DNA of 64,000 bases from Fidelibacterota bacterium. Lineage in GTDB: Bacteria > Fidelibacterota > UBA2242 > B5-G15. Where the stretch lies: positions 42,542 to 106,541 of the forward strand of contig JACDNV010000006.1 in the NCBI GenBank assembly GCA_017656425.1, written 5' to 3'. Shown in pieces: positions 1 to 64,000 of this stretch; within the stretch, counting starts at the first letter, position 1, and every line of letters starts with the position of its first letter. The translations under genes were made by a program, and so were the position numbers. The notes below the pieces were generated by a model, which saw only the letters and a list, made by a program, of their open reading frames with translations, was not told the DNA's origin and did no database searches.

Positions 1-61
1 AAACCGAATTATTTGTTTTATTTTTGTTTCTGTAAATAATAATTTTTTATGACTTACGGAA

Positions 62-697
62 ATGAAATATTTAGAGTTTAAAAATGCGGTTAGGGAGTTC
101 CCCATAATATCATCCACCCATATTTTTAATATCAATAAGGGCACTCGGACTCTTAAAACCCAGTTAGTCGGATGGCAAAAGAAGGGTTTAGTTATCAAAT
201 TGAAGAGAGGGCTATACATTTTAAATGAGCGGGACAGGAAACATGAACCGTCCAGAATATTCCTTGCCAATGCCCTATATTCACCATCTTATGTGAGTAC
301 AATTTATGCCCTGGGTTACTATGATTTAATTCCTGAAAAGGTGGTTGATGTTACATCAGTTACTACCAAAAAGACTACGAAATTTACAAATCCTTTTGGT
401 ACCTTCATTTATCAGCACTTGAAAACCAATTTATTTTTTGGTTTCAAAGAGATTGAAGATGAAAATGGTTTTCCTGTTCTTATTGCAGAGCCAGAAAAGG
501 CAGTGCTTGATTTCATTTACTTAAATTTACAGGATTTTAAAAGTAAAAATGAGGATGTCTTCAGTCTCTCATACAGGTTCCAAAATTTAGATATACTGAG
601 AAGGAGATACCTTGTTGATTTTGCTAAAAAATACGAAAACAAGGAAATGCTTGATGTAGTAGAAAATTTATTAAGCTTTATGAAAGAAGAGAGATAA
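62..697 (+). CDS. AbiEi-family type IV toxin-antitoxin antitoxin-like protein (N-terminal wHTH)
   Basis: 211 aa. N-terminus has the pattern ...LVGWQKKGLVIKLKRGLYIL typical of AbiEi wHTH. It lies 4 bp upstream of an AbiEii-like nucleotidyltransferase gene. Confidence 0.55.
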   Translation: MKYLEFKNAVREFPIISSTHIFNINKGTRTLKTQLVGWQKKGLVIKLKRGLYILNERDRKHEPSRIFLANALYSPSYVSTIYALGYYDLIPEKVVDVTSVTTKKTTKFTNPFGTFIYQHLKTNLFFGFKEIEDENGFPVLIAEPEKAVLDFIYLNLQDFKSKNEDVFSLSYRFQNLDILRRRYLVDFAKKYENKEMLDVVENLLSFMKEER

Positions 698-700
698 TTT

Positions 701-1513
701 ATGCTTGATTTAATAAAGCGAAGTATCAAAGGCATTCCAGACAGTGAGATGAAAGTTCACATCACCAGAGAATTTTTGCAATTACTTATATTAAAGATTA
801 TTTCCGATAAAGATTATTTTAAGAATCTCGCCTTTGTTGGGGGAACAGCATTGAGATTTCTTTATAGCCTAAGGAGATTTTCAGAAGACCTCGACTTTTC
901 ACTGATTAATAAAGAAGGTTATAAATTTGAGAGTTTTTTGGGAAAAATTACTTATGAATTAGAAAAATATGGCCTTTCTGTAGAGATTAAGAAAAGTGCA
1001 AAAGAACCTGTCCAATCCGCCATGGTTAAATTTAAAGATATTTTGTATCTTTTAGGATTATCCAGGCAAAAGGGCCGAAGACTTTCAATTAAGCTTGAAA
1101 TAGACTCAAATCCACCTGTGGGTTGGAATACAGAGCTTTCTTTAGTGAATAAGCATTTTGTTTTTACAGTCCTACATTTTGATATTCCCTCTCTTTATGC
1201 TACAAAGATTCATGCCTGTTTTTTTAGAAAATACATTAAAGGAAGGGACTTTTATGATCTCATATGGTACTTTGGGAAAAAGGCTATGCCTAATTTTGAG
1301 CTTCTCAATAATGCCATAGAGCAGACAGAAAAAAAGAGAATGGATTTAAATGCGAAAAATTTTAATGATTTTTTAAAAGAAAGATTAATAGGTATCGATT
1401 TTGCAAAAGTAAGGAAAGATGTAGAGAGATTTATAGAGGACAAGAACGAACTCAAATTATTGAACAGGGATGTGATTTTAAAACTTCTGAATAAAGAGTT
1501 GATGAGTTTATGA
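701..1513 (+). CDS. AbiEii/AbiGii-family nucleotidyltransferase toxin
   Basis: 270 aa. Carries the motif FVGGTALRFLYSLRRFSEDLDFSL (GGTAL...RFSEDLDF hallmark of AbiEii/DUF1814) and is coupled to the upstream AbiEi-like gene. Its C-terminal tail ELMSL* is encoded by the first GAGTT repeat array. Confidence 0.75.
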   Translation: MLDLIKRSIKGIPDSEMKVHITREFLQLLILKIISDKDYFKNLAFVGGTALRFLYSLRRFSEDLDFSLINKEGYKFESFLGKITYELEKYGLSVEIKKSAKEPVQSAMVKFKDILYLLGLSRQKGRRLSIKLEIDSNPPVGWNTELSLVNKHFVFTVLHFDIPSLYATKIHACFFRKYIKGRDFYDLIWYFGKKAMPNFELLNNAIEQTEKKRMDLNAKNFNDFLKERLIGIDFAKVRKDVERFIEDKNELKLLNRDVILKLLNKELMSL

Positions 1514-1550
1514 GTTTATGAGTTTAGGAGTTTAGGAGTTAGAGTTGGAG
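1496..1550 (+). repeat. GAGTT-core 7-8-nt tandem micro-repeat array, direct orientation
   Basis: Sequence gagttgat gagtttat gagtttat gagtttag gagtttag gagttag agttggag. It overlaps the AbiEii stop codon and ends 12 bp before the livH start. Confidence 0.9.
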
Positions 1551-1562
1551 TATTAATAAGAG

Positions 1563-2461
1563 ATGATACAACAACTAATAGTGAATGGAATTATTGCAGG
1601 AAGCATTTACGGCTTAGTCGCTATTGGATTCACAATTATTTACCGCACGGTTAAATTTTTTCATTTTGCCCATGGGGTGGTTTATACAATAGGGGCTTAC
1701 CTTGCTTACACTTTTATTAACTCACTAACCCATCAACTCCCAAACTCATTAACTGTTTATATAACCTCTTTTCTTCTATCCGTAATCCTTGCTGCTATTC
1801 TTGGAATCGCTATTGATAGATTAGTCTATTATCCTCTCCGACGGCAGAATGCATCAAATCTGATTTTTCTCCTTGCCTCATTCGGTGTTTTTATCTTTCT
1901 TCAGAATCTGATTCAACTCATATACGGGGCACAAATTCTCACGATTAGAACTGGACCCATAAAAGAGGGACACCATTTCCTTGGTGCAGTGATTACCGAT
2001 ATTCAAATCTTAATACTGGTGGTTTCCATCATTCTTATGATACTGCTCTGGTTCTTTATTCAGAAGACAAAACTAGGTAAGGCAATGAGGGCTGTTTCGG
2101 ATGATCCTTTAGCAGCAAATTTGTCGGTATAAATCCTGAAAAGATAATCATGTCCTCATTTGCTATTGGTTCTGCCCTGGCTGGTGCTGCTGGAATACTT
2201 ATTTCTTTTGAAACCAATATTGAACCCACCATGGGATTTAGTGCTCTTCTGAAAGGTATTATTGCCTCTATTATTGGTGGGATTGGCAGTATCCCTGGAG
2301 CTGTGCTTGGTGGATTCTTTCTTGGACTGGTTGAGAACCTTGGTATCTGGAAGATATCTGCTGGATGGAAGGATTGTATTGCGTTTGTAATACTCATAAT
2401 CTTTCTATTGATAGGACCATGGGGTTTATTGAGTAATAAAACGGAGAAATTGAGTTTGTGA
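1563..2461 (+). CDS. livH: branched-chain amino acid ABC transporter permease LivH, split by an apparent -1 frameshift near 2121-2125
   Basis: Track ORFs 1563..2132 (189 aa) and 2150..2461 (103 aa) together reconstruct one LivH-like permease, DDPLAANL|VGINPEKIIMSSFAIGSALAGAAG. The frames overlap at 2123; restoring one G in 'aatttg(g)tcggt' gives a continuous protein. Contains a 13-aa in-frame insert, SLTHQLPNSLT, encoded by the inverted repeat array. Confidence 0.8.
1718..1756 (-). repeat. GAGTT-core micro-repeat array, inverted orientation, in frame inside the livH N-terminal coding region
   Basis: Plus strand reads ttaactcactaacccatcaactcccaaactcattaactg; the reverse complement is GAGTTTGG GAGTTGATGG GTTAGT GAGTTAA. 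Together with array 1496-1550 it brackets the livH start. Confidence 0.8.
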
Positions 2462-2597
2462 GTTTGGGAGTTTGTGAGTTTGTGAGTTTGTGAGTTTGGG
2501 GGTTTGTGAGTTGGTGAGTTATGGAGTTAGGAGTTAGGAGTTAGGAGTTAGGGAGTTTAGGAGTTTAAGAGTTTAAGAGTTTAGGAGTTAGGGAGTT
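2452..2597 (+). repeat. GAGTT-core 7-8-nt tandem micro-repeat array, about 19 units, direct
   Basis: Units are (GAGTTTGT/GAGTTTGG)x7, then GAGTTAG x4 and GAGTTTAG/GAGTTTAA variants. It begins inside the livH C-terminus (EKLSL*) and ends exactly at the ATG of the four-helix-bundle gene. Confidence 0.95.
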
Positions 2598-3005
2598 ATG
2601 GCGAAAATAGAAAAGTTTGAAGATATTGAGGCCTGGCAAAAGGCAAGAAGTTTAGTTAAAGAAGTTTATAGAGTTTGTGGATTTGAGAGATACAAAAAAG
2701 ATTATAATCTTATTGATCAAACGAGAAGCTCTGCAATTTCAATTATAGCTAACATTGCAGAAGGTTATGCCAGACGAACAAATAAAGAATTTATAAATTT
2801 TCTTGGAATGGCACATGCTTCAGCAGCAGAGCTTCAATCACATCTTTATGTCGCTTTAGATCAGAGGTATATTTCTGATCAGGATTTTAGGATCATTTAT
2901 TCATTAGCAGATCAAGTTTCTAAAATGATCCAGGGCTTTATTACTTACTTGAAAAACTCCCAAACTCCAAAACTCAAGAACTCTCAACTCAAAAGGAAAA
3001 ATTAA
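2598..3005 (+). CDS. four-helix-bundle protein of the '23S rRNA intervening sequence protein' / DGR Avd family (PF05635-like)
   Basis: 135 aa. Residues EDIEAWQKARSLVKEVYRV...RSSAISIIANIAEGYARRTNKEFINFLGMAHASAAELQSHLYVA match the family consensus (W.kA..L....y......e.y.L..Q.rRaa.Si..NIAEG..R....ef..FL..A.gS..El.t.l..a). The C-terminal tail KNSQTPKLKNSQLKRKN is encoded by the inverted repeat array. The stop overlaps the livM ATG (TAATGG). Confidence 0.75.
   Translation: MAKIEKFEDIEAWQKARSLVKEVYRVCGFERYKKDYNLIDQTRSSAISIIANIAEGYARRTNKEFINFLGMAHASAAELQSHLYVALDQRYISDQDFRIIYSLADQVSKMIQGFITYLKNSQTPKLKNSQLKRKN
2953..2993 (-). repeat. GAGTT-core micro-repeat array, inverted orientation
   Basis: Plus strand reads aaaactcccaaactccaaaactcaagaactctcaactcaaa; the reverse complement is GAGTTGA GAGTTCTT GAGTTTTG GAGTTTGG GAGTTTT. 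This is the inverted partner of array 2452-2597 on the other side of the four-helix-bundle ORF. Confidence 0.85.
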
Positions 3006-3874
3006 TGGAACATTTACTTCATATATTAGTAATCGCTGGAATATACATCATCTTGACTCTGAGCCTTAATCTCATTGTTGGATATACAGGACTGCCTGCA
3101 CTGGGTCATGCAGCCTTTTCCTGCATTGGTGCGTATACGTCGAGTCTGCTTGCGCTGTATATTGGGGTATCCCCATGGATAGGATTATTGATAGGGGGAT
3201 GTTTGGCAGCTCTGTCAGGCATTATAATAGGATATCCTGCAGTACGATTAAAAGGGGATTATCTTGCTCTGGCAACATTCGGGATGGGAGTTATTGTTTA
3301 CTCCATCGCTAAGAACTGGGTATCCCTTACAAGGGGTCCAATGGGACTTCCCGGAATCCCCGGGTTTTCTATTTTTGGTATCCAGCTATCAGAGATATGG
3401 TCTTACCTGCTTCTGGTTTCGGTTTTTGTGGCAATTACCATATTTGTTATTAACAGGATAGTAAATTCTCCATTTGGCAGGATACTTCGGTCTATCAGAG
3501 AGGACGAAATTGCCTCAGAGGCTTTAGGAAAAAATACAACCAAATATAAACTCCTGGTTTTTATTATCGGAGCATTCTTTGCTGGTATTGCTGGAAGCCT
3601 TTATGCTCACTACATAACCTTTATTGACCCTTCAAGCTTCACTGTTATGGAATCCATAACCATTCTTCTTATGGTTATCTTTGGAGGAATGGGGAGCATA
3701 TCAGGTTCTATAGTGGGAGCAGTGGTTTTGGTAGTATTTCCTGAACTTTTGAGATTTCTTGGAATGCCGTCTTCAATCGCAGCGCCTATGAGGCAAATGA
3801 TATATGGATTGTTGCTCGTATCTCTTATGCTTAAAAGACCTCAGGGAATAATGGGGGTTTATAAGTTTAAGTAA
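3005..3874 (+). CDS. livM: branched-chain amino acid ABC transporter permease LivM
   Basis: 289 aa polytopic permease with LivM-like sequence (…NLIVGYTGLPALGHAAF…GYPAVRLKGDYLALATFG…), located between livH and livG. Confidence 0.85.
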   Translation: MEHLLHILVIAGIYIILTLSLNLIVGYTGLPALGHAAFSCIGAYTSSLLALYIGVSPWIGLLIGGCLAALSGIIIGYPAVRLKGDYLALATFGMGVIVYSIAKNWVSLTRGPMGLPGIPGFSIFGIQLSEIWSYLLLVSVFVAITIFVINRIVNSPFGRILRSIREDEIASEALGKNTTKYKLLVFIIGAFFAGIAGSLYAHYITFIDPSSFTVMESITILLMVIFGGMGSISGSIVGAVVLVVFPELLRFLGMPSSIAAPMRQMIYGLLLVSLMLKRPQGIMGVYKFK

Positions 3875-3910
3875 GTTTTTGAATTTATGAGTTAATGAGT
3901 GATGAGTTAT
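3863..3910 (+). repeat. degenerate GAGTT/AAGTT micro-repeat array, direct
   Basis: Sequence aagtttaagtaagtttttgaatttat gagttaat gagtgat gagttat. It spans the livM stop and the livG start. Confidence 0.6.
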
Positions 3911-4708
3911 ATTTTGCGAATAAAAAATCTTGTTAAGGAGTTTGATGGATTAAGGGCGGTAGATGACCTATCCTTTGATATTAAGAGAAATACTATCACT
4001 GCATTGATTGGACCGAATGGTTCAGGTAAGACCACTGTGTTTAACATAATAAGCGGTTTCTTAAAGCCAGAAGGAGGCAAGGTTATTTTTCAACTCAATA
4101 ACTCATCAACTCATGAACTCACAAAACTTAGTCCTTATAGAATAGCCAGACTGGGTATTTCGCGGACATTTCAGAATATCAGATTATTCCCCCAGATTAC
4201 GGTAATGGAAAATATGTTACTTTCGACCAGATATGAGAAGGGTGAAGGACTCATACCTGCACTTCTCCAGTCAAAGATCATGAAGGATGAGGAACGGAGA
4301 AATAGAGAAAAGGACATGGGATATCTTGAATTGGTAGGTCTTACTGATAAGAAAGATGAGCTTGCACAAAATCTATCGCATGGACAGAGAAGATTGCTTG
4401 AGTTAGCACGGGCACTGGCAACAGAAGCAGAACTCTTTTTACTGGATGAACCGACAGCAGGTGTCTTCCCAAATATGAGAATTAAGATTCTGGATGTGCT
4501 TGAGAAATTAAAAACCAAAGGCAAGACTATCCTACTCATTGAGCATGATATGAAGGTAGTGACAGGGATTTCCGATAATGTAATTGTGTTGAATTACGGT
4601 CAAAAGATTGCTGAAGGGCCTCCAGAGGTGGTAACCAGAGATGAGAGGGTTATAGAAGCCTATCTTGGCAAGAAAAGGAGTTCGGGAGTTGGAGAGTTCA
4701 GGAGTTGA
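3899..4708 (+). CDS. livG: branched-chain amino acid ABC transporter ATP-binding protein LivG
   Basis: Walker [10 protein letters not shown], signature [15 protein letters not shown], Walker [10 protein letters not shown]. 3899 is a GTG start; the first ATG is at 3902. Carries an in-frame repeat-encoded insert [17 protein letters not shown] before the conserved RIARLGI. The C-terminal tail GVGEFRS* is also repeat-encoded. Confidence 0.85.
4091..4128 (-). repeat. GAGTT-core micro-repeat array, inverted, in frame inside livG
   Basis: Plus strand reads caactcaataactcatcaactcatgaactcacaaaact; the reverse complement is GAGTTCATGAGTTGATGAGTTATTGAGTTG. Confidence 0.8.
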
Positions 4709-4714
4709 GGAGTT
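4677..4714 (+). repeat. GAGTT-core micro-repeat array, direct
   Basis: Sequence ggagttcg ggagttg gagagttca ggagttga ggagtt, overlapping the livG stop 6 bp before the livF ATG. Confidence 0.85.
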
Positions 4715-4719
4715 AAAAA

Positions 4720-5496
4720 ATGAACTATAATCAAAAAAAATTTGATAATAAATTTCTAACTCAAAAACTCACTAACTCAAAAACACATTTAACTCTTTTA
4801 GAAGTAAAAAACTTAACAGTACATTACGGCTCTGTCCTCGCTCTGGATGATATTTCTCTCTCTGTCAATGGGGGAGAAATTGTGGCAATGATAGGTCCGA
4901 ATGGTGCTGGAAAATCTACAGCTTTAAAGGCAATTTGTGGTCTTGTAAAATCCACATCAGGAGAAATCTTATTTCAGGGAGAAGATATAAATGGCAATCA
5001 GCCATATCAACTGGTTGAGAAAGGATTATGCCTTGTGCCAGAAGGAAGACGAGTTTTTACTTCAATGACTGTTTTAGAGAATTTGGAGATGGGAGCTTAT
5101 ACCAGAAATGATAAAAATATTCAGGAAGATATTGATAGAGTATTTACTTTATTTCCTGTTCTCAAGAAAAGACAGAAACAGAGAGCAGGAACATTGAGTA
5201 GTGGAGAACAACAGATGCTTGCTATTGGCAGGGCACTGATGCTAAAACCAAAACTGCTTTTATTAGATGAACCATCACTGGGACTTTCTCCAAATTATAT
5301 GGAAACTGTATTTGAAAAGATAAAAGAAATTAACAAAGAGGGAACTATAATTCTCCTCGTGGAGCAGAATGCCAGGATGGCTCTGGAATATGCTGATAGA
5401 GGCTATGTATTTAAAATAGGCAAAATTGCTTTTGAGGATAATGCAAAAAACCTCCTTGAAAATGATGAAATTAAACAGTCATTTTTAGGAGGATAA
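4720..5496 (+). CDS. livF: branched-chain amino acid ABC transporter ATP-binding protein LivF
   Basis: Walker A GPNGAGKST, signature LSSGEQQMLAIGRAL, Walker B LLLDEPSLG, plus the canonical LLEVKNLTVHYG start motif. An unusual 27-aa N-terminal extension contains repeat-encoded LTQKLTNSKTHLTL. Confidence 0.85.
   Translation: MNYNQKKFDNKFLTQKLTNSKTHLTLLEVKNLTVHYGSVLALDDISLSVNGGEIVAMIGPNGAGKSTALKAICGLVKSTSGEILFQGEDINGNQPYQLVEKGLCLVPEGRRVFTSMTVLENLEMGAYTRNDKNIQEDIDRVFTLFPVLKKRQKQRAGTLSSGEQQMLAIGRALMLKPKLLLLDEPSLGLSPNYMETVFEKIKEINKEGTIILLVEQNARMALEYADRGYVFKIGKIAFEDNAKNLLENDEIKQSFLGG
4757..4795 (-). repeat. GAGTT-core micro-repeat array, inverted, inside the livF N-terminal extension
   Basis: Plus strand reads ctaactcaaaaactcactaactcaaaaacacatttaactc; the reverse complement contains GAGTTAG GAGTTTTT GAGTTAG. 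Paired with 4677-4714 around the livF start codon. Confidence 0.8.
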
Positions 5497-5622
5497 ATTA
5501 AGAAAAATATTTATCATACTTTTAAAAAGTAAAGGGAATAGAAAGACACCATAAACTTGTAGATTCAAGTATATAACCAAGGACATTTATATAAATTTTA
5601 GTAAGAAGTAGGTGTAGAGGTT

Positions 5623-5874
5623 TTATCTATTATAATTGAAATAGAATTGGTAGGATGAAGCTTTAACAAGGAAATCTTTTACTGAGCTGAATGATTCTAT
5701 GCAGTAGAATTCGTCTTCGATTAATCTGTGAGAGGATTCTACATTGGCATTAGCATTGGGGTAATGTGTCCGTAGGATCCCTAATCGGGATAGGTTATGT
5801 TTTTTACTTATCTTTGATTCTTTTCCCAAAAATCTCACAGAGAATAGCCAGTCAATGGGGTATGGTCTTATCAC
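5623..5874 (-). pseudogene. C-terminal remnant of a DDE (rve-type, IS3/IS481-like) transposase/integrase
   Basis: Only 83 aa, starting at a GTG. The sequence ...LRTHYPNANANVESSHRLIEDEFY...SFSSVKDFLVKASSYQFYFNYNR resembles the end of the rve core domain (R.h.P..NG.vER.hRtlkeEf....F.s..el...l..y..YN..RPH). There is no N-terminal catalytic region. Confidence 0.45.
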
Positions 5875-6094
5875 TCATTACCCTCAATTTAATCAATTCT
5901 ATTGTACCATTATATGCATGAAATTTTCAGAAAATGGATAAAAAATATTTTGATTTTTGAAGTATTTTTTATTATACTTAAAAAGTAACATAAGAGAAGT
6001 AAATGCGTCAGGTTCATGTTCATAAGGGTAATTCGGGCGGAATTAGGGATTATTTTTTGTATGATCCTTTTCTAACAAATAATAATGAGAAAAT

Positions 6095-6484
6095 GTGATT
6101 AAATTTATGAATAATAAACAGTTAACAATTAACGAGCGAAATGAATTAGGTAGCCATGAAGAGCAACTTTTGCTTTTTTCATTAGTACCCCCTAATTTTA
6201 TGTTAGCCGATCGAAATAGTGGAGGATATGATATGAAAAGATGTTATGAATTGAAGAATTGTGGAATGGACAAGAAGTCCCCAGAAGAAGGTAGTTGTCC
6301 AGCCTATGCATCAAGTACAGATTGCTGGTACTATGACTGGGAATCCTTCTGGAAAGAGATGGCAGATGGTCCAGAAAAGGAAGAAGGAAAGAAGGGAATG
6401 TTAGCTGACTGCTCTTCTTGTCCGGTGAGAGAAGTACACAAAGAGGAAGTGGATCTGTTCATGTCAAAGGTTCGTCAAGTGTAG
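6095..6484 (+). CDS. hypothetical Cys-rich small protein (six Cys, possible metal-binding)
   Basis: 129 aa with spacing C-x5-C-x11-C-x8-C ... C-x2-C. No recognised family. It is the first ORF of the island. Confidence 0.3.
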   Translation: MIKFMNNKQLTINERNELGSHEEQLLLFSLVPPNFMLADRNSGGYDMKRCYELKNCGMDKKSPEEGSCPAYASSTDCWYYDWESFWKEMADGPEKEEGKKGMLADCSSCPVREVHKEEVDLFMSKVRQV

Positions 6485-6613
6485 AGTGGTTGATCTGAAT
6501 GTACCGAAGAGTAGCAAATGACGGCTAACAACGCCATGCACCCTGACGCGAATTCCGCTGCGCTCCATTCCCGCCGGTGATGGCGACATTATGTTGCTAC
6601 GTGTAGCTGATAG

Positions 6614-7075
6614 GTGCGAGAGAAAATGAAGAGGATGTTGTGGATTCCAATCGCCTACATGGCAGTTTTCGGCGTATTGCTGCTTATTGCCTGGCCCCAT
6701 CTTGATGCCACGGGAACCATCGGTGTGGTAAGCGTACTCGGAGGCGGCTTAGCCGGCGTGGTCGGCGCATTCGTTGGTGCGGTGGTCGCCCTGCAACGGA
6801 TAGAAAAGGAGAGCCAGACCAAGATCAAAGAATCTGCCGCCTCCCAAGCCCTGGAGCTCACGAAACTCGAGATTGGCCTACGATTGAAGGAGGGCAAGCA
6901 ACACCAACTCTTGGCAGCCGCCAAGATCTATCGTGAATTCTACAAGGCTCTCTTCAAACTCTATGACACTAAGAGGTGGCCTAAGGAAATTGAACAGCAA
7001 GGGCTCATCAACATTTACGACTTCGGCGGAGGTCATCCATCTGATGCGAAAGGTCAAGACGAAGAGGCCACATAA
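6614..7075 (+). CDS. hypothetical membrane-anchored coiled-coil protein encoded in a GC-rich foreign block
   Basis: 153 aa with an N-terminal TM helix, a Gly/Ala-rich second helix and a charged helical tail. Its GC content is much higher than the flanking DNA. Confidence 0.4.
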   Translation: MREKMKRMLWIPIAYMAVFGVLLLIAWPHLDATGTIGVVSVLGGGLAGVVGAFVGAVVALQRIEKESQTKIKESAASQALELTKLEIGLRLKEGKQHQLLAAAKIYREFYKALFKLYDTKRWPKEIEQQGLINIYDFGGGHPSDAKGQDEEAT

Positions 7076-7159
7076 CAATTCACTCCAGCCGACCGCTCGG
7101 CTTAGCCTCGCGGCGACTGAGTTAGAGCGTTATGTAAATTATTACAGAAGGAGTTAAAG

Positions 7160-7717
7160 ATGCCAATATATGAAGATTTAAAAAATGAATTACAAGAAAT
7201 TTCAGAAATATTATCTAAATTTCCTGAATCTATCCAACCTAAAGTTTTTGATATTTTAATAAACAATTTTCTAGGTCGAACAGGAAGTGAAAAAATGAAC
7301 AAAAAAGAAAATGATATAGACAAAAAAACAAAAGATAAAAAAGGTTCTAAACGGAAAATATCTTCAAAAGAAACCTTCACAATAGTTAAGGATTTAAATT
7401 TAATGGGACCAAAAGATAAACCAACTTTTAAAGATTTTTATGGTGGAAAAAAACCAAAATCAAATATAGAATTTAATGTAGTTTCGATTTACTATTTAAA
7501 AAAGATACTTAATATAGAAAAGGTAAATCTTAATCATATTTATACTTGCTATAAAGAAGTGGGAAGGAAAATTCCGAGCAATTTAAAGCAGAGCATATAT
7601 GATACTTCAGGTCCCAAATACGGTTACATTGATGCGAGTAATTCAAATGATCTAAAATTACCCACTACTGGCGAGAACCTCGTTGAGCATGAACTGCCTC
7701 GAAAAAAGAAAAAATAG
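7160..7717 (+). CDS. hypothetical Lys-rich protein
   Basis: 185 aa with good SD (aaggagttaaagATG) and an AT-rich, K-rich sequence. No recognisable motif. Confidence 0.35.
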   Translation: MPIYEDLKNELQEISEILSKFPESIQPKVFDILINNFLGRTGSEKMNKKENDIDKKTKDKKGSKRKISSKETFTIVKDLNLMGPKDKPTFKDFYGGKKPKSNIEFNVVSIYYLKKILNIEKVNLNHIYTCYKEVGRKIPSNLKQSIYDTSGPKYGYIDASNSNDLKLPTTGENLVEHELPRKKKK

Positions 7718-7726
7718 GATATTAAA

Positions 7727-8488
7727 GTGGATACTAAAATTTTACTTGAAAATATACCTAGTAAGATTCGTGATGAGCTATTTAATGCATTTAATGAAAT
7801 CTTAAAAAACTATCGTGAACAAAGATGGGAACCATCTGAACTGAATGGCGGAAAACTTTGTGAAATTATTTACACAATACTAAATGGCTATATAAATGGC
7901 CAAATTCCTGACAAACCTAAAAAGCCCAATAATTTCGTTGATGCTTGTAGAAAATTAGAATCATCCCCTACGTCTTTTTCACATTCAATAAGAATACAAA
8001 TACCAAGAATGTTGATAGCTTTATATGAAATTTGAAATAATAGAGGTGTTGGGCATTCTGGAGGCGATGTTAATCCTAATAAAATGGATGCTACAGTTGT
8101 TGTTTATATGAGCAAATGGTTAATGGCTGAGTTAATCAGAATATTTTACAAAATTGATTCAGATGAAACACAATTAGCAATCAATAATATTATTGAAACC
8201 ATTATTCCTGTTGTATGGGAAGTAGATGGAAAGTTAAGAATACTTCACCCTGAATTGAAAATGAAGGATTCTACTTTATTGCTTTTGTATCATTCAAGAA
8301 ATGGTTTAAGTGAAAAGAAGTTAGTTGAAAATTTAGAACATTCAAACCTGTCTGTGTATCGACGGGATATTTTAACAAAACTTCATAAGAAACGTTTCAT
8401 AGAATTTAACGAAAAAACCAAAATAGCAAAGATTTCGCCAAAAGGGAGAAATTATGTTGAGAATAATCTTTTAAAAAATTTAACATAA
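7727..8488 (+). CDS. hypothetical protein split by a single in-frame TGA at 8033-8035 (two ORFs in the same frame)
   Basis: ORFs 7727..8035 and 8084..8488 are both in frame 2 and are separated only by one TGA. Read-through would give ...LIALYEI*NNRGVGHSGGDVNPNKMDATVVVY... (about 253 aa). Confidence 0.35.
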
Positions 8489-8689
8489 CAAAACGCTCCG
8501 CCTGACCGCCATTCCGCTGGCATCTTATAGCGGTAGGTGAGATTGGTAGTTAGTAAAAAAGAAGAAAGTAGAAATTGTGAAACTACAAAACCCAATTGAT
8601 AACACAGGCTATATGCTATTAAAACGACATATAGCCTTAACCGCTAGACGCAACGCCTATTTTGATATCTGAAAATGTTGTGGTGAACT

Positions 8690-9715
8690 ATGACAAATAA
8701 AGTAGGTCGTAAAGAGATTGTATACAGAGACAATACTATTGATAGGGAGAATCTTCCACTTCCAATAGTGCTCTACCCTGGATTCTACGGGGCTTTTTTT
8801 GGTTTTCGGCAAACAGAAGTTTCTCCCATTATCTTGTGTTCATGCGCGAAAGAGGCAATCGAAAACTATCTGAGGTTCCGGATATCGAAGCCGATTCCAC
8901 TAAATACAGACCCTGGCAGAATGTTCGTTTTGGATTCTATGTACTTTCCACGAGCTCTAGTTGACATTTTGATGAAGCACAATGTACAAAATAACTATAA
9001 AGTAATTAATCACCTTCTATTTGAAAACAATCTTTGTCACGAGTGTAATGGGGTTATCCCAAAATATCGTTACTGTCACGAAATGTATGGAGGCGCATTT
9101 AAGCAAAACTATGGGTGGTACATAAATAAACAGGCATACGAATTTGGTATTGAACCGATATCAAACCGTGTACTTCCTGAGGTATGTCCAAGGGAAATAC
9201 TAGAAATTATCAAGCTCGACCCTATAGAAACACCCAAACGTTATCAGGAATTAGTAGAAACCAACCCTGCTGAGGCAGATAGGTTATGGAAGAAATTTCA
9301 AAAACAGAACAGGCGCGTTTGGAATATCATTGAAAACGAGGTAAGACAAAAATTTGGGCATAGAAAAATCGGGGAATCCTGGACTAGCGAAACCATTCTG
9401 TATTACATCGTACAGTCTCTTTTCCAAGACATGACTGTTATAAGACACTATCGCTCTGAATTCCTTCAAGGATTAGAACTTGATATATTTATTAAAGAAC
9501 TAAAAGTAGGTATTGAGTATCAAGGTATACAGCACTTTGAGCCAGTGGATCACTGGGGTGGTATAAAAGCTCTGCAGAAATTAAAGGCACGAGATAAAAA
9601 GAAAAGAGATATATGCAAATCTTCGGGCATAGATCTTATCTACTTTAAATATGACGAAGACTTAAGCAATGATTTGGTATTGGCTAAGTTAAAAAAATAC
9701 ATTGAAAAATTTTAA
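8690..9715 (+). CDS. fusion protein: N-terminal Cys/His cluster domain plus C-terminal DUF559/Vsr-like PD-(D/E)xK endonuclease domain
   Basis: C-terminus ...RSEFLQGLELDIFIKELKVGIEYQGIQHFEPVDHWGG...DKKKRDICKSSGIDLIYFKYDE matches the DUF559 restriction-endonuclease-like fold (D..i.e.k..IEvdG.qH...D..r...l...G..v.Rf). The middle region has LCHECNGVIPKYRYCHE, a zinc-finger-like motif. Confidence 0.5.
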   Translation: MTNKVGRKEIVYRDNTIDRENLPLPIVLYPGFYGAFFGFRQTEVSPIILCSCAKEAIENYLRFRISKPIPLNTDPGRMFVLDSMYFPRALVDILMKHNVQNNYKVINHLLFENNLCHECNGVIPKYRYCHEMYGGAFKQNYGWYINKQAYEFGIEPISNRVLPEVCPREILEIIKLDPIETPKRYQELVETNPAEADRLWKKFQKQNRRVWNIIENEVRQKFGHRKIGESWTSETILYYIVQSLFQDMTVIRHYRSEFLQGLELDIFIKELKVGIEYQGIQHFEPVDHWGGIKALQKLKARDKKKRDICKSSGIDLIYFKYDEDLSNDLVLAKLKKYIEKF

Positions 9716-9841
9716 ACTTGGCACTGCTTCTAACGGTGAATAAAAGGCTTCGCTATGCTTCACCTAAATTGTCTTCGGCAACTTCTATTATCCGAAAACC
9801 TTTATACGCCATTGCTTGTAATGGAATGGAGGTTATAAACC

Positions 9842-10741
9842 ATGATGCATAAAGGGACACGAACTACAGGTGGGAATATGCCTGCAAAACTTAAACAGAA
9901 AGTCAATAAACTATTAGACGAATTCGGAACCTTAGTCCAAGGCATTTCACAGGAGCGTCATCTTCAGAGAGCAGTTGTAAGAAGTTTGTTAACTTGTAGC
10001 TTAGTAGCGCTTTTGGACAAGAACAACCTTTTCATCCTTGCGCAGCGTCACTTTGGGATGCCGTCCTCTCTATTTATTTATGTTCCTGAAAAGCAACTAA
10101 CCCCACAGCAAGCATTAGGTAGTGCTCGATGGGAATTTGGCCTTGAGGACCCGTTTCTGATCGTTTTCCCAAGCGCGTTGCTCGAACAAGAGGAAGTACA
10201 ACGGCGGCCAGCATTAGAGGCAATTGCTGTTGCTCATGTTGATTCCGAATTTCAGAGGGTAATAAAGATGACAAGTCTTATACAAATCAATCCATTATTT
10301 GGTCCTGCATCATATAGTGTAGATGAGCGATTAGCTTTCGTACTTATGCCTTTTGCTGAGGATCTAACAAGGGTCTATACTTCCATTATCAAGCCCACGG
10401 TTGAGGCGACAGGTTTAGTTTGCCGTCGCGCTGATGATTTCAAAACTAATAAAGCGATAATTCAAGATATTTGGAAAGCAATCTGTGAAGCACGAATCGT
10501 TATTGCCGACCTTACTGATTTGAATCCCAATGTGATGTATGAGCTAGGAATTGCACATACAGTTGGTAAAGAGACAATTTTGATCTATCAACGTGGAAGA
10601 GGAAAGGATCCCAAGTTCCCATTTGATCTGGCACATATTCGAAGAATACAATACGAGGACAGTGCTACGGGTGGGAAGAAATTAGAAAACGACCTTTCCG
10701 ATACATTGAAATCTATACTTGAACCAACAGCAGTATCTTAA
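9842..10741 (+). CDS. SLOG-superfamily / nucleoside 2-deoxyribosyltransferase-like domain protein (C-terminal) with an unknown N-terminal domain
   Basis: C-terminal domain LAFVLMPFAEDLTRVYTSIIKPTVEATGLVCRRADD...IWKAICEARIVIADLTDLNPNVMYELGIAHTVGKETILI follows the NDT/LOG-like Rossmannoid pattern (vF..mPF ... viAdlt..NpNV.yElG.A.a.GKpvi). Confidence 0.45.
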   Translation: MMHKGTRTTGGNMPAKLKQKVNKLLDEFGTLVQGISQERHLQRAVVRSLLTCSLVALLDKNNLFILAQRHFGMPSSLFIYVPEKQLTPQQALGSARWEFGLEDPFLIVFPSALLEQEEVQRRPALEAIAVAHVDSEFQRVIKMTSLIQINPLFGPASYSVDERLAFVLMPFAEDLTRVYTSIIKPTVEATGLVCRRADDFKTNKAIIQDIWKAICEARIVIADLTDLNPNVMYELGIAHTVGKETILIYQRGRGKDPKFPFDLAHIRRIQYEDSATGGKKLENDLSDTLKSILEPTAVS

Positions 10742-10894
10742 AATTACCATAAGAATAGCAACGGCGTATACCAGAGTGTATATGGCTTCGGTTTCGCCTC
10801 CGTTCAAATTCCTCGCTTTGCTTTAAACTTCGGATATGTCCGGATCGTTATATGACATCTGGCTTCAGTTATTTCACAAAGTAGTGAAGTAAAT

Positions 10895-11695
10895 ATGATG
10901 ATCAATATCGACTATAAAAGCGGAATTAAAACCCTTCTGGATGAGTATAAGGGGGTTCTTAACGAAGAAATTAAAAAGGGATTGGAATGGAGACACAAAA
11001 TAGAGAGTAGAAAATTGTCCTGTGAAGATCAACAGGAGTTATTGAAAGATGTAATTGCTCAATTACTTGTTCAGGGGAAAAGTGCAAAGGGAGTAGAAAT
11101 ACAGATCAATAACATTAAAGAAGTAATTGGAGAATGGAGTACAAAAAACGTTGAGAAAAACTTGGATACTTTGGGAATGTCAAACAGGAAAATACAGAAG
11201 TTGAGAGATATTTTACAGTATTTAAAAAGCAACTCTATTGCTGTTTGGGTAATTAAACTGCATGAAGATAACAATCACATACCTCGTATGGGATTAAAAA
11301 GCGATGATGATTTTCTCAAATCCCATGGTTTTTATGAACATTTACCTGTTGACAGGCATACTCAACGTTTTTTATTTAGAACAGGCATAATTCAGTGGTA
11401 TCTAAAGAAAAATAACGATGATGTGTTAACCTTGTTTTCGGAAACATATGAAAAGAAATATAAATTTTTCCAGAAAATCGTAGTAGCACTTTGTGAAAAG
11501 TTCTGTGATGATGTATACATACAGATTCCAGATGTAAAGTTGAGATTAGCAGAAAATCCAGGCATTCTTGACATTGTGATATGGCGTCATTGTGGAGAAG
11601 ATGAAAATCTGGGTTGTAGAAATATCTGTGGAAATATATCAAGATGTAATGAATGTGTATTTAAGGAGGCTTGTTTATGGCATTTATTGAAATAA
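10895..11695 (+). CDS. Endonuclease III-like HhH-GPD superfamily protein with C-terminal Cys cluster (putative [4Fe-4S])
   Basis: IPRMGLKSDDDFLKSHGFYEHLPVDRHTQRFLFRTGII matches the HhH motif plus the VDTHVxRVxxR motif of EndoIII/MutY (LPGVGrKTA.....fg.p..PVDTHV.RV..Rlg). The C-terminus CGEDENLGCRNICGNISRCNEC resembles the EndoIII FeS loop (C-x6-C-x2-C-x5-C). Confidence 0.45.
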   Translation: MMINIDYKSGIKTLLDEYKGVLNEEIKKGLEWRHKIESRKLSCEDQQELLKDVIAQLLVQGKSAKGVEIQINNIKEVIGEWSTKNVEKNLDTLGMSNRKIQKLRDILQYLKSNSIAVWVIKLHEDNNHIPRMGLKSDDDFLKSHGFYEHLPVDRHTQRFLFRTGIIQWYLKKNNDDVLTLFSETYEKKYKFFQKIVVALCEKFCDDVYIQIPDVKLRLAENPGILDIVIWRHCGEDENLGCRNICGNISRCNECVFKEACLWHLLK

Positions 11696-12216
11696 TCTCG
11701 AAGCTCAATGCCTCGCTACCATCATGGTTTGCCCTTATGATTTAGTTCGAAATAAAAATATGGTTACCCTTTATGGACAATTTTCCAACATTGCATTTGA
11801 GATTTGGAAATACAATAAATAAGGAAGTATTTGCGCATACGCCCCGTAGTCTCAGTTCTTATTGATTAACATCGGGATTGCCTATGATCCGTGCCTGCTC
11901 TCCATTTTACAGGCTCCCAAAGATTCTTACCCTCGTTGGCTTTGTTCCGATTTCTATTATGAAAGACTTTTTATAGTTAAAGAAGGAGAAGAAGTCTTCA
12001 TTTTAACAGAGCTGGATTTGAATTAAAAAGATAAATCTATTAATGATAAATGTATCTTTTAAAAAAACACACCAGACAGGTGTCATCGTAAGATTGCGTT
12101 TTAACTTAGTCGAAACAGGAAAGAGGTATATCTATTCCCACCAATTACCCTAATAAAAATCGATATTTAATTCATTCGCTACTTTTTCCTAAAAATGTAA
12201 AATGATTAGGTGGGAT

Positions 12217-12903
12217 TTATTTAATTTTTTGCATTATTATTAAATACTTAAATCCTCTTAAATAGAAATTATACTTTTTAGCTCTTTGATGCCAGATGGG
12301 AGTATTTGAAGTCTGATTATGTCTTGCCACACAGACAATATCTACTGGTTTAAAATATTTTTCGAGAATAGAGTACATCTTAAATCCTACTGGTACAAAT
12401 ATTTTCTTTTTTGCTTGATCTCCAATAAGCCAAGCAATATACTTTCCTTTCTTTAAAATTCGATGTGCTTCTTTTGCAACCTTATCTAATTCTTCGAAAA
12501 ATCTGGGATTTTCACAAGAAATATTACCAATATTGTCTGGGCGGTCATTGTACCTAATGTTGTCTGAATAAGGTGAATCTATAAAAACAAAATCTGCTAC
12601 CCCGTTCTTTAATGGTAATCTTCTAGCGTCGGCTTGTTTTATATCCTTCCTATAAGGAACAATATCAAAACCTAAAACCTTTCGTTTTTCCTCTTTGCAA
12701 ACATCAATAGTAGTTCCACTCCCACACATTGGATCTACTACTAATTCACCTTCTTTGGTGTATCTCTGAATTAAATTCCAAATAACGAATGCAGGAGTTA
12801 CTCCTCTATATTTATTGTCTCCGTGAGGTCTATTACCATAATTTTGTGTTGGATAGTCCCAAAGAGTTGTGGTTTCAAATGGAGGCTTATTATTATTTCT
12901 CAT
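12217..12903 (-). CDS. DNA methyltransferase (N6-adenine or N4-cytosine), R-M methylase 1
   Basis: Motif I VVDPMCGSGTT and motif IV FIDSPY ((D/S)PPY-type). First gene of a three-gene M-R-M operon on the minus strand. Confidence 0.8.
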   Translation of the reverse strand: MRNNNKPPFETTTLWDYPTQNYGNRPHGDNKYRGVTPAFVIWNLIQRYTKEGELVVDPMCGSGTTIDVCKEEKRKVLGFDIVPYRKDIKQADARRLPLKNGVADFVFIDSPYSDNIRYNDRPDNIGNISCENPRFFEELDKVAKEAHRILKKGKYIAWLIGDQAKKKIFVPVGFKMYSILEKYFKPVDIVCVARHNQTSNTPIWHQRAKKYNFYLRGFKYLIIMQKIK

Positions 12904-13579
12904 TCTCCAGTAATTTTTTTAGATCATCAATGAAATGTTCAAAGAGTTTTACTTTATCACTTTCCTCAACTTCTTCATCAGTTAAAACATAACTTCCATC
13001 TAGATCTATCTCAACGATAGCTCTCCCTTTTTTAGGAGGAACTTTTCGTGTTAGAGTTCCATCTTCATCAGGGGTAATGAAGTAAACTTTAACGTGTTCG
13101 GTTGCTCTATCCTGTGAAAGTTTAAGCTTCCAATAACCTGTTTGGGCAATCCGTTCTCTCAAGGTCACCTTACTTGAAATAGCAGCCAAAACCTTACAAT
13201 TCTCTGGATTATAAATAATTATATCAACATCTGGTAGATGCAAGCCAAATTCACCATAATCAATTGCTAAGTTCCTTTTCACTTGACTCAGCTCTTTAGA
13301 TAAATTTATTGTTCTTTCTAATTTATTTCCATTAACAACTTTTAACCCAAGTTCTTCAACTTCATCAGTAATAATATATTGAACTAACTTTTCTAGATTT
13401 TTACCCTTAAATGCTCTCCAGCTTTGTTCATGATCTCCATTTGGGGTAGGATTCTTTAACCAGTCTTGTCTATGAATCTCTTTTGCTTCTTTTAATAATT
13501 CCGAAATATGCTTGTATGCGTTTACTCCAAACTTCTTTTTTTTCTTTAAATATAAATTCTTTAAATCTTCGAAATTCAT
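12893..13579 (-). CDS. putative Type II restriction endonuclease
   Basis: 228 aa ORF translationally coupled between two methyltransferase genes (overlap at 12893-12903, 4-bp gap at 13579/13583). Possible PD-(D/E)xK-like segment LPDVDIIIYNPENCK. No strong family match by eye. Confidence 0.4.
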   Translation of the reverse strand: MNFEDLKNLYLKKKKKFGVNAYKHISELLKEAKEIHRQDWLKNPTPNGDHEQSWRAFKGKNLEKLVQYIITDEVEELGLKVVNGNKLERTINLSKELSQVKRNLAIDYGEFGLHLPDVDIIIYNPENCKVLAAISSKVTLRERIAQTGYWKLKLSQDRATEHVKVYFITPDEDGTLTRKVPPKKGRAIVEIDLDGSYVLTDEEVEESDKVKLFEHFIDDLKKLLENEK

Positions 13580-13582
13580 TTT

Positions 13583-14932
13583 TTACTCCTTTAAGCCAAT
13601 TATAATATATTCAAAGGGGTAGGCTTCTGAATTTGCTTTATCATTATTAGCAAATCTCCCTGTCTTTTCATCCCTTTTTTGAGGAAGTATTTTTAGGGGG
13701 ATTTCCCTTTTTATGATTTTATCCAATTTAAACCCTGAATATTGTAAACTCTCTGAAAAAACTTCAGCATTTAAAATGCTTATACCTTTCAATACAGTAT
13801 TACCAATTACATAGCAACATCGTCCCCCTCTTTTTAAAATCCTATAACTTTCATCAAATACATCTTGCATATCGATAAAAAAAGTCTCGATCTCTTTAGC
13901 CATCTTTTTACTCTTTTGCTTCATTTTATCAACGATATTTTTAGCTATAATACTTTTCAATTTTCTCTTTTCTGAAAGCTTGTAAGCAGAACCAATGAAC
14001 TTTTTTTTATATGCCGTCAAATTATCTGCAAAATCCAACCAGATAGTAGAAAGTTGATGTAAATCAGCGTATTCATAGCTGGTTACATAAGGACTTGAGC
14101 TAACAATTAAATCTACACTATTATCCTCAACAGGCTGTTTTTTAGCATCTTGTGCTTTTATGTTTAAATATTTTATTAGATTTTCTCTAACCTCTTGAGG
14201 CACTACTTTATAAAATTCTTCATTCCCCTTTTGCATCTTTTTTAAATGTCTTCTAAACACTTCCAATGGATCGGCAGGCTTTTTTTTTAAATCTCTTGTA
14301 GGTTTAGTGCTTCCTTGAAGCCATATAGAACAATTCTTTAAAATATGACTAAAAGCTATTAATAAGAAATCTCTTATAATTTCGTCATATTCTTCGTAAA
14401 TTACCCTCAAAATTTTCCCCAATTCAATTTTGTTTTTTTCATCAAACCAATAATTTATTCTTTCGATATGTCTTTCTGGAATTAATGGAGTAATATCTTT
14501 AGAAAATAGTCCAGATAGTCTAATTAAAGTCCGTTCTATTTTCTTTTCTAGATAATTAGGATCAATTGGTGTAGACTTTACCTTTGTCATTAAATAAGCT
14601 ATTTTATTTATGTCCGTTCCACTTGCTTTAAATCCTCTCGAGATAGCAGTAACAATTGTCGTTCCACTACCCATAAAAGGATCATTAATATGAGCATCTT
14701 TAGTAGTTATATATTCATCAATTAACCTTTCTACCAATTGAGGAATAAATTTTGCTGGATATCGATGATAACAATGTGTCCATTTACCTGTATCTTTTGG
14801 TTTTAATTCATTAAAGGACCAACTCTTATCAATTTGTAATTCTCTAAAAAGCTGCAAAATATCTGTATGGTTAAAATAATTAACTTGAGATGTTAGCATT
14901 TCATTTCGTTTTATTTCGCTCACTAGTTTCAC
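13583..14932 (-). CDS. DNA methyltransferase (N6-adenine or N4-cytosine), R-M methylase 2
   Basis: Motif I INDPFMGSGTT and motif IV IVSSSPY with a long spacer (target-recognition domain). 14932 is a GTG; the first ATG (MLTSQ...) is at 14896, so the true start may be 14896. Confidence 0.8.
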   Translation of the reverse strand: MKLVSEIKRNEMLTSQVNYFNHTDILQLFRELQIDKSWSFNELKPKDTGKWTHCYHRYPAKFIPQLVERLIDEYITTKDAHINDPFMGSGTTIVTAISRGFKASGTDINKIAYLMTKVKSTPIDPNYLEKKIERTLIRLSGLFSKDITPLIPERHIERINYWFDEKNKIELGKILRVIYEEYDEIIRDFLLIAFSHILKNCSIWLQGSTKPTRDLKKKPADPLEVFRRHLKKMQKGNEEFYKVVPQEVRENLIKYLNIKAQDAKKQPVEDNSVDLIVSSSPYVTSYEYADLHQLSTIWLDFADNLTAYKKKFIGSAYKLSEKRKLKSIIAKNIVDKMKQKSKKMAKEIETFFIDMQDVFDESYRILKRGGRCCYVIGNTVLKGISILNAEVFSESLQYSGFKLDKIIKREIPLKILPQKRDEKTGRFANNDKANSEAYPFEYIIIGLKE

Positions 14933-15100
14933 TATACCTATTCCTTTCTATCCATTTATAAATAGCTTTTTTTAAATCTTCAATTGCCACCGACTTTAAA
15001 AGAGAGGATTTTTTCTTTCTTTAGCAAGCCTGTAAATAGTCTTTTTGGTCATCTTTAAATAATTAGCAATTTCTTTTATAGTCATAATGTCTGTTTTCAT
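14901..15100 (-). pseudogene. small HTH DNA-binding gene (excisionase/AlpA-type), apparently disrupted; candidate R-M controller
   Basis: Minus-strand ORF from the ATG at 15100 encodes MKTDIMTIKEIANYLKMTKKTIYRLAKERKNPLF* (consensus MTIKEIAeYLkvSkxTIYRLvkeGkiPafKvGg). The expected continuation FKVGGN and ...IEDLKKAIYKWIE... lie in two other frames downstream, implying indels in A/T runs. Confidence 0.35.
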
Positions 15101-15533
15101 TGCTAATTCCCTATGATAATTCTTTAGAATCTGGATATACTATACAAATCAATTAAAATAAAGTCAAGAAAATTGTATGAAATTTTACAATATTTTCCAT
15201 TTTAAGGAAATAATAACAAATTAATGAAATATTGATTTTCATTAGGTTAGCAAGTAGGAATAGATATTCCTTTTTGTCCCGGTAATAATCGGGACATAGG
15301 CTGACGAAAGCACTTATCTTGAGTAGGCTTTTTACTAAAAAAAGACTTCCTGAAAAATATCTTATCTTTTAAAAACTTTGTAAATTAAAAACTAAAATAT
15401 TTCTTTCCTTCTCTTAAAAACAAAATATATCTCAATAACAACCAGGGATAAAATCCAAACAATTTCACATAATCCATTTTTTCACTAAAAAAATTTTTAT
15501 AACTTTGCAACAACTTTACTGGAGGCAGGCTTT

Positions 15534-17369
15534 ATGGGTAAGATTAATTTTTTAGAATATTTAAAAGACAATACAGTTCTCTTCGATGGAGCTATGGGAA
15601 CAATGCTATATTCTAAGGGAATTTTTATAAACAGATGCTTTGATGAGGTAAACTTAAGCAATCCTGAGCTTGTAAAAGAAATACATAGCGAATATATAAA
15701 GGCAGGGGCAGATGCAATCGAAACAAATACTTTCAGTGCAAACAGATATAAACTCGCAAAATTCGGACTTGTAGACAAACTATATGAAATAAATAAAAGA
15801 GGAGCAGAGATTGCAAAAGAAGTTGCACAAGATGATACCTGGATTGCAGGATCTATCGGCCCTCTTGGTGTAAAAATAGAACCAATAGGGCCTACACCTA
15901 TCGATGAGGCAAAAGATGCTTTTAAAGAACAGATAAAAGCACTAATTGATGGTGGCGTAGATTTACTTATTTTTGAAACCTTCTACGATGTAAATGAAAT
16001 TCTGCAGGCAATCTCTATTGCAAAAGATTTAACTGATATCCCTATTATTGCTCAGATGACAGTGAATGAAGACGGTAATACTCACTATGGGACACCCTCT
16101 GAGGTATTTACAAAAAAACTTGAGGAGGCTGGTGCTGATGTAATCGGAATCAATTGTAGTGTTGGTCCTCAACCAATGCTTGAAGTTGTCAAACGGATGC
16201 TAAAGGTTACCAAAAAACCTATCTCCGTACAGCCAAATGCCGGAGTCCCAAGGAATGTAGATGGAAGAAACATTTACCTTGTCTCACCTGAGTACATGGC
16301 AGAATACGCAAAAAGATACGTCAATATGGGCGCAAAAATTGTAGGTGGTTGTTGCGGTACCACTCCCCAACATATAAAGGAGATGAGAAAAGCAATTCAT
16401 TCACTAATACCAAGGAAAAGGTTTGTGGAAATTACTGAGGTCAAAAAGGAGATAGCAAGACTGAAGCCTGTACCACTCGAGCAAAGATCAAATTTCGCTA
16501 AAAAATTAAAACAGGGGGAATTTGTAACCAGTGTCGAGATGGTACCCCCAAAAGGTATAAACTCAGAAAAGGAAATTGAAAAGGCAAAAAGATTAAAAGA
16601 GGCAGGTGTTGATGCAATAAACATTCCCGATGGTCCAAGGGCTCTTGCAAGAATGGGAGCAAGTTACCTTGCAAAAATTTTACAGGATGAAGCAGGGATA
16701 GAAACCATACTGCATTATACCTGTAGAGATAAAAATCTCCTTGGGATAATGTCGGATTTACTTGGTCTCCATTCAATAGGAATTAGAAATCTTTTAATAA
16801 TAACGGGTGATCCACCAAAGATGGGAGATTATCCTGATGCCACAGCAGTATTTGATGTAGATTCAATTGGGCTTGTAAATATAGCTAAAAATTTGAACAT
16901 GGGAATAGATATTGGTGGAAATTTCATCGGTTCTCAAACTGAATATTTCATCGGTGTCGGAGTCAATCCCGGAGCTGTAGGTCTGGACTATGAACTCGAA
17001 AGATTCGGATGGAAAATAAAAGCCGGTGCAGAATTTGCAATTACCCAACCCGTATTCGATCTGGACACATTTTATAATTTCTATAAAAGAATAGAGAATT
17101 ATAAAATACCAATCATCGCAGGTGTCTGGCCACTTGTAAGCTATAAAAATGCCGAATTCCTGAACAACGAAATACCTGGCATTACCATACCAGACGATAT
17201 TATGAAAAGAATGAAAAATGCCGAAACTAAAGAGGAAGCTTTAGAAATAGGGCTCCAGGAAGCCATAAAAATAATTAAAAACATCAGAGAAATTGTTCAC
17301 GGCGTACAGATTTCAATGCCTTTCGGAAGAGTTGAAATCCCAATTAGAATCTTAGAAGAGATTATTTAA
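15534..17369 (+). CDS. bifunctional homocysteine S-methyltransferase / 5,10-methylenetetrahydrofolate reductase
   Basis: 611 aa. The N-terminal Hcy-binding domain (FDGAMGTML...GADAIETNTF...GCCGTTP) is fused to an MTHFR-like C-terminal domain (FVTSVEMVPPKG...HYTCRDKNLLG...ITGDPP). SD GGAGG is 8 nt upstream. Confidence 0.8.
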   Translation: MGKINFLEYLKDNTVLFDGAMGTMLYSKGIFINRCFDEVNLSNPELVKEIHSEYIKAGADAIETNTFSANRYKLAKFGLVDKLYEINKRGAEIAKEVAQDDTWIAGSIGPLGVKIEPIGPTPIDEAKDAFKEQIKALIDGGVDLLIFETFYDVNEILQAISIAKDLTDIPIIAQMTVNEDGNTHYGTPSEVFTKKLEEAGADVIGINCSVGPQPMLEVVKRMLKVTKKPISVQPNAGVPRNVDGRNIYLVSPEYMAEYAKRYVNMGAKIVGGCCGTTPQHIKEMRKAIHSLIPRKRFVEITEVKKEIARLKPVPLEQRSNFAKKLKQGEFVTSVEMVPPKGINSEKEIEKAKRLKEAGVDAINIPDGPRALARMGASYLAKILQDEAGIETILHYTCRDKNLLGIMSDLLGLHSIGIRNLLIITGDPPKMGDYPDATAVFDVDSIGLVNIAKNLNMGIDIGGNFIGSQTEYFIGVGVNPGAVGLDYELERFGWKIKAGAEFAITQPVFDLDTFYNFYKRIENYKIPIIAGVWPLVSYKNAEFLNNEIPGITIPDDIMKRMKNAETKEEALEIGLQEAIKIIKNIREIVHGVQISMPFGRVEIPIRILEEII

Positions 17370-17501
17370 CATCCCCAAACGAAATATAAAAGTACATAAA
17401 AAATAATTCCCGCCAGTAATAGCAATATTGCAGTTTGCATTCCAGGAGAAATTTTAAACTTCCTTCTCTTCTTTTTCTTTACCAATCTGAGGTTTTTTTC
17501 T

Positions 17502-18065
17502 TCAGCCATTTTTACTACCATCTTTTATTGTATTTTTTATCATTTTTAAAAGCTGGCTACTAATATACACAAATAATATCCCTATAAAATATCCTGCGAA
17601 AACATCAAGAGGATAATGTACCCCGAGGTAAATCCTGCTAAAACCAACCAATAAGATTATAAGAATAAGCAGAATTTTTATAATAAAATTGAAATGAAAA
17701 ATAAATGGTACCGTTAAAGCTGTTACATTTGCTGCATGGTTCGATGGGAAACCATATTTACCACCCCTCTTCCCTCTAACTATCGCAGAAGGATACCCAT
17801 GTGATGGTCTTAATCTTTTTATAGATGGCTTTAATACTCTTGCACAGAAGATGTCTGATAGAGAAACTGATATTATTGTTACTAAGATGGTATATCTAAA
17901 CCTCTTTCCAAATTTTAAAATACCATAAATTATAAAAAACAGCATAACAGGAATCCAGAAAACCGGGTTTGAAAAAACAGGCATAATAAAATCAAAGAAA
18001 GAACTTGATAAGCCTCTATTTATCAGACTAAATAATTTTTTATCTAATAAAATTACTTTACTCAT
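17502..18065 (-). CDS. PAP2-family phosphatase (undecaprenyl-diphosphatase/PgpB-like)
   Basis: PAP2 motifs KPSIKRLRP, PSNHA and SRIYLGVHYPLD, plus several TM helices. Confidence 0.75.
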   Translation of the reverse strand: MSKVILLDKKLFSLINRGLSSSFFDFIMPVFSNPVFWIPVMLFFIIYGILKFGKRFRYTILVTIISVSLSDIFCARVLKPSIKRLRPSHGYPSAIVRGKRGGKYGFPSNHAANVTALTVPFIFHFNFIIKILLILIILLVGFSRIYLGVHYPLDVFAGYFIGILFVYISSQLLKMIKNTIKDGSKNG

Positions 18066-18230
18066 AAAAATTAAAATTCCATTGATTTTAAATTATAAAA
18101 TATGACAAAGGAAAACAAACTATTTATTACATATTTAACCCACCAGATAGCTTTTTCACTTTTATTTTATCAAAAACAATTTATATTTTTTCAAGTTGAC
18201 AAACGTTAAAATTTTCAAAAGGAGGAGAAA

Positions 18231-18650
18231 ATGAAATCATATACTAAGTATATCACAGTAAACACCCCCACAAGACGAGCATTTATCAATATAACTCCAG
18301 TGGTTGAAAAAGCTGTTGAAGAAAGCGGTGTGAAAGAAGGACTGTGTCTTATTAATGCGATGCACATCACAGCCAGTGTTTTTATTAACGATGATGAAAG
18401 AGGTTTACATCAGGACTTTGAAAGATGGCTTGAAGGACTTGCTCCCCATGAACCAATAAGTAGATATATGCACAATCGTACAGGGGAAGATAATGGTGAT
18501 GCTCACCTGAAAAGAACAATTATGGGCAGAGAAGTTGTCGTTGCTATAACAAACGGTAAACTCGATTTTGGTCCCTGGGAGCAAATCTTTTATGGTGAAT
18601 TTGATGGCTGTAGACCAAAACGATATTTGATAAAAATAATTGGCGAATAA
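18231..18650 (+). CDS. YjbQ/UPF0047 family protein (secondary thiamine-phosphate synthase-like)
   Basis: 139 aa matching the YjbQ consensus: ...[23 protein letters not shown]...WL..LAP......Y.H...[13 protein letters not shown]....[22 protein letters not shown]. Confidence 0.75.
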
Positions 18651-19641
18651 GTATGAGGCTAAAATGAGTAAAATTAGATTGGGTATTGTAGGCTCAGGTA
18701 TAGTTGTAAAAGAGTTCCACTATCCAGCACTTAAGGAGCTAACAGACTTATTTGAAATAACTGCTGTAACATCTCGAACAAAGAAAAATGCCGTAGCACT
18801 TGCTAAAACGGTAGGCACTGCCCAGGTATTTGATAACATGGAAGAAATGCTCAAATCAGGATTGGTAGATGCTGTTGATCTTGCACTACCTGTTAACTTA
18901 AACTATGAATTCATTAAAAATGCTATCAAATACAACGTTCATGTAATTTGCGAGAAACCAGTAGCCCACAACTTAGAATACGGGGAAAAAATTGTTGAGT
19001 TATCCCAAAAAACAGATAAAGTAATTTATATAGCTGAAAACTATCGGCATTTTAAATCATTTCACAAGGCTAAAGAATTAATCAAACAGGATAAAATTGG
19101 CAATCCATTACACCTGTCATGGATAATCTTTAACGGATTGGATATAAACAACCCATATGCAAAAACTGCTTGGCGCAAGATGCCCAAACACTTAGGTGGA
19201 TTCATCTCCGATGGAGGTGTACACAATGTAGCATCTATGCGATTGATTCTAGGAGAAATAAAAAATGTTAAAGCTATAACTAAAAATATATCAGGCTATC
19301 TCGGTGGATATGACTTCATTACTTCGGTATTTGAATTTGAAAGCGGCGCAACAGGGCATTATACCGTTTTTTATAGTCTAAACAGTGAAGAAGAATTTTT
19401 AATATTTGGCGACAGGGGGACACTGAAAATTGGCTATGATTACCTGCAATTCAATGATGATTTAATCAAATTTCCGGAAGAGACCTTTGAAAATTCCTTT
19501 AATTATGAATTTATAGACTTTTATAAAATCGTAACCGGGCAGAAACCAAATGACCTTGGTTCCCCCATGGAAGCTTTAAAAGACCTTGAGTTTTTTGAAA
19601 AAGCACTGTCAGGTAAAAATAAACAAGAAAGAGAACAATGA
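18640..19641 (+). CDS. Gfo/Idh/MocA family oxidoreductase
   Basis: N-terminal Rossmann [19 protein letters not shown]..., an EKP motif (HVICEKPVA) and a C-terminal alpha/beta domain. Confidence 0.75.
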
Positions 19642-19801
19642 AAAAAATTTATCTCGTACCTATAGTTTTAATTTTCCTCTTAACAAAAACTTCAGCTACC
19701 GAATTTGTAACTGCATATTCAGATGGCATGATGCTAAACTTCAGAGGAATTGAAAAAGTTTTAAAAGATGAAATGAATTTTATAAAAAGGAGTTAAAAAT
19801 A

Positions 19802-20449
19802 ATGAAAAATTCTCTGTTCACTATTTCCTTAATGTTTTCATTTATTTTAATGTTTACTCTTTGCTCCAGAAACCCGCTAAAAATTGTTGCCTTCGGTGAT
19901 TCAATCACTGCAGGAACATACCTCAATGGGAAAAGCTGGGTTTATCACCTAGATAAGCAAAATGACAAAATCACAGTTGTAAATGCAGGCAGAAATGGTA
20001 GAAAAACCTCAGACAAACATGAATTAATTCCTGTGATTCAAAATAACAAAGACACCGATATTTTTATGATATTCCTCGGAGTAAATGATCTTAAGGATGG
20101 GAATGACTCACTTGTGGAAAATTGTGTAAATAATGTAAGCTGGATGATAGATATGCTAAAGCAATCAATACCCGATGTTAAAATCTATCTTCTATCTCCC
20201 TGCGATATAAACCTTGAAACCATGTCTGAATTAAATAAACAGAAAAAATATAATCAGAACACAAAGAATTCTTTATACAAACTGAATAAAGAATATGAAA
20301 AGCTTGCAAAAAGAAAGAAAGTAGAATTTATCTCGCTGTTAAAATCAGTATCAACGCAAAATTATACCGATGGATTGCATCCAGATTCAAATGGTCAAAC
20401 GGAAATAGCAAATACAATCTGGGAAAGATTAAAATGTTGCGTAAAATAG
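19802..20449 (+). CDS. SGNH/GDSL hydrolase family lipoprotein
   Basis: Lipobox LMFTLCS. Block I IVAFGDSITAG, block III GVNDL and block V DGLHPD. Confidence 0.7.
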   Translation: MKNSLFTISLMFSFILMFTLCSRNPLKIVAFGDSITAGTYLNGKSWVYHLDKQNDKITVVNAGRNGRKTSDKHELIPVIQNNKDTDIFMIFLGVNDLKDGNDSLVENCVNNVSWMIDMLKQSIPDVKIYLLSPCDINLETMSELNKQKKYNQNTKNSLYKLNKEYEKLAKRKKVEFISLLKSVSTQNYTDGLHPDSNGQTEIANTIWERLKCCVK

Positions 20450-21180
20450 TTGTAATTTCACCTGTATATAACGAAGAGAAGTACTTACTTGAATATTATA
20501 AAGCTATAAGAAAGAATTATTTGGGACCCATCCTGTTCGTTGACGATGGGTCTACAGATTTTTCTTCTAAAATTTTAAAAGAAATATGTAATTTAGACAC
20601 CGACTGCGATTGCATCCGACACCCTTCGAGAAAAGGTTATGGAGCTGCCCTCATAACAGGCTTCAATTATTCTTTAAAAGATAAATTTAACATAGTTGTG
20701 ACAGTTGATGTAGACCTGCAACATGATCCAAAATATCTACCTGTATTTATCGATAAGCTAAATGAATATGATGTTGTACTTGGTTCACGATACCTGCAGA
20801 TAGGAAGCTGTCTTAATATACCCAAAGACAGATTAATAATTAATAGGTATATTTCAAGAGTCCTGGAAATAAAGCTTAATAAAAAATTTTCCGATCCCTT
20901 TTGTGGATTTCGTGGCTATAAAACCAATTTTCTTAAAAATGCTAATTTAAAAGAAAATAGCTACGGTATAGCTCTTGAAATATTATTTGAAATAGTAAGA
21001 CAAAAAGTAAATTATGTGGAAATTCCCATTGAGGCTATTTATCATGATATGAATCGAAAATTCCTTGATGGGCTGGACAATCCCAGAAATAGATTATTGT
21101 ACTATTTAAACATTATACAAAGAAAGCTTGAGGAAATCTATGAAAAGCAGAATAATGATAATAAGTCCACATCCAGATGA
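20434..21180 (+). CDS. family 2 glycosyltransferase (polyprenol-phosphate sugar transferase, DPM1/GtrB-like)
   Basis: VISPVYNEEKYL...FVDDGSTD...VVTVDVDLQHDP...LGSRY, the typical GT2 Dpm1-like pattern. Confidence 0.75.
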   Translation: MLRKIVVISPVYNEEKYLLEYYKAIRKNYLGPILFVDDGSTDFSSKILKEICNLDTDCDCIRHPSRKGYGAALITGFNYSLKDKFNIVVTVDVDLQHDPKYLPVFIDKLNEYDVVLGSRYLQIGSCLNIPKDRLIINRYISRVLEIKLNKKFSDPFCGFRGYKTNFLKNANLKENSYGIALEILFEIVRQKVNYVEIPIEAIYHDMNRKFLDGLDNPRNRLLYYLNIIQRKLEEIYEKQNNDNKSTSR

Positions 21181-21825
21181 TGCCGAACTGGGAATGGGAG
21201 GAAGTATTATTAAATTTATAGATCAGGGGCATGAGGTAATTGTAGTTGATATGACCAGTGGAGAGCCAACCCCCTGTGGCACCCCGAAAAAAGGAAGAAG
21301 GAGACAATGGAAGCTTCAAAGATTCTCGGTCTAAAACGGAGAATCAATCTTGGACTTGAGAACAGGTATCTTATAGACTCTAAAGAAACCAGAATAAAAG
21401 TTGCCGAACAAATAAGAATTTTCAAACCGGATATATTATTTTGCCCTTACTATCAGGACGCACACCCGGATCACATAGCAACCCATTCAATAGTAAAAAG
21501 TGCAAGATTTTACTCAAAATATACCAGAACCGATATGAGTGGTGAACCACATTATGCATCTAATTTAATTTTCTATTTTTGCACTCATCTAAGAATAAAT
21601 CATCCATTCAGTTTCTTGATTGATATTTCAAAATATTTTTCCAAAAAAATAAAATCAGTCGCCTGCTACCGGTCACAATTTATAGAAAATATAAAAAACA
21701 GGGGCATATTCAGGTCAATATCTTCACAAAACAGTTACTGGGGATCTTTAATCAGAGCAAAGTTTGCTGAAGCTTTCTATTCCGAGGAAGCGCTCAAAAT
21801 AGAAGATATTGACACAATCTTATGA
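21128..21825 (+). CDS. PIG-L/LmbE family N-acetylglucosaminyl deacetylase, interrupted by a 1-nt frameshift in an A6 run (21287-21292)
   Basis: ORF 21128..21334 has IISPHPDDAELGMGGSIIKF...VVVDMTSGEPTP, and ORF 21307..21825 continues with ...EASKILGLKRR...HPDH.... Adding one A to the gaaaaaagg run gives a continuous ...TPKKRKKETMEASKILGL... protein. Confidence 0.7.
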
Positions 21826-22835
21826 AGAAAAAACTTCTTAAACCGCCCGATAACGACAAATCAATCTTAATGATCCCTGAATACAATATGATAAAAAACT
21901 GGTTAGCTAACTATGATAGAATAATAACAAGCCATCAGCCATACTTCTTCAATCCAGGTGTCTCACTGAAATTTTTATTTTTAGACCTTATAGAAGCTAA
22001 AAATAAGAAAATTATATTCCTTGACACTGATACAATTAAACTCGTCGTCAAAATACCAATAGATCAAACTAATACAATTGCGTTCACACTGGTAAATAGT
22101 CAGGAAATAATGGATAACTTCAAAACACCTGATATCTCATATATAAAAAAATTCCTGGTGGAAATTGAAGAGATACTTGAAAATCACACAAGTATATATA
22201 ACTTCTATATCAACAATTTTAAAAGATTTAAAAATATATTTATTGAAAATTCAAAAAAATACTCGTTTTTAAAAGATGTCCTTGTCGAATCATTTCTTGA
22301 ATATTACAGGATAAATCTACCTGTAGAATTTTTTAGCAATATAATTAAAAACCCTGGCTACGAAAACTTTACTGAATATATAATAAAAAACCATAATTCC
22401 TTCAGAAAGATTTTTAATGAATCATTAGATATATATAAAAAAGAATACAGGTTCAGATTTAAAAATTTTCCTTATCCAAAGCTTGATGAAAATGAGTTGC
22501 CTTTCTGGATTTTAAAAGGAAATAATAGGCAGAGATGCTTTATAAAGGACATTGATAAAGATGTAATTTTACTACCCAGAAGTGTTCTTATAACAACCTA
22601 CATGAGATTATATATAACAGATATTTTCATCCATGGAACAGGCGGAGCAAATTATGAACCTCTACACGACTGGATCATCACTAAATTCTTCAAATTTTCG
22701 CCTAAACCATACTGCATTATTAGTGGCACCTTCTACATCAGTAATATTCCTTTTCGGGACATACCCTACTTCCTTATTAGTCCCGAAGAAATTAGATCTA
22801 CCCTATCTTCAGTGATAAAGGAATCCAACCACTAA
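21822..22835 (+). CDS. hypothetical protein
   Basis: 337 aa ORF, translationally coupled to the deacetylase gene (ATGA overlap). No recognised motifs. Confidence 0.3.
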   Translation: MKKKLLKPPDNDKSILMIPEYNMIKNWLANYDRIITSHQPYFFNPGVSLKFLFLDLIEAKNKKIIFLDTDTIKLVVKIPIDQTNTIAFTLVNSQEIMDNFKTPDISYIKKFLVEIEEILENHTSIYNFYINNFKRFKNIFIENSKKYSFLKDVLVESFLEYYRINLPVEFFSNIIKNPGYENFTEYIIKNHNSFRKIFNESLDIYKKEYRFRFKNFPYPKLDENELPFWILKGNNRQRCFIKDIDKDVILLPRSVLITTYMRLYITDIFIHGTGGANYEPLHDWIITKFFKFSPKPYCIISGTFYISNIPFRDIPYFLISPEEIRSTLSSVIKESNH

Positions 22836-22930
22836 ATAAATAATATCACCGCTTAATAAAATTAAATTGAAGATATAATTCAAATAGGTATAATTAATAA
22901 TCGAATGTGAATTTGATAAAAACTGAATAA

Positions 22931-23434
22931 TTGGAGACTAACATGAAAAAATATATATGTAAATATTACTTTACCATTACTTCTAACCGTTTTTTATTTT
23001 GCCGAAGAAATAGATGCCATTGTAGCTCACAAGACTGCAGTGGGAATTATACATCTATTCAAGAGGCACTTAACGAAGCTCCTTCAAATACCGATGATTA
23101 TTATGTAATCCTTATTAAAAATGGAATATATGAGGAAAAAATATTCATCGAACGAAGCAAAATTATTTTAATTGGAGAAGGTAGAGAAGGTACTATTATA
23201 ACACAATCTATTGCCAGAGCATACTGGAAGCAGGAACACAATTCTGATTGGGGTGCAGCCACCATTAATATAAAAAAACAAAGAGTATCCACCCTTGTAA
23301 ATAGTTTCCAAAATTCCGGATCATATAAATACATTTTCAATGCGTATAAGAAAAATCTTAATAGTGGCATATACCTTGTATCTATTAACACTGAGATGGG
23401 CACAAAAAGCATTAAAATTCCATTTATAAAATAG
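22931..23434 (+). CDS. pectinesterase-like protein (N-terminal region only; probably truncated)
   Basis: TSIQEALNEAPSNTDDYYVILIKNGIYEEKIFIERSKIILIGEGREGTIIT matches the pectin methylesterase N-terminus (TIQ.AidaaP......yvI.ik.GvY.EkV.i...K..i.l.GeG...TiIt). At 167 aa it is about half the normal length. Confidence 0.45.
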   Translation: METNMKKYICKYYFTITSNRFLFCRRNRCHCSSQDCSGNYTSIQEALNEAPSNTDDYYVILIKNGIYEEKIFIERSKIILIGEGREGTIITQSIARAYWKQEHNSDWGAATINIKKQRVSTLVNSFQNSGSYKYIFNAYKKNLNSGIYLVSINTEMGTKSIKIPFIK

Positions 23435-23444
23435 GAGGGGTAAA

Positions 23445-25340
23445 ATGCCAAGGAATCTATCAATCATTTTTATTTTAACTTTTTTCTTAAACCTCCTAGT
23501 TGGGAATGAGATAATCATTCAAGAATATGAAACTGGCTTTTGTTCTGTCGACGGCTCCATTCAGACAAGTGTCCGAGGATATACAGGTGATGGATACGCC
23601 GATACCGATAGAGGCATTGGGAAAAGCGTCAGTTGGAGTGTATATATAACAAAGGCAGGGACGTATTATCTTAAATGGAGATATGGCAATGGCGGTGGCA
23701 GTGGTGATCGTCCGGCCAAGCTACTTATAAATTTGCAAATAGCGATTGATACCGTGAACTTTGCCCATACCGGCACCTGGGATAACTGGACTATATCAGA
23801 TAGCGTAAGTGTAACCTTAACAGAAGGCTACAACAATATAAGACTGGAGGCATACTCCCAAGATGGACTTGCAAATATTGACTACATCTCAATTTCTGGC
23901 GAAGGTGTACAACCAATCGATTGTGTAAATATCTATACATTGAAAGTTAGCCAGAATATTGAAGAAGGTGGTATAGTATCATATGAACCGGTCAGGGATT
24001 ATTATGAAGAAGGGACAATGATCATATTAACTGCTATTCCAAACCCGGGATACTTTTTCCAGAGCTGGTCGGGTGATGTAACTTCTGCTGATAGTATTTT
24101 TTCTTTTAAAATAAACAAAAATGTCACTGTTGAAGCAATTTTTCTGCCTATCGGGACAAAACCCGACCCTGAATTAGTCGGTTATGCGACAGTACAGGAT
24201 GACAATGGTACCCCATACTATACCATCGGAGGCATGTTGGGAGATAGTGTATTTGTCAATAGTATTGATCAACTCGAGTACTATCTATCACACCCTGATC
24301 CCTATATTGTATCATTCTCTGAACATTTTATAGGTGAAGGAGAAATATCTGTATCATCAAACAAAACTATAATAGGTATCGGTGATAATGCACACCTTGA
24401 GGGGATTGGTCTTTCAATAAACAGAGCTCGAAACGTAATTATAAAAAATATAAAGGTCTCCCATGTCCATCCAAAAGATGCGGTTGAAATTAATGGTGCA
24501 TCTAAAAACATCTGGATTCATAAATGCAAATTCTTCTCAGATAGAGAACATGATAAGGATTATTATGATGGTCTGCTTGATATAAAAAACCAGTCATCAT
24601 TCATAACGGTTTCCTGGTGCAAATTCCATGACCACTATAAAACCATTCTTATTAGTTCTGGAGATCAGCAGGTAGCTGATACCTTAATAAGAGTCACTTT
24701 CCACCATAATTATTTTTATAATTGTGAATCAAGACTACCATCGATAAGATTTGGGAAAGCCCATATATTTAATAATTATTATAAAAACTGTGGTACGGCA
24801 ATTAATTCCAGGATGGGTGCATGCGTAAGAATTGAGAGGAATTACTTTTTTAACGTAGGAACAGCTGTAATGATGGCATATAGTCCAAAAAAAGGTACCG
24901 TAGAATTAATAGATAATTATTTTGGAAACAGCAACTATTCTTCAACACCATCATGTCAACTCGAAGTGCCATACGAGTATGAACACATACTCGACAATAC
25001 AGAGGATATTCCAGCTTTAATTGTAGGTGATGTGGCAATTGATGATAATAATACAACCATGTTGAAACAATTAGAATTAAATGCCTACCCGAATCCCTTT
25101 AATAAGAATTTAAAAATAGAATATACTGTTCCTGAACAAATATTTGTAAAAATTGAAATCTATGATATTCTAGGTAGAAAAATTATGGATATCGTTAATG
25201 GAAAAAGGAATGCAGGAAAATATACACATATATGGAATGGTAAGAATTATTATGGCAAAGAAATAGAATCAGGAATTTACTTTATTATTTTAAACACAAA
25301 CAAAAACAAAATCTATAGGAAGGTACTCTTTATAAAATAG
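23445..25340 (+). CDS. T9SS-secreted pectate lyase (PL1) with N-terminal CBM6/35-like module and C-terminal Por sorting domain
   Basis: Signal peptide present. The CBM6/35-like module has YTGDGYAD...ANIDYISI. The PL1 core has ...GIGLSINRARNVIIKNIKV...DGLLDIKNQSSFITVSWCKFHDHYKTILIS...RLPSIRFGKAHIFNNYY. The CTD is AYPNPFNKNLKIEY...SGIYFIIL. Confidence 0.8.
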   Translation: MPRNLSIIFILTFFLNLLVGNEIIIQEYETGFCSVDGSIQTSVRGYTGDGYADTDRGIGKSVSWSVYITKAGTYYLKWRYGNGGGSGDRPAKLLINLQIAIDTVNFAHTGTWDNWTISDSVSVTLTEGYNNIRLEAYSQDGLANIDYISISGEGVQPIDCVNIYTLKVSQNIEEGGIVSYEPVRDYYEEGTMIILTAIPNPGYFFQSWSGDVTSADSIFSFKINKNVTVEAIFLPIGTKPDPELVGYATVQDDNGTPYYTIGGMLGDSVFVNSIDQLEYYLSHPDPYIVSFSEHFIGEGEISVSSNKTIIGIGDNAHLEGIGLSINRARNVIIKNIKVSHVHPKDAVEINGASKNIWIHKCKFFSDREHDKDYYDGLLDIKNQSSFITVSWCKFHDHYKTILISSGDQQVADTLIRVTFHHNYFYNCESRLPSIRFGKAHIFNNYYKNCGTAINSRMGACVRIERNYFFNVGTAVMMAYSPKKGTVELIDNYFGNSNYSSTPSCQLEVPYEYEHILDNTEDIPALIVGDVAIDDNNTTMLKQLELNAYPNPFNKNLKIEYTVPEQIFVKIEIYDILGRKIMDIVNGKRNAGKYTHIWNGKNYYGKEIESGIYFIILNTNKNKIYRKVLFIK

Positions 25341-25386
25341 CCCTCAAATAATAAAAACATTAATTATAAAAGGGGTCATCGATTAT

Positions 25387-26022
25387 CTATGCCTTTTCTA
25401 AAATTTTAAGAGCTTCTTTACATCTATTCTTAATTATATTCCACTTGTGTGCCGATATATCCTCCTTTTTTGCTATCCAGGTACCGCCCACAGCCAGTAC
25501 AACATTGCAAGACAGATAATCTTTCAAATTACCAGTATTTATGCCACCAGTGGGAATGAATTTAACCCCTGTATGCTTATAGGGAGCTGACATACTTTTT
25601 AAATAATTCACACCACCTGCTACCTCAGCGGGAAAAAACTTTAAAATGTTCAAACCATAACTTAAAGCTAACTCTACATCTGATGGAGTCATAACCCCGG
25701 GCATAAAATTAAATCCCAGCTTCAAAGCTTCCTCCACAACATTTCTGTTTAAACCAGGTGCCACAGCAAAGGAAGCACCACTATCAATTGCCCTCTTTAA
25801 GTTATCCACTGTTAGAACCGTCCCAGCACCAATAATCATCTCTGATCTTTCCCTCTTCAATATTTCAATAACCTTTCCTGCTGCGGCAGTTCTAAAAGTA
25901 ATCTCTATGATTGGCAATCCTCCCTCAATAAGACTATCCGCAAGCGTAAGTGCATCATCTGCATTTTCAATCGCTATCACGGGTACTATTCTGTATTTTT
26001 CAATTTGCTCTTTAATATTCAT
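25387..26022 (-). CDS. eda: 2-dehydro-3-deoxyphosphogluconate (KDPG) aldolase Eda
   Basis: 211 aa with ...VPVIAIENADDAL.LA..L..GG...IEITFRT.AA..VI..L.......IIGAGTVLT.......ID.GA.F.V.PG... and ...IPTGGIN..N...YL. Confidence 0.8.
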   Translation of the reverse strand: MNIKEQIEKYRIVPVIAIENADDALTLADSLIEGGLPIIEITFRTAAAGKVIEILKRERSEMIIGAGTVLTVDNLKRAIDSGASFAVAPGLNRNVVEEALKLGFNFMPGVMTPSDVELALSYGLNILKFFPAEVAGGVNYLKSMSAPYKHTGVKFIPTGGINTGNLKDYLSCNVVLAVGGTWIAKKEDISAHKWNIIKNRCKEALKILEKA

Positions 26023-27017
26023 TTCGCCTCCATTAACTTTTCATATCTTTCAATTTCTTCGTAAAATTTAACAGGTTTTAATTCGCTTAAAAAGTAATTA
26101 TTTCTCGCAAAAAACCTTCTGATATCCTGGCATAAATCGCATTTATCGAGGTATTCATTTTTTGCTTTATAATTGTACTCAGTAGTAGCTGTCCGATACA
26201 GCCCTCTTACACCCTCTTCTAACAGAATATTAACAAGGGGATACTTATTTCTATAAAATCCATAATCTATGTCATTAAAATCTAGCCCAATTCCAGCACA
26301 TAAACCCGGTATATAATTTCCATACAAATCTATATGAAAATGAGTTGTATTTAAAAGTTCTATACAGGGGCCTGATTTTTCAAGTATTTGATTTACTGAA
26401 AAACTTTTCATGTATCTCTTAAAAGTAATCCCTGCTCTACCCAGCATTTTAATCCAGTATCTCTCAGGCAATTTCATTATATAGTCCCTACCATAGAATT
26501 TTTCAAAATCTTGGAGTGAATGTTTTCCATATCCCAATTTCTCAATTTCATAATAAAACTCTATAATCCATGGTAGTATCCTTATACCCACATGATCACA
26601 AGCAATTATTAACTCCCTGACTCTTTCCAGAGGAATATATTCATTATGAAATGGACTTATTGAAATTAGAATTGTATCAACTCCAGTATCTTTTAATCCC
26701 TTTAAGATATCATAATCTCTATCAACTCCCCTAAACCATGATGCATTGGTTTCAACATATTCAACAGAAATCCCCTCCTTCTTTGCAACTTTTAAAACCC
26801 TATACAAACTTTCAGGATTCAAAAAAGGTTCCCCACCTCCAATATGCACATAATTACAACCCAAATCCTTTATTTTTCTAAATACCTTTATTTCCATTTC
26901 AATGGTCATAAAATCTTTCTCTCTAAAAGGAGATGAATTATATAAGCAATGTGCACACTGAGATAAACAGCTGTAATTTGTTATTATGCCACCAGATGTA
27001 AGGTTTTTTATTCTCAT
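26019..27017 (-). CDS. radical SAM protein of unknown function
   Basis: CLSQCAHC (CxxxCxxC) near the N-terminus and GGGEPFLNPE. Translationally coupled upstream of eda. Confidence 0.6.
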   Translation of the reverse strand: MRIKNLTSGGIITNYSCLSQCAHCLYNSSPFREKDFMTIEMEIKVFRKIKDLGCNYVHIGGGEPFLNPESLYRVLKVAKKEGISVEYVETNASWFRGVDRDYDILKGLKDTGVDTILISISPFHNEYIPLERVRELIIACDHVGIRILPWIIEFYYEIEKLGYGKHSLQDFEKFYGRDYIMKLPERYWIKMLGRAGITFKRYMKSFSVNQILEKSGPCIELLNTTHFHIDLYGNYIPGLCAGIGLDFNDIDYGFYRNKYPLVNILLEEGVRGLYRTATTEYNYKAKNEYLDKCDLCQDIRRFFARNNYFLSELKPVKFYEEIERYEKLMEAK

Positions 27018-27185
27018 AAATACTCAGAATTTCAAAGAGAAATTTAATTTAATAGTCATAAAAGTAAGAAATAACATACTTAATATATTTTTATAGTGAC
27101 AAAAACAATACATTTCGATAAATTCATCAGATTAATTTTATTTTTAAAGTTGAAAATAGAAAAATTGCAAAAAAGGAGGTGAAAA

Positions 27186-28523
27186 ATGTCAGTTAATGTT
27201 GTAATAGGAAAGGAAGAATATTTTAAAGGTATTAAAAAGATCCAATACGAGGGACCCGATTCTAAAAATCCATTAGCATTTAAATACTATGATGAGAACA
27301 GGGTTGTTGCTGGTAAACCAATGAAAGACCATTTCAAATTTGCTATTGCCTATTGGCATTCATTCTGCGGGCAGGGACTTGACATGTTCGGAGCTCCAAC
27401 CAAAGATCTTCCATGGAACCAGGCTTCCAGTCCAATGGAAGCAGCTAAAAAGAAACTTGATGCTGCGTTTGAATTCATTACAAAGCTCGGTGTGCATTAC
27501 TATTGTTTCCATGATCGGGACCTGGCTCCTGAGGGAGAAAACTTGAAAGAAACAGAAAAAAATCTTAAGGAAATGGTTAAAATAGCAAAGGAAAAGCAGG
27601 AAGCCTCTGGTGTAAAACTTCTCTGGGGTACGGCAAATCTTTTTAGCCACCCGAGATATATGAATGGAGCCGCAACTAATCCCGATTTTCGCGTAGTAGC
27701 CCATGCAGCATCACAAGTACAAATGGCAATTGACGCAACAATAGAACTCGATGGCGAAAATTATGTCTTCTGGGGTGGTAGAGAAGGCTATGATACACTT
27801 CATAATACCGACATCAAAAGAGAACTCGACCATCTTGCAATTTTTCTCCAGAAAGTAAGGGATTATGGGCGCACAGCTGGTTTCAAAGGACACTTTCTAA
27901 TAGAACCAAAACCAAAAGAACCAACAAAACACCAATACGACTATGATGTGTCAACTGTCATTGGATTTATTAAACAAAATGGCCTCGAAAAAGATTTTAG
28001 ATTAAACATTGAAAACAATCACGCAACCCTTGCAATGCATACATTTACCCATGAAGTACTTCTTGCCTGTGAACATGATCTTCTTGGTGGACTCGATATA
28101 AACCAGGGCGACCTATTCCTGGGTTGGGATACCGATGAATTCCTGCATGATTTATATCAGGCTACAGAATTAATGCTTATACTATTACAGCACGGTGGAA
28201 TGAAAGTGGGTGGTATGAATTTCGATGCTAAAACAAGAAGAAACTCAACTGACCTTGAAGACCTGTTTATCGCTCATATCTCATCGATGGATACCCTTGC
28301 AAGAGGACTTTTAATCGCTAATGAAATCCTTGAGAAATCAGACTATCTAAAAATGAGAAAAGAGAGATATGCAAGCTTTGATTCTGGCGATGGTGCAAAA
28401 TTTGAAAAAGGTGAACTCAGCCTACCAGAGATCGCAAAACTGGCTTATGAATATGGCGAGCCTGAACTAATAAGCGGGAAACAGGAGCTGTTCGAGGCTT
28501 TAATAAACATGTATATTAAATAG
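27186..28523 (+). CDS. xylA: xylose isomerase
   Basis: 445 aa class-II XylA with FKFAIAYWHSFC...FHDRDLAPEG...LWGTANLFSHPRYMNGAATNPD...FLIEPKPKEP. SD is AAGGAGGTGA. Confidence 0.9.
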   Translation: MSVNVVIGKEEYFKGIKKIQYEGPDSKNPLAFKYYDENRVVAGKPMKDHFKFAIAYWHSFCGQGLDMFGAPTKDLPWNQASSPMEAAKKKLDAAFEFITKLGVHYYCFHDRDLAPEGENLKETEKNLKEMVKIAKEKQEASGVKLLWGTANLFSHPRYMNGAATNPDFRVVAHAASQVQMAIDATIELDGENYVFWGGREGYDTLHNTDIKRELDHLAIFLQKVRDYGRTAGFKGHFLIEPKPKEPTKHQYDYDVSTVIGFIKQNGLEKDFRLNIENNHATLAMHTFTHEVLLACEHDLLGGLDINQGDLFLGWDTDEFLHDLYQATELMLILLQHGGMKVGGMNFDAKTRRNSTDLEDLFIAHISSMDTLARGLLIANEILEKSDYLKMRKERYASFDSGDGAKFEKGELSLPEIAKLAYEYGEPELISGKQELFEALINMYIK

Positions 28524-28553
28524 GATCACCCTTAAAAAATATAGGGGGTTAAA

Positions 28554-30116
28554 ATGAAATTATTCGCTGGACTAGATGTGTCAACACAGGGTTGTAAACT
28601 GGTAATAATAGATACAGATTTATCCAAAGTGGTATTCGTTACAAACATTAATTACGATAATGATCTTCCACAATATAACACTAAAAATGGAGTAATACAG
28701 GGATTACCAGAGGGATGTTCAGAATCAGACCCAAATATGTGGATCGATGCAGTGAATATGACTTTTCAGAGAGCAAAAGAAGCTGGAATAACTATGAACG
28801 AAATTAGATGCATTTCTGTCAGTGGACAACAGCATGGACTGGTTGCACTTGATAAGGATGGAAATCTTTCCAGACCCAGGTCAAAGCTGTGGAACGATTT
28901 CTCAACACTTGAAGAGTGCGAAATACTTACCGAGAAGGTCGGTGGTCTGGAAGAAATGATAAAAGAAGTTGGAAACAGTCAGAGGACGGGCTATACAGCC
29001 TCTAAAATATTCCATATGGTAAGACATGAACCGGAAAACTTTAGGAAGTCCACAATACTATTTCTGGTTCACAATTTTATAAATTATTATCTAACAGGTG
29101 GCGTAGCGGTGATGGAACCTGGTGATACATCCGGCACTGCTTTATGGAATCCTGCTACAGGTAAATGGTCTGATAAAGTAATAAACGCTATCTCACCAGA
29201 CCTGAAGGAAAAGCTCCCACCTGTAAAACCTTCCGATCAGACAATTGGAAATATATCAAAGGAACTCGTTGTAAAATTTGGATTTTCACCTAATTGCAGG
29301 ATAGATGCAGGTTCAGGCGATAACATGTATGGTGCAATAGGCACAGGTAATGTTGAGCCAGGAATAGTGACTGTAAGCCTCGGAACAAGTGGTACAGCTT
29401 ATACCTTTATGGAAAAGCCCTATATCGACCCTACAGGAGAAATAGCCGCCTTTTGTGACAGCACAGGACATTATCTTCCACTATTATGTGTATCCAATAT
29501 GGCAAATGGTTATAACGAAATAATTGAAACACAAAAGATAAACCATGATGAGTTCGATGAACTTGTTAATAAAACAAAACCCGGTAATAATGGAAAAGTA
29601 TTAATACCCTGGTATATGGGTGAAAGAACTCCAGATGTACCACTTGCTTCTCCAATTTATATGGGATTTAAATTATCAGAGTTCACTATTGAAAATCTAT
29701 GCCGTGCAGTTCTGGAAGGTCATGTATTGAATCTCTACGATGGTTTTAAGAGAATGCCAGTCGAAGTGAAAGAAATAAGACTCACAGGTGGATTATCGCG
29801 ATCCCACTCCTGGTGCCAGATGATCGCAGACATTTTTGAAGCAGAGACTGTTCCCGTCGAGGGAGAAGGAGCTGCTCTCGGCGCTGCACTACATGCCGCA
29901 TGGGTCTGGACAAAAGAGAATGAAAAACCTATATCTATCAAAGAAATTGTAAAACCTTTTGTAAAATTCGATGAATCCAGAAGGAAGAAACCTATAAATG
30001 AAAATATCCCAGTATATCGAATTATGAAGGATTTATTCAGCTCACTGAGTAAAAGAGTGCGAGGGCTAGAAGCCGAAGACCCGTTTAGACTAAGAGCCAA
30101 GCTGGTTAGGAGCTAA
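28554..30116 (+). CDS. xylB: FGGY-family sugar kinase, probable xylulokinase
   Basis: FGGY N-terminus LFAGLDVSTQGCKLVIID and GDNMYGAIGTGN. Directly follows xylA. Confidence 0.65.
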   Translation: MKLFAGLDVSTQGCKLVIIDTDLSKVVFVTNINYDNDLPQYNTKNGVIQGLPEGCSESDPNMWIDAVNMTFQRAKEAGITMNEIRCISVSGQQHGLVALDKDGNLSRPRSKLWNDFSTLEECEILTEKVGGLEEMIKEVGNSQRTGYTASKIFHMVRHEPENFRKSTILFLVHNFINYYLTGGVAVMEPGDTSGTALWNPATGKWSDKVINAISPDLKEKLPPVKPSDQTIGNISKELVVKFGFSPNCRIDAGSGDNMYGAIGTGNVEPGIVTVSLGTSGTAYTFMEKPYIDPTGEIAAFCDSTGHYLPLLCVSNMANGYNEIIETQKINHDEFDELVNKTKPGNNGKVLIPWYMGERTPDVPLASPIYMGFKLSEFTIENLCRAVLEGHVLNLYDGFKRMPVEVKEIRLTGGLSRSHSWCQMIADIFEAETVPVEGEGAALGAALHAAWVWTKENEKPISIKEIVKPFVKFDESRRKKPINENIPVYRIMKDLFSSLSKRVRGLEAEDPFRLRAKLVRS

Positions 30117-30136
30117 ATAACAAGTTCAACGTATAA

Positions 30137-30172
30137 AAAGCCCCCAAATTCTGGGTGCTTTCTTATTTTTTA
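30137..30172 (+). terminator. rho-independent terminator between convergent xylB and GH51 genes
   Basis: Hairpin aaagcccccaaattctgggtgctt followed by tcttatttttt. Confidence 0.6.
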
Positions 30173-30200
30173 ATAAATATCAAAGAAAACCGTACAAATG

Positions 30201-32141
30201 TTAATCTAAATCAATTCTTATTATATTAATTGATAATGGAGATATGGTTACAACACTACTTCTCACATCTATAATTTTTTCCTTTATATCCACCCTCATT
30301 GGTTTTCCTGGCTCATTATATGCCATCGGGTCGTCATTCTGTATATACCAGACTTTAGCCTCTTTTTTAATTTCCCTATCTCCAAGATTTATCGTTACTT
30401 CTTTCTCATTAAATGTTGGATTTACTATACCTATTGTGAGGTATTTTCTATTTTTACCAAGTGCTGCAAAAACATCAAGCTTATCATCATTGCACTTAAT
30501 TCCAACGGGGACTTTACCAAAAACATTTCGATAAAGTTTTAAGACAATCCCCGTAGCTGCAAATGTTGCGTTCGTCTTCGTTGTCTTTATACAACCGATA
30601 ACATTTACTGTCTGAGCATAATTTGCCATATAATATACATCATTGTTTCTGAAAAACTCATGAAGTGCTCTTGCCACACCCAAAGCATCTTTCATATGGT
30701 ATCGACACCCAAGCTCACCATATATATAATCCCCATACCAGTAGTTCCATTCGTCCATAGCTATCATAATCTTTTTCCCACCCAGTATATCTTTATAGTA
30801 TTTCCTGTATTGCTCAGCCACTCTTCTGATATTATCTGCAAGCTGGCTTGCATGTTCTATAACGTCTTTCTTCTCCTTACAATATATATGCTCACTCATC
30901 AAATCCATAAATTTATTACATGTTCTTAGCATTCCCTCAGTCCATTCACCTACATTCCCCACAGCCACAAGCTCTGCCTCCGGATCAACTGACCACATTG
31001 CTTTGGCTACAGCAATGTGCTTCAATAAATATTTCTCCAGCGGCATGTGTCCAAGTTGCCATGAGCCATACATCTCGTTACCAACAGCCCAGTACCTTAC
31101 ATTATAAGGGTTCAAATGGCCATTCTTTGCCCTCAGCTTTCCAAAATAAGTGCTGGTATCTCCATTTATATATTCCACCTCCTCCACCACCTCTTCTGGT
31201 GTACCAAGACCTGTATTCACTGCAACGTAAGGTTCTGCATTCAATATTTCCATCAGTTCCATAAACTCGTGTATTCCAACATCATTTGGTTCAATACCTC
31301 TCCAGGCTGGATTTTTTCTTGGAGGTCTTTTATCTCTATTCCCAATTCCATCTTTCCAGTTATAACCACTCACAAAATTTCCACCCGGCCATCTATATAC
31401 TGGTGCATTAAGTTCTTTCAACAGATCTACAACATCTCTTCTCCAACCATTTATATTGTCAGCTGGCATCAGTGAAAGAGTCCCTATTTTAAACCAACCT
31501 TTACCATTCGATATAATTTCAACTTTTACGTTATCATCAGAAGCTGGAGATATGAAGGAAAAATCATATTTAACCCATCTATCACTGATTTTTTTGAAAG
31601 CTTCCTCAATTTTCTCGCCATTTGAATAAACAAATCTTACAATAACTGGTTTAGCTTTCTTATCCCCACATAAGTAAATATATCCTTTGTACTTCCTCCC
31701 TTCGACCAATGCTATTTCATACTGCCGAATACCCCTTTCCTTCTTATCACCATCAAGTATCACTTTTGGACTATGTTTACCTGTAAACGGCTTAACAGTA
31801 TCCATCATTACCGTTCCTTTTGGACCAATTACTTCCCATGGAGAAGCTCCCATAAACCTGAACTTACCTGCATTCCAGAATGGATCCTCGTCATATCTCC
31901 ATGGATTATATTCATCTTTAATGGGATAATAAAATTTCCTATCCTGGATCATTTCTGCCCATATTCCATTGTAGATACAATTTCCCAGGTGTTCAATGAA
32001 CTGTCCATAAATGTACTTTGATATTTCCCCTTTTTCTTCTTCTAAATTAATATTTACTTTAACCTCTGGAATAATGAAACTAAACAGTCCAATTAAAATA
32101 ATTAATACACTTAATGTTTTTCTCATCTTTTGTCCCCCCAA
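30201..32141 (-). CDS. alpha-L-arabinofuranosidase, GH51
   Basis: YGQFIEHLGNCIYNGIW near the N-terminus is the GH51 AbfA hallmark. Signal peptide and 646 aa. Confidence 0.8.
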   Translation of the reverse strand: MGGQKMRKTLSVLIILIGLFSFIIPEVKVNINLEEEKGEISKYIYGQFIEHLGNCIYNGIWAEMIQDRKFYYPIKDEYNPWRYDEDPFWNAGKFRFMGASPWEVIGPKGTVMMDTVKPFTGKHSPKVILDGDKKERGIRQYEIALVEGRKYKGYIYLCGDKKAKPVIVRFVYSNGEKIEEAFKKISDRWVKYDFSFISPASDDNVKVEIISNGKGWFKIGTLSLMPADNINGWRRDVVDLLKELNAPVYRWPGGNFVSGYNWKDGIGNRDKRPPRKNPAWRGIEPNDVGIHEFMELMEILNAEPYVAVNTGLGTPEEVVEEVEYINGDTSTYFGKLRAKNGHLNPYNVRYWAVGNEMYGSWQLGHMPLEKYLLKHIAVAKAMWSVDPEAELVAVGNVGEWTEGMLRTCNKFMDLMSEHIYCKEKKDVIEHASQLADNIRRVAEQYRKYYKDILGGKKIMIAMDEWNYWYGDYIYGELGCRYHMKDALGVARALHEFFRNNDVYYMANYAQTVNVIGCIKTTKTNATFAATGIVLKLYRNVFGKVPVGIKCNDDKLDVFAALGKNRKYLTIGIVNPTFNEKEVTINLGDREIKKEAKVWYIQNDDPMAYNEPGKPMRVDIKEKIIDVRSSVVTISPLSINIIRIDLD

Positions 32142-32255
32142 TGCCAGTTATTGGTTTAATAAATTAACCTGTTTGCCACATAAAATTCATCTAATTATCA
32201 CCAATCAAATTAGATTGCATGCTTCCATTTAATATTTTAATATTAAAAATCCATC

Positions 32256-33593
32256 TCATTTCAAATACAATATCTTTTTTATCTCCCTCAACTCAATATT
32301 CTTTAACATACAAAAATATAATCCACTTTCAACAGTCTCACCTCTAAAATTACTACCATCCCAGATTACAATATACTCCCCGGGAAAAACTTCTCCGGAA
32401 AATAAATTTTTTACCCTCTTCCCGGTAATATCAAAAATTTCAAGTTCGATATTTGTTTTAATCGACACTTCGAATTTTATATATGTTTTTTTATTAAAGG
32501 GATTCGGAAAGTTTTGAATCAACTTAATTTCATAGGAATTTCCATTTTGTAGTCTTATAAAGCTTAAAGAAGGTGTTTTAAACAGACTAAATTTGGTATA
32601 AGTAGTATCTATTCCATCAGTTGCTAATACCCTCCAGTGGTAGGTTGTATTATATTCCAGTATACCTGAACCATCAAATGAATATTCAGTTCCATTTATT
32701 CCAGTCATCATTGTATCAATATTAGAACCACTGATATTCAATATATACTCAACACTATCCCTATCCGGATCAATTGCCTCCGTCCAACTAAAATAAACAT
32801 TCATGGATGGTAACGTCATCCCATAGACTGGAAATTTTAATGAAAAAGGAGAAGGAGCATAGTTTATTATAATGTTGGTTTCTTCTGCATCAAATGAAAA
32901 CCTATTTGTAGTTAACCCTTTCCCATCTATCCATATTTCAAAACCAACTTCTGCAGCAACAAAATACCAATCAGAATACATATATCCACGACTTGTAGCA
33001 TCTCTAATAAAATCTAAAAGATCAATATCCAAGGTATCTATTGGATTTACAGTCTTATATGCTATGTAATTCCATCCTGCCCAATTTTCTCTCCTGGCAA
33101 AATACAAATCCCATTTATGATCTGCAATATCAACCGAAGTAACTTTAGTTCCACTAGGACCAGCACCACCGCCATAGTCTATCCAAATCATTAATTCTGC
33201 ATCATACTTTTTATCAGATCCAGACCAAATTTCATCCTTATCAAACCATCCATCAAATGCAGCATTCCAAGTACCATCTACATATCTGGTATCTATTATC
33301 CATGTAATTGGAGCTTCTTTTATTTTCTTTATTTGAATAGATAAAGGATTATTCTTTCCTGTACAACTTCCCCAATGACAGCCCTTAAAAATTGCAGGAT
33401 AGGCTGCAGGGGTACCTCCCGTATTATTATGCTCGGAATAAATGACCCTAAAATAAGTGCTATCCTCATAGAACTTAACGCACTGCTTCGTCTTCGCACC
33501 CCAGACATTGTTCATTATAATGTATTCACCACCCATTACTGGTATCGCTGTTTGCTCTCCATCACTACAAAGTTGAATTTGAGCACTGAGCAA
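32256..33593 (-). CDS. GH12 endo-beta-1,4-glucanase/xyloglucanase with T9SS C-terminal sorting domain (N-terminus uncertain)
   Basis: GH12 core EYIIMNNVWG...AELMIWIDYGG...FVAAEVGFEIW, and CTD QNFPNPFNKKTYIKF...SGLYFCML. The annotated start is a TTG with no signal peptide. An ATG-led MSKVINKYRNI lies one base out of frame just upstream. Confidence 0.7.
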   Translation of the reverse strand: MLSAQIQLCSDGEQTAIPVMGGEYIIMNNVWGAKTKQCVKFYEDSTYFRVIYSEHNNTGGTPAAYPAIFKGCHWGSCTGKNNPLSIQIKKIKEAPITWIIDTRYVDGTWNAAFDGWFDKDEIWSGSDKKYDAELMIWIDYGGGAGPSGTKVTSVDIADHKWDLYFARRENWAGWNYIAYKTVNPIDTLDIDLLDFIRDATSRGYMYSDWYFVAAEVGFEIWIDGKGLTTNRFSFDAEETNIIINYAPSPFSLKFPVYGMTLPSMNVYFSWTEAIDPDRDSVEYILNISGSNIDTMMTGINGTEYSFDGSGILEYNTTYHWRVLATDGIDTTYTKFSLFKTPSLSFIRLQNGNSYEIKLIQNFPNPFNKKTYIKFEVSIKTNIELEIFDITGKRVKNLFSGEVFPGEYIVIWDGSNFRGETVESGLYFCMLKNIELREIKKILYLK

Positions 33594-33643
33594 ATTATTA
33601 CAAAGAAAAATTAAGCTAAATATTTCTATATTTGTTAATAACT

Positions 33644-34780
33644 TTACTCATTCACCATAAACACTTTTAGAGACCTCTTGAAATTAACCCCATCTATTTT
33701 TAAAAAGTAAACACCTGTTGGAATCGAATTATCAGAAATTTTTATATTATAATTCATTCTTAAATCATTTTTTATTACGGTACTATAAAATAATTCCTGC
33801 CCAAGTAAATTATACAATTTAATTTCTAATTTACCTGTATATCCATTTTGTATTACCAGATTCATATCATTAACTGAAGGATTAGGGTATACAAAAATAC
33901 TCTCATCTGGCATTTTATAATTCATCTTTATACCAGTTTGTTTACCAATTAATTTAGCGGTTCCAAACAAGTCGGCATTTATCCAATGATTATTCGAGTC
34001 CTCTCTTGCAACCCAGACAGAACCAAAAAAATTATCTCTCTTTTTAGGGAACTCATTAGGATCATCATTTTCACAGTATGCCACCGATAAACCGAATATT
34101 TTCCCTTCGCACAGCTTCACCCTCGAATCTTCAGGATTAGAATGTTCATAAGTATCATCATACACTTTTAATGAGAATTCTCTTGTGTACAGATTCCCTT
34201 GCCTTCTCAATGCAAATTCAGGAAAATGATCTGCATAATTGGGATCTTCTCTATGACTCCAGTCTGTACCTGCAATATCAGAAACAACTTTTTCATAATT
34301 AACACCACCATCATCAGGAAATTTTGAAAATATGTGATACGCAAAAGCGTTTTCTGCATTTGTTCCCCACTCTTCGCCAAAAGAACCTATGCCATCAAAA
34401 ACATGTAATCCACCAGATTTATCTTCATCAATAAAAACCTCCAGTACATCGTAATTATAGATGCCCTGGACATTGTTTAAATCCAATCCTCCTACAGCTA
34501 TATCATCATAAATCTCAACCAAGAAATATAGTAAATTTTCCTCCTCAGACCACATTATTTTATATCGACCCCAGTAGTCAGAGGAATCAACCTCAGCATT
34601 ATATGGCATCCACACCTGATCAATCGGCTGCCATTTTGCATTTCTCCAGCACTCATCGTTCCCATAGCCATCAACTATCGGTGGCATACTAGCCATATAT
34701 ACCATAACTGTATCATCCTGAGCAGAAAACACTACCGCACTAAACAACGCTAAGATAAATAAAATTTTTCCCAAATTCAT
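33644..34780 (-). CDS. T9SS-secreted CBM9/DOMON-like carbohydrate-binding protein
   Basis: Signal peptide. CBM9-like pattern IVDGYGNDECWRNAKWQPI...YKIMWSEEENLLYFLVEIYDD, and CTD YPNPSVNDMNLVI...TGVYFLKI. Confidence 0.5.
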   Translation of the reverse strand: MNLGKILFILALFSAVVFSAQDDTVMVYMASMPPIVDGYGNDECWRNAKWQPIDQVWMPYNAEVDSSDYWGRYKIMWSEEENLLYFLVEIYDDIAVGGLDLNNVQGIYNYDVLEVFIDEDKSGGLHVFDGIGSFGEEWGTNAENAFAYHIFSKFPDDGGVNYEKVVSDIAGTDWSHREDPNYADHFPEFALRRQGNLYTREFSLKVYDDTYEHSNPEDSRVKLCEGKIFGLSVAYCENDDPNEFPKKRDNFFGSVWVAREDSNNHWINADLFGTAKLIGKQTGIKMNYKMPDESIFVYPNPSVNDMNLVIQNGYTGKLEIKLYNLLGQELFYSTVIKNDLRMNYNIKISDNSIPTGVYFLKIDGVNFKRSLKVFMVNE

Positions 34781-34831
34781 ATCATTTACTCCAATAAATT
34801 TTCACTGCAATAGTAATTTCATATAACATAC

Positions 34832-37402
34832 TTAATGAACTAAAAGATCATTTACTGCATTAGCTAGAAAGATATATACAGAGCAGGTACTAATCACATA
34901 CTCATTTTCTCCCCATAAAAATGGCCAGTCCTCTTTATTTTCAGGAAAATCAGGTTTTAGCATTAAAACTCCAGGGACAACCCCTCCGGCAATAAAGGAA
35001 AAATCCGCTCTATTACCACCATAAGCTACTTTCTTCGATTTTACTCCAACAGCTGAAACAAATGAAAGATTTGAATATGGATGCATTCCAAGAACATAAT
35101 TCAAAGATCGGATAGTATAATTTGGGGATAATAAATCCGGAAAAGCTTTATAAACATGATAGCAGGTAGTTCCCCACTCCATTAGTTCATGATTTCCTGC
35201 CCAGGGTCTAAAACCAATTAGTACACCAAAAGGATTTTCTTCTTTAAAATCTTCGCAATACCTACTAAACTTCTCAATATATGATATAAGCTTTTCTTTA
35301 TATTCACCACTAAAAAAAGGTATAGCTCTAACTGCTATCCCTATATTTGAATTCAATGCTGAGTCAAGAGCTACCCATACCAATTTTTCAAATCTATCAA
35401 GATATTGCTTATCCTCTGTGGTCTTATATAACTCAAAAGCAGCCCTTAGTTCATTATTTATCATATATATCCTGTATCTCCTATACCATGGATGTGGAGA
35501 TTCTGAAATGACATCCCATCCCGTTTCTTCATGCTGACTTATCCATGCACTTTTTGCAATACTTATACATTGTGCTGCTAATTCATCATTGAAATCCTTT
35601 AATGCTCTATAAGCAGCAGCTAAAGCAGCTATTGTATGGTAATTTAATGCTGGGTCTTTATTTGTAAAAACCCATCTATCATCCATATTCCCGCTTCTAT
35701 TACATTTAACTTCACCAGGCGCAAGAGTTGAGTCATACATTAACCCATCAGTAATAGAATGAGCATCTCCCAGATGTGTATACTGATGCAAATTACCTAC
35801 AACTATCCCCCTTACAGCATGTCCAATATTTTTCATCTGAGCAACAAGCTGCAACGTTCCATGTTCTATTTGCTGAAGTATGTCAGGCTTACCATCAGGT
35901 CTGTGAATATCCACATATCTATTTTTTTGGTCAATATATGTTTGATCATAGTCAACTTTAAAAATTTCCCATGTATCTACAAAATTCAAAATTGCCGTAC
36001 AATGGTGACCAGTCTGTATATCAAAATCACCAGCATCAAACCATCCACCTACATTCAATCCAGGTATACGTTCAAAAGGTTTATACTTGGTGTCTGTAGT
36101 ATCCCGCATAAAGTAGCCGTCGAAATGTACATGGTTTATTGGTGCCTGTAATGCATCATCCATATAGGGCAATCCATGCCATACCCGATACGCTTCGTTT
36201 ACAAACATATGATCCATTTGTACGGGGAAAAAGATCCCGAGCGTTGGCTCCCAGATTTTTTTATAAACGTCTCTTGAAATTGGAAAAGGATTTGTAGTGT
36301 ATTTACCATACCTAATTATAAATAGCCCTGTATCCTGTACCTCAGAAAAATCAAATATACCGTATCTATATCGTAAAAATAATCCCCACTCTTTCACATC
36401 TTTTTTAAATACCTTCTTATGAGTTCCATCAGGATTAATTTTGTAAAGTACAGCACTCTTTAATACTTTATCATCTTTATCATGCTCAATCACTGCAATT
36501 TTTTCCTGTAGTGGATGATAACCAACCTGAGAAAAGGTTATGTTTGGTTCTCTCTTCCACTTTTTCACTGTATTTGCCCAGAGTGTCCATTTTACTACTT
36601 CCCCGGTTTTTTCCGCTGGAAGTACTGTCCTTACAACAAACCATCCATTTTGAGCCAGATTTCTGCCGTCATATAACATCAATTTACCTTTTTCAGATTT
36701 TATTCTAATGTGACGATATGGATCTTCAGGAGCGATAACCAATTCATTTCCAACAGCTATTGGTAAAGGTTCAATAAATTCCCCTCTTCCTCTATCATCA
36801 AAAGTAGAATGCCCAGCAAACTGACGGATTTTTTCCCTGATAGGTTTTACAACTGTAGGACCTGTTGGATACAGTGGAAATATCCCGGGTTCATTATCCA
36901 TTAAAAATGTCTTTTCAAAATACGCAGATGGTAAAAATTCAAGGTTTAAGCCGGCATGACCCACCAATCTTTCTGGTAACGGTTCATCAAGATACACCAT
37001 AATTTTTACCGACTCACCTTCCGACTTGACAACTATTCTTGGGTGAAAATCAAACTGCTCATAACATAACACAACTTCAATACTATTTTCATCACGATTA
37101 ACTATCCTCTTCTCCACCCTTGGTATTAAATCCCACTGTTCCGGTGTAGGCTGAAGCCTTACCCCTCCTCCTTGAGCAACTCTAACACCATGGTGAATAA
37201 TTTCTATTCCTGCTGTCTTTTCATCAAAAAAATAGCCTGTATATCGATTGCTAAAGACAAGGATGTTTAATCCCGGTTTTTCAAAATATCCGAGATTATT
37301 AATAATTAAATCCTGGCTAAAAACATTTAAAGCAATGATAAAAATAATAACAACAAGAGTCAGAAATTCTACCTTTTTACCAATCCCTTTCCTTTCTAAC
37401 AT
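34832..37402 (-). CDS. GH9-like glycoside hydrolase with N-terminal Ig-like domain
   Basis: GGWFDAGDFDIQTGHH resembles the GH9 GGWYDAGDHVK catalytic motif. 856 aa, (alpha/alpha)6-like, with a TM/signal anchor. Confidence 0.5.
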   Translation of the reverse strand: MLERKGIGKKVEFLTLVVIIFIIALNVFSQDLIINNLGYFEKPGLNILVFSNRYTGYFFDEKTAGIEIIHHGVRVAQGGGVRLQPTPEQWDLIPRVEKRIVNRDENSIEVVLCYEQFDFHPRIVVKSEGESVKIMVYLDEPLPERLVGHAGLNLEFLPSAYFEKTFLMDNEPGIFPLYPTGPTVVKPIREKIRQFAGHSTFDDRGRGEFIEPLPIAVGNELVIAPEDPYRHIRIKSEKGKLMLYDGRNLAQNGWFVVRTVLPAEKTGEVVKWTLWANTVKKWKREPNITFSQVGYHPLQEKIAVIEHDKDDKVLKSAVLYKINPDGTHKKVFKKDVKEWGLFLRYRYGIFDFSEVQDTGLFIIRYGKYTTNPFPISRDVYKKIWEPTLGIFFPVQMDHMFVNEAYRVWHGLPYMDDALQAPINHVHFDGYFMRDTTDTKYKPFERIPGLNVGGWFDAGDFDIQTGHHCTAILNFVDTWEIFKVDYDQTYIDQKNRYVDIHRPDGKPDILQQIEHGTLQLVAQMKNIGHAVRGIVVGNLHQYTHLGDAHSITDGLMYDSTLAPGEVKCNRSGNMDDRWVFTNKDPALNYHTIAALAAAYRALKDFNDELAAQCISIAKSAWISQHEETGWDVISESPHPWYRRYRIYMINNELRAAFELYKTTEDKQYLDRFEKLVWVALDSALNSNIGIAVRAIPFFSGEYKEKLISYIEKFSRYCEDFKEENPFGVLIGFRPWAGNHELMEWGTTCYHVYKAFPDLLSPNYTIRSLNYVLGMHPYSNLSFVSAVGVKSKKVAYGGNRADFSFIAGGVVPGVLMLKPDFPENKEDWPFLWGENEYVISTCSVYIFLANAVNDLLVH

Positions 37403-37412
37403 ACTCCCTCCG

Positions 37413-39758
37413 TTATAATTTTTTTACTAAAGCTAATAAAAACACTATCATATAAAAACACAATCCGGCTATAAAAGCATGCGTATAGCCATAAACCATT
37501 GAAACTGACATTCCAAGTACTGAACCAAAAACTGACATACCTCCGTTTATTCCATACATCCATGGAATTAATCCCACTTGATTCCTTTTATTTAAAATTC
37601 TTATAGCTGTAGGGAATGGTGTACCAAGCAAAAAGCCAAGTGGAAACACCAATGTAAAGATCATTAATATTCTCAAAATTAGTGGCAATTTTATCATCGA
37701 ATAAATCATTGGTATTATAAATGTAGATAACAATACTCCATATAAAACAATTATTAGACTGGCAATTGATATCCTTTTACCATAACCCATCTTAAATAAT
37801 TTCTCATTACAGTAACTTCCTATTCCCATACTTATTAGAAGAGCGGCCAATAATATCACAAGAGAAATCGTTGGTGAACCCAGAAATAATATTAACTTCT
37901 GGAATAGCGATAACTCCAAAAGCATGAAACCAGCACCAAGCGAAATAAAAATAACTAAAACATCCCAGTAAACACTTTTGTGAGCAGACGAACTATTTTT
38001 CAAGGAACCCAATTTCAAAAAAACAATTGGGATTACGACTAACAATAAATTGAAAATAGATACACTAATTAGCAATAATTTTAAATCTTCTGGTATGCTC
38101 TTCTCTATATTATAGAAATATGGTTTATCATCATTACACGGTAAAATATTATATTTATAATTTTCAATAAAACTCTTTAGATAAATCCGTCCCTCTTTTA
38201 ATCCTTCCAATAATTTAAAATAAATAGATTTGACATCACCACCATAATACGGTAGATAAATAAAGTTTGCAAAATAATTAGGGTAGATTCGCCTATTCTC
38301 AACCCACATATCCGCTTCGGTCTTGCTAAATGGCTTCTTTTTTACCACAACAGTTGGAGCGTCAAATCCCTTTATTATAGAAATATAATAGGGAATATAT
38401 CTAGTACTAACGCCAAACTCTTTAAAAACCTCTGCCAAAGAGGTAATAATACGTAAAACCTCATGTTCATTATGTAAGGTAAATATCAACATACCTTCTT
38501 CAGATGCTATTTTAAAATAATCCTTAATTGCTTCTTTTGTTAATAAAAAATTCTCATTAGCTGCATATACCTCAATATTCTGAGCCTGTTCTGTAGAGGG
38601 AAGCGCTAATACTATTATATCATATTTCTTACCAACTCTTTTAACATAATGTCTACCTTCGGTTATATATATATTAACATTTGGAAAATACGAATATATC
38701 CCGCCATTATAATCGGAATAATCCTTAACTATCTCAACGAAATCTGGATTTATTTCAACGCAATCTATTTTCTTCACACGATTAAGTAAACCGATTAAAA
38801 CTTCTTTTCCACCTCCTGGACCTATTACCAACATATTGTCTCTTTGATTTTCCTGCGATAACAATATGGGCATTGCTGTAGAATGCGAAAATAACAGATT
38901 TATTAACTCAGGATTTGGATTGGTTATATTACCATCAAAATTATACATTCTCGTACCCGCCGCACCATCAACAAAAAGGTGCATCAACAAATTCTGATGA
39001 CTATATCTAACTAAATCCGATCGTCCGTATATGCTCCATCGAGATTCAATAATTTCTCTATATACATGTTCACCAGGATAGGCATAATAGAAATCTTTTT
39101 CAGGAAATTTCCCTATTTGTACTTCACCAATCAAAACCCTTTGACCGTTTATAAACAAAAAAGTTGCTAATATCCCTATCACAAAATATGTTACTAATAC
39201 CTCTTTCCAGTTATTTAAAATAAAAAACTCCATAGGGATAAAAATTATTAATATCGAAAAGAGCAGACCATTCGGTCCCCCCATCTCATTCAAGAAGAGG
39301 ACCGATAGAAAAGCCCCAGACGATGCCCCGATAAGATCAAAAGCATAGATTAGAAAACTATTTTTACTAAAACTCTTAAAAACTATTGAATTGATTATAC
39401 CACCTGCAAAAAATGGAAAAGACAATATCAAAAAATATAGATAAATATTACTTGTAAGTTTAAAACGTATAAATATTAGGATAAAAATTAGAAGAGAAAA
39501 AATCTGAAAAATAAAACTACTAATAATCCATTTTTTAATCGAAACAGCTGTGTTTGCTTTAAATCTGTAAAAAACAAAAATGCTTCCACATGTCAATCCC
39601 AGCACTGCAAGAGAAATTATTATGAATACATAATTATAAACAAAAATAACAGAAGTTATTCTTGTAGCTATTATTTCGAAACTTAAGATAAAAAGAGAGT
39701 TAAAAAAAACCGCTATTAAATAATTTAGATTTAGCTTCTCACTGCTTTTTTTGCTCAT
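37413..39758 (-). CDS. polytopic membrane protein with fused spermidine/spermine synthase-like domain
   Basis: Roughly 8 N-terminal TM helices; a central LVIGPGGGKEVL...IDCVEINPDFVEI...YDIIVLALP aminopropyltransferase fold; then further C-terminal TM helices. Confidence 0.5.
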   Translation of the reverse strand: MSKKSSEKLNLNYLIAVFFNSLFILSFEIIATRITSVIFVYNYVFIIISLAVLGLTCGSIFVFYRFKANTAVSIKKWIISSFIFQIFSLLIFILIFIRFKLTSNIYLYFLILSFPFFAGGIINSIVFKSFSKNSFLIYAFDLIGASSGAFLSVLFLNEMGGPNGLLFSILIIFIPMEFFILNNWKEVLVTYFVIGILATFLFINGQRVLIGEVQIGKFPEKDFYYAYPGEHVYREIIESRWSIYGRSDLVRYSHQNLLMHLFVDGAAGTRMYNFDGNITNPNPELINLLFSHSTAMPILLSQENQRDNMLVIGPGGGKEVLIGLLNRVKKIDCVEINPDFVEIVKDYSDYNGGIYSYFPNVNIYITEGRHYVKRVGKKYDIIVLALPSTEQAQNIEVYAANENFLLTKEAIKDYFKIASEEGMLIFTLHNEHEVLRIITSLAEVFKEFGVSTRYIPYYISIIKGFDAPTVVVKKKPFSKTEADMWVENRRIYPNYFANFIYLPYYGGDVKSIYFKLLEGLKEGRIYLKSFIENYKYNILPCNDDKPYFYNIEKSIPEDLKLLLISVSIFNLLLVVIPIVFLKLGSLKNSSSAHKSVYWDVLVIFISLGAGFMLLELSLFQKLILFLGSPTISLVILLAALLISMGIGSYCNEKLFKMGYGKRISIASLIIVLYGVLLSTFIIPMIYSMIKLPLILRILMIFTLVFPLGFLLGTPFPTAIRILNKRNQVGLIPWMYGINGGMSVFGSVLGMSVSMVYGYTHAFIAGLCFYMIVFLLALVKKL

Positions 39759-39824
39759 AAAAAATTCTAAGTATCTCCCCTATCATTTCGTTAAACACTT
39801 TATTATTAGTAGATACAGAATATT

Positions 39825-41615
39825 TTAAGCTATTTTTAGCATTTTCAGTATCTTCTGAAATTTATTGTAAAATACTTCAACATTATACTTTGTCATCAGC
39901 CTTTCGTGGTTTTCTTTTTTCAGTTTATTAAATAAATATTCCCTATAATCCTTTTTTACTTTTTCTTTTATCTCATCGAATATAAACTGCTTCTCATCTA
40001 CCTTTAAAACGCACTTTATAAGTGCATACATTTTCCCCTTTTCAGGATCGTTATATTCTATCGGTCCTTTTATCTCTCCTAATTTCATCGAAAATGCAAT
40101 CTTTCCTACATTAATATCATCACCTTTCTTTTCAGGATAAACAACACCATCTTTTCCACGGAAAAATCTTTTTACATAAACTCTTCGGTCAATCCTTTCA
40201 AACCGCTCACCCTCTTTTATCTTCCTTTTGCATTCCGAAATCTTCAAAGTATCATTTGCCAGCACAACATATATATTTACCCTGGCTGGTCGATAATATA
40301 GAGAATCCCTATTTTTTTCAAAAAATTCCCTAAGCTCCCGTTCTCTCGGCTCGGGAATCTGCTTTTCTATTACCTCTTTATCATATAACTTCGCAATTTC
40401 ATCTATTATCACCCAATTTTTCGTATCAGGTCTAATAATTCTAGCATCAATTCCTGCATTTTTTGCTCTCTTTAATAAAATATCCGTCTCTACTGCCCTG
40501 ATTATATAATTCTTAATTTCATTAACTTCAATCTTATCGCCACCTCTAAACTCGATAATATCACTGATGAAATAAAGATATCTCTTTAAATTAACTTTGT
40601 GCCTGGGGGATTTCATAATAACGAAATTATTTCCGGAATTTATTAATTTTTTAAAAGTATCCTTATACGCATTTTGATAAAAATTAGGTATATTAGACCA
40701 TTCTACTAACTTTTCCAAGGCTAACTTATTCCAAACTATAGAATTCTTATCAACAATTTTGCTTTTATCGTTTTCAAACTCCTTTTGAGCAATTGGTGTA
40801 TATTTTATACTAAGCATATTCAAAATTTTTTTTCTAACTTTCTCGTATGGCTCTTTCTTGCTATTCTTTATTTTATAAACTTTTACGATGCAAAAAGCAT
40901 CTTTTGTTTCCAGAACGTTAATTGAATTTAGAGGAGAGCTAAATATTACGCCCTTCAATTCATCAAACTGTGAATCACTCCAATTTATTGAAAGCAAATT
41001 ATTTGAACTTGTAATCTTCCCCTTATTCTTGGTAATTCTTTCAATAATATCATCAAAATCTATCCAGTATTCTGCATCTTGTTTGATTTTGTATGCTAAT
41101 TGTCTTAGTGAATCAATATCTTCATCTGTCATACCTTCTTCTTTTTCCAACACTATTTGCTTATAATATACAACTTTCCCAAAGTCCTTATAATATTCTT
41201 TTGCAATTGAATCATTAACATATTTTTCATAATAGAATCTTCGATAATATTCATTAATAAACTCGTCATTCAATATATATTTTATCCCACTATGATATCG
41301 TATCCTGTAATAAAGATCTTTTTCGATAAAATCTATAAGCCTTAATCTCTTTGATATTATTTGATCCAGTGCAGCATAATAGCCCTTTGAAATTGGTTTA
41401 TAAAGACGGTGAAAGTGGTAATTGTAAAAGTAATCCTGTATTTCTTTAAAATTTACATTATTCATATTATCAATTTTCACTATTATAGTATTTAAATAAT
41501 CCTGCTTTTCATCTCTCGATCCTACAATAATGATAACCAAGACTATAAATAATATCATCCCCAATATTAGTTGCAATCTTTTCATATTTGACTCCGTTCC
41601 CCTGATAGCTAACAA
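39825..41615 (-). CDS. membrane-anchored SurA/PpiD-like periplasmic chaperone (weak parvulin-like region)
   Basis: N-terminal TM anchor. Long charged helical protein with a C-terminal segment DDINVGKIAFSMKLGEIKGPIE...GKMYALIKCV. Assignment is weak. Confidence 0.35.
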   Translation of the reverse strand: MLAIRGTESNMKRLQLILGMILFIVLVIIIVGSRDEKQDYLNTIIVKIDNMNNVNFKEIQDYFYNYHFHRLYKPISKGYYAALDQIISKRLRLIDFIEKDLYYRIRYHSGIKYILNDEFINEYYRRFYYEKYVNDSIAKEYYKDFGKVVYYKQIVLEKEEGMTDEDIDSLRQLAYKIKQDAEYWIDFDDIIERITKNKGKITSSNNLLSINWSDSQFDELKGVIFSSPLNSINVLETKDAFCIVKVYKIKNSKKEPYEKVRKKILNMLSIKYTPIAQKEFENDKSKIVDKNSIVWNKLALEKLVEWSNIPNFYQNAYKDTFKKLINSGNNFVIMKSPRHKVNLKRYLYFISDIIEFRGGDKIEVNEIKNYIIRAVETDILLKRAKNAGIDARIIRPDTKNWVIIDEIAKLYDKEVIEKQIPEPRERELREFFEKNRDSLYYRPARVNIYVVLANDTLKISECKRKIKEGERFERIDRRVYVKRFFRGKDGVVYPEKKGDDINVGKIAFSMKLGEIKGPIEYNDPEKGKMYALIKCVLKVDEKQFIFDEIKEKVKKDYREYLFNKLKKENHERLMTKYNVEVFYNKFQKILKMLKIA

Positions 41616-41740
41616 GAAACTTAGCTAAATTAATTATCCATTTATATTAAATCAAAATTAAAAGAGCAATAAATAGATTTAAAAAAAGGCGGAGGTATAA
41701 AACCCCCGCCTATTTTGGATTAAGGTAATCAAATATTCTA

Positions 41741-43474
41741 CTACTTCATTAATACCATCTTCTTTGTGATCTTCTGTCCAGCAAATTCAACGGTATAGAA
41801 ATAAACTCCACTTGCTAAGTTCGATCCGTCAAAAGTAATATTATATGTTTTCGCAATACCTTCTCCATTCATTAACGTTGTAACTTCCCTACCCAGCATA
41901 TCAAATACTTTCACAGTAACTTTACCTGAATGTGGTAATGTAAAAGTGATATTTGTTGTTGGGTTAAATGGATTTGGATAATTCTGATTTACTTTAAATC
42001 CTTTTAATACATTATTTTCTTCCCTTACTCCAACACCCTGTGGTAATCTACCTTCATCTAATGCTGCAAGTAATTCCTCGTATTGATTATCTCTAATTTG
42101 TAACCATGAACTTTTTTGATCAGGGAACCAGTTTAAATCACCTATAGGATAACCATCGGCATCTACTATATCATCATCACTATATGACAAATCTATTGGT
42201 ACAGGCCAATCTGGATAAACATAAAAATCAGAACCTACAAATACCAATCTCCAGTCTGGTAATATCACTGCCTTAGTAATGTCCATAGTATTAATAGCGA
42301 AATCTCTCAGAGTATCTACATAGGTAGTAAGTAAATTCCTTGGATCAGTGAAATTTGGTAATTTCTCATACCAGGTACCTTCTACTAGATATGGCCAGTT
42401 GTTATCATCATCAAACATTGCCTTCGTTCTTGTATTCATCTTAATTGTTTGGTCATACCATTCATCTGTATTATTTATATTGTTATCTTTCATATATTGA
42501 GCCAAGTTTAATAACCTCGAATCCCAATAAACCAAATTCCTATCAACTAAGACCTTCCTATCAACCTGGTCCATATCAGATGGCAAAGTATCTACATTTA
42601 TAATACCAAGCGGTAATTTATCCTGATCTACTTCAGGAAAATCTTCATCAATATAAGTATAAGGCTGAACGTTACTGTTTACAAAAATGTTATTCGTCAC
42701 AACCCATCTGCTTTGAAAACCGTTAGTCTCAAAAATAATACCAGCACAGTTGATAAAAGTATTGTGATTAAACATTAACAGTTTAATAGGATAATTTCTA
42801 AATTTGTACATCATACCCTGTGCTACAACATGAGTTGAGTTTTCAACCCATATTGTGTCTGTAGCATTATCTACATTATCATATACACCACCATTTCTTC
42901 TACATTCCTGACCACTTAAGTTTACAAAATAGGAATCTCTGATGTAAACTCTCGTCCCAGCCACAGCGTTAGAAGCTATTATCACCCATCTTGTTCGCTC
43001 AGCAATACAATTCTCTAAAGTAATACGACAATTTGGCTGCGTGAACCAGAAGAAAGTCCAACCAAGAGTTCCTTCCGCTGATGCCGGTACTATACATACA
43101 TTTTTAAGAGTAAGGTCTCCCCCAGGATTAATACCGCCTGAGTTACCACCTTTACCACAGATCACCGGAAACATCTTTTGTGGATCACCATTATACAATG
43201 GTTCTGTAGCTTCACCTACGATAACAGTATGCCTATCAGATTTTGTAGTTGGATTACTACCTAATTCATACAATTCACCAGCTTTTAGCAGGTATACACG
43301 ACCTTCTGGTACATTTGCGGTATCATAAGTAATTGCCTCATATAGATACTCTGGTAATACAACTGCAGTATCCCCGCGAAATTCCTCAACATAGTCTGAA
43401 ATAGGGCTTTCTTGAGCAGCTAGCATTACAACCATTGCTAACACTACTAAGGTAACTAAACTCAATTTCTTCAT
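41741..43474 (-). CDS. T9SS-secreted right-handed parallel beta-helix protein (pectate-lyase-fold), paralogue A
   Basis: Signal peptide. Repeated beta-helix rungs (...TNNIFVNSN..., ...HNTFINCAG...). CTD NYPNPFNPTTNITF...SGVYFYTV. Similar in architecture to 54502..56415. Confidence 0.6.
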   Translation of the reverse strand: MKKLSLVTLVVLAMVVMLAAQESPISDYVEEFRGDTAVVLPEYLYEAITYDTANVPEGRVYLLKAGELYELGSNPTTKSDRHTVIVGEATEPLYNGDPQKMFPVICGKGGNSGGINPGGDLTLKNVCIVPASAEGTLGWTFFWFTQPNCRITLENCIAERTRWVIIASNAVAGTRVYIRDSYFVNLSGQECRRNGGVYDNVDNATDTIWVENSTHVVAQGMMYKFRNYPIKLLMFNHNTFINCAGIIFETNGFQSRWVVTNNIFVNSNVQPYTYIDEDFPEVDQDKLPLGIINVDTLPSDMDQVDRKVLVDRNLVYWDSRLLNLAQYMKDNNINNTDEWYDQTIKMNTRTKAMFDDDNNWPYLVEGTWYEKLPNFTDPRNLLTTYVDTLRDFAINTMDITKAVILPDWRLVFVGSDFYVYPDWPVPIDLSYSDDDIVDADGYPIGDLNWFPDQKSSWLQIRDNQYEELLAALDEGRLPQGVGVREENNVLKGFKVNQNYPNPFNPTTNITFTLPHSGKVTVKVFDMLGREVTTLMNGEGIAKTYNITFDGSNLASGVYFYTVEFAGQKITKKMVLMK

Positions 43475-43512
43475 GCTACACCTCCTTTTTTTAACGAATA
43501 CATTTATTAATC

Positions 43513-46500
43513 CTAAAATTTATAGCGTAATACAAGTTCGTATAATGTAGGCGTATACAATTCACCCACCAGAGTTCGTTCTATCTTATCACTTCCAGGC
43601 CTCTTGAATTCTCTATAATTTTTAATTGATGTCCCAGTAAGATTTACAATATTAAATTGCACACTTAGACCCTTAACCGGTAATTTTTGTTTTACTGTTA
43701 GATCCCACCTTGTAATAATTCCAGTATAAACATCATCTTCAGGTCTTGAACCAATATAGGAAACCTCATCATCCGTTAAATTAAATGATAACCTACCAGA
43801 AAAACCTTTATAATCAAACCCCAGGATTAGATTTAAAATGTGATCTGCCTGATGAAGTAGCCTATCTTTATATGTTTTTTCTTTGGTTATATATTTGTAT
43901 TTCTTTACCTTAATCGGACCTACCTGTTCATAATACGCTGAATCTGTATTTTCTATCCTTAAGTATTTCATACTCGACCAGGTCCTGGTATAGTTCACAT
44001 TTATAACGAGAGAATTAAATGGCTTGGGCAAATACCACAAGTTTGACTGCCATTCGAATTCTATACCCCTAACATATCCAGGATATTTATTATTTATATA
44101 TGAATTTATAAGTAATGATTTTTCTGGCAATTTACTCCAGCCCAACTTCTGCATTAATGCAGTATCAGGAAAATTAATCTCATATTTGTCAATATTTTGA
44201 TAATATACTGACGTTGAGAAAAATACATTCTCCAATTTTTTATAGAAAGGAGCAATAGAAATCAATCCAATATTATGACTATAAATTGAAAGCGCGGCAT
44301 CGTAATTTGTCACTTCTGTGGGCTTAAGTTTAGGATTTCCAACCCTTGTGTATCCTCCTGGTTCATATAAGACAGTAGGCACAATTGCCAAATAATCTGG
44401 TCTTGATATTGCCTCTGTATATGCAAGTCGTAGATCTGCCCACTCTGTAAGCTTATATTTTAGCTGCAAATTAGGAAACCAATTTACATCAGATCTGTCT
44501 ACTTCATCTATATCTGTCGAATCATCCTGAACTAAAGCATCTCCATCGACAGGGTGGGTAACAATTAGTATATGACCATCATAATTCATCCTATACTCTT
44601 CCCATCTAATTCCTCCAAGCAATGTTAATCTAGGCCCTATTTTGAAAGTACTCATAAAGTATCCTGCGAGAAAATCTTCTGTCCCGACAAAATCATCTTG
44701 CGTTGACCACTCTTCATGTGTTCCTATACCCCATCCTTTCGGCGCAATTAAGAAAAATGGATCCATTATACCTTTGTCTACTACATATTTAATCGGATAT
44801 TTACCATCAAGAAAATAATTACCTCGTTCGTAACTACTCCTCACCACCTCCATAAATCTCAAAGGATGTGTCGGGCTTAAAGGCTCACTCTCATCTCTCA
44901 CGATAGTATAACCGTCTATATAATAATATATCTTACCATCTTTTTTCTCCCGAGGTATTGCATCGTAAAAGTCAGTATTGCCGGTTCTATTATAATAAGC
45001 TTCTATATCATTTTTACGATATGAATGATCATATTTCCCACCAAATTTTATATCAGCAGTTACTCCATATAATAGCTTAACTGGAATACTAAAATCTACC
45101 TTTGATGTATACAAATGTTGATTAAAATCCTCTTCTCTCGTAGTTGCCCAACCGTGTAACTCAGCCCTATAATAAGAAGAATCATCTATTTCAATTTCAT
45201 AAACATCATTAAGATCCATAGTATCACCCGCAGTCAAGTAATTAATTCCCGCTCCAAAAGGAGATCTATCTTCAAAATTAAAATTCTGGCCTGGATCAGC
45301 GTATCTCTCCACTGTATTTTTATTACTGGATGAATGAGACAAACTAAACTCCATTTTCAGATTACCGAATTTATATTCACCCATTAAAGAATTTATCATC
45401 AATTGTCTCTCATGAAAATCTCTAAATATTGAATACTGCCCCAAGTTTTCTGTAAAAGTAAAAATGTTCCTATAATTAGCAAAATCATTTCTGTTATGAG
45501 ATATGGAATTTTGTAAAATAATCTTACCATTCGGTAATTCATAATCCAGAATAATACTTCCTCCTTTATTGGAAATAATATTCTCTTCATCAGTATAATC
45601 AAAACCAGTCATTCTATATATTCCTTCACCAAATGGAACTGTTGGATCATTAATACTGAAAGATGAACCTATTCTATCATTTCCCACATTAGATCTATCC
45701 ATGTGCCCCTGAATAAAAACTCCTAACTTATTATTAAAAAACCTCTTACTAATACTTGCCCATGACTTATAATTATCAGTTGTTCTATCTAATCCATTAT
45801 AGAAACCTTGACCAAAGAAATCAAAATGTGAACCCTCTGGTGCCTCCATTATTTTTAAATTAACGACACCACCTATTGAATTAGCATCCATATCTGGAGT
45901 TAATACCTTAAAAACTTCTATTCCAGACAACATATTAGAAGAAATAAAACCAAGATTTACTGATCGATCACTTAAGCTTGTAGATGGTAACTGCACCCCA
46001 TTCATCAGAACCACATTCTGTTTTGCCTGAATACCTCTGATTACTACCTTATCCCCATCCTGTAAAGATATACCTGGCAATCTACTAAGGGCAGCTGCAG
46101 CACTTTCGTCAGGCAATTCTTGAATTTTCTCGGAAGAAACTACATTCTTAACGCTTAATGCATTCAATTGCTCATTTATCGCATTTAATTGACCTTTTGC
46201 CTGTGCAGTAACTACTACTTCCTGTAGCTTTAAGCCTTTATAATCCAAAAACGCAGTAACATTGGTTTCTTCTCCAGAGTTAACTACAACAGGAATATCT
46301 TTATCTTCATAGCCAATGAATCTTATTTGTAAAATATAATTTCCGGGAGGTACCCCATCTATCTCAAATCTACCTTCTTCATTAGAGGCAGCACCCATAT
46401 ATGTCCCTTTTACCACTACATTTGCAAATGGTAGCGGTTTTTTAGTCTTACTGTCATAGACAAAACCTACTATTTTCCCGTTTTCCTGTGGAAAAACTAT

Positions 46501-46560
46501 TTGAAAAAAAGTTAAAAAACAGAGTAATGAAATTGTTGCGAAGCTAATTACCTTATTCAT
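43513..46560 (-). CDS. TonB-dependent receptor, SusC/RagA-like (N-terminal CarbopepD_reg domain), paralogue A
   Basis: 1015 aa. CarbopepD-like GKIVGFVYDSKTKKPLPFANVVV...GNYILQIRFIGYE, a plug region and a C-terminal aromatic residue (…LRYKF). Confidence 0.8.
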   Translation of the reverse strand: MNKVISFATISLLCFLTFFQIVFPQENGKIVGFVYDSKTKKPLPFANVVVKGTYMGAASNEEGRFEIDGVPPGNYILQIRFIGYEDKDIPVVVNSGEETNVTAFLDYKGLKLQEVVVTAQAKGQLNAINEQLNALSVKNVVSSEKIQELPDESAAAALSRLPGISLQDGDKVVIRGIQAKQNVVLMNGVQLPSTSLSDRSVNLGFISSNMLSGIEVFKVLTPDMDANSIGGVVNLKIMEAPEGSHFDFFGQGFYNGLDRTTDNYKSWASISKRFFNNKLGVFIQGHMDRSNVGNDRIGSSFSINDPTVPFGEGIYRMTGFDYTDEENIISNKGGSIILDYELPNGKIILQNSISHNRNDFANYRNIFTFTENLGQYSIFRDFHERQLMINSLMGEYKFGNLKMEFSLSHSSSNKNTVERYADPGQNFNFEDRSPFGAGINYLTAGDTMDLNDVYEIEIDDSSYYRAELHGWATTREEDFNQHLYTSKVDFSIPVKLLYGVTADIKFGGKYDHSYRKNDIEAYYNRTGNTDFYDAIPREKKDGKIYYYIDGYTIVRDESEPLSPTHPLRFMEVVRSSYERGNYFLDGKYPIKYVVDKGIMDPFFLIAPKGWGIGTHEEWSTQDDFVGTEDFLAGYFMSTFKIGPRLTLLGGIRWEEYRMNYDGHILIVTHPVDGDALVQDDSTDIDEVDRSDVNWFPNLQLKYKLTEWADLRLAYTEAISRPDYLAIVPTVLYEPGGYTRVGNPKLKPTEVTNYDAALSIYSHNIGLISIAPFYKKLENVFFSTSVYYQNIDKYEINFPDTALMQKLGWSKLPEKSLLINSYINNKYPGYVRGIEFEWQSNLWYLPKPFNSLVINVNYTRTWSSMKYLRIENTDSAYYEQVGPIKVKKYKYITKEKTYKDRLLHQADHILNLILGFDYKGFSGRLSFNLTDDEVSYIGSRPEDDVYTGIITRWDLTVKQKLPVKGLSVQFNIVNLTGTSIKNYREFKRPGSDKIERTLVGELYTPTLYELVLRYKF

Positions 46561-46744
46561 ATCCCCCCTCTTATTTTTTGTAGTTCAATTTCGCCAACAC
46601 GAAATTATTATAATATAATTTATGTTAAATGTCAATAAAATAATTTATATACTAATCATTAAAATTTAACTATTGATTTTTATAAAATTGTTAATATATT
46701 TTAACTAAAGCATTTTGAAATTAATAAATATATGGAGGGTTTAA

Positions 46745-49132
46745 ATGACTTGTTCTAACACAATCAAATTTTTTGCGGTCTATTTAATTCTAATTATTTC
46801 AATTGCTATTTCACAAACAGTTAAAAACGGTGGTTTTGAAAACACCTCTTTAGGTGAAATAACGAACGAAAGTATCGAAGGTTGGTCTTTCCCTGTGGGA
46901 TCAAGTGTTTCAGACCCACCCTATTTCGCTATAGTTGATGATACTGTACACAAAGGAAACCACGCTTTAATGGTTGTGGTAAAATCTATTGGTACTAATG
47001 ACTGGGACATACAGGCAGTAGCCGAAAGCATTAAAGTAGATCCAGCCAAAACTTACATCTATTCAGTCTGGGCAAAGTCAAAAAAAGGAAATGCAAAAGT
47101 AAATTTTACAGTCGGTAATTACATCTATCACGAATACGGAAGAATAGGAGGTGTTACCCTTTCAACAGAATGGGAGAATTTTACATTTGAATTTCAATTA
47201 GACGACGGCAGTACAACTATAAGAGCTCCAATTCATTTTAATTTTTCTGAAAATATCAGAGATACAATATGGATTGATGATTTCAAAATTATAGATGTTG
47301 AAAAAGAATTTGCCTCAAGAGTACCAGTGATCATTGAAGCAGAAGATGGAGAACTTGGTGAAGATTTTACAACTGGTACCGACGGAGACATTACATACAT
47401 CACTGTCACAACAGATTATGCTGCTGATGTTGCAAAAAGTGCTCCAGATACCCTCAACAGAAACAAGAGAACTGTAAAATACAATGTGCTATTCCCATAT
47501 GCAGGTACATATAGCTTATATGCTAAAGTAAAGGTGGGTCCAAATGGATATAATGATGATAGCTTCTGGTATTCCAACGGATTTGGAGATAAGGACGCTT
47601 CCAATCCCGATGATTGGATAGCTGTAAATGGATTAGCTAACGCAGGTTTTACAAATGCCGAAGATGTAATCTTTGAACGTGGGGCGGCTGGAAACAATGT
47701 CTGGAAGTGGGTAAATCTATCGAATAATAAAATGGAAGGTGAGGTACCAATTAATTTTACGGTTCAAGAAGATAGTACCACAGTTATTTTTATGATTGGT
47801 GGCCGTGAAGATGGATTATATTTCGATAAGTTTGCCTTTGGTCGCTCTGATTTATATTTCACTGTTGAAATGCTTGATAGTGCCTGGGCAGGATCTCCAG
47901 AATGGCCAAAAGAACCCGTTGAAACCTGGCCTGGACCACCATTAGCCACAGGCCATATTAAATTCCTTGGAAACGTATGGAGTAGCCCACAAAAGAAAGA
48001 TTTTGAAAAGTACTGGAATCAGGTAACACCTGAAAATGCTGGAAAATGGGGTTCTGTCGAGGGAACAAGAGATGTTATGAACTGGACTATACTTGATGAA
48101 GCTTACAATTTTGCAAAAGAACATGAATTCCCATTTATGTTTCACGTCCTTATATGGGGAGCACAACAACCTTCCTGGATGAATGATAATACTTTAACTG
48201 ATGATGAAAAATATGAAGAGATCACGGAATGGTTCCATGCAGTCGCTGATAGATACCCTGATATTGACTTCTTACAGGTTGTCAACGAACCTTTACATCA
48301 ACCACCTCAATACAAAAGCGCTCTCGGCGGCAATGGAGATACAGGCTGGGATTGGGTAATAAATGCATTTCAATTAGCAAGAGATATTTTCCCGGATACT
48401 GTAAAACTAATGATAAACGACTTCGGAATCATTGGAAGTACAAGCTCTACCCAACAGTATTTAAACATAATAAACCTTCTTAAAGAAAGAGGTCTAATTG
48501 ACGCTATTGGAGTACAGGGGCATGCATTTACCACTTACTATGCTTCCACATCCACTATAAAATCATGTCTCGATTTATTGGCATCCACAGGTTTACCCGT
48601 CTATGTTACTGAATTAGATATAGATGGTGTTGACGATCAGGTTCAATTAGAAGAATATCAAAGAGTATTTCCAACACTTTATCAGCACCCTGGAGTTATG
48701 GGAATAACTCTCTGGGGATGGAGACGTGGACTATGGAGAGATGAACAGGGAGCATATCTTATAAACAGTGATGGCTCCGAAAGACCAGCCATGAAATGGT
48801 TAATTGCCTATATGGATACTGTACAGGATTATGTTTCAATTGAAGAAGATTTAGTTCAAGGGAATCCACTTGAATTTAAATTATACAACAATTATCCAAA
48901 TCCATTTAACCCAACAACAACTATAAGTTTCTCAGTTCCAATAAATACTCACGTAAAGCTCACTGTATTTAATATTTTAGGACAGTATGTAGAAACAATA
49001 TATCAAGGTAACGTAACTCCCGGTACATATTCTATTCTTTTTGATGGTTCACAATTAGAAAGTGGAATATATTTCTATCGAATCGATGCGGATGGTTTTA
49101 GCCAGACGAAAAAGTTTATACTTCTAAAATAG
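46745..49132 (+). CDS. T9SS-secreted endo-1,4-beta-xylanase GH10 with N-terminal CBM4_9/CBM22-like modules
   Basis: The GH10 core has WNQVTPENAGKW...VVNEP...VYVTELDIDG, with the catalytic Glu in NEP and TELD. The N-terminal CBM has GGFENT...WIDDFKI. CTD NYPNPFNPTTTISF...SGIYFYRI. Confidence 0.85.
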   Translation: MTCSNTIKFFAVYLILIISIAISQTVKNGGFENTSLGEITNESIEGWSFPVGSSVSDPPYFAIVDDTVHKGNHALMVVVKSIGTNDWDIQAVAESIKVDPAKTYIYSVWAKSKKGNAKVNFTVGNYIYHEYGRIGGVTLSTEWENFTFEFQLDDGSTTIRAPIHFNFSENIRDTIWIDDFKIIDVEKEFASRVPVIIEAEDGELGEDFTTGTDGDITYITVTTDYAADVAKSAPDTLNRNKRTVKYNVLFPYAGTYSLYAKVKVGPNGYNDDSFWYSNGFGDKDASNPDDWIAVNGLANAGFTNAEDVIFERGAAGNNVWKWVNLSNNKMEGEVPINFTVQEDSTTVIFMIGGREDGLYFDKFAFGRSDLYFTVEMLDSAWAGSPEWPKEPVETWPGPPLATGHIKFLGNVWSSPQKKDFEKYWNQVTPENAGKWGSVEGTRDVMNWTILDEAYNFAKEHEFPFMFHVLIWGAQQPSWMNDNTLTDDEKYEEITEWFHAVADRYPDIDFLQVVNEPLHQPPQYKSALGGNGDTGWDWVINAFQLARDIFPDTVKLMINDFGIIGSTSSTQQYLNIINLLKERGLIDAIGVQGHAFTTYYASTSTIKSCLDLLASTGLPVYVTELDIDGVDDQVQLEEYQRVFPTLYQHPGVMGITLWGWRRGLWRDEQGAYLINSDGSERPAMKWLIAYMDTVQDYVSIEEDLVQGNPLEFKLYNNYPNPFNPTTTISFSVPINTHVKLTVFNILGQYVETIYQGNVTPGTYSILFDGSQLESGIYFYRIDADGFSQTKKFILLK

Positions 49133-49149
49133 AACAACACGGAGTTAAT

Positions 49150-49186
49150 AAAAAAGGGGCGGTTATTATCACTGCCCCTTTTTTAT
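49150..49186 (+). terminator. bidirectional rho-independent terminator between convergent GH10 and GH127 genes
   Basis: Sequence aaaaaggggcggttattatcactgcccctttttt: a GC stem flanked by an A-run and a T-run. Confidence 0.7.
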
Positions 49187-49215
49187 TACATTTTAAAATC
49201 ACAAAAAATCAAAAA

Positions 49216-51159
49216 TCAATTCACTATAGGAAACCATACCTTCATTTTTCCAATACCTCTATTTGACCATACATAATAGGGAATAAGAATGAGACTTTCA
49301 TTATTAAATGTACTTTCAATAGCTAAAACCTTTTCCGATAGTATCTTCATACCTTTTATATTAAATTCAATATTATTCGGGATTGTAATATCTGAAATAT
49401 TTTTATTATCAACCTCCTCTGCACAGTATACAAAGGGACCATATTCAAAAGCCACTTTATTTCTATCTTCAATAACATTTTTATTCGCTATCACCATACG
49501 TACTTTCATTGGAAAAATCAATTCTACTTTATCCCCCTTTTTCCACCTCTTTATAATTTCAGCATAGCCTTTATTGTTGATTTTTAACTTCTTCTTTTTC
49601 TTATTTATCTTCAGAATTATTTTCACTTTTTCCGCATCTTTATAACAGTATAGGTCACCCGGAACAGGTCTCCCTTGAGTCCACCCAGGTATGCGTAATT
49701 TTAATGAGAATTTTTTACTCTTTTCTGGATTTACAAAAATTCTTATATGCCCATCCCACGGATAATCAGTCTCTTGCTCAACTATGACTTTGGTATCACC
49801 TATAAGTATTTCTGCTTTACTTGAAATGAATAAATTTACATATATACTATTTTTATCATTAGCATAAATGAGACCTGGTATATACGGTATAAACCTAATT
49901 AAGTTTGTCGGGCAACAAGAACAGTCAAACCATGGTTTTCGAGTGCAAGTACCCTGATTGAAAGCATATTTACCATCGGATTCCAAAGGATTTGGATAAA
50001 AGAATTTTGTACCATCAATTGATATTCCGGATATAATACCATTATATAAGGTTCTTTCTATTATATCATAATACTTTGAATCCCCAAATAGGAGAAACAT
50101 CTTGTGATTCCATAAAACATTCCCTATTGATGCGCATGTCTCACAATATGCTGTAAGATTTGGTAATTCATAATTCTTACCAAATGCCTCACCCTCATGT
50201 CTTGAACCAATTCCACCAGTTATATACATTTTTTTGTTTACAACGTTTTCCCATAACCTGCTAACAGCATTTAAATATGCCGTATCTTCAAAAATTGCTG
50301 CAATATCTGTCATCGCAGCATACATATATACTGCTCTTACTGCATGTCCAACAGCCTCAGTTTGCCTTGTAACAGGTTTGTGGTCCTGACTATATTCTCC
50401 ATAAAGCTTATGAGTCGTTGAATCCCCCCTGATATCTAGAAAAAATTTAGCAAGCTCAAGATAATTTCTATTACCAGTAACTTCATACAACCTGATAAGT
50501 CCGCTTTCAACAATCTGATGCCCGGGAGGTACACTCAATTTATCCTGCCCAAAATTTTTCACCAGCAAATCAGCATTCTTTATAGCAATATCCAAAAAAT
50601 TTCTTTTACCAGTTGATAAATAGTGAGCAACGGCAGCATGAAACAAGTGCCCACTATTGTATAATTCATGACTACTTACAAGATTTTCCCATCTTTTCTT
50701 GGAGGGCTTCACCCACCACGCTGGAGGATTCTTTCTATCAATGGTAAACCATGTTGTTATGTATCCATCAGATTCTTGACCTACCTTTATTATGTCAATT
50801 ACTGAATCCAAATAGGCTTCAAGTTTAGCATCAGGTAATGTAATCAGCGAATAAGACGCACCCTCAATAATTTTATATAAATCAGTATCATCAAAAGGCA
50901 TTTTCCCCCTGTATTTACCTTTTTTTACACCACCAGCTACTAAAAAATTATCCATTCTGCCTTCTTTTTCACACTTTTCAAAAGCGTAAGGAATGGTTAT
51001 TTCCTGAATTTTCTTTATCTTTGGAAACCAAAAGTTATCATTAATTTTAACATTTTTTATATCTACCTTTGAAATGGGATATCGTAGATAATTTTTACCA
51101 CTAGTTACATCGCAAAGCATCAAAAAAATATAAATTAAGATTATTATTACCCCGTTCAT
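49216..51159 (-). CDS. beta-L-arabinofuranosidase GH127 (HypBA1/DUF1680 family)
   Basis: 647 aa with the conserved Cys cluster WFDCSCCPTN plus ...ETCASIGNV... and ...ELYNSGHLFHAAVAHY... Confidence 0.75.
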   Translation of the reverse strand: MNGVIIILIYIFLMLCDVTSGKNYLRYPISKVDIKNVKINDNFWFPKIKKIQEITIPYAFEKCEKEGRMDNFLVAGGVKKGKYRGKMPFDDTDLYKIIEGASYSLITLPDAKLEAYLDSVIDIIKVGQESDGYITTWFTIDRKNPPAWWVKPSKKRWENLVSSHELYNSGHLFHAAVAHYLSTGKRNFLDIAIKNADLLVKNFGQDKLSVPPGHQIVESGLIRLYEVTGNRNYLELAKFFLDIRGDSTTHKLYGEYSQDHKPVTRQTEAVGHAVRAVYMYAAMTDIAAIFEDTAYLNAVSRLWENVVNKKMYITGGIGSRHEGEAFGKNYELPNLTAYCETCASIGNVLWNHKMFLLFGDSKYYDIIERTLYNGIISGISIDGTKFFYPNPLESDGKYAFNQGTCTRKPWFDCSCCPTNLIRFIPYIPGLIYANDKNSIYVNLFISSKAEILIGDTKVIVEQETDYPWDGHIRIFVNPEKSKKFSLKLRIPGWTQGRPVPGDLYCYKDAEKVKIILKINKKKKKLKINNKGYAEIIKRWKKGDKVELIFPMKVRMVIANKNVIEDRNKVAFEYGPFVYCAEEVDNKNISDITIPNNIEFNIKGMKILSEKVLAIESTFNNESLILIPYYVWSNRGIGKMKVWFPIVN

Positions 51160-51242
51160 TCCTTACTACCTCCTTAGCTAATTAGCCTCATAAATCATTA
51201 CTATACACTTAGTTTAGGGAGAAAAATTGTCTATACAGTAGA

Positions 51243-51288
51243 CAATACAAAAATAAAGACAGCCTGCTGTATGTATGGCAGGCTGCCT
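51243..51288 (-). terminator. rho-independent terminator downstream of the large T9SS repeat protein gene
   Basis: Perfect 8-bp stem cagcctgc/gcaggctg (51260-51287). On the minus strand it is followed by tctttatttttg. Confidence 0.65.
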
Positions 51289-51322
51289 TCATTTTATAAC
51301 ATTTTTACCGTATATAATATTC

Positions 51323-54300
51323 CTACTTCAGTAACATTAGCTTTTTAACCTTAGTAAATTCACCAGCTACCATTTTGTAGAAGTAAACTCCAGATGGTAA
51401 TCTACCAGCATCAAAAGTAATTCTATAATAACCAGCTTTGTAGTATCCCTTTGCAAGTGTGGCTACCTGTCTTCCCATAATATCGTAGACCACTATCTTC
51501 ACATCAGTATCTTTCGGTAATGTAAATTCGATATTAGTCGTCGGGTTGAATGGGTTCGGATAGTTCTGTTTGAGTTCAAATTCCACTGGTCTATTAGCAA
51601 AATCAGGTCCTATAGCGACTTCTGGAGTATTTGTTGTATCAGCTTTCAGCCCGATAAATTTTATAGCCGCAACTCTACTATTAGTAGTATTTAGTGCGAA
51701 CAGAAAGCTATTTATCGTGTCAGTAACCACATTATTATCATATGCAGATGCTTCAAATATATAGCTATTATCTTTCTTGGATAATTTAATTTTAACACAT
51801 GCATTTCCATCGGCATCTTTACCATAATAAAGTTCGAACTCGTATTTACCTGAATCTCCTATTGCTCCTGCAGGAGATTGAACTGCATCGCTTAAAACAT
51901 AATTGTCCGGACCATTCGTCGATAACCATACATTATTCACTACTGCACCAATCGAACCACTCACACCGGAAGCAAGCCAGTATGGTAATGGATTGTCACC
52001 ACTTGGGGGAATGAACAAATATCCAGTTCCAATTTCTGAACCTGTCCAGTGATAATCAACGAGTTCGCCAGCATCTGAATTGAACAATCCCAATCTCATT
52101 GCATTGTCATTATCAAAACCACCTCCAATAAGTTCCATTTCACCATATACTTTAACTGCTCTACCAGCTTCAGGTATGATAGGTGCATCAAATTCACCCC
52201 TAATAGCTATCCAAGCTGAAGTTTGAACGATAGGATATAAAGTAAAATCTCCAACAAATTCTCCAGGCTGTAATGTCCATTGACCATTACCATTCCTACC
52301 ACCTACAAATCCAATATCTGATAAGTAATGATTAACAAAAGGAGGTAATGGTATTTTTATTGGATCACCCTTATCTACCTTAACCTCGTAAAGTTTTACC
52401 AACTTTGTCTGTGAATCCTTATTGAAACCAAAGCATATTAGATTAAATTTTGTAGTTATCTGTGCTGAATCATAGGCTACGCCGGCAAACCAGTATTTTT
52501 CATTTTCTTCAACAAGATACCAGCGGATTTCATTAATACCGCCAGGTAATGCTTTAACCGAAATCGCGAAATCATACATCCCGGCTATCATTTCTGCATT
52601 ACGTGGTCTTTGCTCAACTTGTGATAGTGCCCATGTTCCAGCACTGTTAGTACTGTACCAACTACCATCAGGCTCTCTCCAAACAACTCCAACTTTGGCA
52701 TAAGCAGGTACCCCTCTCCAGGTATTTGACATAGTTCCCGTTCCAGTTCGAGGTGTGAATAGGTAGGTATCCCAAGTTCCTTCACTAACCCATCTTGCAG
52801 AATCAGTCAGTGCATTCTCTAACTTAGCATCCTCTTGATATGCTAACCCATATCTTATATGGGTATATGCGCTACCACCACCTCCTCCTATGAGCTCAAG
52901 TTTACCAGTTACAATAATTGCCTTCTCCTCACTAATCTCAACAGCTTCGCCAAAACCACCTGCTATAGTTGCCCAGTTTGATGGCGGATTCGTAAGTGTT
53001 GTGTCTCCAAATATTGCATCGCCAACCAGCGTCGTCGAATCATTAAGAATAGCCCAATTCATATCTGCATTCAATCTATCTTTACCCCACAGATCAACAT
53101 AAAATGGTTCCCATGGAGCTTCAGGCACCTCTATAGGATCTCCCATGTCTACTTCAACACCATACAATTTTACCAGCTTTGTCTGTGAATCCTTATTAAA
53201 ACCGAAGCATATCTGGTTAAATTTTGTAGTTATCATCACTGAATCATAGGCTACACCACCAAACCAATATTTATTATTTTCCTCAACAAGATACCAGCGT
53301 ATTTCGTTTATACTATCAGGTAATACTCTAACAGAAATTGCAAAATCATACATTCCTGCAATCATTTCTGCATTACGAGGTGCCTGTAACTGTTGCGATA
53401 AAGCCCACGTTCCAGCGCTATTAGTACTGTACCAACTACCATCAGGCTCTCTCCAGACTACTCCAACTTTGGCATAAGCAGGTACTCCTCTCCAGGTATT
53501 TGACATAGTTCCCATTCCAGTTCGAGGTGTGAATAGGTAACTAAACCAATTCTTGGGGCTTTCCCACTTTGCACTATCGGTATTTTGATACTTCAACACA
53601 GCGCTATCCTGATATGCAACTGCATACCTCATATGGGTATATGCACTACCACCACCTCCTCCTATGAGCTCAAGTTTACCACGAATAATCACAGCTTTAT
53701 CGGTAGTTGCCTGTACTTCGTCAAAACCACCTGCTATGGTTGCCCAGCCTGATGGCGGATTCGTAAGTGTTGTGTCTCCAAATATTACATCACCTCTTGG
53801 CATTTCAGGTACGTTAAGAAGATCCCAATTCGTATCTGCATTCAATCTATCCTTACCCCATTTGTAAACAGGAATAGGAAAAGTCCTAAGAATAAACTCG
53901 ATATCATCAGCATACCAGATTGTAGTAACTCCAGTACCTCCGATATTTCCAGTACCGGCACAATTAATTCCAAAAGCTAAATAGATAGTATCTTCGAGTG
54001 ATGCAAGGTAACCAGGTGACGGATTGGTTAACTTGAAAGCTATCTCTTCCCACTCGGTCGAAGCCTCATTTACATTACGATTATAAGACCCAACCTTTAC
54101 ACTTGAATTATTATAGGCTTGTGCTGTTGGTGAGTCCTGATAGGCTTCTACAATAATATCTTTCCAACCCACATCTCCCTGTTTGAAGAAAAACTTAATT
54201 TTAATCGAATCATAATCTGCAAGTGTTTTGCCTTCTTCCAGTACCACCTTAACTACTGGTGCAGCATTGTAATTGTTAGGCGTGAATTTTAACGCCTTAT

Positions 54301-54493
54301 TACCAGGCTCTCCGGGTAATGTGTCGATTACAGCAGTTTCCCCTGTATTCCAACCAATAACATCAAGCGTATCACCTATTTCGTAATCTTCAAAATCAAT
54401 TACCTGTGCCTGTAATGCTATCCCGCTTAAAAATAGGATACACATTACAAATACGGGCCAAATGTTTCTTTTTTTCTTCATTTTACCCTCCAT
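51323..54493 (-). CDS. large T9SS-secreted protein with three tandem ~257-aa internal repeats (two near-identical), unknown function
   Basis: 1056 aa with a signal peptide. Repeats begin WGKDRLNAD(T/M)NW... and contain GKLELIGGGGGSAYTH and WRGVPAYAKVGVVWREPDGSWYSTNSAGTWALSQ. CTD NYPNPFNPTTNIEF...SGVYFYKM. Confidence 0.6.
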   Translation of the reverse strand: MEGKMKKKRNIWPVFVMCILFLSGIALQAQVIDFEDYEIGDTLDVIGWNTGETAVIDTLPGEPGNKALKFTPNNYNAAPVVKVVLEEGKTLADYDSIKIKFFFKQGDVGWKDIIVEAYQDSPTAQAYNNSSVKVGSYNRNVNEASTEWEEIAFKLTNPSPGYLASLEDTIYLAFGINCAGTGNIGGTGVTTIWYADDIEFILRTFPIPVYKWGKDRLNADTNWDLLNVPEMPRGDVIFGDTTLTNPPSGWATIAGGFDEVQATTDKAVIIRGKLELIGGGGGSAYTHMRYAVAYQDSAVLKYQNTDSAKWESPKNWFSYLFTPRTGMGTMSNTWRGVPAYAKVGVVWREPDGSWYSTNSAGTWALSQQLQAPRNAEMIAGMYDFAISVRVLPDSINEIRWYLVEENNKYWFGGVAYDSVMITTKFNQICFGFNKDSQTKLVKLYGVEVDMGDPIEVPEAPWEPFYVDLWGKDRLNADMNWAILNDSTTLVGDAIFGDTTLTNPPSNWATIAGGFGEAVEISEEKAIIVTGKLELIGGGGGSAYTHIRYGLAYQEDAKLENALTDSARWVSEGTWDTYLFTPRTGTGTMSNTWRGVPAYAKVGVVWREPDGSWYSTNSAGTWALSQVEQRPRNAEMIAGMYDFAISVKALPGGINEIRWYLVEENEKYWFAGVAYDSAQITTKFNLICFGFNKDSQTKLVKLYEVKVDKGDPIKIPLPPFVNHYLSDIGFVGGRNGNGQWTLQPGEFVGDFTLYPIVQTSAWIAIRGEFDAPIIPEAGRAVKVYGEMELIGGGFDNDNAMRLGLFNSDAGELVDYHWTGSEIGTGYLFIPPSGDNPLPYWLASGVSGSIGAVVNNVWLSTNGPDNYVLSDAVQSPAGAIGDSGKYEFELYYGKDADGNACVKIKLSKKDNSYIFEASAYDNNVVTDTINSFLFALNTTNSRVAAIKFIGLKADTTNTPEVAIGPDFANRPVEFELKQNYPNPFNPTTNIEFTLPKDTDVKIVVYDIMGRQVATLAKGYYKAGYYRITFDAGRLPSGVYFYKMVAGEFTKVKKLMLLK
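52340..53880 (-). repeat. intragenic tandem duplication, period ~774 bp, ~90 % nucleotide identity between copies
   Basis: The spurious plus-strand ORFs 52890..53102 and 53664..53867 are near-identical and offset by 774 nt. The protein repeats 1 and 2 are also near-identical. Confidence 0.8.
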
Positions 54494-54501
54494 ACTATTA
54501 T

Positions 54502-56415
54502 TTATTTAATTAATAATAATTTTCTTGTTAGCATTATGCCATCTGTTTCTAAACGATAAATATATACTCCACTTGGTAAGTCTTTACCATCAAATACTAC
54601 TTTATAATTACCTTTCTGCTTGAATTCACTGACTATAGTTGTAACCTCTTTTCCAATCATATTATAAACTTTTAGTTTAACAAAACCTGCCTTGGGAAGA
54701 TAATATTCAATAGTTGTAACGGGATTGAATGGATTTGGATAATTCTGTTTTAATTCATAGGATTTTAACGCAATTTCATTAATATCTTTTATTGCATTAC
54801 CTTGACTATCAGGATGTACTCCGGTTACCAACCATGTCCATATCTTTTCTCTTTCCTGATCAGCCTGCTGCAACCACTGCGAATAATAATCCTCAGCCCC
54901 TTCCCTTAAATCTGGGTTCCACCAATTATACAAATCTCCTAATGGGAATCCACCCATAGCATAGGACTTAAGCAGTTCATTTGTATATGCAAGGTTTTCT
55001 GGTAAAGGCCATTCCTGATTTTTACCAGCTTCAGGTTTATAATCCCACATGTAATCAGCATTGGTTGACCATTTTTGTTCAAGAAATAATTTTAGACTAT
55101 CGAGGTCAAGTGGTGGTTCAAAAAAGCCCGGATTTAAAGTTTCTGTCAAGGTTTGAGGATCGGAGGTAATATCTAGATTATTTGCCCTGTTTATATAGGG
55201 AAAAGCTTTCACAACTTCACCAGTTGCAGAATCCACAATTGTTGAATCACAGAAATCCTTTGTCCAGCTATCCAGCATTGGCCTTGGATAAGGAATTTCA
55301 TCAAATCTCCTTTCTCTATATAAACCTTGAACATAAGGACAGCCTACATCCATTATTCTACTACTCGGCTTCCACTCAGCGTCTTTAGTCCAGCCTCCTC
55401 TCATCCAATCTACTAACCAGCTGTCAACATAATAAGCGTTATGTGCTATTAGAATATGTCTATCCTTGTCACTAAAAGGAACTTTAAAATCAATTGAGTC
55501 AGCAGGTGTAATTGACATTATAGCACCTGAAGGATCCTCTCCTTGAGCTGGAATAAAACCCAGCATATAAGCATTTACAAATAATGAATTTGTAACATTT
55601 GCCCAGTAATATACACCACCTTCAAGGGAAAACATAACAACATTATAAAATGTACAGTGATTAAAATATACTGTATCTGCATAGTTATTCATCTCCTGCA
55701 TATAAACATATCCCATATTGGCAAAAGTACAATTTTCAAAGGATACATAGTCTGTATGATAGTCCGGCACGTCATAAGGAAACGATACCGCGCGCCCATA
55801 ATACATATAATGCTTATCTACACAATTACGAAAATAACAATTTTTAAGTTCAAGATGTAAATGTACCGCTCGAACACAGATACTTCCAGAAGCTGTTACT
55901 GCAGGACATGGCATCCACTCAAAAACACATCCTTCGAAATAACCATACTGTTGTGTTGTATCCGTTGCATCCTGATCGAAAACTATAGGTGTTCCAGTTT
56001 GAACTCCATCTATATCTGCATACCTTACCCATATATTCTTCATAATGAGATGACCGAATACTCTTATATGAAATTCTTTAGTAACAGCACCACTTGCAGT
56101 CCATAAAATTTGAGGTGGTGCAGTTTCCTGTGTATTACCAGGAGGTGGAGCAACTAACTCTAAGGTCTCTCCTTCGGGAACTTCTATAGTAGCTGTCAAG
56201 ACATATTGTTCATAGGGTTTTAATCTAAAGACTGTATTGGATAATGTTCCATTATTTATAGCTTCCTGTACTGCTTCATTCAATGTTCCTTCTTGCCCAC
56301 CTGATTCCCAGTATCCAGGTACATCTACAGTATCTTTTTGTTGCCCAAATAATAATGGAAATGTAACAACAAAAATAATTAAACTTAAGATAATTTTTTT
56401 CATCCTTTCCTCCAC
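54502..56415 (-). CDS. T9SS-secreted right-handed parallel beta-helix protein, paralogue B
   Basis: Signal peptide. Beta-helix rungs (NCTFANMGY, NHCTFYNVV, TNSLFVNAY). CTD NYPNPFNPVTTIEY...SGVYIYRL. Immediately downstream of TonB-dependent receptor paralogue B. Confidence 0.6.
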   Translation of the reverse strand: MEERMKKIILSLIIFVVTFPLLFGQQKDTVDVPGYWESGGQEGTLNEAVQEAINNGTLSNTVFRLKPYEQYVLTATIEVPEGETLELVAPPPGNTQETAPPQILWTASGAVTKEFHIRVFGHLIMKNIWVRYADIDGVQTGTPIVFDQDATDTTQQYGYFEGCVFEWMPCPAVTASGSICVRAVHLHLELKNCYFRNCVDKHYMYYGRAVSFPYDVPDYHTDYVSFENCTFANMGYVYMQEMNNYADTVYFNHCTFYNVVMFSLEGGVYYWANVTNSLFVNAYMLGFIPAQGEDPSGAIMSITPADSIDFKVPFSDKDRHILIAHNAYYVDSWLVDWMRGGWTKDAEWKPSSRIMDVGCPYVQGLYRERRFDEIPYPRPMLDSWTKDFCDSTIVDSATGEVVKAFPYINRANNLDITSDPQTLTETLNPGFFEPPLDLDSLKLFLEQKWSTNADYMWDYKPEAGKNQEWPLPENLAYTNELLKSYAMGGFPLGDLYNWWNPDLREGAEDYYSQWLQQADQEREKIWTWLVTGVHPDSQGNAIKDINEIALKSYELKQNYPNPFNPVTTIEYYLPKAGFVKLKVYNMIGKEVTTIVSEFKQKGNYKVVFDGKDLPSGVYIYRLETDGIMLTRKLLLIK

Positions 56416-56422
56416 TTATTAT

Positions 56423-59400
56423 TTAAAATCTAAACCTTATACCTGCATTCGCGACCATACCATAGTATTTCATATTTGTAAATCCATCAATGGTTATCTG
56501 AGCAGATTCATTTATTTCATTATTGAGATTTGTTACATCGAGATATATTTCAGATTTCCATACCGGTAATTTCTGCCTTACAGATAGATCAATTTTAAAA
56601 TAATCCCTTGTATATCCATCCTGTTCTGGGTACGAACCAACATAACTTGCCATATCGCCCTGATAATTAAATGACAATCTAATAGAAAATCCTTTATGAT
56701 CATAACCAACGTAAGCATTCAGAATATCATCAGGTTGATATATAAGCCTTCCTGTACGAGTACTATCAACAACGAATGTCTCCGTTTGTCGTGGACCAAC
56801 AATCACAGTTTTATCTTCTCTTAATGGATATTTAGTCTCTGATTTTATTTTTGCATAATTTATACCAAACACCACACCTTTCATTAATCCAGGCATAAAC
56901 CATAACCTTGTTTGGAAATCAAATTCGATTCCCTTAACATATGCTGGCCAGATACCATTAATATATGTAGACACTGTAGCTTTTCGTTCAGGTTTGTACA
57001 CACTTACTGTACCATCTTTATTCACAATAACGATCTGAAAATCGTCTATTGTTTTGATTGTTTCATACTTTTTTACATCATATAATCTATAGTTCGTATG
57101 ATATATAAAATCTTTTATCTTTTTATAAAAAGCGCCAATCGTTAGAAGCCCCAGCCTGTTTCCGTGAAATGCTATTGCAAAATCATGATTAAAAGATTGG
57201 CCCGGTTTTAAATCAGGATTACCAGCCCATACATAGTTTCTTGGATTATTAAAACTTATCTTGGGCGACATCTGATGGTATGCAGGACGTGCCAGACTTT
57301 TAGTATATGCATATCTAATATCCATCCAGTCAAACGGAGAAATCTTTATAGAAACCGCTGGCAGTAAGTACTCATTTGGATTTCTTGTTTCAACTGTATC
57401 TACCGCCTGGTTCTCTGGATTTCGCATGTCAAACATATTATACACCGTATAATTATTTATTGTCTTTTCATATCGAGCACCGCCAATAAATTTAATTTTC
57501 CATAAATTTATCTCAGTCATCAGATACCCGGCATAATATTCCTCACTAAAAATGTAATCATTAGCTGATTGCTGGAATAGCCCATTATACCAGCCTCCTG
57601 TCTCATCAGGACCGCCAGTGGCTTTACCAGCCCATCTTGGATCACTATTTAAATATTCTGCTATTTTAAGAAGAAGGTCTGAATCGGGCACCCAGTGCAT
57701 TCTCCCAAATCTATCATTTAAGAACGGTTCCATCAATTCTGCATCACCCATAAAATTTGTCCCTGGATACCTTGCAACCTGAGGATCTACAAAAAGATTA
57801 AATCTTGCAGCAACCGTATCAAGCATACGCTGTTGATAATTCCCAGAATATTGCATACCAGCATAGGGTGCTTCCTGATCATTTATAATCTCTTTAAAGA
57901 AATATTCACCTCCGAATTTTACATAACCAGAAATGAAACTACCTATTTTATATGGTACTTTCAAAAATGATTTAACAGATTTCTTAGATTCTTTATATAA
58001 TGTAGACCATAATTGTATGGTATTTAAATATATCGAATCGGGTCCCGGATAAATCCAGTTGACCTTTAATGACTCTGGTTTAGTATTTTCAGGTACTTTA
58101 CCGACACCCTTATACGCAACACCTGATCTGAAAGAAACATACGGAGATTCAGGTAAATTATTCTTTGACATTGTATTTGCTAACTTCAAATTAAAAATTA
58201 CACCATTAAAGTCATTATTAAATTCAAGTGAGTTTAATAATATATCGATATTATTTGATCCTTCCCTCATATTGAATCCAATTAACCTATCATTATAATT
58301 CAGTACAGTCCTGTAATCCTCAAAGTCAGAATTACGGCGAGCATAAAGGTTTAACATTTTTATGTATCCATATGGCAATCTGTAATCCAATATTAAGTTT
58401 GCTCCATAACGTTCCCTTGTTTCTACATGCCTATTCAAAGTTACATTAGTAACCCTTACAGGCCGATAACCGGTTAATGTATCAATTTCTACACTTGTGG
58501 TTATATAACCAGCATTCATAATATCAGCATCTCTATCGTATTTTTCCATATTCCCGAGTAAATAAAAACCCAATCTTTCATTAAAAATTCTATTGCTTAC
58601 AGAGACAACAAACCTATAGTTACCGTAATTATTTGTCATATAGGTATATCCAGACTGACCTAATATATCATACCTGAATCCTGAGGGTGCTTCCCTGAGT
58701 TGCATCTCAACTGTACCGCCAACAGTATTAGCATTCATATCAGGTGTTATAGACTTATAAACCGATATAGATTTAATCATATAAGGAGAAATCATGCTCA
58801 AATCTACACTTCTATCAGTATTAACGTGACCAGCTCCACCTGCTATTGCTGTTACTCCCATTTGGGTACTTCCCGTAGATGTTAATCTAACGCCTTCAAC
58901 TGAAACCGAATTATACTGGGGCGCTATACCTCTGATGACCACCTTATTTGCTTCTCCTGAGCTTTCGAGTGTGGATACGCCGGGTAACCTACTCAGGGCC
59001 TGAGCAGCATTAAAATCTGGCAATTCCTGAAGCCTGGCTTCTGAAACAACATTTGCTATTTTATCTGATGCCAACTGCTGACTTATAGCTTGTACCTGTC
59101 CCAAAGCCTGTGCGGTTACTACCACTTCTTTACCCCTTACTGTAATAGGACTAAGACCAAAATCTTGTGTTACTGATCCTGTTGTAGGAACTTTAACTTT
59201 GATTGTACGTGTTTCATATCCTATATATGAAACTACAACTTCATATTCTCCTTCCGGAACATTTTGTATGTAAAAATTTCCATCTAAATCTGAAGCAGCT
59301 CCAAAGTTAGTACCTTTCAAATAAATATTAGCAGCTGGCAGGGGTTTTTCACTGTTTTTATCATATACTTTACCCTTTAAAACACCAGCATTAATACTAT

Positions 59401-59464
59401 TAAATGTAAATAATATTAAAAATGAAAAGATTAATACTCTAATCCTCTTAATATTAGAGTTCAT
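56423..59464 (-). CDS. TonB-dependent receptor, SusC/RagA-like, paralogue B
   Basis: 1013 aa. GVLKGKVYDKNSEKPLPAANIYL...GEYEVVVSYIGYE, plug region, C-terminal F. Same architecture as 43513..46560. Confidence 0.8.
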   Translation of the reverse strand: MNSNIKRIRVLIFSFLILFTFNSINAGVLKGKVYDKNSEKPLPAANIYLKGTNFGAASDLDGNFYIQNVPEGEYEVVVSYIGYETRTIKVKVPTTGSVTQDFGLSPITVRGKEVVVTAQALGQVQAISQQLASDKIANVVSEARLQELPDFNAAQALSRLPGVSTLESSGEANKVVIRGIAPQYNSVSVEGVRLTSTGSTQMGVTAIAGGAGHVNTDRSVDLSMISPYMIKSISVYKSITPDMNANTVGGTVEMQLREAPSGFRYDILGQSGYTYMTNNYGNYRFVVSVSNRIFNERLGFYLLGNMEKYDRDADIMNAGYITTSVEIDTLTGYRPVRVTNVTLNRHVETRERYGANLILDYRLPYGYIKMLNLYARRNSDFEDYRTVLNYNDRLIGFNMREGSNNIDILLNSLEFNNDFNGVIFNLKLANTMSKNNLPESPYVSFRSGVAYKGVGKVPENTKPESLKVNWIYPGPDSIYLNTIQLWSTLYKESKKSVKSFLKVPYKIGSFISGYVKFGGEYFFKEIINDQEAPYAGMQYSGNYQQRMLDTVAARFNLFVDPQVARYPGTNFMGDAELMEPFLNDRFGRMHWVPDSDLLLKIAEYLNSDPRWAGKATGGPDETGGWYNGLFQQSANDYIFSEEYYAGYLMTEINLWKIKFIGGARYEKTINNYTVYNMFDMRNPENQAVDTVETRNPNEYLLPAVSIKISPFDWMDIRYAYTKSLARPAYHQMSPKISFNNPRNYVWAGNPDLKPGQSFNHDFAIAFHGNRLGLLTIGAFYKKIKDFIYHTNYRLYDVKKYETIKTIDDFQIVIVNKDGTVSVYKPERKATVSTYINGIWPAYVKGIEFDFQTRLWFMPGLMKGVVFGINYAKIKSETKYPLREDKTVIVGPRQTETFVVDSTRTGRLIYQPDDILNAYVGYDHKGFSIRLSFNYQGDMASYVGSYPEQDGYTRDYFKIDLSVRQKLPVWKSEIYLDVTNLNNEINESAQITIDGFTNMKYYGMVANAGIRFRF

Positions 59465-59645
59465 ATCTTTTATCTCCCTTTGTTAACATAGACCTCTCAT
59501 CCCCTCAAATAAAAGCAAGACAATAACGATATAAAAGAAGTTATCAAATAATTCCAGCAAATATATTCATTTTTACCCATTTAAATAACCCTCATCTTTT
59601 ATAATATATATTTTATATACTAATTATGCAATATCTATATACAAT

Positions 59646-60695
59646 TTATTTATAATTTTTTACCGCATCGATAAATGCACTAATATTTTCACTTGATACC
59701 CCAGGAGGCATTCCACCACCACAAGAAAGTATAACTCTCGATCGATCCTTCAGCGAATTCATCAAATCTACTACAGCTTTTTTTACATCTTCTGGTTTAC
59801 CCTGTGCCAGTACGTCACGAGGTGGTATATTACCCAGGAGTGTAACCATATTGCCTGTCAGCTCTTTCAACTCATTTAATGTTATGTCGAAACCCATATT
59901 AAAAAGATTAACCCCAATCTCGGGCAAGTACTTAGCACTGACTTTACATGGTGCGTCATTGTGTAAAAATTTCACTGATACATCAACATCAAACAACTCC
60001 TTTAAATAAGGCAATGCAAACTCTTTAAAATGATCTTCGCCAATAAAACCAATTATATCATCAAGAATGAGTATACCATCAATTGTTGGGAATGTTTCTC
60101 TTTGAAATTTGTGCCAGTTCTTCAAAAAAATTGTAACTTTTTTTAATAAATCATGTACCTCATCAGGATTAGTCATAATTGCTGTCAAAAATTCTGTCAT
60201 TCCCATAATATAGGAAGCTACATTCAAAGGTCCACGGCTCACAGAGAACCTGATTTTATGTCCTGTTTCTTCGATTTTATTTTTATACATTTTTAAACGG
60301 TTGATCATAAATGGCAATAGCCCATCAGTTGTAACCTCAGGAATATTCAGGTTTCTGATCTCATCAATAGATTTTACGACCTTATGGGCGTGGGGAAAAC
60401 CATTTTCAGTAAACACACACCTTGCGCCAAATGCGGATGGCTCCGTACACATTCCGAATTCCGACCAAAATCCAGGGAAAAACATAATATCAGGAAAACT
60501 TGTTACTGCTTTAAGGTTTGCCTGAAACCACAGTTCAGGTGATGTAAAATAGTCAAGAATGGTTATACCATACCACCCGGGAAGCCATGGACAGTCTATA
60601 ATAAAACCTATAGGCATAGGTTCTATCAGTTCCCCATTTATTACATCTAATAATACTTGCCATTGTTTATCAGTCATATCTATACCCCCTTTCAA
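59646..60695 (-). CDS. uroporphyrinogen decarboxylase (URO-D)-family protein (MtaA-like methyltransferase fold)
   Basis: 349 aa URO-D-like TIM barrel. Overlaps the GH67 gene stop by 4 bp. Confidence 0.6.
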   Translation of the reverse strand: MKGGIDMTDKQWQVLLDVINGELIEPMPIGFIIDCPWLPGWYGITILDYFTSPELWFQANLKAVTSFPDIMFFPGFWSEFGMCTEPSAFGARCVFTENGFPHAHKVVKSIDEIRNLNIPEVTTDGLLPFMINRLKMYKNKIEETGHKIRFSVSRGPLNVASYIMGMTEFLTAIMTNPDEVHDLLKKVTIFLKNWHKFQRETFPTIDGILILDDIIGFIGEDHFKEFALPYLKELFDVDVSVKFLHNDAPCKVSAKYLPEIGVNLFNMGFDITLNELKELTGNMVTLLGNIPPRDVLAQGKPEDVKKAVVDLMNSLKDRSRVILSCGGGMPPGVSSENISAFIDAVKNYK

Positions 60696-62806
60696 TTAAA
60701 ATCTGGCACAGGTATTTTACTGAATTTACTAAAATATTCCAGACAGGTATCCCTCCAGAGCTTTGCGTCCTCATACTGGATTCGAAGTTTCTTGTTAACG
60801 TGATTCCAGATTTCAGGATCTATATCATTCTTTAACTTTTGCCATTCTTTTTTCATCCATTTTACGTATTCAACACCACTATTATACTTAAAACACATCT
60901 CTTCCCACAGTGTTCGTCCAGACTTCATTTTATATCTCCACGGTACTTGATGAAACCATAGTAGATATTTTTCAGGACACGTTTCTATATTATCAAAAAT
61001 TTCACTTAGTGGCGGGCAATACTGGCTTACTGCATTACTTCCGGTTGAGGATCTGTTATATCCAATACCGATAGAATCTGCTCGATGATAATATACAGAT
61101 GTCCAATCAATCCTTGGCTCATTAGCATTTCCAGGATCTACACCGTAATGTGAACCAGATTCCATCAAATGGTGAAGCCCTAATGGATGTCTGTAATTAA
61201 CGAGTGCCTCCCACGAGCCTAACATCATCTTTTTTATTCTCTCTTTTACATATTCATTTTTCGTTAAAGTTAATGTTATCCATTCATCTGCTATTTTTTT
61301 AGGTTTTAAAGTATGGTCCCAGGCTAATCTTCCAAAAGCATACCAGTTTGCTTGAGCAAATATATAACCACACCAGTTTGAATCATTACCTATATTGGAA
61401 ACGCCAGCAATCCCTGTCATATGGTAATTATAAACCGAACCATCTATAACTCTTGCAAGTGTTGTACCTTTACCCTCACAATACAGATCAAAATCAAGAT
61501 ATTCTCTCCACATACTCGCAAGGAAAACCAGATGGTTTGAATGACCTAAATATTCTTGCGTAATTTGTAGCTCAAGCATCAATGGTGTATTTGGCATTGC
61601 TCCGAAAAGCGGATGAACCGGTTCACGAGGCTGAAAATCAAGAGGCCCATTCTTAACCTGAATAAAAACATTTTTTAGAAACTTCCCATCTAAAGGTACA
61701 AACTCTTTATAAGCCCTTTTTACCCTATCTGGATCAGTCTCTGGATTGTATACGAAAGCCCTCCACATAACAATACCACCATATGGTTTAAGGGTTTCTG
61801 CCAGCATATTCGCACCATCAGCGTGTGATCTTCCATAGTCCAAGGGACCGGGCATCCCTTCTGAATTAGCTTTTACTAAAAACCCACCGAAATCAGGGAT
61901 TAATTCATAAATTTCAGCAATCTTCTTTTTCCACCACTTTCTCACTTCAGGTTCAAAAGGGTCAGCTGTATCAAGATTACCAATACCACCATTTTTCAAC
62001 GGGGAAGCAAAATTTACAGAAAGAAAAACCCGTATTCCATAGGGACGAAAAATTTCTGCAAGTTTAGCAATTTTTATCAAATAATCTCTTATCAAAATTT
62101 TCGGGGTTGCATTCACATTATTCAAAACTGTGCCATTGATCCCAATAGATGCATTAGCTCTGGCATAATCATAATAGCGTTTATCAATTTTCTCTGGTAA
62201 TTCATGCCATTTCCAGATTGATTTACCTGCATAACCTCGCTCAACAGTTCCATCAAGATTATCCCAGTGATTAAGTAATCTATATTTTATCTTAGGTATT
62301 GACACTATGTCCAATTCTTTGATACTCTTTTCCATTTGTATATGTCTGATGAACCAGAAAGAGCCATATAAACATGCTATGTCAGTATTTCCAGATATTA
62401 ATATAATCTGCCTGTCAGGAAGATTAATATTCCTTATAATAAAGTCTTCATCACCAAGATTATTAAAGATGTGCTTTAGCCCTGAAACAATATCTGAACC
62501 AACATCCGAGAATTTAGCTACAACAAGGCATTTGTCTGTTATATGATCCGTATTAAGTATGCTTTCTCCTAACAGACCACGGATTGCATCTCCTATTTCT
62601 CTTTTTATTATTTCTTGCGTTTCAGAATTTCCAAATACGACAAAACTTTTAATAGCATCCTTATATTCTTTTAATATTTTTTTATTAGCCAATGGTCTAT
62701 ATTTTAGCCAGAGCTCATATCCATCATCTGCAAGCAAAATAGACATACCTAATACTGTATGTATTAATAATATACACAGCGTACACAGTTTATTTTTAAA
62801 TTTCAT
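60692..62806 (-). CDS. aguA: xylan alpha-1,2-glucuronidase GH67
   Basis: N-terminal DDGYELWLKYRP (GH67 hallmark DGYxxWLRY). 704 aa with a signal peptide. Confidence 0.85.
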   Translation of the reverse strand: MKFKNKLCTLCILLIHTVLGMSILLADDGYELWLKYRPLANKKILKEYKDAIKSFVVFGNSETQEIIKREIGDAIRGLLGESILNTDHITDKCLVVAKFSDVGSDIVSGLKHIFNNLGDEDFIIRNINLPDRQIILISGNTDIACLYGSFWFIRHIQMEKSIKELDIVSIPKIKYRLLNHWDNLDGTVERGYAGKSIWKWHELPEKIDKRYYDYARANASIGINGTVLNNVNATPKILIRDYLIKIAKLAEIFRPYGIRVFLSVNFASPLKNGGIGNLDTADPFEPEVRKWWKKKIAEIYELIPDFGGFLVKANSEGMPGPLDYGRSHADGANMLAETLKPYGGIVMWRAFVYNPETDPDRVKRAYKEFVPLDGKFLKNVFIQVKNGPLDFQPREPVHPLFGAMPNTPLMLELQITQEYLGHSNHLVFLASMWREYLDFDLYCEGKGTTLARVIDGSVYNYHMTGIAGVSNIGNDSNWCGYIFAQANWYAFGRLAWDHTLKPKKIADEWITLTLTKNEYVKERIKKMMLGSWEALVNYRHPLGLHHLMESGSHYGVDPGNANEPRIDWTSVYYHRADSIGIGYNRSSTGSNAVSQYCPPLSEIFDNIETCPEKYLLWFHQVPWRYKMKSGRTLWEEMCFKYNSGVEYVKWMKKEWQKLKNDIDPEIWNHVNKKLRIQYEDAKLWRDTCLEYFSKFSKIPVPDFN

Positions 62807-62815
62807 GTATATTGC

Positions 62816-64000
62816 CTACTTCATTAAGTTCTTTATAAAATTTCTCAAATCGTCAGAACTGATTTTAGTCACCCCTTTGTTTTTCTGTATGTCCTTTATA
62901 TGCTGTAATATAATATGAGTAAAAACTGCACCAGGTCTCGGATAAGCTGCAACGATATAGTGTGGTCTGGGTTCTGATTCACCTTCCTCTAACTCCAGTT
63001 CAGCCCTTACATTATCAGGCGATATCAACGAATTACCATATCCAAAAATTAATTTATCCATTTTCTTATAAACCGCTTTGCTTTCCTCAGCCATACCGTA
63101 ATAATCGAGTAACTCTGCAAAAACGTAATTTGAGGTAGTATACACATCTTGACCCTGCTCTGATTCCACCTGACTACCATCTTCTGTCCTACACATTGCC
63201 CATCCCATTAGGGTTTCATTATTTTCAAAAATTGTTTTTAAAATCTTTTTTATCCTGTCTTCAGGTATAAAAGACTCCTCTCCTATGGAAATTAGAAACC
63301 AAACAGCGTCCAGTTGATTAAGCCAAACATCGGTATTCATTTCTCCTGTCTTCGTATCATAACAGGTAACATAATACTGGAGATCGATCCCGTTTTTATT
63401 CTTCTTTTCCCTCCACAATTTTTCAAACTGTTCTGAGGCTTTTTTAAAACTTTCTTCATATTCTTTTTTTGCTTCGAGATCATTCATCATATCAGCCATA
63501 ATACTCATGGCACGACAACCAGCCATAAAAATAGTGGCATCATAGGCATCAACACCAAACAAAGGAAGATTATCAAAGGTATTTTTCACCTCACCCGGGT
63601 TTCCTTCTGGTATACCATCACCATCATGATCTAATGACCTCAAATATTCAAAACCAAGTTTTAATGTCGACCAATTTTTCCGCAGAAAATCCAAATCCCC
63701 AAGAAATTTTACATTTCTTAGAACTCTTGTTGCAAGCTTCGGGAATAGATCAACCCAATAATTATTATTATACCAAGCATATTCGCTAACATTACGGAGA
63801 GGATGACCTTTTGGCATAGCACCAAGATCGTGATATACTGAACCCTTTATTTTAACTTTATCCCTAATCTGTGTCAAGGAAATACTTTCATATTCTTCAG
63901 GATGCTCCTCGAAATGCTTTCTTGCTTCAACAAAAGAGGCATGATAATGATAAAATCTTAAATTATTATCTTCATCCAGTATTGAATTTATAAACTGCTG
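62816..64000 (-). CDS. GH116-like (DUF608 (alpha/alpha)6 catalytic domain) glycoside hydrolase, partial; ORF runs off the window edge
   Basis: DHDGDGIPEGNPGEVKNTFDNLPLFGVDAYDATIFMAGCRAMSIMADMM resembles the GH116 catalytic-domain core. The annotated TTG at 63877 is internal, and the reading frame stays open to 64000. Confidence 0.5.
   Translation of the reverse strand, partial: QQFINSILDEDNNLRFYHYHASFVEARKHFEEHPEEYESISLTQIRDKVKIKGSVYHDLGAMPKGHPLRNVSEYAWYNNNYWVDLFPKLATRVLRNVKFLGDLDFLRKNWSTLKLGFEYLRSLDHDGDGIPEGNPGEVKNTFDNLPLFGVDAYDATIFMAGCRAMSIMADMMNDLEAKKEYEESFKKASEQFEKLWREKKNKNGIDLQYYVTCYDTKTGEMNTDVWLNQLDAVWFLISIGEESFIPEDRIKKILKTIFENNETLMGWAMCRTEDGSQVESEQGQDVYTTSNYVFAELLDYYGMAEESKAVYKKMDKLIFGYGNSLISPDNVRAELELEEGESEPRPHYIVAAYPRPGAVFTHIILQHIKDIQKNKGVTKISSDDLRNFIKNLMK

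Follow-up and report, generated by a model that had tools for sequence, protein, structure and literature searches.

PULs are recognised and predicted by their SusC/SusD pair, SusD being an alpha-helical, TPR-like protein. As the predictions are keyed on this pair, they are largely confined to Bacteroidota. The SusC/SusD pairs of Bacteroidota PULs were described as a "pedal-bin" transporter (PMC7782687). Beside susC/D, Bacteroides thetaiotaomicron encodes the beta-helix proteins BT1030 and BT1026, which bind homogalacturonan and RG-II, BT1030 being devoid of conserved active-site residues (bioRxiv 10.64898/2026.03.13.711244). CBM89 of CapGH10 (PDB 7JVI) is a non-catalytic right-handed beta-helix which binds xylan and arabinoxylan (PMC8810776). 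The CUT loci of Xanthomonas and Caulobacter serve carbohydrate utilisation by means of TonB-dependent receptors and lack SusD (PMC1790865), and in BtuB-BtuG a Bacteroides transporter is combined with a surface lipoprotein lid (PMC10404256). Among open-access papers and preprints no account of a pair made up of a TonB-dependent receptor and a T9SS-sorted beta-helix protein was found for Ignavibacteria, Marinimicrobia or Calditrichaeota. Beta-helix glycan binders as such (BT1030, BT1026, CBM89) are already known. Two pairs of receptor and T9SS beta-helix protein, cassette A (TBDR_A, X_A) and cassette B (TBDR_B, X_B), were analysed in the window, the whole stretch of 64,000 nucleotides. The host is a non-Bacteroidota member of the FCB group with the NCBI label Candidatus Marinimicrobia.

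The features of the two cassettes and their surroundings are summarised in Table 1. A sequence-only reading of the stretch had described two paralogous cassettes of the same gene order, on the same strand and tightly coupled. This arrangement was recovered at the level of the ORFs, all four of which sit on the minus strand where the reading had placed them, and the paralogy held on alignment: the receptors were found 30% identical over the full length (E 2e-135), the X proteins 25% over about 350 residues of the N-terminal part (E 2e-10) and 39% over the C-terminal 170 residues (E 9e-33). A third X copy was not found in the window by tblastn with the X ectodomains. From the gaps of 8-38 bp given by the same reading, the 38 nt of cassette A were retained, while the 8 of cassette B had to be corrected. 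They assumed an X_B of 637 aa starting with GTG at 56415; the most likely start is the ATG at 56403, because a GGAGG ribosome-binding site precedes it and the deposited protein has 633 aa with 100% identity and coverage. With the start moved accordingly, the intergenic gaps between receptor and X amount to 38 and 19 nt. The promoter candidate in front of TBDR_A was the sole perfect match across the 19 kb scanned, but is suggestive only, because the total of promoter-like sites was not above that of shuffled sequence. Terminator-like sites were rare, with only 4 in the 19 kb, below the number in shuffled sequence. As the 12/12 promoter match and a strong terminator-like hairpin flank the pair, TBDR_A and X_A probably form a two-gene transcription unit.

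Table 1. Features of cassettes A and B and of the neighbouring genes, in positions of the window.
Feature	Coordinates	Strand	Basis or remark
GH51-like arabinofuranosidase, 3' of cassette A	30201..32141	-	
GH12 + sorting domain, 3' of cassette A	32256..33593	-	
Protein of CBM9 + sorting domain only, 3' of cassette A	33644..34780	-	
GH9 enzyme, 3' of cassette A	34832..37402	-	within 30201..37402 block
U781, membrane protein, ~15 predicted TM segments, central SpeE-like domain	37413..39758	-	Pfam, NCBIfam, TM prediction
Parvulin-type PPIase, one N-terminal membrane anchor, PpiD/SurA-like	39825..41615	-	Rotamase_2; one TM-like segment
Intrinsic-terminator-like hairpin, 10 bp stem, 7 G-C pairs, then T-run	41687..41711	-	starts 30 nt past X_A stop
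X_A, T9SS-sorted beta-helix protein, 577 aa	41741..43474	-	sorting-domain models, AF2, Foldseek, alignment
TBDR_A, TonB-dependent outer-membrane transporter, 1015 aa	43513..46560	-	Pfam, NCBIfam, terminal features
Sigma-70-type promoter candidate, TTGACA-17-TATAAT, 12/12 matches	46607..46635	-	~45 nt 5' of TBDR_A start codon
CBM4_9 + GH10 xylanase + T9SS sorting domain, divergent from TBDR_A	46745..49132	+	domain models
GH127 beta-L-arabinofuranosidase-like enzyme, final gene of cassette B string	49216..51159	-	Pfam, NCBIfam
Y, T9SS-sorted protein, 1056 aa	51323..54493	-	sorting domain; sub-threshold BgaA-like CBM match
X_B, T9SS-sorted beta-helix protein, 633 aa	54502..56403	-	sorting-domain models, AF2, Foldseek
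TBDR_B, TonB-dependent transporter, 1013 aa, TBDR_A architecture	56423..59464	-	Pfam, NCBIfam
MtaA/CmuA-like protein with URO-D fold, 5' of cassette B	59646..60695	-	
GH67 alpha-glucuronidase, 5' of cassette B	60692..62806	-	
GH116-like, 5' of cassette B	62816..63877	-	

Both X proteins had been proposed to be T9SS-sorted parallel beta-helix proteins, and both parts of this proposal were substantiated. Using cutoffs of 23 bits for TIGR04183 and 27 bits for PF18962, a type A T9SS sorting domain was detected at the C-terminal end of X_A (50.9 and 49.2 bits) and of X_B (41.0 and 37.5 bits). Together with an N-terminal Sec signal, both proteins show the features of T9SS type A cargo, and the modelled sorting domain of X_A resembled the T9SS substrate sorting domains 8glk_D and 8gl6_D in Foldseek. 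A lipobox Cys was found in neither signal peptide (MKKLSLVTLVVLAMVVMLAAQES and MKKIILSLIIFVVTFPLLFGQQKD). In X_A, the signal peptide is followed by a right-handed beta-helix (about 29-316), a mixed alpha/beta C-terminal subdomain with the motif WPxPxxLxY...GxPxGDLxxW (residues 416-460), a long helix (451-474), a disordered linker (482-492) and the sorting domain (495-575). X_B is composed of signal peptide, beta-helix, C-terminal subdomain with the motif of X_A and type A sorting domain. The AF2 models of X_A (pLDDT 87.1, pTM 0.78) and of the X_B ectodomain (pLDDT 91.7, pTM 0.92) displayed regular short strands as far as about residue 316. Their large Foldseek matches were right-handed beta-helix proteins without exception, including PL6, tailspikes, CE8, PL1, GH28 and VexL; a viral fold library yielded generic tailspike and depolymerase matches only. 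Of 40 aligned homologs, 30 matched PF13229 (Beta_helix), with a best E of 4e-8; X_B stayed with 18.5 bits under the cutoff of 25.9. At the level of the predicted structures, the right-handed parallel beta-helix fold of X was confirmed.

The assignment to a family gave a different picture. The sorting domain was the only Pfam or NCBIfam family past threshold in X_A and X_B. Models for GH28, PL1, PL3, PL9 and CE8 found nothing in either protein, and the Pfam models for PL, GH28 and CE8 nothing in the 40 aligned members at E <= 1. The same held for SusD/RagB, in X_A and X_B with Pfam and NCBIfam and in the 40 members at E <= 1. Neither a DD nor a similar motif of beta-helix CAZymes was conserved in the X alignment, and profile and single-sequence searches of the PDB returned only sorting-domain or chance matches and no sequence relatives. 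The earlier statements that X shows no obvious catalytic signature and may belong to an unclassified family consequently stand: no GH, PL, CE or CBM family matched, and a confident known CAZy family was not observed. Conservation was measured over 87 superfamily members at 22-56% identity. The most conserved segment of the ectodomain was the C-terminal motif (2.35 bits for 416-460, 2.89 for 431-450), compared to 1.59 for the helix. Within the helix, N212, T214, H237 and T239 were 99-100% invariant and hold equivalent ladder positions on successive rungs. Polar positions conserved by class were H237 (100%), E159 (97% D/E), R306 (93%) and D206 (91%), followed by E154 (86%) and K124 (84%); these residues could form an active or metal site. 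Neither an invariant acidic pair or triad nor a single strictly invariant acid was found across the superfamily alignment, where the candidates alternate between D and E or drop to 68-91%.

Both receptors contain CarboxypepD_reg, Plug and barrel domains according to Pfam. In TBDR_A, the order is signal peptide, SusC-like N-terminal extension (CarboxypepD_reg), the TonB-box-like EVVVTAQA, plug, barrel and C-terminal Phe. TIGR01782 (TonB-Xanth-Caul) was passed over nearly the full model with 339.3 bits by TBDR_A and 319.6 bits by TBDR_B (cutoff 310). The SusC/RagA model TIGR04056 was failed by TBDR_B with 78.7 bits versus a cutoff of 368.25, its match spanning only residues 29-237, the N-terminal extension and plug, and no SusC model was among the NCBIfam matches of TBDR_A. 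Judged by these models, the receptors are not SusC, yet they have kept a SusC-like N-terminal extension. A classical SusC/SusD pair, as suggested by gene size and order, was discarded in view of the missing SusD match, the beta-helix fold and the failed TIGR04056.

Metagenome contigs were scanned using the X alignment without the sorting domain. A receptor ended within about 250 nt 5' of A-type X in 36 of 42 loci with at least 3.2 kb upstream, or in 55 of 67 when merely 300 nt were required. The order of receptor, then X, was shared by all nine independent loci compared from genomes or contigs. A genome contig scan with the full-length alignment was less informative: most of its 80 loci were unrelated T9SS cargo, because it was keyed on the generic sorting-domain motif QNYPNPFN, and only L001, L003 and L050 were relevant. 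Receptor and X were found to co-diverge, each type of receptor (A or B) occurring with the X of its own type, and further subtypes were seen in L050, L169 and L172. At least five such subtypes were distinguished, in loci of xylan, beta-glucan/xyloglucan, mannan-type and sulfatase character. With identities of 22-42% compared to 30-53% for the receptors, X is the faster-evolving partner. L172 carries two pairs in tandem (T-X-T-X). About 14-18% of the A-type homologs had no adjacent receptor and were neighboured by GH43, GH3 and GH29; SusD genes rarely stand away from a receptor. With 408 clusters at 50% identity, the module is widespread. It is hosted by Ignavibacteriota, Marinimicrobia, KSB1 and related MAGs and extends over several environmentally abundant, mostly uncultured phyla; a cultured carrier of X is Rosettibacter firmus (P0014, L081). 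As a module, the pair of receptor and X is conserved in several little-studied phyla.

The genes around the pair differed from locus to locus. In the window, cassette B is neighboured by GH10, GH67, GH127 and GH116, cassette A by GH9, GH12, CBM9 and GH51; GH9 and GH12 were also found in L081. The divergent CBM4_9/GH10 protein is, from its domains, likely a surface endo-xylanase. Elsewhere, GH16 and GH10 (L088), a sulfatase (L172) or GH130 with an epimerase, an SSF symporter and TonB (L169) were observed, the stretch covered of L169 showing no obvious endo-mannanase. Upstream of the pair in L082 lie genes for an ECF sigma factor, a FecR anti-sigma factor and an STN-domain receptor, and L087 carries a LacI regulator, which represents PUL-style regulation. 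In A-type cassettes the PPIase forms the conserved third gene, found 3' of X in 38 of 46 loci; it is missing from B-type and other non-A subtypes. In B-type cassettes the conserved third gene is Y, with homologs of 1026-1387 aa directly after X in L003, L086, L087 and L088. Among longer X members, fusions to CBM35 or CBM4_9 lacked any other catalytic domain; further members were fused to cohesin and dockerin or to FIVAR.

Several similarities to SusC/SusD were observed. A receptor gene with the same N-terminal extension ahead of the plug as in SusC is followed by the gene for a predicted surface protein of ~550-630 aa. The pairs lie within CAZyme clusters, are duplicated, co-diverge, are sometimes arranged in tandem and at some loci share the ECF sigma/anti-sigma or LacI regulation, and Y in the B-type cassettes takes the position of SusE/F in Bacteroides loci. 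Clear differences also became visible. Unlike SusD, X is a beta-helix protein outside the SusD/RagB models and carries a T9SS C-terminal domain instead of a lipobox and lipid anchor; unlike SusC, the receptor has a TIGR01782-type barrel and failed the SusC model. A complex with the receptor is putative in the case of X, and ~15% of the X genes stand without an adjacent receptor. The CUT loci resemble the present ones in their TIGR01782 "TonB-Xanth-Caul" receptors, their richness in CAZymes and the missing SusD. To our knowledge, neither a dedicated gene for a surface partner nor T9SS cargo accompanies the CUT receptors; here, in contrast, the conserved partner X follows a receptor with a SusC-type N-terminal extension. 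BtuB-BtuG offers a precedent for a non-SusD fold encoded beside a TonB-dependent transporter as extracellular capture lid, although BtuG, a lipoprotein, serves vitamin B12, while X is T9SS-sorted and found in glycan loci.

Like BT1030, BT1026 (DUF4957) and BT4112 (DUF5123) of B. thetaiotaomicron, X is a beta-helix/solenoid protein encoded beside PUL transporter genes. DUF5123 weakly matched 21 of 40 X members (best E 0.002) and DUF4957 one of 40; for X_B the DUF5123 match reached 12.2 bits over 30 residues (gathering cutoff 35.1). These matches are far under threshold and cover a single rung motif, and the likeness could reflect remote homology or a mere shared rung motif. The Bacteroides proteins accompany SusD, whereas X occurs without a SusD gene; they presumably belong to a lipoprotein-based surface system and are not T9SS cargo, and the targets of BT1030 and BT1026 are pectic and not hemicellulosic. 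CBM89 resembles X_B in its xylan-degrading locus, X_B lying in a GH10/GH67 xylan locus, but it forms part of a GH10 enzyme as a fused module, while X stands as a protein of its own beside a transporter. For both X models, 7JVI did not occur in the 50 best Foldseek matches, and it was absent from PDB sequence searches with X at E <= 10. The best structural matches of the X_B ectodomain were of the PL6 type, namely BcAlyPL6 (7dmk), AlyGC (5gkd) and the chondroitinase B-like 7o78, with E 1e-5, TMq 0.39, 330 aligned columns and 14% identity in Foldseek. Hallmarks of PL6 are a catalytic Lys and Arg and a Ca2+-binding Asn/Glu/Glu. In the 87-member X sequence alignment, an invariant set of this kind was not seen, and the Pfam PL6 model matched none of 40 X members at E <= 1. 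In contrast to the uronic-acid polymers of PL6, the predicted substrates of the X loci are mainly neutral hemicelluloses.

Taken together, we lean slightly toward X as a T9SS-anchored protein which captures glycans as the partner of its receptor, in the role of SusD or an SGBP. Each cassette would represent an outer-membrane glycan-import module inside a PUL-like locus, in which the receptor (TIGR01782-type barrel, SusC-like N-terminal extension) is probably co-transcribed with X. X would be exported by the Sec pathway and then by T9SS across the outer membrane, and probably stays on the cell surface via its C-terminal sorting domain, the feature from which attachment is predicted. Binding of the target polysaccharide, or of oligosaccharides freed by the surface endo-enzymes of the locus, would fall to the variable helix, and docking on the receptor or close to it, with transfer of the glycan, to the highly conserved C-terminal subdomain beside the anchor. 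The role of SusD and SusE/F-type proteins would thereby be filled by an unrelated fold with an unrelated anchor. Judged from the neighbouring enzymes, the substrate may be glucuronoarabinoxylan for cassette B and of beta-glucan or xyloglucan type for cassette A. The substrate-specific capture modules imagined in the sequence-only reading fit these data; its link to pectin side chains is unsupported, as the window has no PL, GH28 or CE8 gene. The capture role is argued for by the pairing with the receptor, the co-divergence of subtypes and the T-X-T-X tandem, by the two-gene unit of cassette A and the PUL-style regulation of some loci, and by the beta-helix glycan binders BT1030, BT1026 and CBM89 as precedents. 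We are aware that adjacency and co-divergence are only suggestive of a receptor-X lid complex.

The same reading had suggested that X may be a new lyase or hydrolase, which is possible, but not the best-supported explanation: X stays constant beside the receptor while substrate and enzymes vary, and invariant acids are missing. As founder of a new surface-anchored beta-helix CAZyme family (hydrolase, lyase or esterase) feeding the receptor, X would have the fold common to PL1, PL3, PL6, PL9, GH28, GH55 and CE8 and, in the PL6 lyases, its best PDB matches. CBM35 or CBM4_9 fusions with no other catalytic module are a classic sign of an undiscovered one, some X members lie by themselves between GH genes, away from any receptor, the polar residues named above are conserved, and in L169 an enzyme role would go with the lack of an obvious endo-mannanase from the stretch covered. 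The fusions, the polar residues and the PL6 folds, together with the A-type homologs without a neighbouring receptor, at the same time speak against the capture role. Nevertheless, known catalytic families remained unmatched even at E <= 1, the fold likeness is generic (TM <= 0.39), and D/E switching or conservation of only 68-91% is unusual for catalytic acids. The conservation maximum falls outside the helix, and the endo-enzymes are already encoded in the loci, in the window as T9SS-sorted GH10 and GH12 proteins beside the CBM9-only protein. One family would further have to serve xylan, glucan, mannan-type and sulfated-glycan loci, always beside a transporter. We therefore regard an enzymatic X as rather unlikely, though a serious competitor; if it were true, X would form a new CAZy family with many subtypes.

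Two further explanations dispense with substrate capture. X might be a general adhesin or structural protein of the envelope, merely co-regulated with the receptor and without direct role in capture or import, in line with known beta-helix adhesins (PfbA, 4mr0, was a weak fold match), the cohesin, dockerin and FIVAR fusions and the copies without adjacent receptor. We consider this improbable, since co-divergence, tandem pairs and exclusively CAZyme-rich contexts are hard to explain without a transport-linked substrate role. Less probable still, and very unlikely in our view, is an X which acts on the receptor itself, as extracellular plug, gate or assembly factor, perhaps tied to the PPIase. 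Its C-terminal motif is indeed conserved independent of substrate type and the PPIase gene follows X in A-type loci, but other subtypes do without this gene, the CBM fusions point to carbohydrate contact, and the helix varies between subtypes as a ligand-binding surface would.

If X is the capture partner, a module of transporter and surface binder arose independently of SusD, T9SS would be tied directly to nutrient import, and X would serve as a marker by which glycan-uptake loci of these phyla can be annotated. More tentatively, with doubt prevailing, the pair may represent a second, unrecognised glycan-import architecture in the FCB superphylum, in which X caps or docks on a non-SusC transporter and replaces the SusD lid. 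X and the WPxP...GDLxxW motif could then mark PULs in Ignavibacteriota, Marinimicrobia, KSB1, Calditrichota and relatives, and searches based on SusC/SusD would miss such loci. The idea that SusD is missing from these phyla was dropped, as M. roseus was reported with a classical SusCDE operon (PMC3534657); X is therefore not simply a replacement where SusD is missing.

Read directly, the Y sequence consists of an N-terminal module and some three repeats in tandem, each ~260 aa long. A blastp of Y against itself returned the identity alignment only; overlapping tblastn segments also document the repeats. Finally, the membrane protein U781, encoded 3' of cassette A, recurs in A-type loci, with homologs in L081, L082, L121 and L129.

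The part of the window from 30 to 64 kb consists of a series of minus-strand carbohydrate-utilisation genes, among them two TonB-dependent receptor genes (TBDR_A, TBDR_B), each followed by a gene for a T9SS-sorted beta-helix protein (X_A, X_B). Over their whole length the two receptors share 30% identity (E 2e-135); X_A and X_B are 25% identical across approximately 350 residues on the N-terminal side (E 2e-10) and 39% across the last 170. This homology of receptors and of X proteins, together with the gene positions, confirmed the paired paralogous cassettes described in the sequence-only reading. TBDR_A and X_A are spaced by 38 nt including AAGGAGG. The start of X_B is most likely the ATG at 56403, giving 633 aa, since the resulting 19-nt gap contains GGAGG and the deposited protein is also of 633 aa. 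A deposited protein identical to X_A stems from a 183-kb contig of a 'Candidatus Marinimicrobia bacterium' MAG. The TBDR_A-X_A pair is flanked by a perfect TTGACA-17-TATAAT match as candidate promoter and by a strong hairpin with a T-run. This sigma-70 match, on the minus strand, lies in the 184 nt between TBDR_A and the divergent CBM4_9-GH10 gene (46561-46744), which also contain several weaker plus-strand matches and likely form a regulatory region common to both genes. Among the genes of the window no regulator was identified.

Genes of the two cassettes and of their surroundings in the window
Feature	Position	Strand	Length	Remarks
CBM9 protein	33644-34780	-	378 aa	CBM9 and T9SS sorting domain, no other domain
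U781 (polytopic membrane protein)	37413-39758	-	781 aa	~15 predicted transmembrane segments, central spermidine-synthase-like domain
Parvulin PPIase	39825-41615	-	596 aa	Single N-terminal membrane anchor
X_A	41741-43474	-	577 aa	
TBDR_A	43513-46560	-	1015 aa	
GH127 protein	49216-51159	-		Sole NCBIfam match 'aceric acid hydrolase', 492 bits vs 950 cut-off
Y (T9SS-sorted repeat protein)	51323-54493	-	1056 aa	N-terminal module, then about three ~260-aa repeats in tandem
X_B	54502-56403	-	633 aa	Counted from the most likely start codon
TBDR_B	56423-59464	-	1013 aa	
URO-D-fold protein	59646-60695	-		Weak MtaA/CmuA methyltransferase similarity, 78 bits vs 235 cut-off

Both receptors begin with a signal peptide and an N-terminal extension of the CarboxypepD_reg type, followed by the common sequence 'EVVVTAQA' at the expected TonB box position before the plug, the plug, the barrel and a terminal Phe. 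The CarboxypepD_reg-type extension is typical of SusC. TBDR_A and TBDR_B passed the cut-off of TIGR01782 (TonB-Xanth-Caul subfamily) with 339 and 320 bits versus 310, and failed that of SusC/RagA TIGR04056, for which TBDR_B reached 78.7 bits versus 368 in a match confined to extension and plug, and which was not listed for TBDR_A.

Pfam and NCBIfam recognised no domain of X_A and X_B other than the C-terminal type A T9SS sorting domain, which leaves approximately 480-550 residues outside any family of these collections; a lipobox Cys was sought and is absent from both. AF2 models of X_A (pLDDT 87, pTM 0.78) and of the X_B ectodomain (pLDDT 92, pTM 0.92) show a beta-helix, extending to about residue 316 in X_A, and then a mixed alpha/beta subdomain with a long helix at its end. 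In the full-length X_A model this helix leads through a disordered linker into the sorting domain. Foldseek of X_A against the PDB yielded nothing at E <= 1e-3, with a PL6 lyase as top beta-helix match (TM 0.27). For X_B the top match was the PL6 alginate lyase 7dmk (E 1e-5, TMq 0.39, 14% identity), and other PL6 lyases, adenovirus LH3, VexL, tailspikes, CE8, PL1 and GH28 came next. Judged from the predicted models, these matches are generic beta-helix similarity. PF13229 matched 30 of 40 X homologs, PL, GH28, CE8 and NosD models matched none of the 40 even at E <= 1, and PDB sequence searches with X hit the sorting domain alone. The earlier description of X as a T9SS-sorted beta-helix protein lacking a known catalytic signature was thus borne out by AF2, Foldseek, Pfam/NCBIfam and PDB searches, and the X family is unclassified.

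The receptor plus T9SS beta-helix protein is a real, widespread and conserved module; the sequence-only reading had recognised a real feature and underrated its extent, as the module is more general than claimed. X_A and X_B each have hundreds of close homologs, for all of which the annotation stops at 'T9SS type A sorting domain-containing'. These homologs belong to Marinimicrobia, Ignavibacteria, Melioribacter, Rosettibacter firmus (which is in culture), KSB1, Calditrichaeota or unclassified MAGs. Searching 1.84 billion representatives with X yielded 408 clusters (50% identity) at E <= 1e-3 and 178 at E <= 1e-10. One family member, 66% identical to X_A (P0003), carries the NCBI label 'Candidatus Anstonellales archaeon' and is almost certainly from a mis-binned bacterial contig, given T9SS cargo in an archaeal bin. 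Two further members have unusual architectures: P0251 (1117 aa) carries an S8 subtilase fused N-terminal to its X domain, and in P0255 (942 aa) X continues into cohesin and dockerin domains.

Gene order was counted in 80 metagenome loci retrieved with the X alignment minus the sorting domain. Using a requirement of at least 3.2 kb upstream sequence, a receptor end was found just 5' of X in 36 of 42 loci; with 300 nt upstream, a receptor preceded X in 55 of 67. A PPIase gene was found 3' of X in 38 of 46 loci. Relatives of cassette A (A-type) show the order receptor, X, parvulin PPIase with membrane anchor and, in many cases, a polytopic membrane protein of 780 aa, those of cassette B (B-type) the order receptor, X and Y of 1026-1387 aa with internal repeats. 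Receptor and X co-diverge subtype by subtype, with identities of 30-53% among receptors and 22-42% among X proteins. The subtype of locus L050 is approximately 25-30% identical to both window types. In the L169 subtype the receptor is followed by an X with CBM35, and SSF symporter, GH130, 2-epimerase and TonB genes of the locus form a mannan-type pathway. The L172 subtype (4027-13584) comprises two tandem receptor-X pairs (959, 555, 1012 and 555 aa; receptors 53%, X proteins 42% identical to each other) adjoining a sulfatase, and probably targets a sulfated glycan. Regulatory genes were found in L082 (ECF sigma factor, FecR anti-sigma factor, STN-domain receptor) and L087 (LacI regulator). A receptor was undetected upstream in 10 of the 80 loci with X homologs (42-47% identity to X_A). 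Another locus, L129, deviates by the order PPIase, U781 and then X. Two of the loci lacking a receptor were inspected: L157 (470-7692) has two X copies flanking a PA14 esterase and GH43-CBM6, with GH3 after, and in L161 (5872-7698) X has a PAS histidine kinase on one side and GH29 on the other. The glycan context of X is constant, and the adjacency to the transporter is strong, though not absolute.

With modest confidence we regard X as the non-catalytic glycan-capture partner of the receptor, because X is kept next to the transporter in loci whose substrates and enzymes differ, because T9SS-sorted endo-enzymes (CBM4_9-GH10, GH12) and the CBM9 protein are already encoded in the window loci, and because of the conservation pattern and beta-helix binder precedents. 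Across 87 aligned members (22-56% identity), the helix residues N212, T214, H237 and T239 are 99-100% invariant and sit at equivalent positions on successive rungs, like structural ladders. Conservation in the ectodomain is highest at the C-terminal motif WPxPxxLxY...GxPxGDLxxW (2.35 bits, peak 2.89; helix 1.59), which lies nearest the anchor and would be the expected place of receptor contact. As for precedents, two B. thetaiotaomicron beta-helix proteins encoded next to susC/D, BT1030 and BT1026, bind homogalacturonan and RG-II, BT1030 without active-site residues (bioRxiv 10.64898/2026.03.13.711244), and CBM89 is a non-catalytic, xylan-binding beta-helix (PMC8810776).

The sequence-only reading had proposed an unclassified polysaccharide lyase or hydrolase. 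A new CAZyme family, the main rival reading, appears less likely to us, even though the fold is one that enzymes have and its nearest neighbours are enzymes, X members fused to CBM35 or CBM4_9 carry no further catalytic module, orphan X copies occur among GH genes, and polar positions are kept by class (E159 97%, R306 93%, D206 91%, E154 86%, K124 84%); an invariant acidic pair or triad was sought in the 87-member alignment and none was found, and its conservation peak lies outside the helix. Some role other than capture partner or CAZyme is considered improbable.

We rate the module as PUL-like glycan import that would differ from the known kind by partner protein and anchoring route. It would work like SusC/SusD(/E/F) but lies outside this group, because X lacks each of the SusD features tested and the receptor scores below the SusC cut-off. 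In subfamily the receptor belongs with the TonB-dependent receptors of the Xanthomonas and Caulobacter CUT loci, which lack SusD (PMC1790865), whereas a dedicated partner gene is present here. X resembles Bacteroides DUF4957/DUF5123 beta-helix binders and CBM89 in its class of fold and its context. Homology to them is unproven, since the DUF5123 match reached 12 bits versus a cut-off of 35 and the CBM89 structure 7JVI is not among the best 50 fold matches. For M. roseus a SusCDE starch operon has been reported (PMC3534657), therefore X-carrying lineages are not necessarily without SusD. No published description of the receptor and T9SS beta-helix pairing was found in the open-access literature.

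Substrates were deduced from neighbouring genes. GH116-like, GH67 alpha-glucuronidase, GH127 and divergently placed CBM4_9-GH10 xylanase genes flanking cassette B, along with xylose-isomerase-like and FGGY kinase genes at 27-30 kb, point to glucuronoarabinoxylan. GH9, CBM9, GH12 and a GH51-like enzyme after cassette A point to a beta-glucan, xyloglucan or cellulose-derived substrate. Xylan or pectin side chains had been suggested before; neighbour genes in the window gave no indication of pectin, and the GH127 protein, uncertain in specificity, is no evidence for RG-II or pectin use. Judging by its domains, the CBM9 protein shows that non-catalytic carbohydrate binders are displayed by this organism via T9SS. 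Y is a candidate for a surface glycan-binding protein of several domains, and its homologs come after X in each of the B-type loci examined; its repeats contain the recurring motif WGKDRLNADxNW, and apart from a sub-threshold BgaA-like CBM match it belongs to no Pfam family. U781 is kept in the A-type loci L081, L082, L121 and L129, between PPIase and GH9 or CE15 genes. One fold match was PDB 8gl8, titled as T9SS translocon complex with a 'PPI' component; the PPIase of A-type loci may be a chaperone of the receptor, of X or of the T9SS. The URO-D-fold gene lies between TBDR_B and the GH67 gene, overlapping the latter by 4 nt. In the B-type locus L088 (17071-18740) Pterin_bind and B12-binding genes adjoin GH10; together with the URO-D-fold protein they may serve corrinoid-dependent demethylation of xylan-released 4-O-methylglucuronate.

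Follow-up and report, generated by a model that had tools for sequence, protein, structure and literature searches.

A putative T9SS-anchored, multivalent glycan-binding protein built of ConA-like repeats in a xylan-utilisation locus of a Fidelibacterota bacterium

Within a 64,000-nucleotide stretch of a Fidelibacterota genome assembly (the window), we find a gene for a secreted multidomain protein that is probably, on the combined evidence of fold, gene order and repeat evolution, a multivalent glycan-binding protein, anchored at the surface by T9SS and belonging to a xylan-utilisation locus, an assignment that we call putative and hold with somewhat more confidence than doubt. From N- to C-terminus this lectin-repeat protein consists of a predicted signal peptide, a CBM22-like module, three ~250-aa domains of the ConA/legume-lectin fold (R1, R2 and R3) and a T9SS type-A sorting domain (Table 1). 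Glycan binding is proposed because the best PDB fold matches of R2 are carbohydrate-binding lectins, because the N-terminal module best matches the xylan-binding CBM22-2 of a GH10 xylanase, and because a conserved cassette of receptor, T9SS partner and repeat protein lies amid hemicellulase genes. It is further argued from the want of a conserved acid pair, His or Lys in both types of repeat unit, from the operon organisation (gaps of 7-8 nt, with a hairpin and T-run past the stop codon), from a dN/dS of ~0.27 between R1 and R2, and from the exchange of the N-terminal module in other family members for Mann_GBD (N-terminal), a weak match to CBM4_9 (N-terminal) or CBM9 (downstream of the units).

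Table 1. Features of the lectin-repeat gene and its operon (positions are those of the window)
Feature	Position	Strand	Basis or remark
Whole gene, 1056-aa secreted multidomain protein	51323..54493	-	ORF list and translation
Signal peptide, aa 1-29, MEGKMKKKRNIWPVFVMCILFLSGIALQA followed by QV	54407..54493	-	read off translation; cleavage site inferred
N-terminal module, aa 30-205, CBM22-like beta-sandwich	53879..54406	-	AF2 and Foldseek
Repeat unit R1, aa 206-462, internal-type ConA-like	53108..53878	-	family HMM, 283.6 bits
Repeat unit R2, aa 463-720, internal-type ConA-like	52334..53107	-	AF2 and Foldseek
Repeat unit R3, aa 721-968, terminal-type ConA-like	51590..52333	-	family HMM, 203 bits
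T9SS type-A C-terminal sorting domain, aa 978-1053	51335..51562	-	PF18962 and TIGR04183
Upstream partner, 637-aa T9SS cargo, weak beta-helix match	54502..56415	-	8 nt upstream of the lectin-repeat gene
TonB-dependent receptor, N-terminal CarboxypepD_reg domain	56423..59464	-	first operon gene
GC-rich hairpin CAGCCTGC...GCAGGCTG, then TCTTTATTTTT	51248..51285	-	37 nt past the stop codon

Domain architecture and folds

The open reading frame proposed in an earlier, sequence-only reading of this DNA is present at its full length on the minus strand. Judging from the translation, the N-terminus has a basic n-region, a hydrophobic core and the residues ALQA ahead of a Gln at +1, which reads as a signal of the signal-peptidase-I type lacking a lipobox. 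The C-terminal sorting domain scores above the curated cutoffs of both PF18962 (41.6 bits, cutoff 27, E=1.5e-10) and TIGR04183 (43.3 bits, cutoff 23, E=2.6e-11), which bears out the proposal that the protein is T9SS cargo; PF18962 is carried by at least six proteins within the window, which lends indirect support to the presence of T9SS machinery in the genome.

The AF2 model of the N-terminal module (pLDDT 92.6) has as its top Foldseek match 4xun, the CBM22-2 xylan-binding domain of Paenibacillus Xyn10C (E=2e-6), followed by CBM4/16/27/11, and 1dyo, 1h6y (CBM22) and 2wys (C. thermocellum xylanase Xyn10B) match as well. The likeness to CBM22 extends to domain order, since one to three tandem copies of the same module precede the catalytic domain of GH10 xylanases (PF00331), for example in P0072-P0079 and P0095-P0108. 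The module differs from CBM22 in sequence, with 10-16% identity to its structural matches, no significant match at E<=1 to PF02018 (CBM_4_9), which also covers CBM22, and nothing below E=0.16 in a profile search of the PDB; its sole Pfam match at E<=1 is to DUF5125, at a sub-threshold 21.8 bits. A kinship with the window's own GH10 xylanase was also considered and found no support by BLAST. The model indicates a CBM22-like fold, that of a xylan-binding domain, with xylan as the putative ligand.

The repeat unit was modelled on R2 (pLDDT 94.7, pTM 0.92, 15 beta-strands), and its first 23 Foldseek matches in the PDB are all legume lectins (E 9e-7 to 2e-5), the ConA-like beta-jelly-roll of L-type lectins being the best structural match (1gz9, 4d69, 1gnz, 4m00; Foldseek probability 1.0). 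Further matches include calreticulin, Emp46p/ERGIC-53 and the L-lectin module of SraP, a staphylococcal adhesin that likewise carries an L-lectin-type domain within a bacterial surface protein, and PL14, ulvan and alginate lyases stand in the same list at E~1e-4 to 5e-4. The lectin-like core suspected earlier is therefore borne out at the level of fold (legume lectins, E~1e-6), and the resemblance is at superfamily level only, with TM-scores of 0.42-0.50 and 7-13% identity. The units differ from L-type lectins in that the Ca/Mn- and sugar-binding residues of the latter are not recognisably conserved among the family-wide conserved columns, and none of 42 units matches a Pfam lectin family even at E<=1. 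The suggestion that the repeat belongs to no known family holds for Pfam, NCBIfam and the PDB, where sequence searches with single repeats, with the 42 units and with a profile gave no credible match; a match to the BgaA-like CBM PF21606 across the R1/R2 junction (24.6 bits, below cutoff) recurred in only one of the 42 units (E=0.013) and was discarded. Most columns conserved across internal and terminal units alike are Trp, Tyr or Gly, alongside one Arg and one Asn, and no Glu, Asp, His or Lys column conserved in both was found. That lyases and glycosidases share the ConA-like fold counts against reading the units as binding domains, as do the superfamily-level resemblance and the want of recognisable lectin metal- and sugar-binding residues.

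Operon, cassette and genomic setting

The lectin-repeat gene had been proposed as the third gene of an operon headed by a receptor and a beta-helix protein, and the intergenic gaps of 7-8 nt support this. The receptor passes TIGR01782 (319.6 bits, cutoff 310), has Plug and CarbopepD_reg_2 domains and does not pass the SusC/RagA model (78.7 bits, cutoff 368). The partner encoded between the two carries PF18962 (E=2.9e-9), and its beta-helix match, to PF13229 (Beta_helix, 18.1 bits), is below cutoff. No match to the SusD family was found within the cassette. The hairpin and T-run 3' of the lectin-repeat gene are likely, from their sequence, to form the operon terminator; a hairpin scan places the same hairpin on the plus strand.

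The cassette, consisting of a TonB-dependent receptor, a T9SS protein of ~600 aa and a lectin-repeat protein in third place, is found in all nine loci examined, which come from Melioribacteraceae, KSB1, Marinimicrobia, Calditrichaceae and unclassified MAGs. Receptor orthologues 45-59% identical head the same cassette elsewhere; partner orthologues 40-60% identical hold the same position in the five loci compared by BLAST, and three further loci have a protein of the partner's size and position. The cassette neighbours include GH10, GH43, GH30, GH2, GH3, CE15, SASA esterases and XylR- or LacI-type regulators, and the locus in the window has GH10, GH67, GH127, a GH51-like gene, GH12, GH9 and CBM9. 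As a set, these neighbouring glycoside hydrolase families point to hemicellulose generally rather than to xylan alone. A literature search on the repeat family or cassette in Melioribacter, Ignavibacteria and Caldithrix, which took in few subscription journals, returned nothing relevant, and this is weak evidence of absence.

Repeat number, repeat age and alternative readings

The repeat domain is rare, with 196 clusters among 1.84 billion representatives, and a single-protein scan of GTDB genomes gave four loci, the closest at 51-58% identity. Homologues of the whole protein number 181 at E<=1e-3, and the best 120 of these 181 span 590-1593 aa; one CE15 glucuronoyl esterase has a distant relative of the repeat unit as its fusion partner. 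Family members in Melioribacteraceae, Ignavibacteriae, KSB1, Calditrichaceae and Marinimicrobia carry from two to six units per protein, the last being of a distinct, conserved type, and the nearest neighbour of the last unit is the last unit of another protein in 85 of 92 proteins. R3, the third and diverged copy recognised in the sequence-only reading, is 26-27% identical in amino acids to R1 and R2 (BLASTP E=1e-18 and 2e-16), and the sequence comparison indicates that it is a distinct paralogue whose orthologues are the last units of the other proteins in the family. The motif GKLELIGGGGGSAYTH, thought to occur in every repeat, is present in R1 and R2, while R3 has GEMELIGGGFDNDNAM in its place, and the end of R2 reads KLYEVKVDKGDPI, slightly different from the ending first quoted for it.

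In relatives, internal units are homogenised within each gene. Pairs of non-first internal units within a gene have a median amino acid identity of 92%, units 2-4 of P0003 are 98.6-99.6% identical in DNA, and the internal units of P0018 are 96% identical. The proteins P0049 and P0026, 98.7% identical in amino acids, differ by exactly one 254-aa unit, both lying on short metagenome contigs where assembly collapse is possible. The pattern suggests that recombination between similar ~750-nt units alters how many internal units members of the wider family carry. Concerted evolution, which had been suggested for the present gene, thus stands for the wider family, at 96-99.6% nucleotide identity among internal units, and falls away for this gene itself.

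Such proteins resemble the already defined class of Periscope Proteins, which includes SasG, Rib, Sgo_0707 and CdrA (PMC8201768), in having a distal functional module, tandem folded domains, Pro-containing linkers and a C-terminal surface anchor and, in the relatives, in the near identity of internal units, the variable unit number and the apparent one-unit difference within a near-identical pair. Unlike that class, the present gene has two internal units only 78% identical in DNA and a unit number unchanged in the one other strain sampled (98.7% nucleotide identity); it comes from an environmental, didermic member of the FCB group and encodes a T9SS anchor, not a sortase/LPXTG one, and its ~250-aa lectin-fold units probably bind ligand themselves.

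The resemblance raises the alternative that the lectin-fold units are a passive, non-binding spacer of variable length that keeps the N-terminal CBM clear of the LPS or surface layer. The homogenised internal repeats suit a passive stalk as well as they suit binding. The variation of the N-terminal CBM among members and the linker G-x-P-I-x-x-P-x-x-P-W, conserved in at least 90% of internal units and seen as GDPIKIPLPP at the end of R2, are also in its favour, as are the two to six units per protein and the single-unit difference between P0049 and P0026. We nevertheless regard it as unlikely. Many members, including P0003, P0004, P0005, P0007 and P0009, have no N-terminal module and begin their first unit at about residue 25, so that a stalk would project nothing, and the Trp, Tyr, Arg and Asn positions shared by internal and terminal types at 32% overall identity exceed what maintenance of a fold usually needs. 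A 250-aa lectin fold would, moreover, be unusually bulky for a stalk element, and the 78% DNA identity of R1 and R2 means that length switching is no longer easy in this gene.

A catalytic role, with the units forming an undescribed family of polysaccharide lyases or glycosidases on the ConA-like jelly-roll, is a good deal less probable again. In its favour, PL14, alginate and ulvan lyases have the same fold (Foldseek E 1.8e-4 to 5e-4), Arg85, Tyr115, Gln166, Tyr178, Tyr205 and Asn222 are conserved, and carbohydrate-active enzymes abound in the genomic setting. Against it, the family has no conserved Glu/Asp pair, His or Lys, the E-values of the lectins are better than those of the lyases by some two orders of magnitude, most fusion partners are CBMs or anchors, and it would be unusual for a single catalytic domain to stand in two to six tandem copies.

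The direct repeat within the gene, reported with a period of ~774 nt, is real. The start-to-start spacing of R1 and R2 is 771 nt across the first ~55 codons and 774 nt thereafter, owing to a one-codon indel, and the best 300-nt off-diagonal window is 86% identical at offset 774, identity at offsets beyond the repeat register never exceeding 42% and background in-frame identity across 771 nt being 0.28 +/- 0.016. The antisense ORFs at 52890-53102 and 53664-53867 are both present, 774 nt apart; Tandem Repeats Finder reported no repeat in the gene because its maximum period is 500. The description of the copies as near-identical, at about 90%, does not survive measurement. R1 and R2 are 77.7-78.3% identical in nucleotides and 74.7% in amino acids (257-261 aligned codons), and 91-92% nucleotide identity is reached only in sub-segments of 47-157 nt. 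Their divergence by NG86 is dN=0.18 and dS=0.64-0.66, and 22 of 90 four-fold sites differ (Jukes-Cantor distance 0.30). Synonymous divergence of 0.3-0.64 per site, set against 1.3% between the two sampled strains, is at odds with a very recent duplication, and since DNA identity is only ~78%, the comparison indicates that the pair is an old in-gene duplication retained under purifying selection. A 30-codon window at 96% identity prompted a look for a gene-conversion tract in R1/R2, which was rejected, since the longest identical run is 37 nt and permutation gives a mean of 27.6 nt (p=0.08).

The repeat was also called an assembly hazard, a concern not upheld for this gene. The independently assembled JGI metagenome contig L009 is 98.7% identical to the window in nucleotides, collinear and gapless over the whole gene, and has the same three units, and mis-assembly is rejected for that reason; a 99% identical protein (P0001) occurs in a different metagenome. 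Although the 774-nt period, the short segments noted above, the 30-codon window at 96% and the mutual closeness of R1 and R2 (75% to each other, 62% and 58% to their closest units elsewhere) might suggest that the copies arose very recently, that they still evolve in concert or that their number is an assembly error, the overall divergence, the short identical run and L009 together refute recency and mis-assembly here, and we give that explanation next to no weight. For annotation, this gene is correctly assembled, whereas the assembly of relatives whose units are nearly identical is probably not always right.

Comparison with Sus systems and implications for the family

Holding glycan at the surface for cleavage and uptake is the role of SusE/F-type proteins in Bacteroidota. 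Like SusE/SusF and SGBP-B, the lectin-repeat protein is encoded downstream of a TonB-dependent transporter gene in a glycan-degradation locus, is a string of non-catalytic beta-sandwich domains predicted on the cell surface, and has several putative binding modules per polypeptide. It differs from them in having no lipoprotein signal, the T9SS C-terminal domain being the predicted anchor, and in its ConA-like domains, which have no sequence relation to SusE/F. The locus differs as well, with no SusD, the slot after the receptor being filled by the ~600-aa T9SS protein with its weak beta-helix match, and with a receptor that falls under TIGR01782 and fails the SusC/RagA cutoff.

In T9SS biology, the C-terminal sorting domain is cut off and the cargo becomes attached, through its new C-terminus, to the surface of the outer membrane. 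If the glycan-binding reading is correct, the lectin-repeat protein would travel first through Sec and then through the type IX system, R3 would lie nearest the membrane, adjoining the co-encoded TonB-dependent receptor and beta-helix partner, and R1, R2 and the CBM22-like module would point outward with short proline-rich linkers between them. The several putative binding sites may then retain xylan chains or oligosaccharides at the surface, to be cut by T9SS-secreted GH10-type enzymes and taken up through the receptor, with which the protein would cooperate.

Surface polysaccharide capture is well understood in Bacteroidota (SusC/D/E/F) and, to our knowledge, hardly understood in the neighbouring phyla that break down plant material in sediments, in hot springs and in the ocean. 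We tentatively suggest, with appreciably less confidence than we have in the function of the protein itself, that the cassette may be an undescribed, SusD-independent glycan-capture apparatus of Ignavibacteriota, KSB1, Calditrichota and Marinimicrobia, T9SS-anchored and built on a new ConA-like CBM family with recombination-tuned repeats of ~750 nt. If so, the binding proteins would be anchored by type IX secretion in place of lipidation, and their reach and valency would be tuned by recombination between the repeats. The family may also be an environmental, Gram-negative, T9SS-anchored case in which repeats are homogenised and arrays vary in length as in Periscope Proteins. It is a small family with no Pfam or NCBIfam model, its genes in xylan loci always accompanied by one particular kind of TonB-dependent receptor, and Melioribacter, which is cultivable, may serve as a test system. 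Should the lectin-fold units bind xylan, they would constitute a new family of carbohydrate-binding modules and would show how these phyla manage without SusD.

The intragenic repeat and the age of its copies

Open reading frame listing and translation place a 1056-aa reading frame on the minus strand at 51323–54493, with a G+C content of 39.7% (34.9% for the whole window). Direct-repeat detection recovers five collinear segment pairs within it, three at a spacing of 774 nt (267, 157 and 139 nt long, at 81, 91 and 74% identity) and two at 771 nt (79 and 47 nt, at 92 and 91%); an indel of one codon accounts for the two spacings. Scanning all offsets across the gene gives a top 300-nt window that is 86% identical at an offset of 774 and no offset outside the repeat register above 42% identity, and the in-frame background over 771 nt stands at 0.28 ± 0.016 identity and does not exceed 0.35. 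The repeat lies far above both backgrounds, so the direct repeat of ~774 nt proposed in the sequence-only reading is real and clearly no product of chance. The two antisense reading frames named there are also present, 774 nt apart, as is the third, more diverged copy: the terminal-type unit R3, downstream of the internal-type units R1 and R2, shares 26–27% identity with them (E = 1e-18 and 2e-16).

The same reading had taken R1 and R2 to be near-identical, at ~90% of DNA positions, and either very recently duplicated or still evolving in concert, and for this gene the measurements disagree. Over 257–261 aligned codons the units are 77.7–78.3% identical in DNA and 74.7% in protein, with dN of 0.18 and dS of 0.64–0.66 (NG86), and 22 of 90 four-fold degenerate sites differ (JC distance 0.30). 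Identity per 30 codons runs from 63% to 96% along the unit, and the longest perfect run, 37 nt, is not unusual under codon-column permutation (permuted mean 27.6, p = 0.08). R1 and R2 match each other better (75%) than either matches its best outside unit (62% and 58%), and the duplication, or the last homogenisation, is therefore later than the split from every sampled relative. Set against the strain divergence of 1.3%, it nevertheless lies long ago, and a recent near-identical duplication is rejected at 78% DNA identity and a dS of 0.64.

The array had also been regarded as an assembly hazard. L009, an independently assembled contig of 3525 nt from JGI metagenome 3300033150, aligns collinearly to 51319–54843 at 98.7% identity with 46 mismatches and no gaps, and so carries the same three units; mis-assembly is excluded as far as assemblies without reads allow.

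Domain architecture and predicted folds

Features of the repeat-unit protein and its genomic surroundings
Feature	Position	Strand	Remarks
Signal peptide	aa 1–29		ALQA|Q, without lipobox; read from translation
N-terminal module	aa 30–205 (window 53879–54406)	-
R1	aa 206–462
R2	aa 463–720
R3	aa 721–968
T9SS type-A sorting domain	aa 978–1053		score above both curated cutoffs
TonB-dependent receptor	56423–59464	-	CarboxypepD_reg and Plug domains; TIGR01782 above cutoff
637-aa T9SS protein (partner)	54502–56415	-	weak, sub-threshold Beta_helix match
Hairpin	51248–51285		8-bp GC-rich arms, T-runs on both sides; after the gene's stop codon, before the GH127 gene
Second receptor	43513–46560	-	~30% identical to first-type receptors

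The initial impression that the repeat belongs to no known family holds: single units, all 42 members of the unit alignment and the whole protein gave no Pfam or NCBIfam family match, and sequence and profile searches gave no PDB chain. An AlphaFold2 model of R2 built from the 42-sequence alignment is an all-beta single domain (pLDDT 94.7, pTM 0.92), whose top 23 PDB matches in Foldseek are legume lectins (E 9e-7 to 2e-5; TM 0.34–0.52, mostly 0.41–0.50), after which come calreticulin, the SraP L-lectin module and Emp46p/ERGIC-53, with weaker matches to PL14, alginate and ulvan lyases and the Teredinibacter X122 domain. With fold matches of this kind and no sequence-family match, the unit is thus a family new by sequence that shares the ConA-like lectin/glucanase fold.

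The N-terminal module (model pLDDT 92.6) finds its best fold match in the xylan-binding CBM22-2 of Paenibacillus Xyn10C (Foldseek, E = 2e-6), with further matches to CBM4, 16, 27 and 11, and by sequence it matches only DUF5125, below threshold. This module of ~170 aa (seen also in proteins P0072–P0120) is an unannotated family of CBM22-like fold that Pfam does not recognise. Many T9SS-secreted GH10 xylanases begin with one to three such modules in tandem, and in sugar-binding proteins the module precedes CBM9 modules. Other members of the repeat family begin instead with Mann_GBD or a weak CBM4_9 match, carry CBM9 downstream of the units, or have no extra module at all; single units occur with BNR/sortilin-type propellers, and in one distant match the fusion partner is a CE15 glucuronoyl esterase.

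A receptor-linked cassette in a predicted xylan locus

As the sequence-only reading had it, the gene stands third in a receptor/beta-helix operon, where it closes a run of three minus-strand genes with intergenic gaps of 7 and 8 nt, and the hairpin beyond it could act as a transcription terminator in either direction. The three-gene order recurs in all nine loci inspected (L001, L002, L005, L006, L007, L010, L011, L012 and the window), with receptor orthologues 45–59% identical where compared and partner orthologues 40–60% identical in five loci by BLAST; three more have a protein of the same size in the same position. The 637-aa partner here holds the position that SusD occupies in Bacteroidota loci.

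Neighbours of the cassette in related loci include GH10, GH43, GH30, GH2, GH3, CE15 and SASA esterases, MFS transporters and XylR- or LacI-type regulators, and the window additionally encodes GH10 (with CBM4_9 and a T9SS domain), GH67, GH127, GH12, GH9, a CBM9 protein, and GH51-like and GH116-like genes. We read it as a probable hemicellulose locus, chiefly for xylan. At least six proteins in the stretch between 30 and 60 kb of the window have T9SS sorting domains, which predicts surface attachment or T9SS secretion for much of the enzyme set. The second receptor is followed by a 577-aa T9SS protein (the pair spanning 41741–46560, minus strand), which over its final ~155 residues shares 39% identity with the C-terminal 170 of the 637-aa partner, a likeness extending beyond the sorting domain alone; this pair lacks a multi-lectin gene, and the next gene encodes a PPIase-domain protein instead.

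Unit turnover in the family and the predicted role of the protein

A word-indexed protein database search gave 181 homologues at E ≤ 1e-3; those with a named source organism belong to Melioribacteraceae, Ignavibacteriae, KSB1, Calditrichaceae, Marinimicrobia and a few 'Bacteroidetes' MAGs. The domain is rare: when 1.84 billion representatives were searched exhaustively with an HMM, just 196 clusters reached E ≤ 1e-3 (99 reached E ≤ 1e-30). One homologue, P0067 (593 aa), comprises two complete lectin-fold units plus the beginning of another, so that its name in the JGI source, 'DNA-binding transcriptional regulator YdaS (Cro superfamily)', seems to be a misannotation.

Family proteins carry two to six units, most commonly three. 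The last unit is a separate type conserved across the family: it is only 32% identical (median) to the internal units of its own protein, and in 85 of 92 proteins it is most closely related to another protein's last unit. Internal units, by comparison, are closer to each other within a protein than to those of other proteins: the nearest neighbour lies in the same protein for 105 of 188, and non-first internal pairs have a median identity of 92% (≥95% in 17 of 46), the first unit being more diverged (median 71%). DNA divergence among internal units forms a continuous range, from 98.6–99.6% identity and dS 0.01–0.04 for units 2–4 of P0003 (on a 786-kb contig), through 96% and 0.09 in P0018 and 78% and 0.64 in the window gene, to dS of 0.9 to >1.8 in P0012 and in P0017, the Melioribacter orthologue of locus L005. 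Two metagenome proteins of 98.7% identity, P0049 (783 aa) and P0026 (1037 aa), are set apart by exactly one unit of 254 aa, which reflects either real polymorphism in copy number or a collapse during short-read assembly. Such a homogenised centre with diverging edges is the mark that unequal recombination within an array leaves. The window gene, with just two internal units, lies at 63% in the family distribution for a first unit against another internal unit. The conserved Pro-rich linker between internal units and the repeat dynamics recall the Periscope Proteins (PMC8201768), but the DNA identity of the window gene, at 78%, is too low for a mechanism of the Periscope type to operate in it. 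In two GTDB MAG loci the homologous gene is broken inside the second internal unit, in regions that each hold a run of 100 N (L001, ~12311–12466; L002, ~11574–11672); near-identical repeats may have left a gap in scaffolding there, or the collection may have masked the sequence.

All that can be said of the function of gene 51323–54493 we infer. In the best-supported reading, its product would be a T9SS-anchored surface glycan-binding protein working with the adjacent TonB-dependent receptor, functionally analogous, perhaps, to SusE/F or SGBP-B, yet outside that family. A catalytic role for the units is disfavoured, since conserved catalytic residues were not found among the family-wide conserved columns, and the fold, the module associations and the conserved aromatic, Arg and Asn positions favour binding; members without any N-terminal module speak against a pure spacer function of the units. 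Since the C-terminus is the point of attachment in T9SS type-A cargo, the conserved terminal unit of a glycan-binding protein so anchored would be membrane-proximal. Its separate conservation suggests a docking role, in which R3 may contact the receptor or the partner.

We found no description of the cassette in the literature searched. The interest of the gene lies in a repeat-unit family that has no Pfam or NCBIfam model, in a receptor-linked cassette that is conserved in four candidate or minor phyla, and in the homogenisation seen among the repeats of the family.
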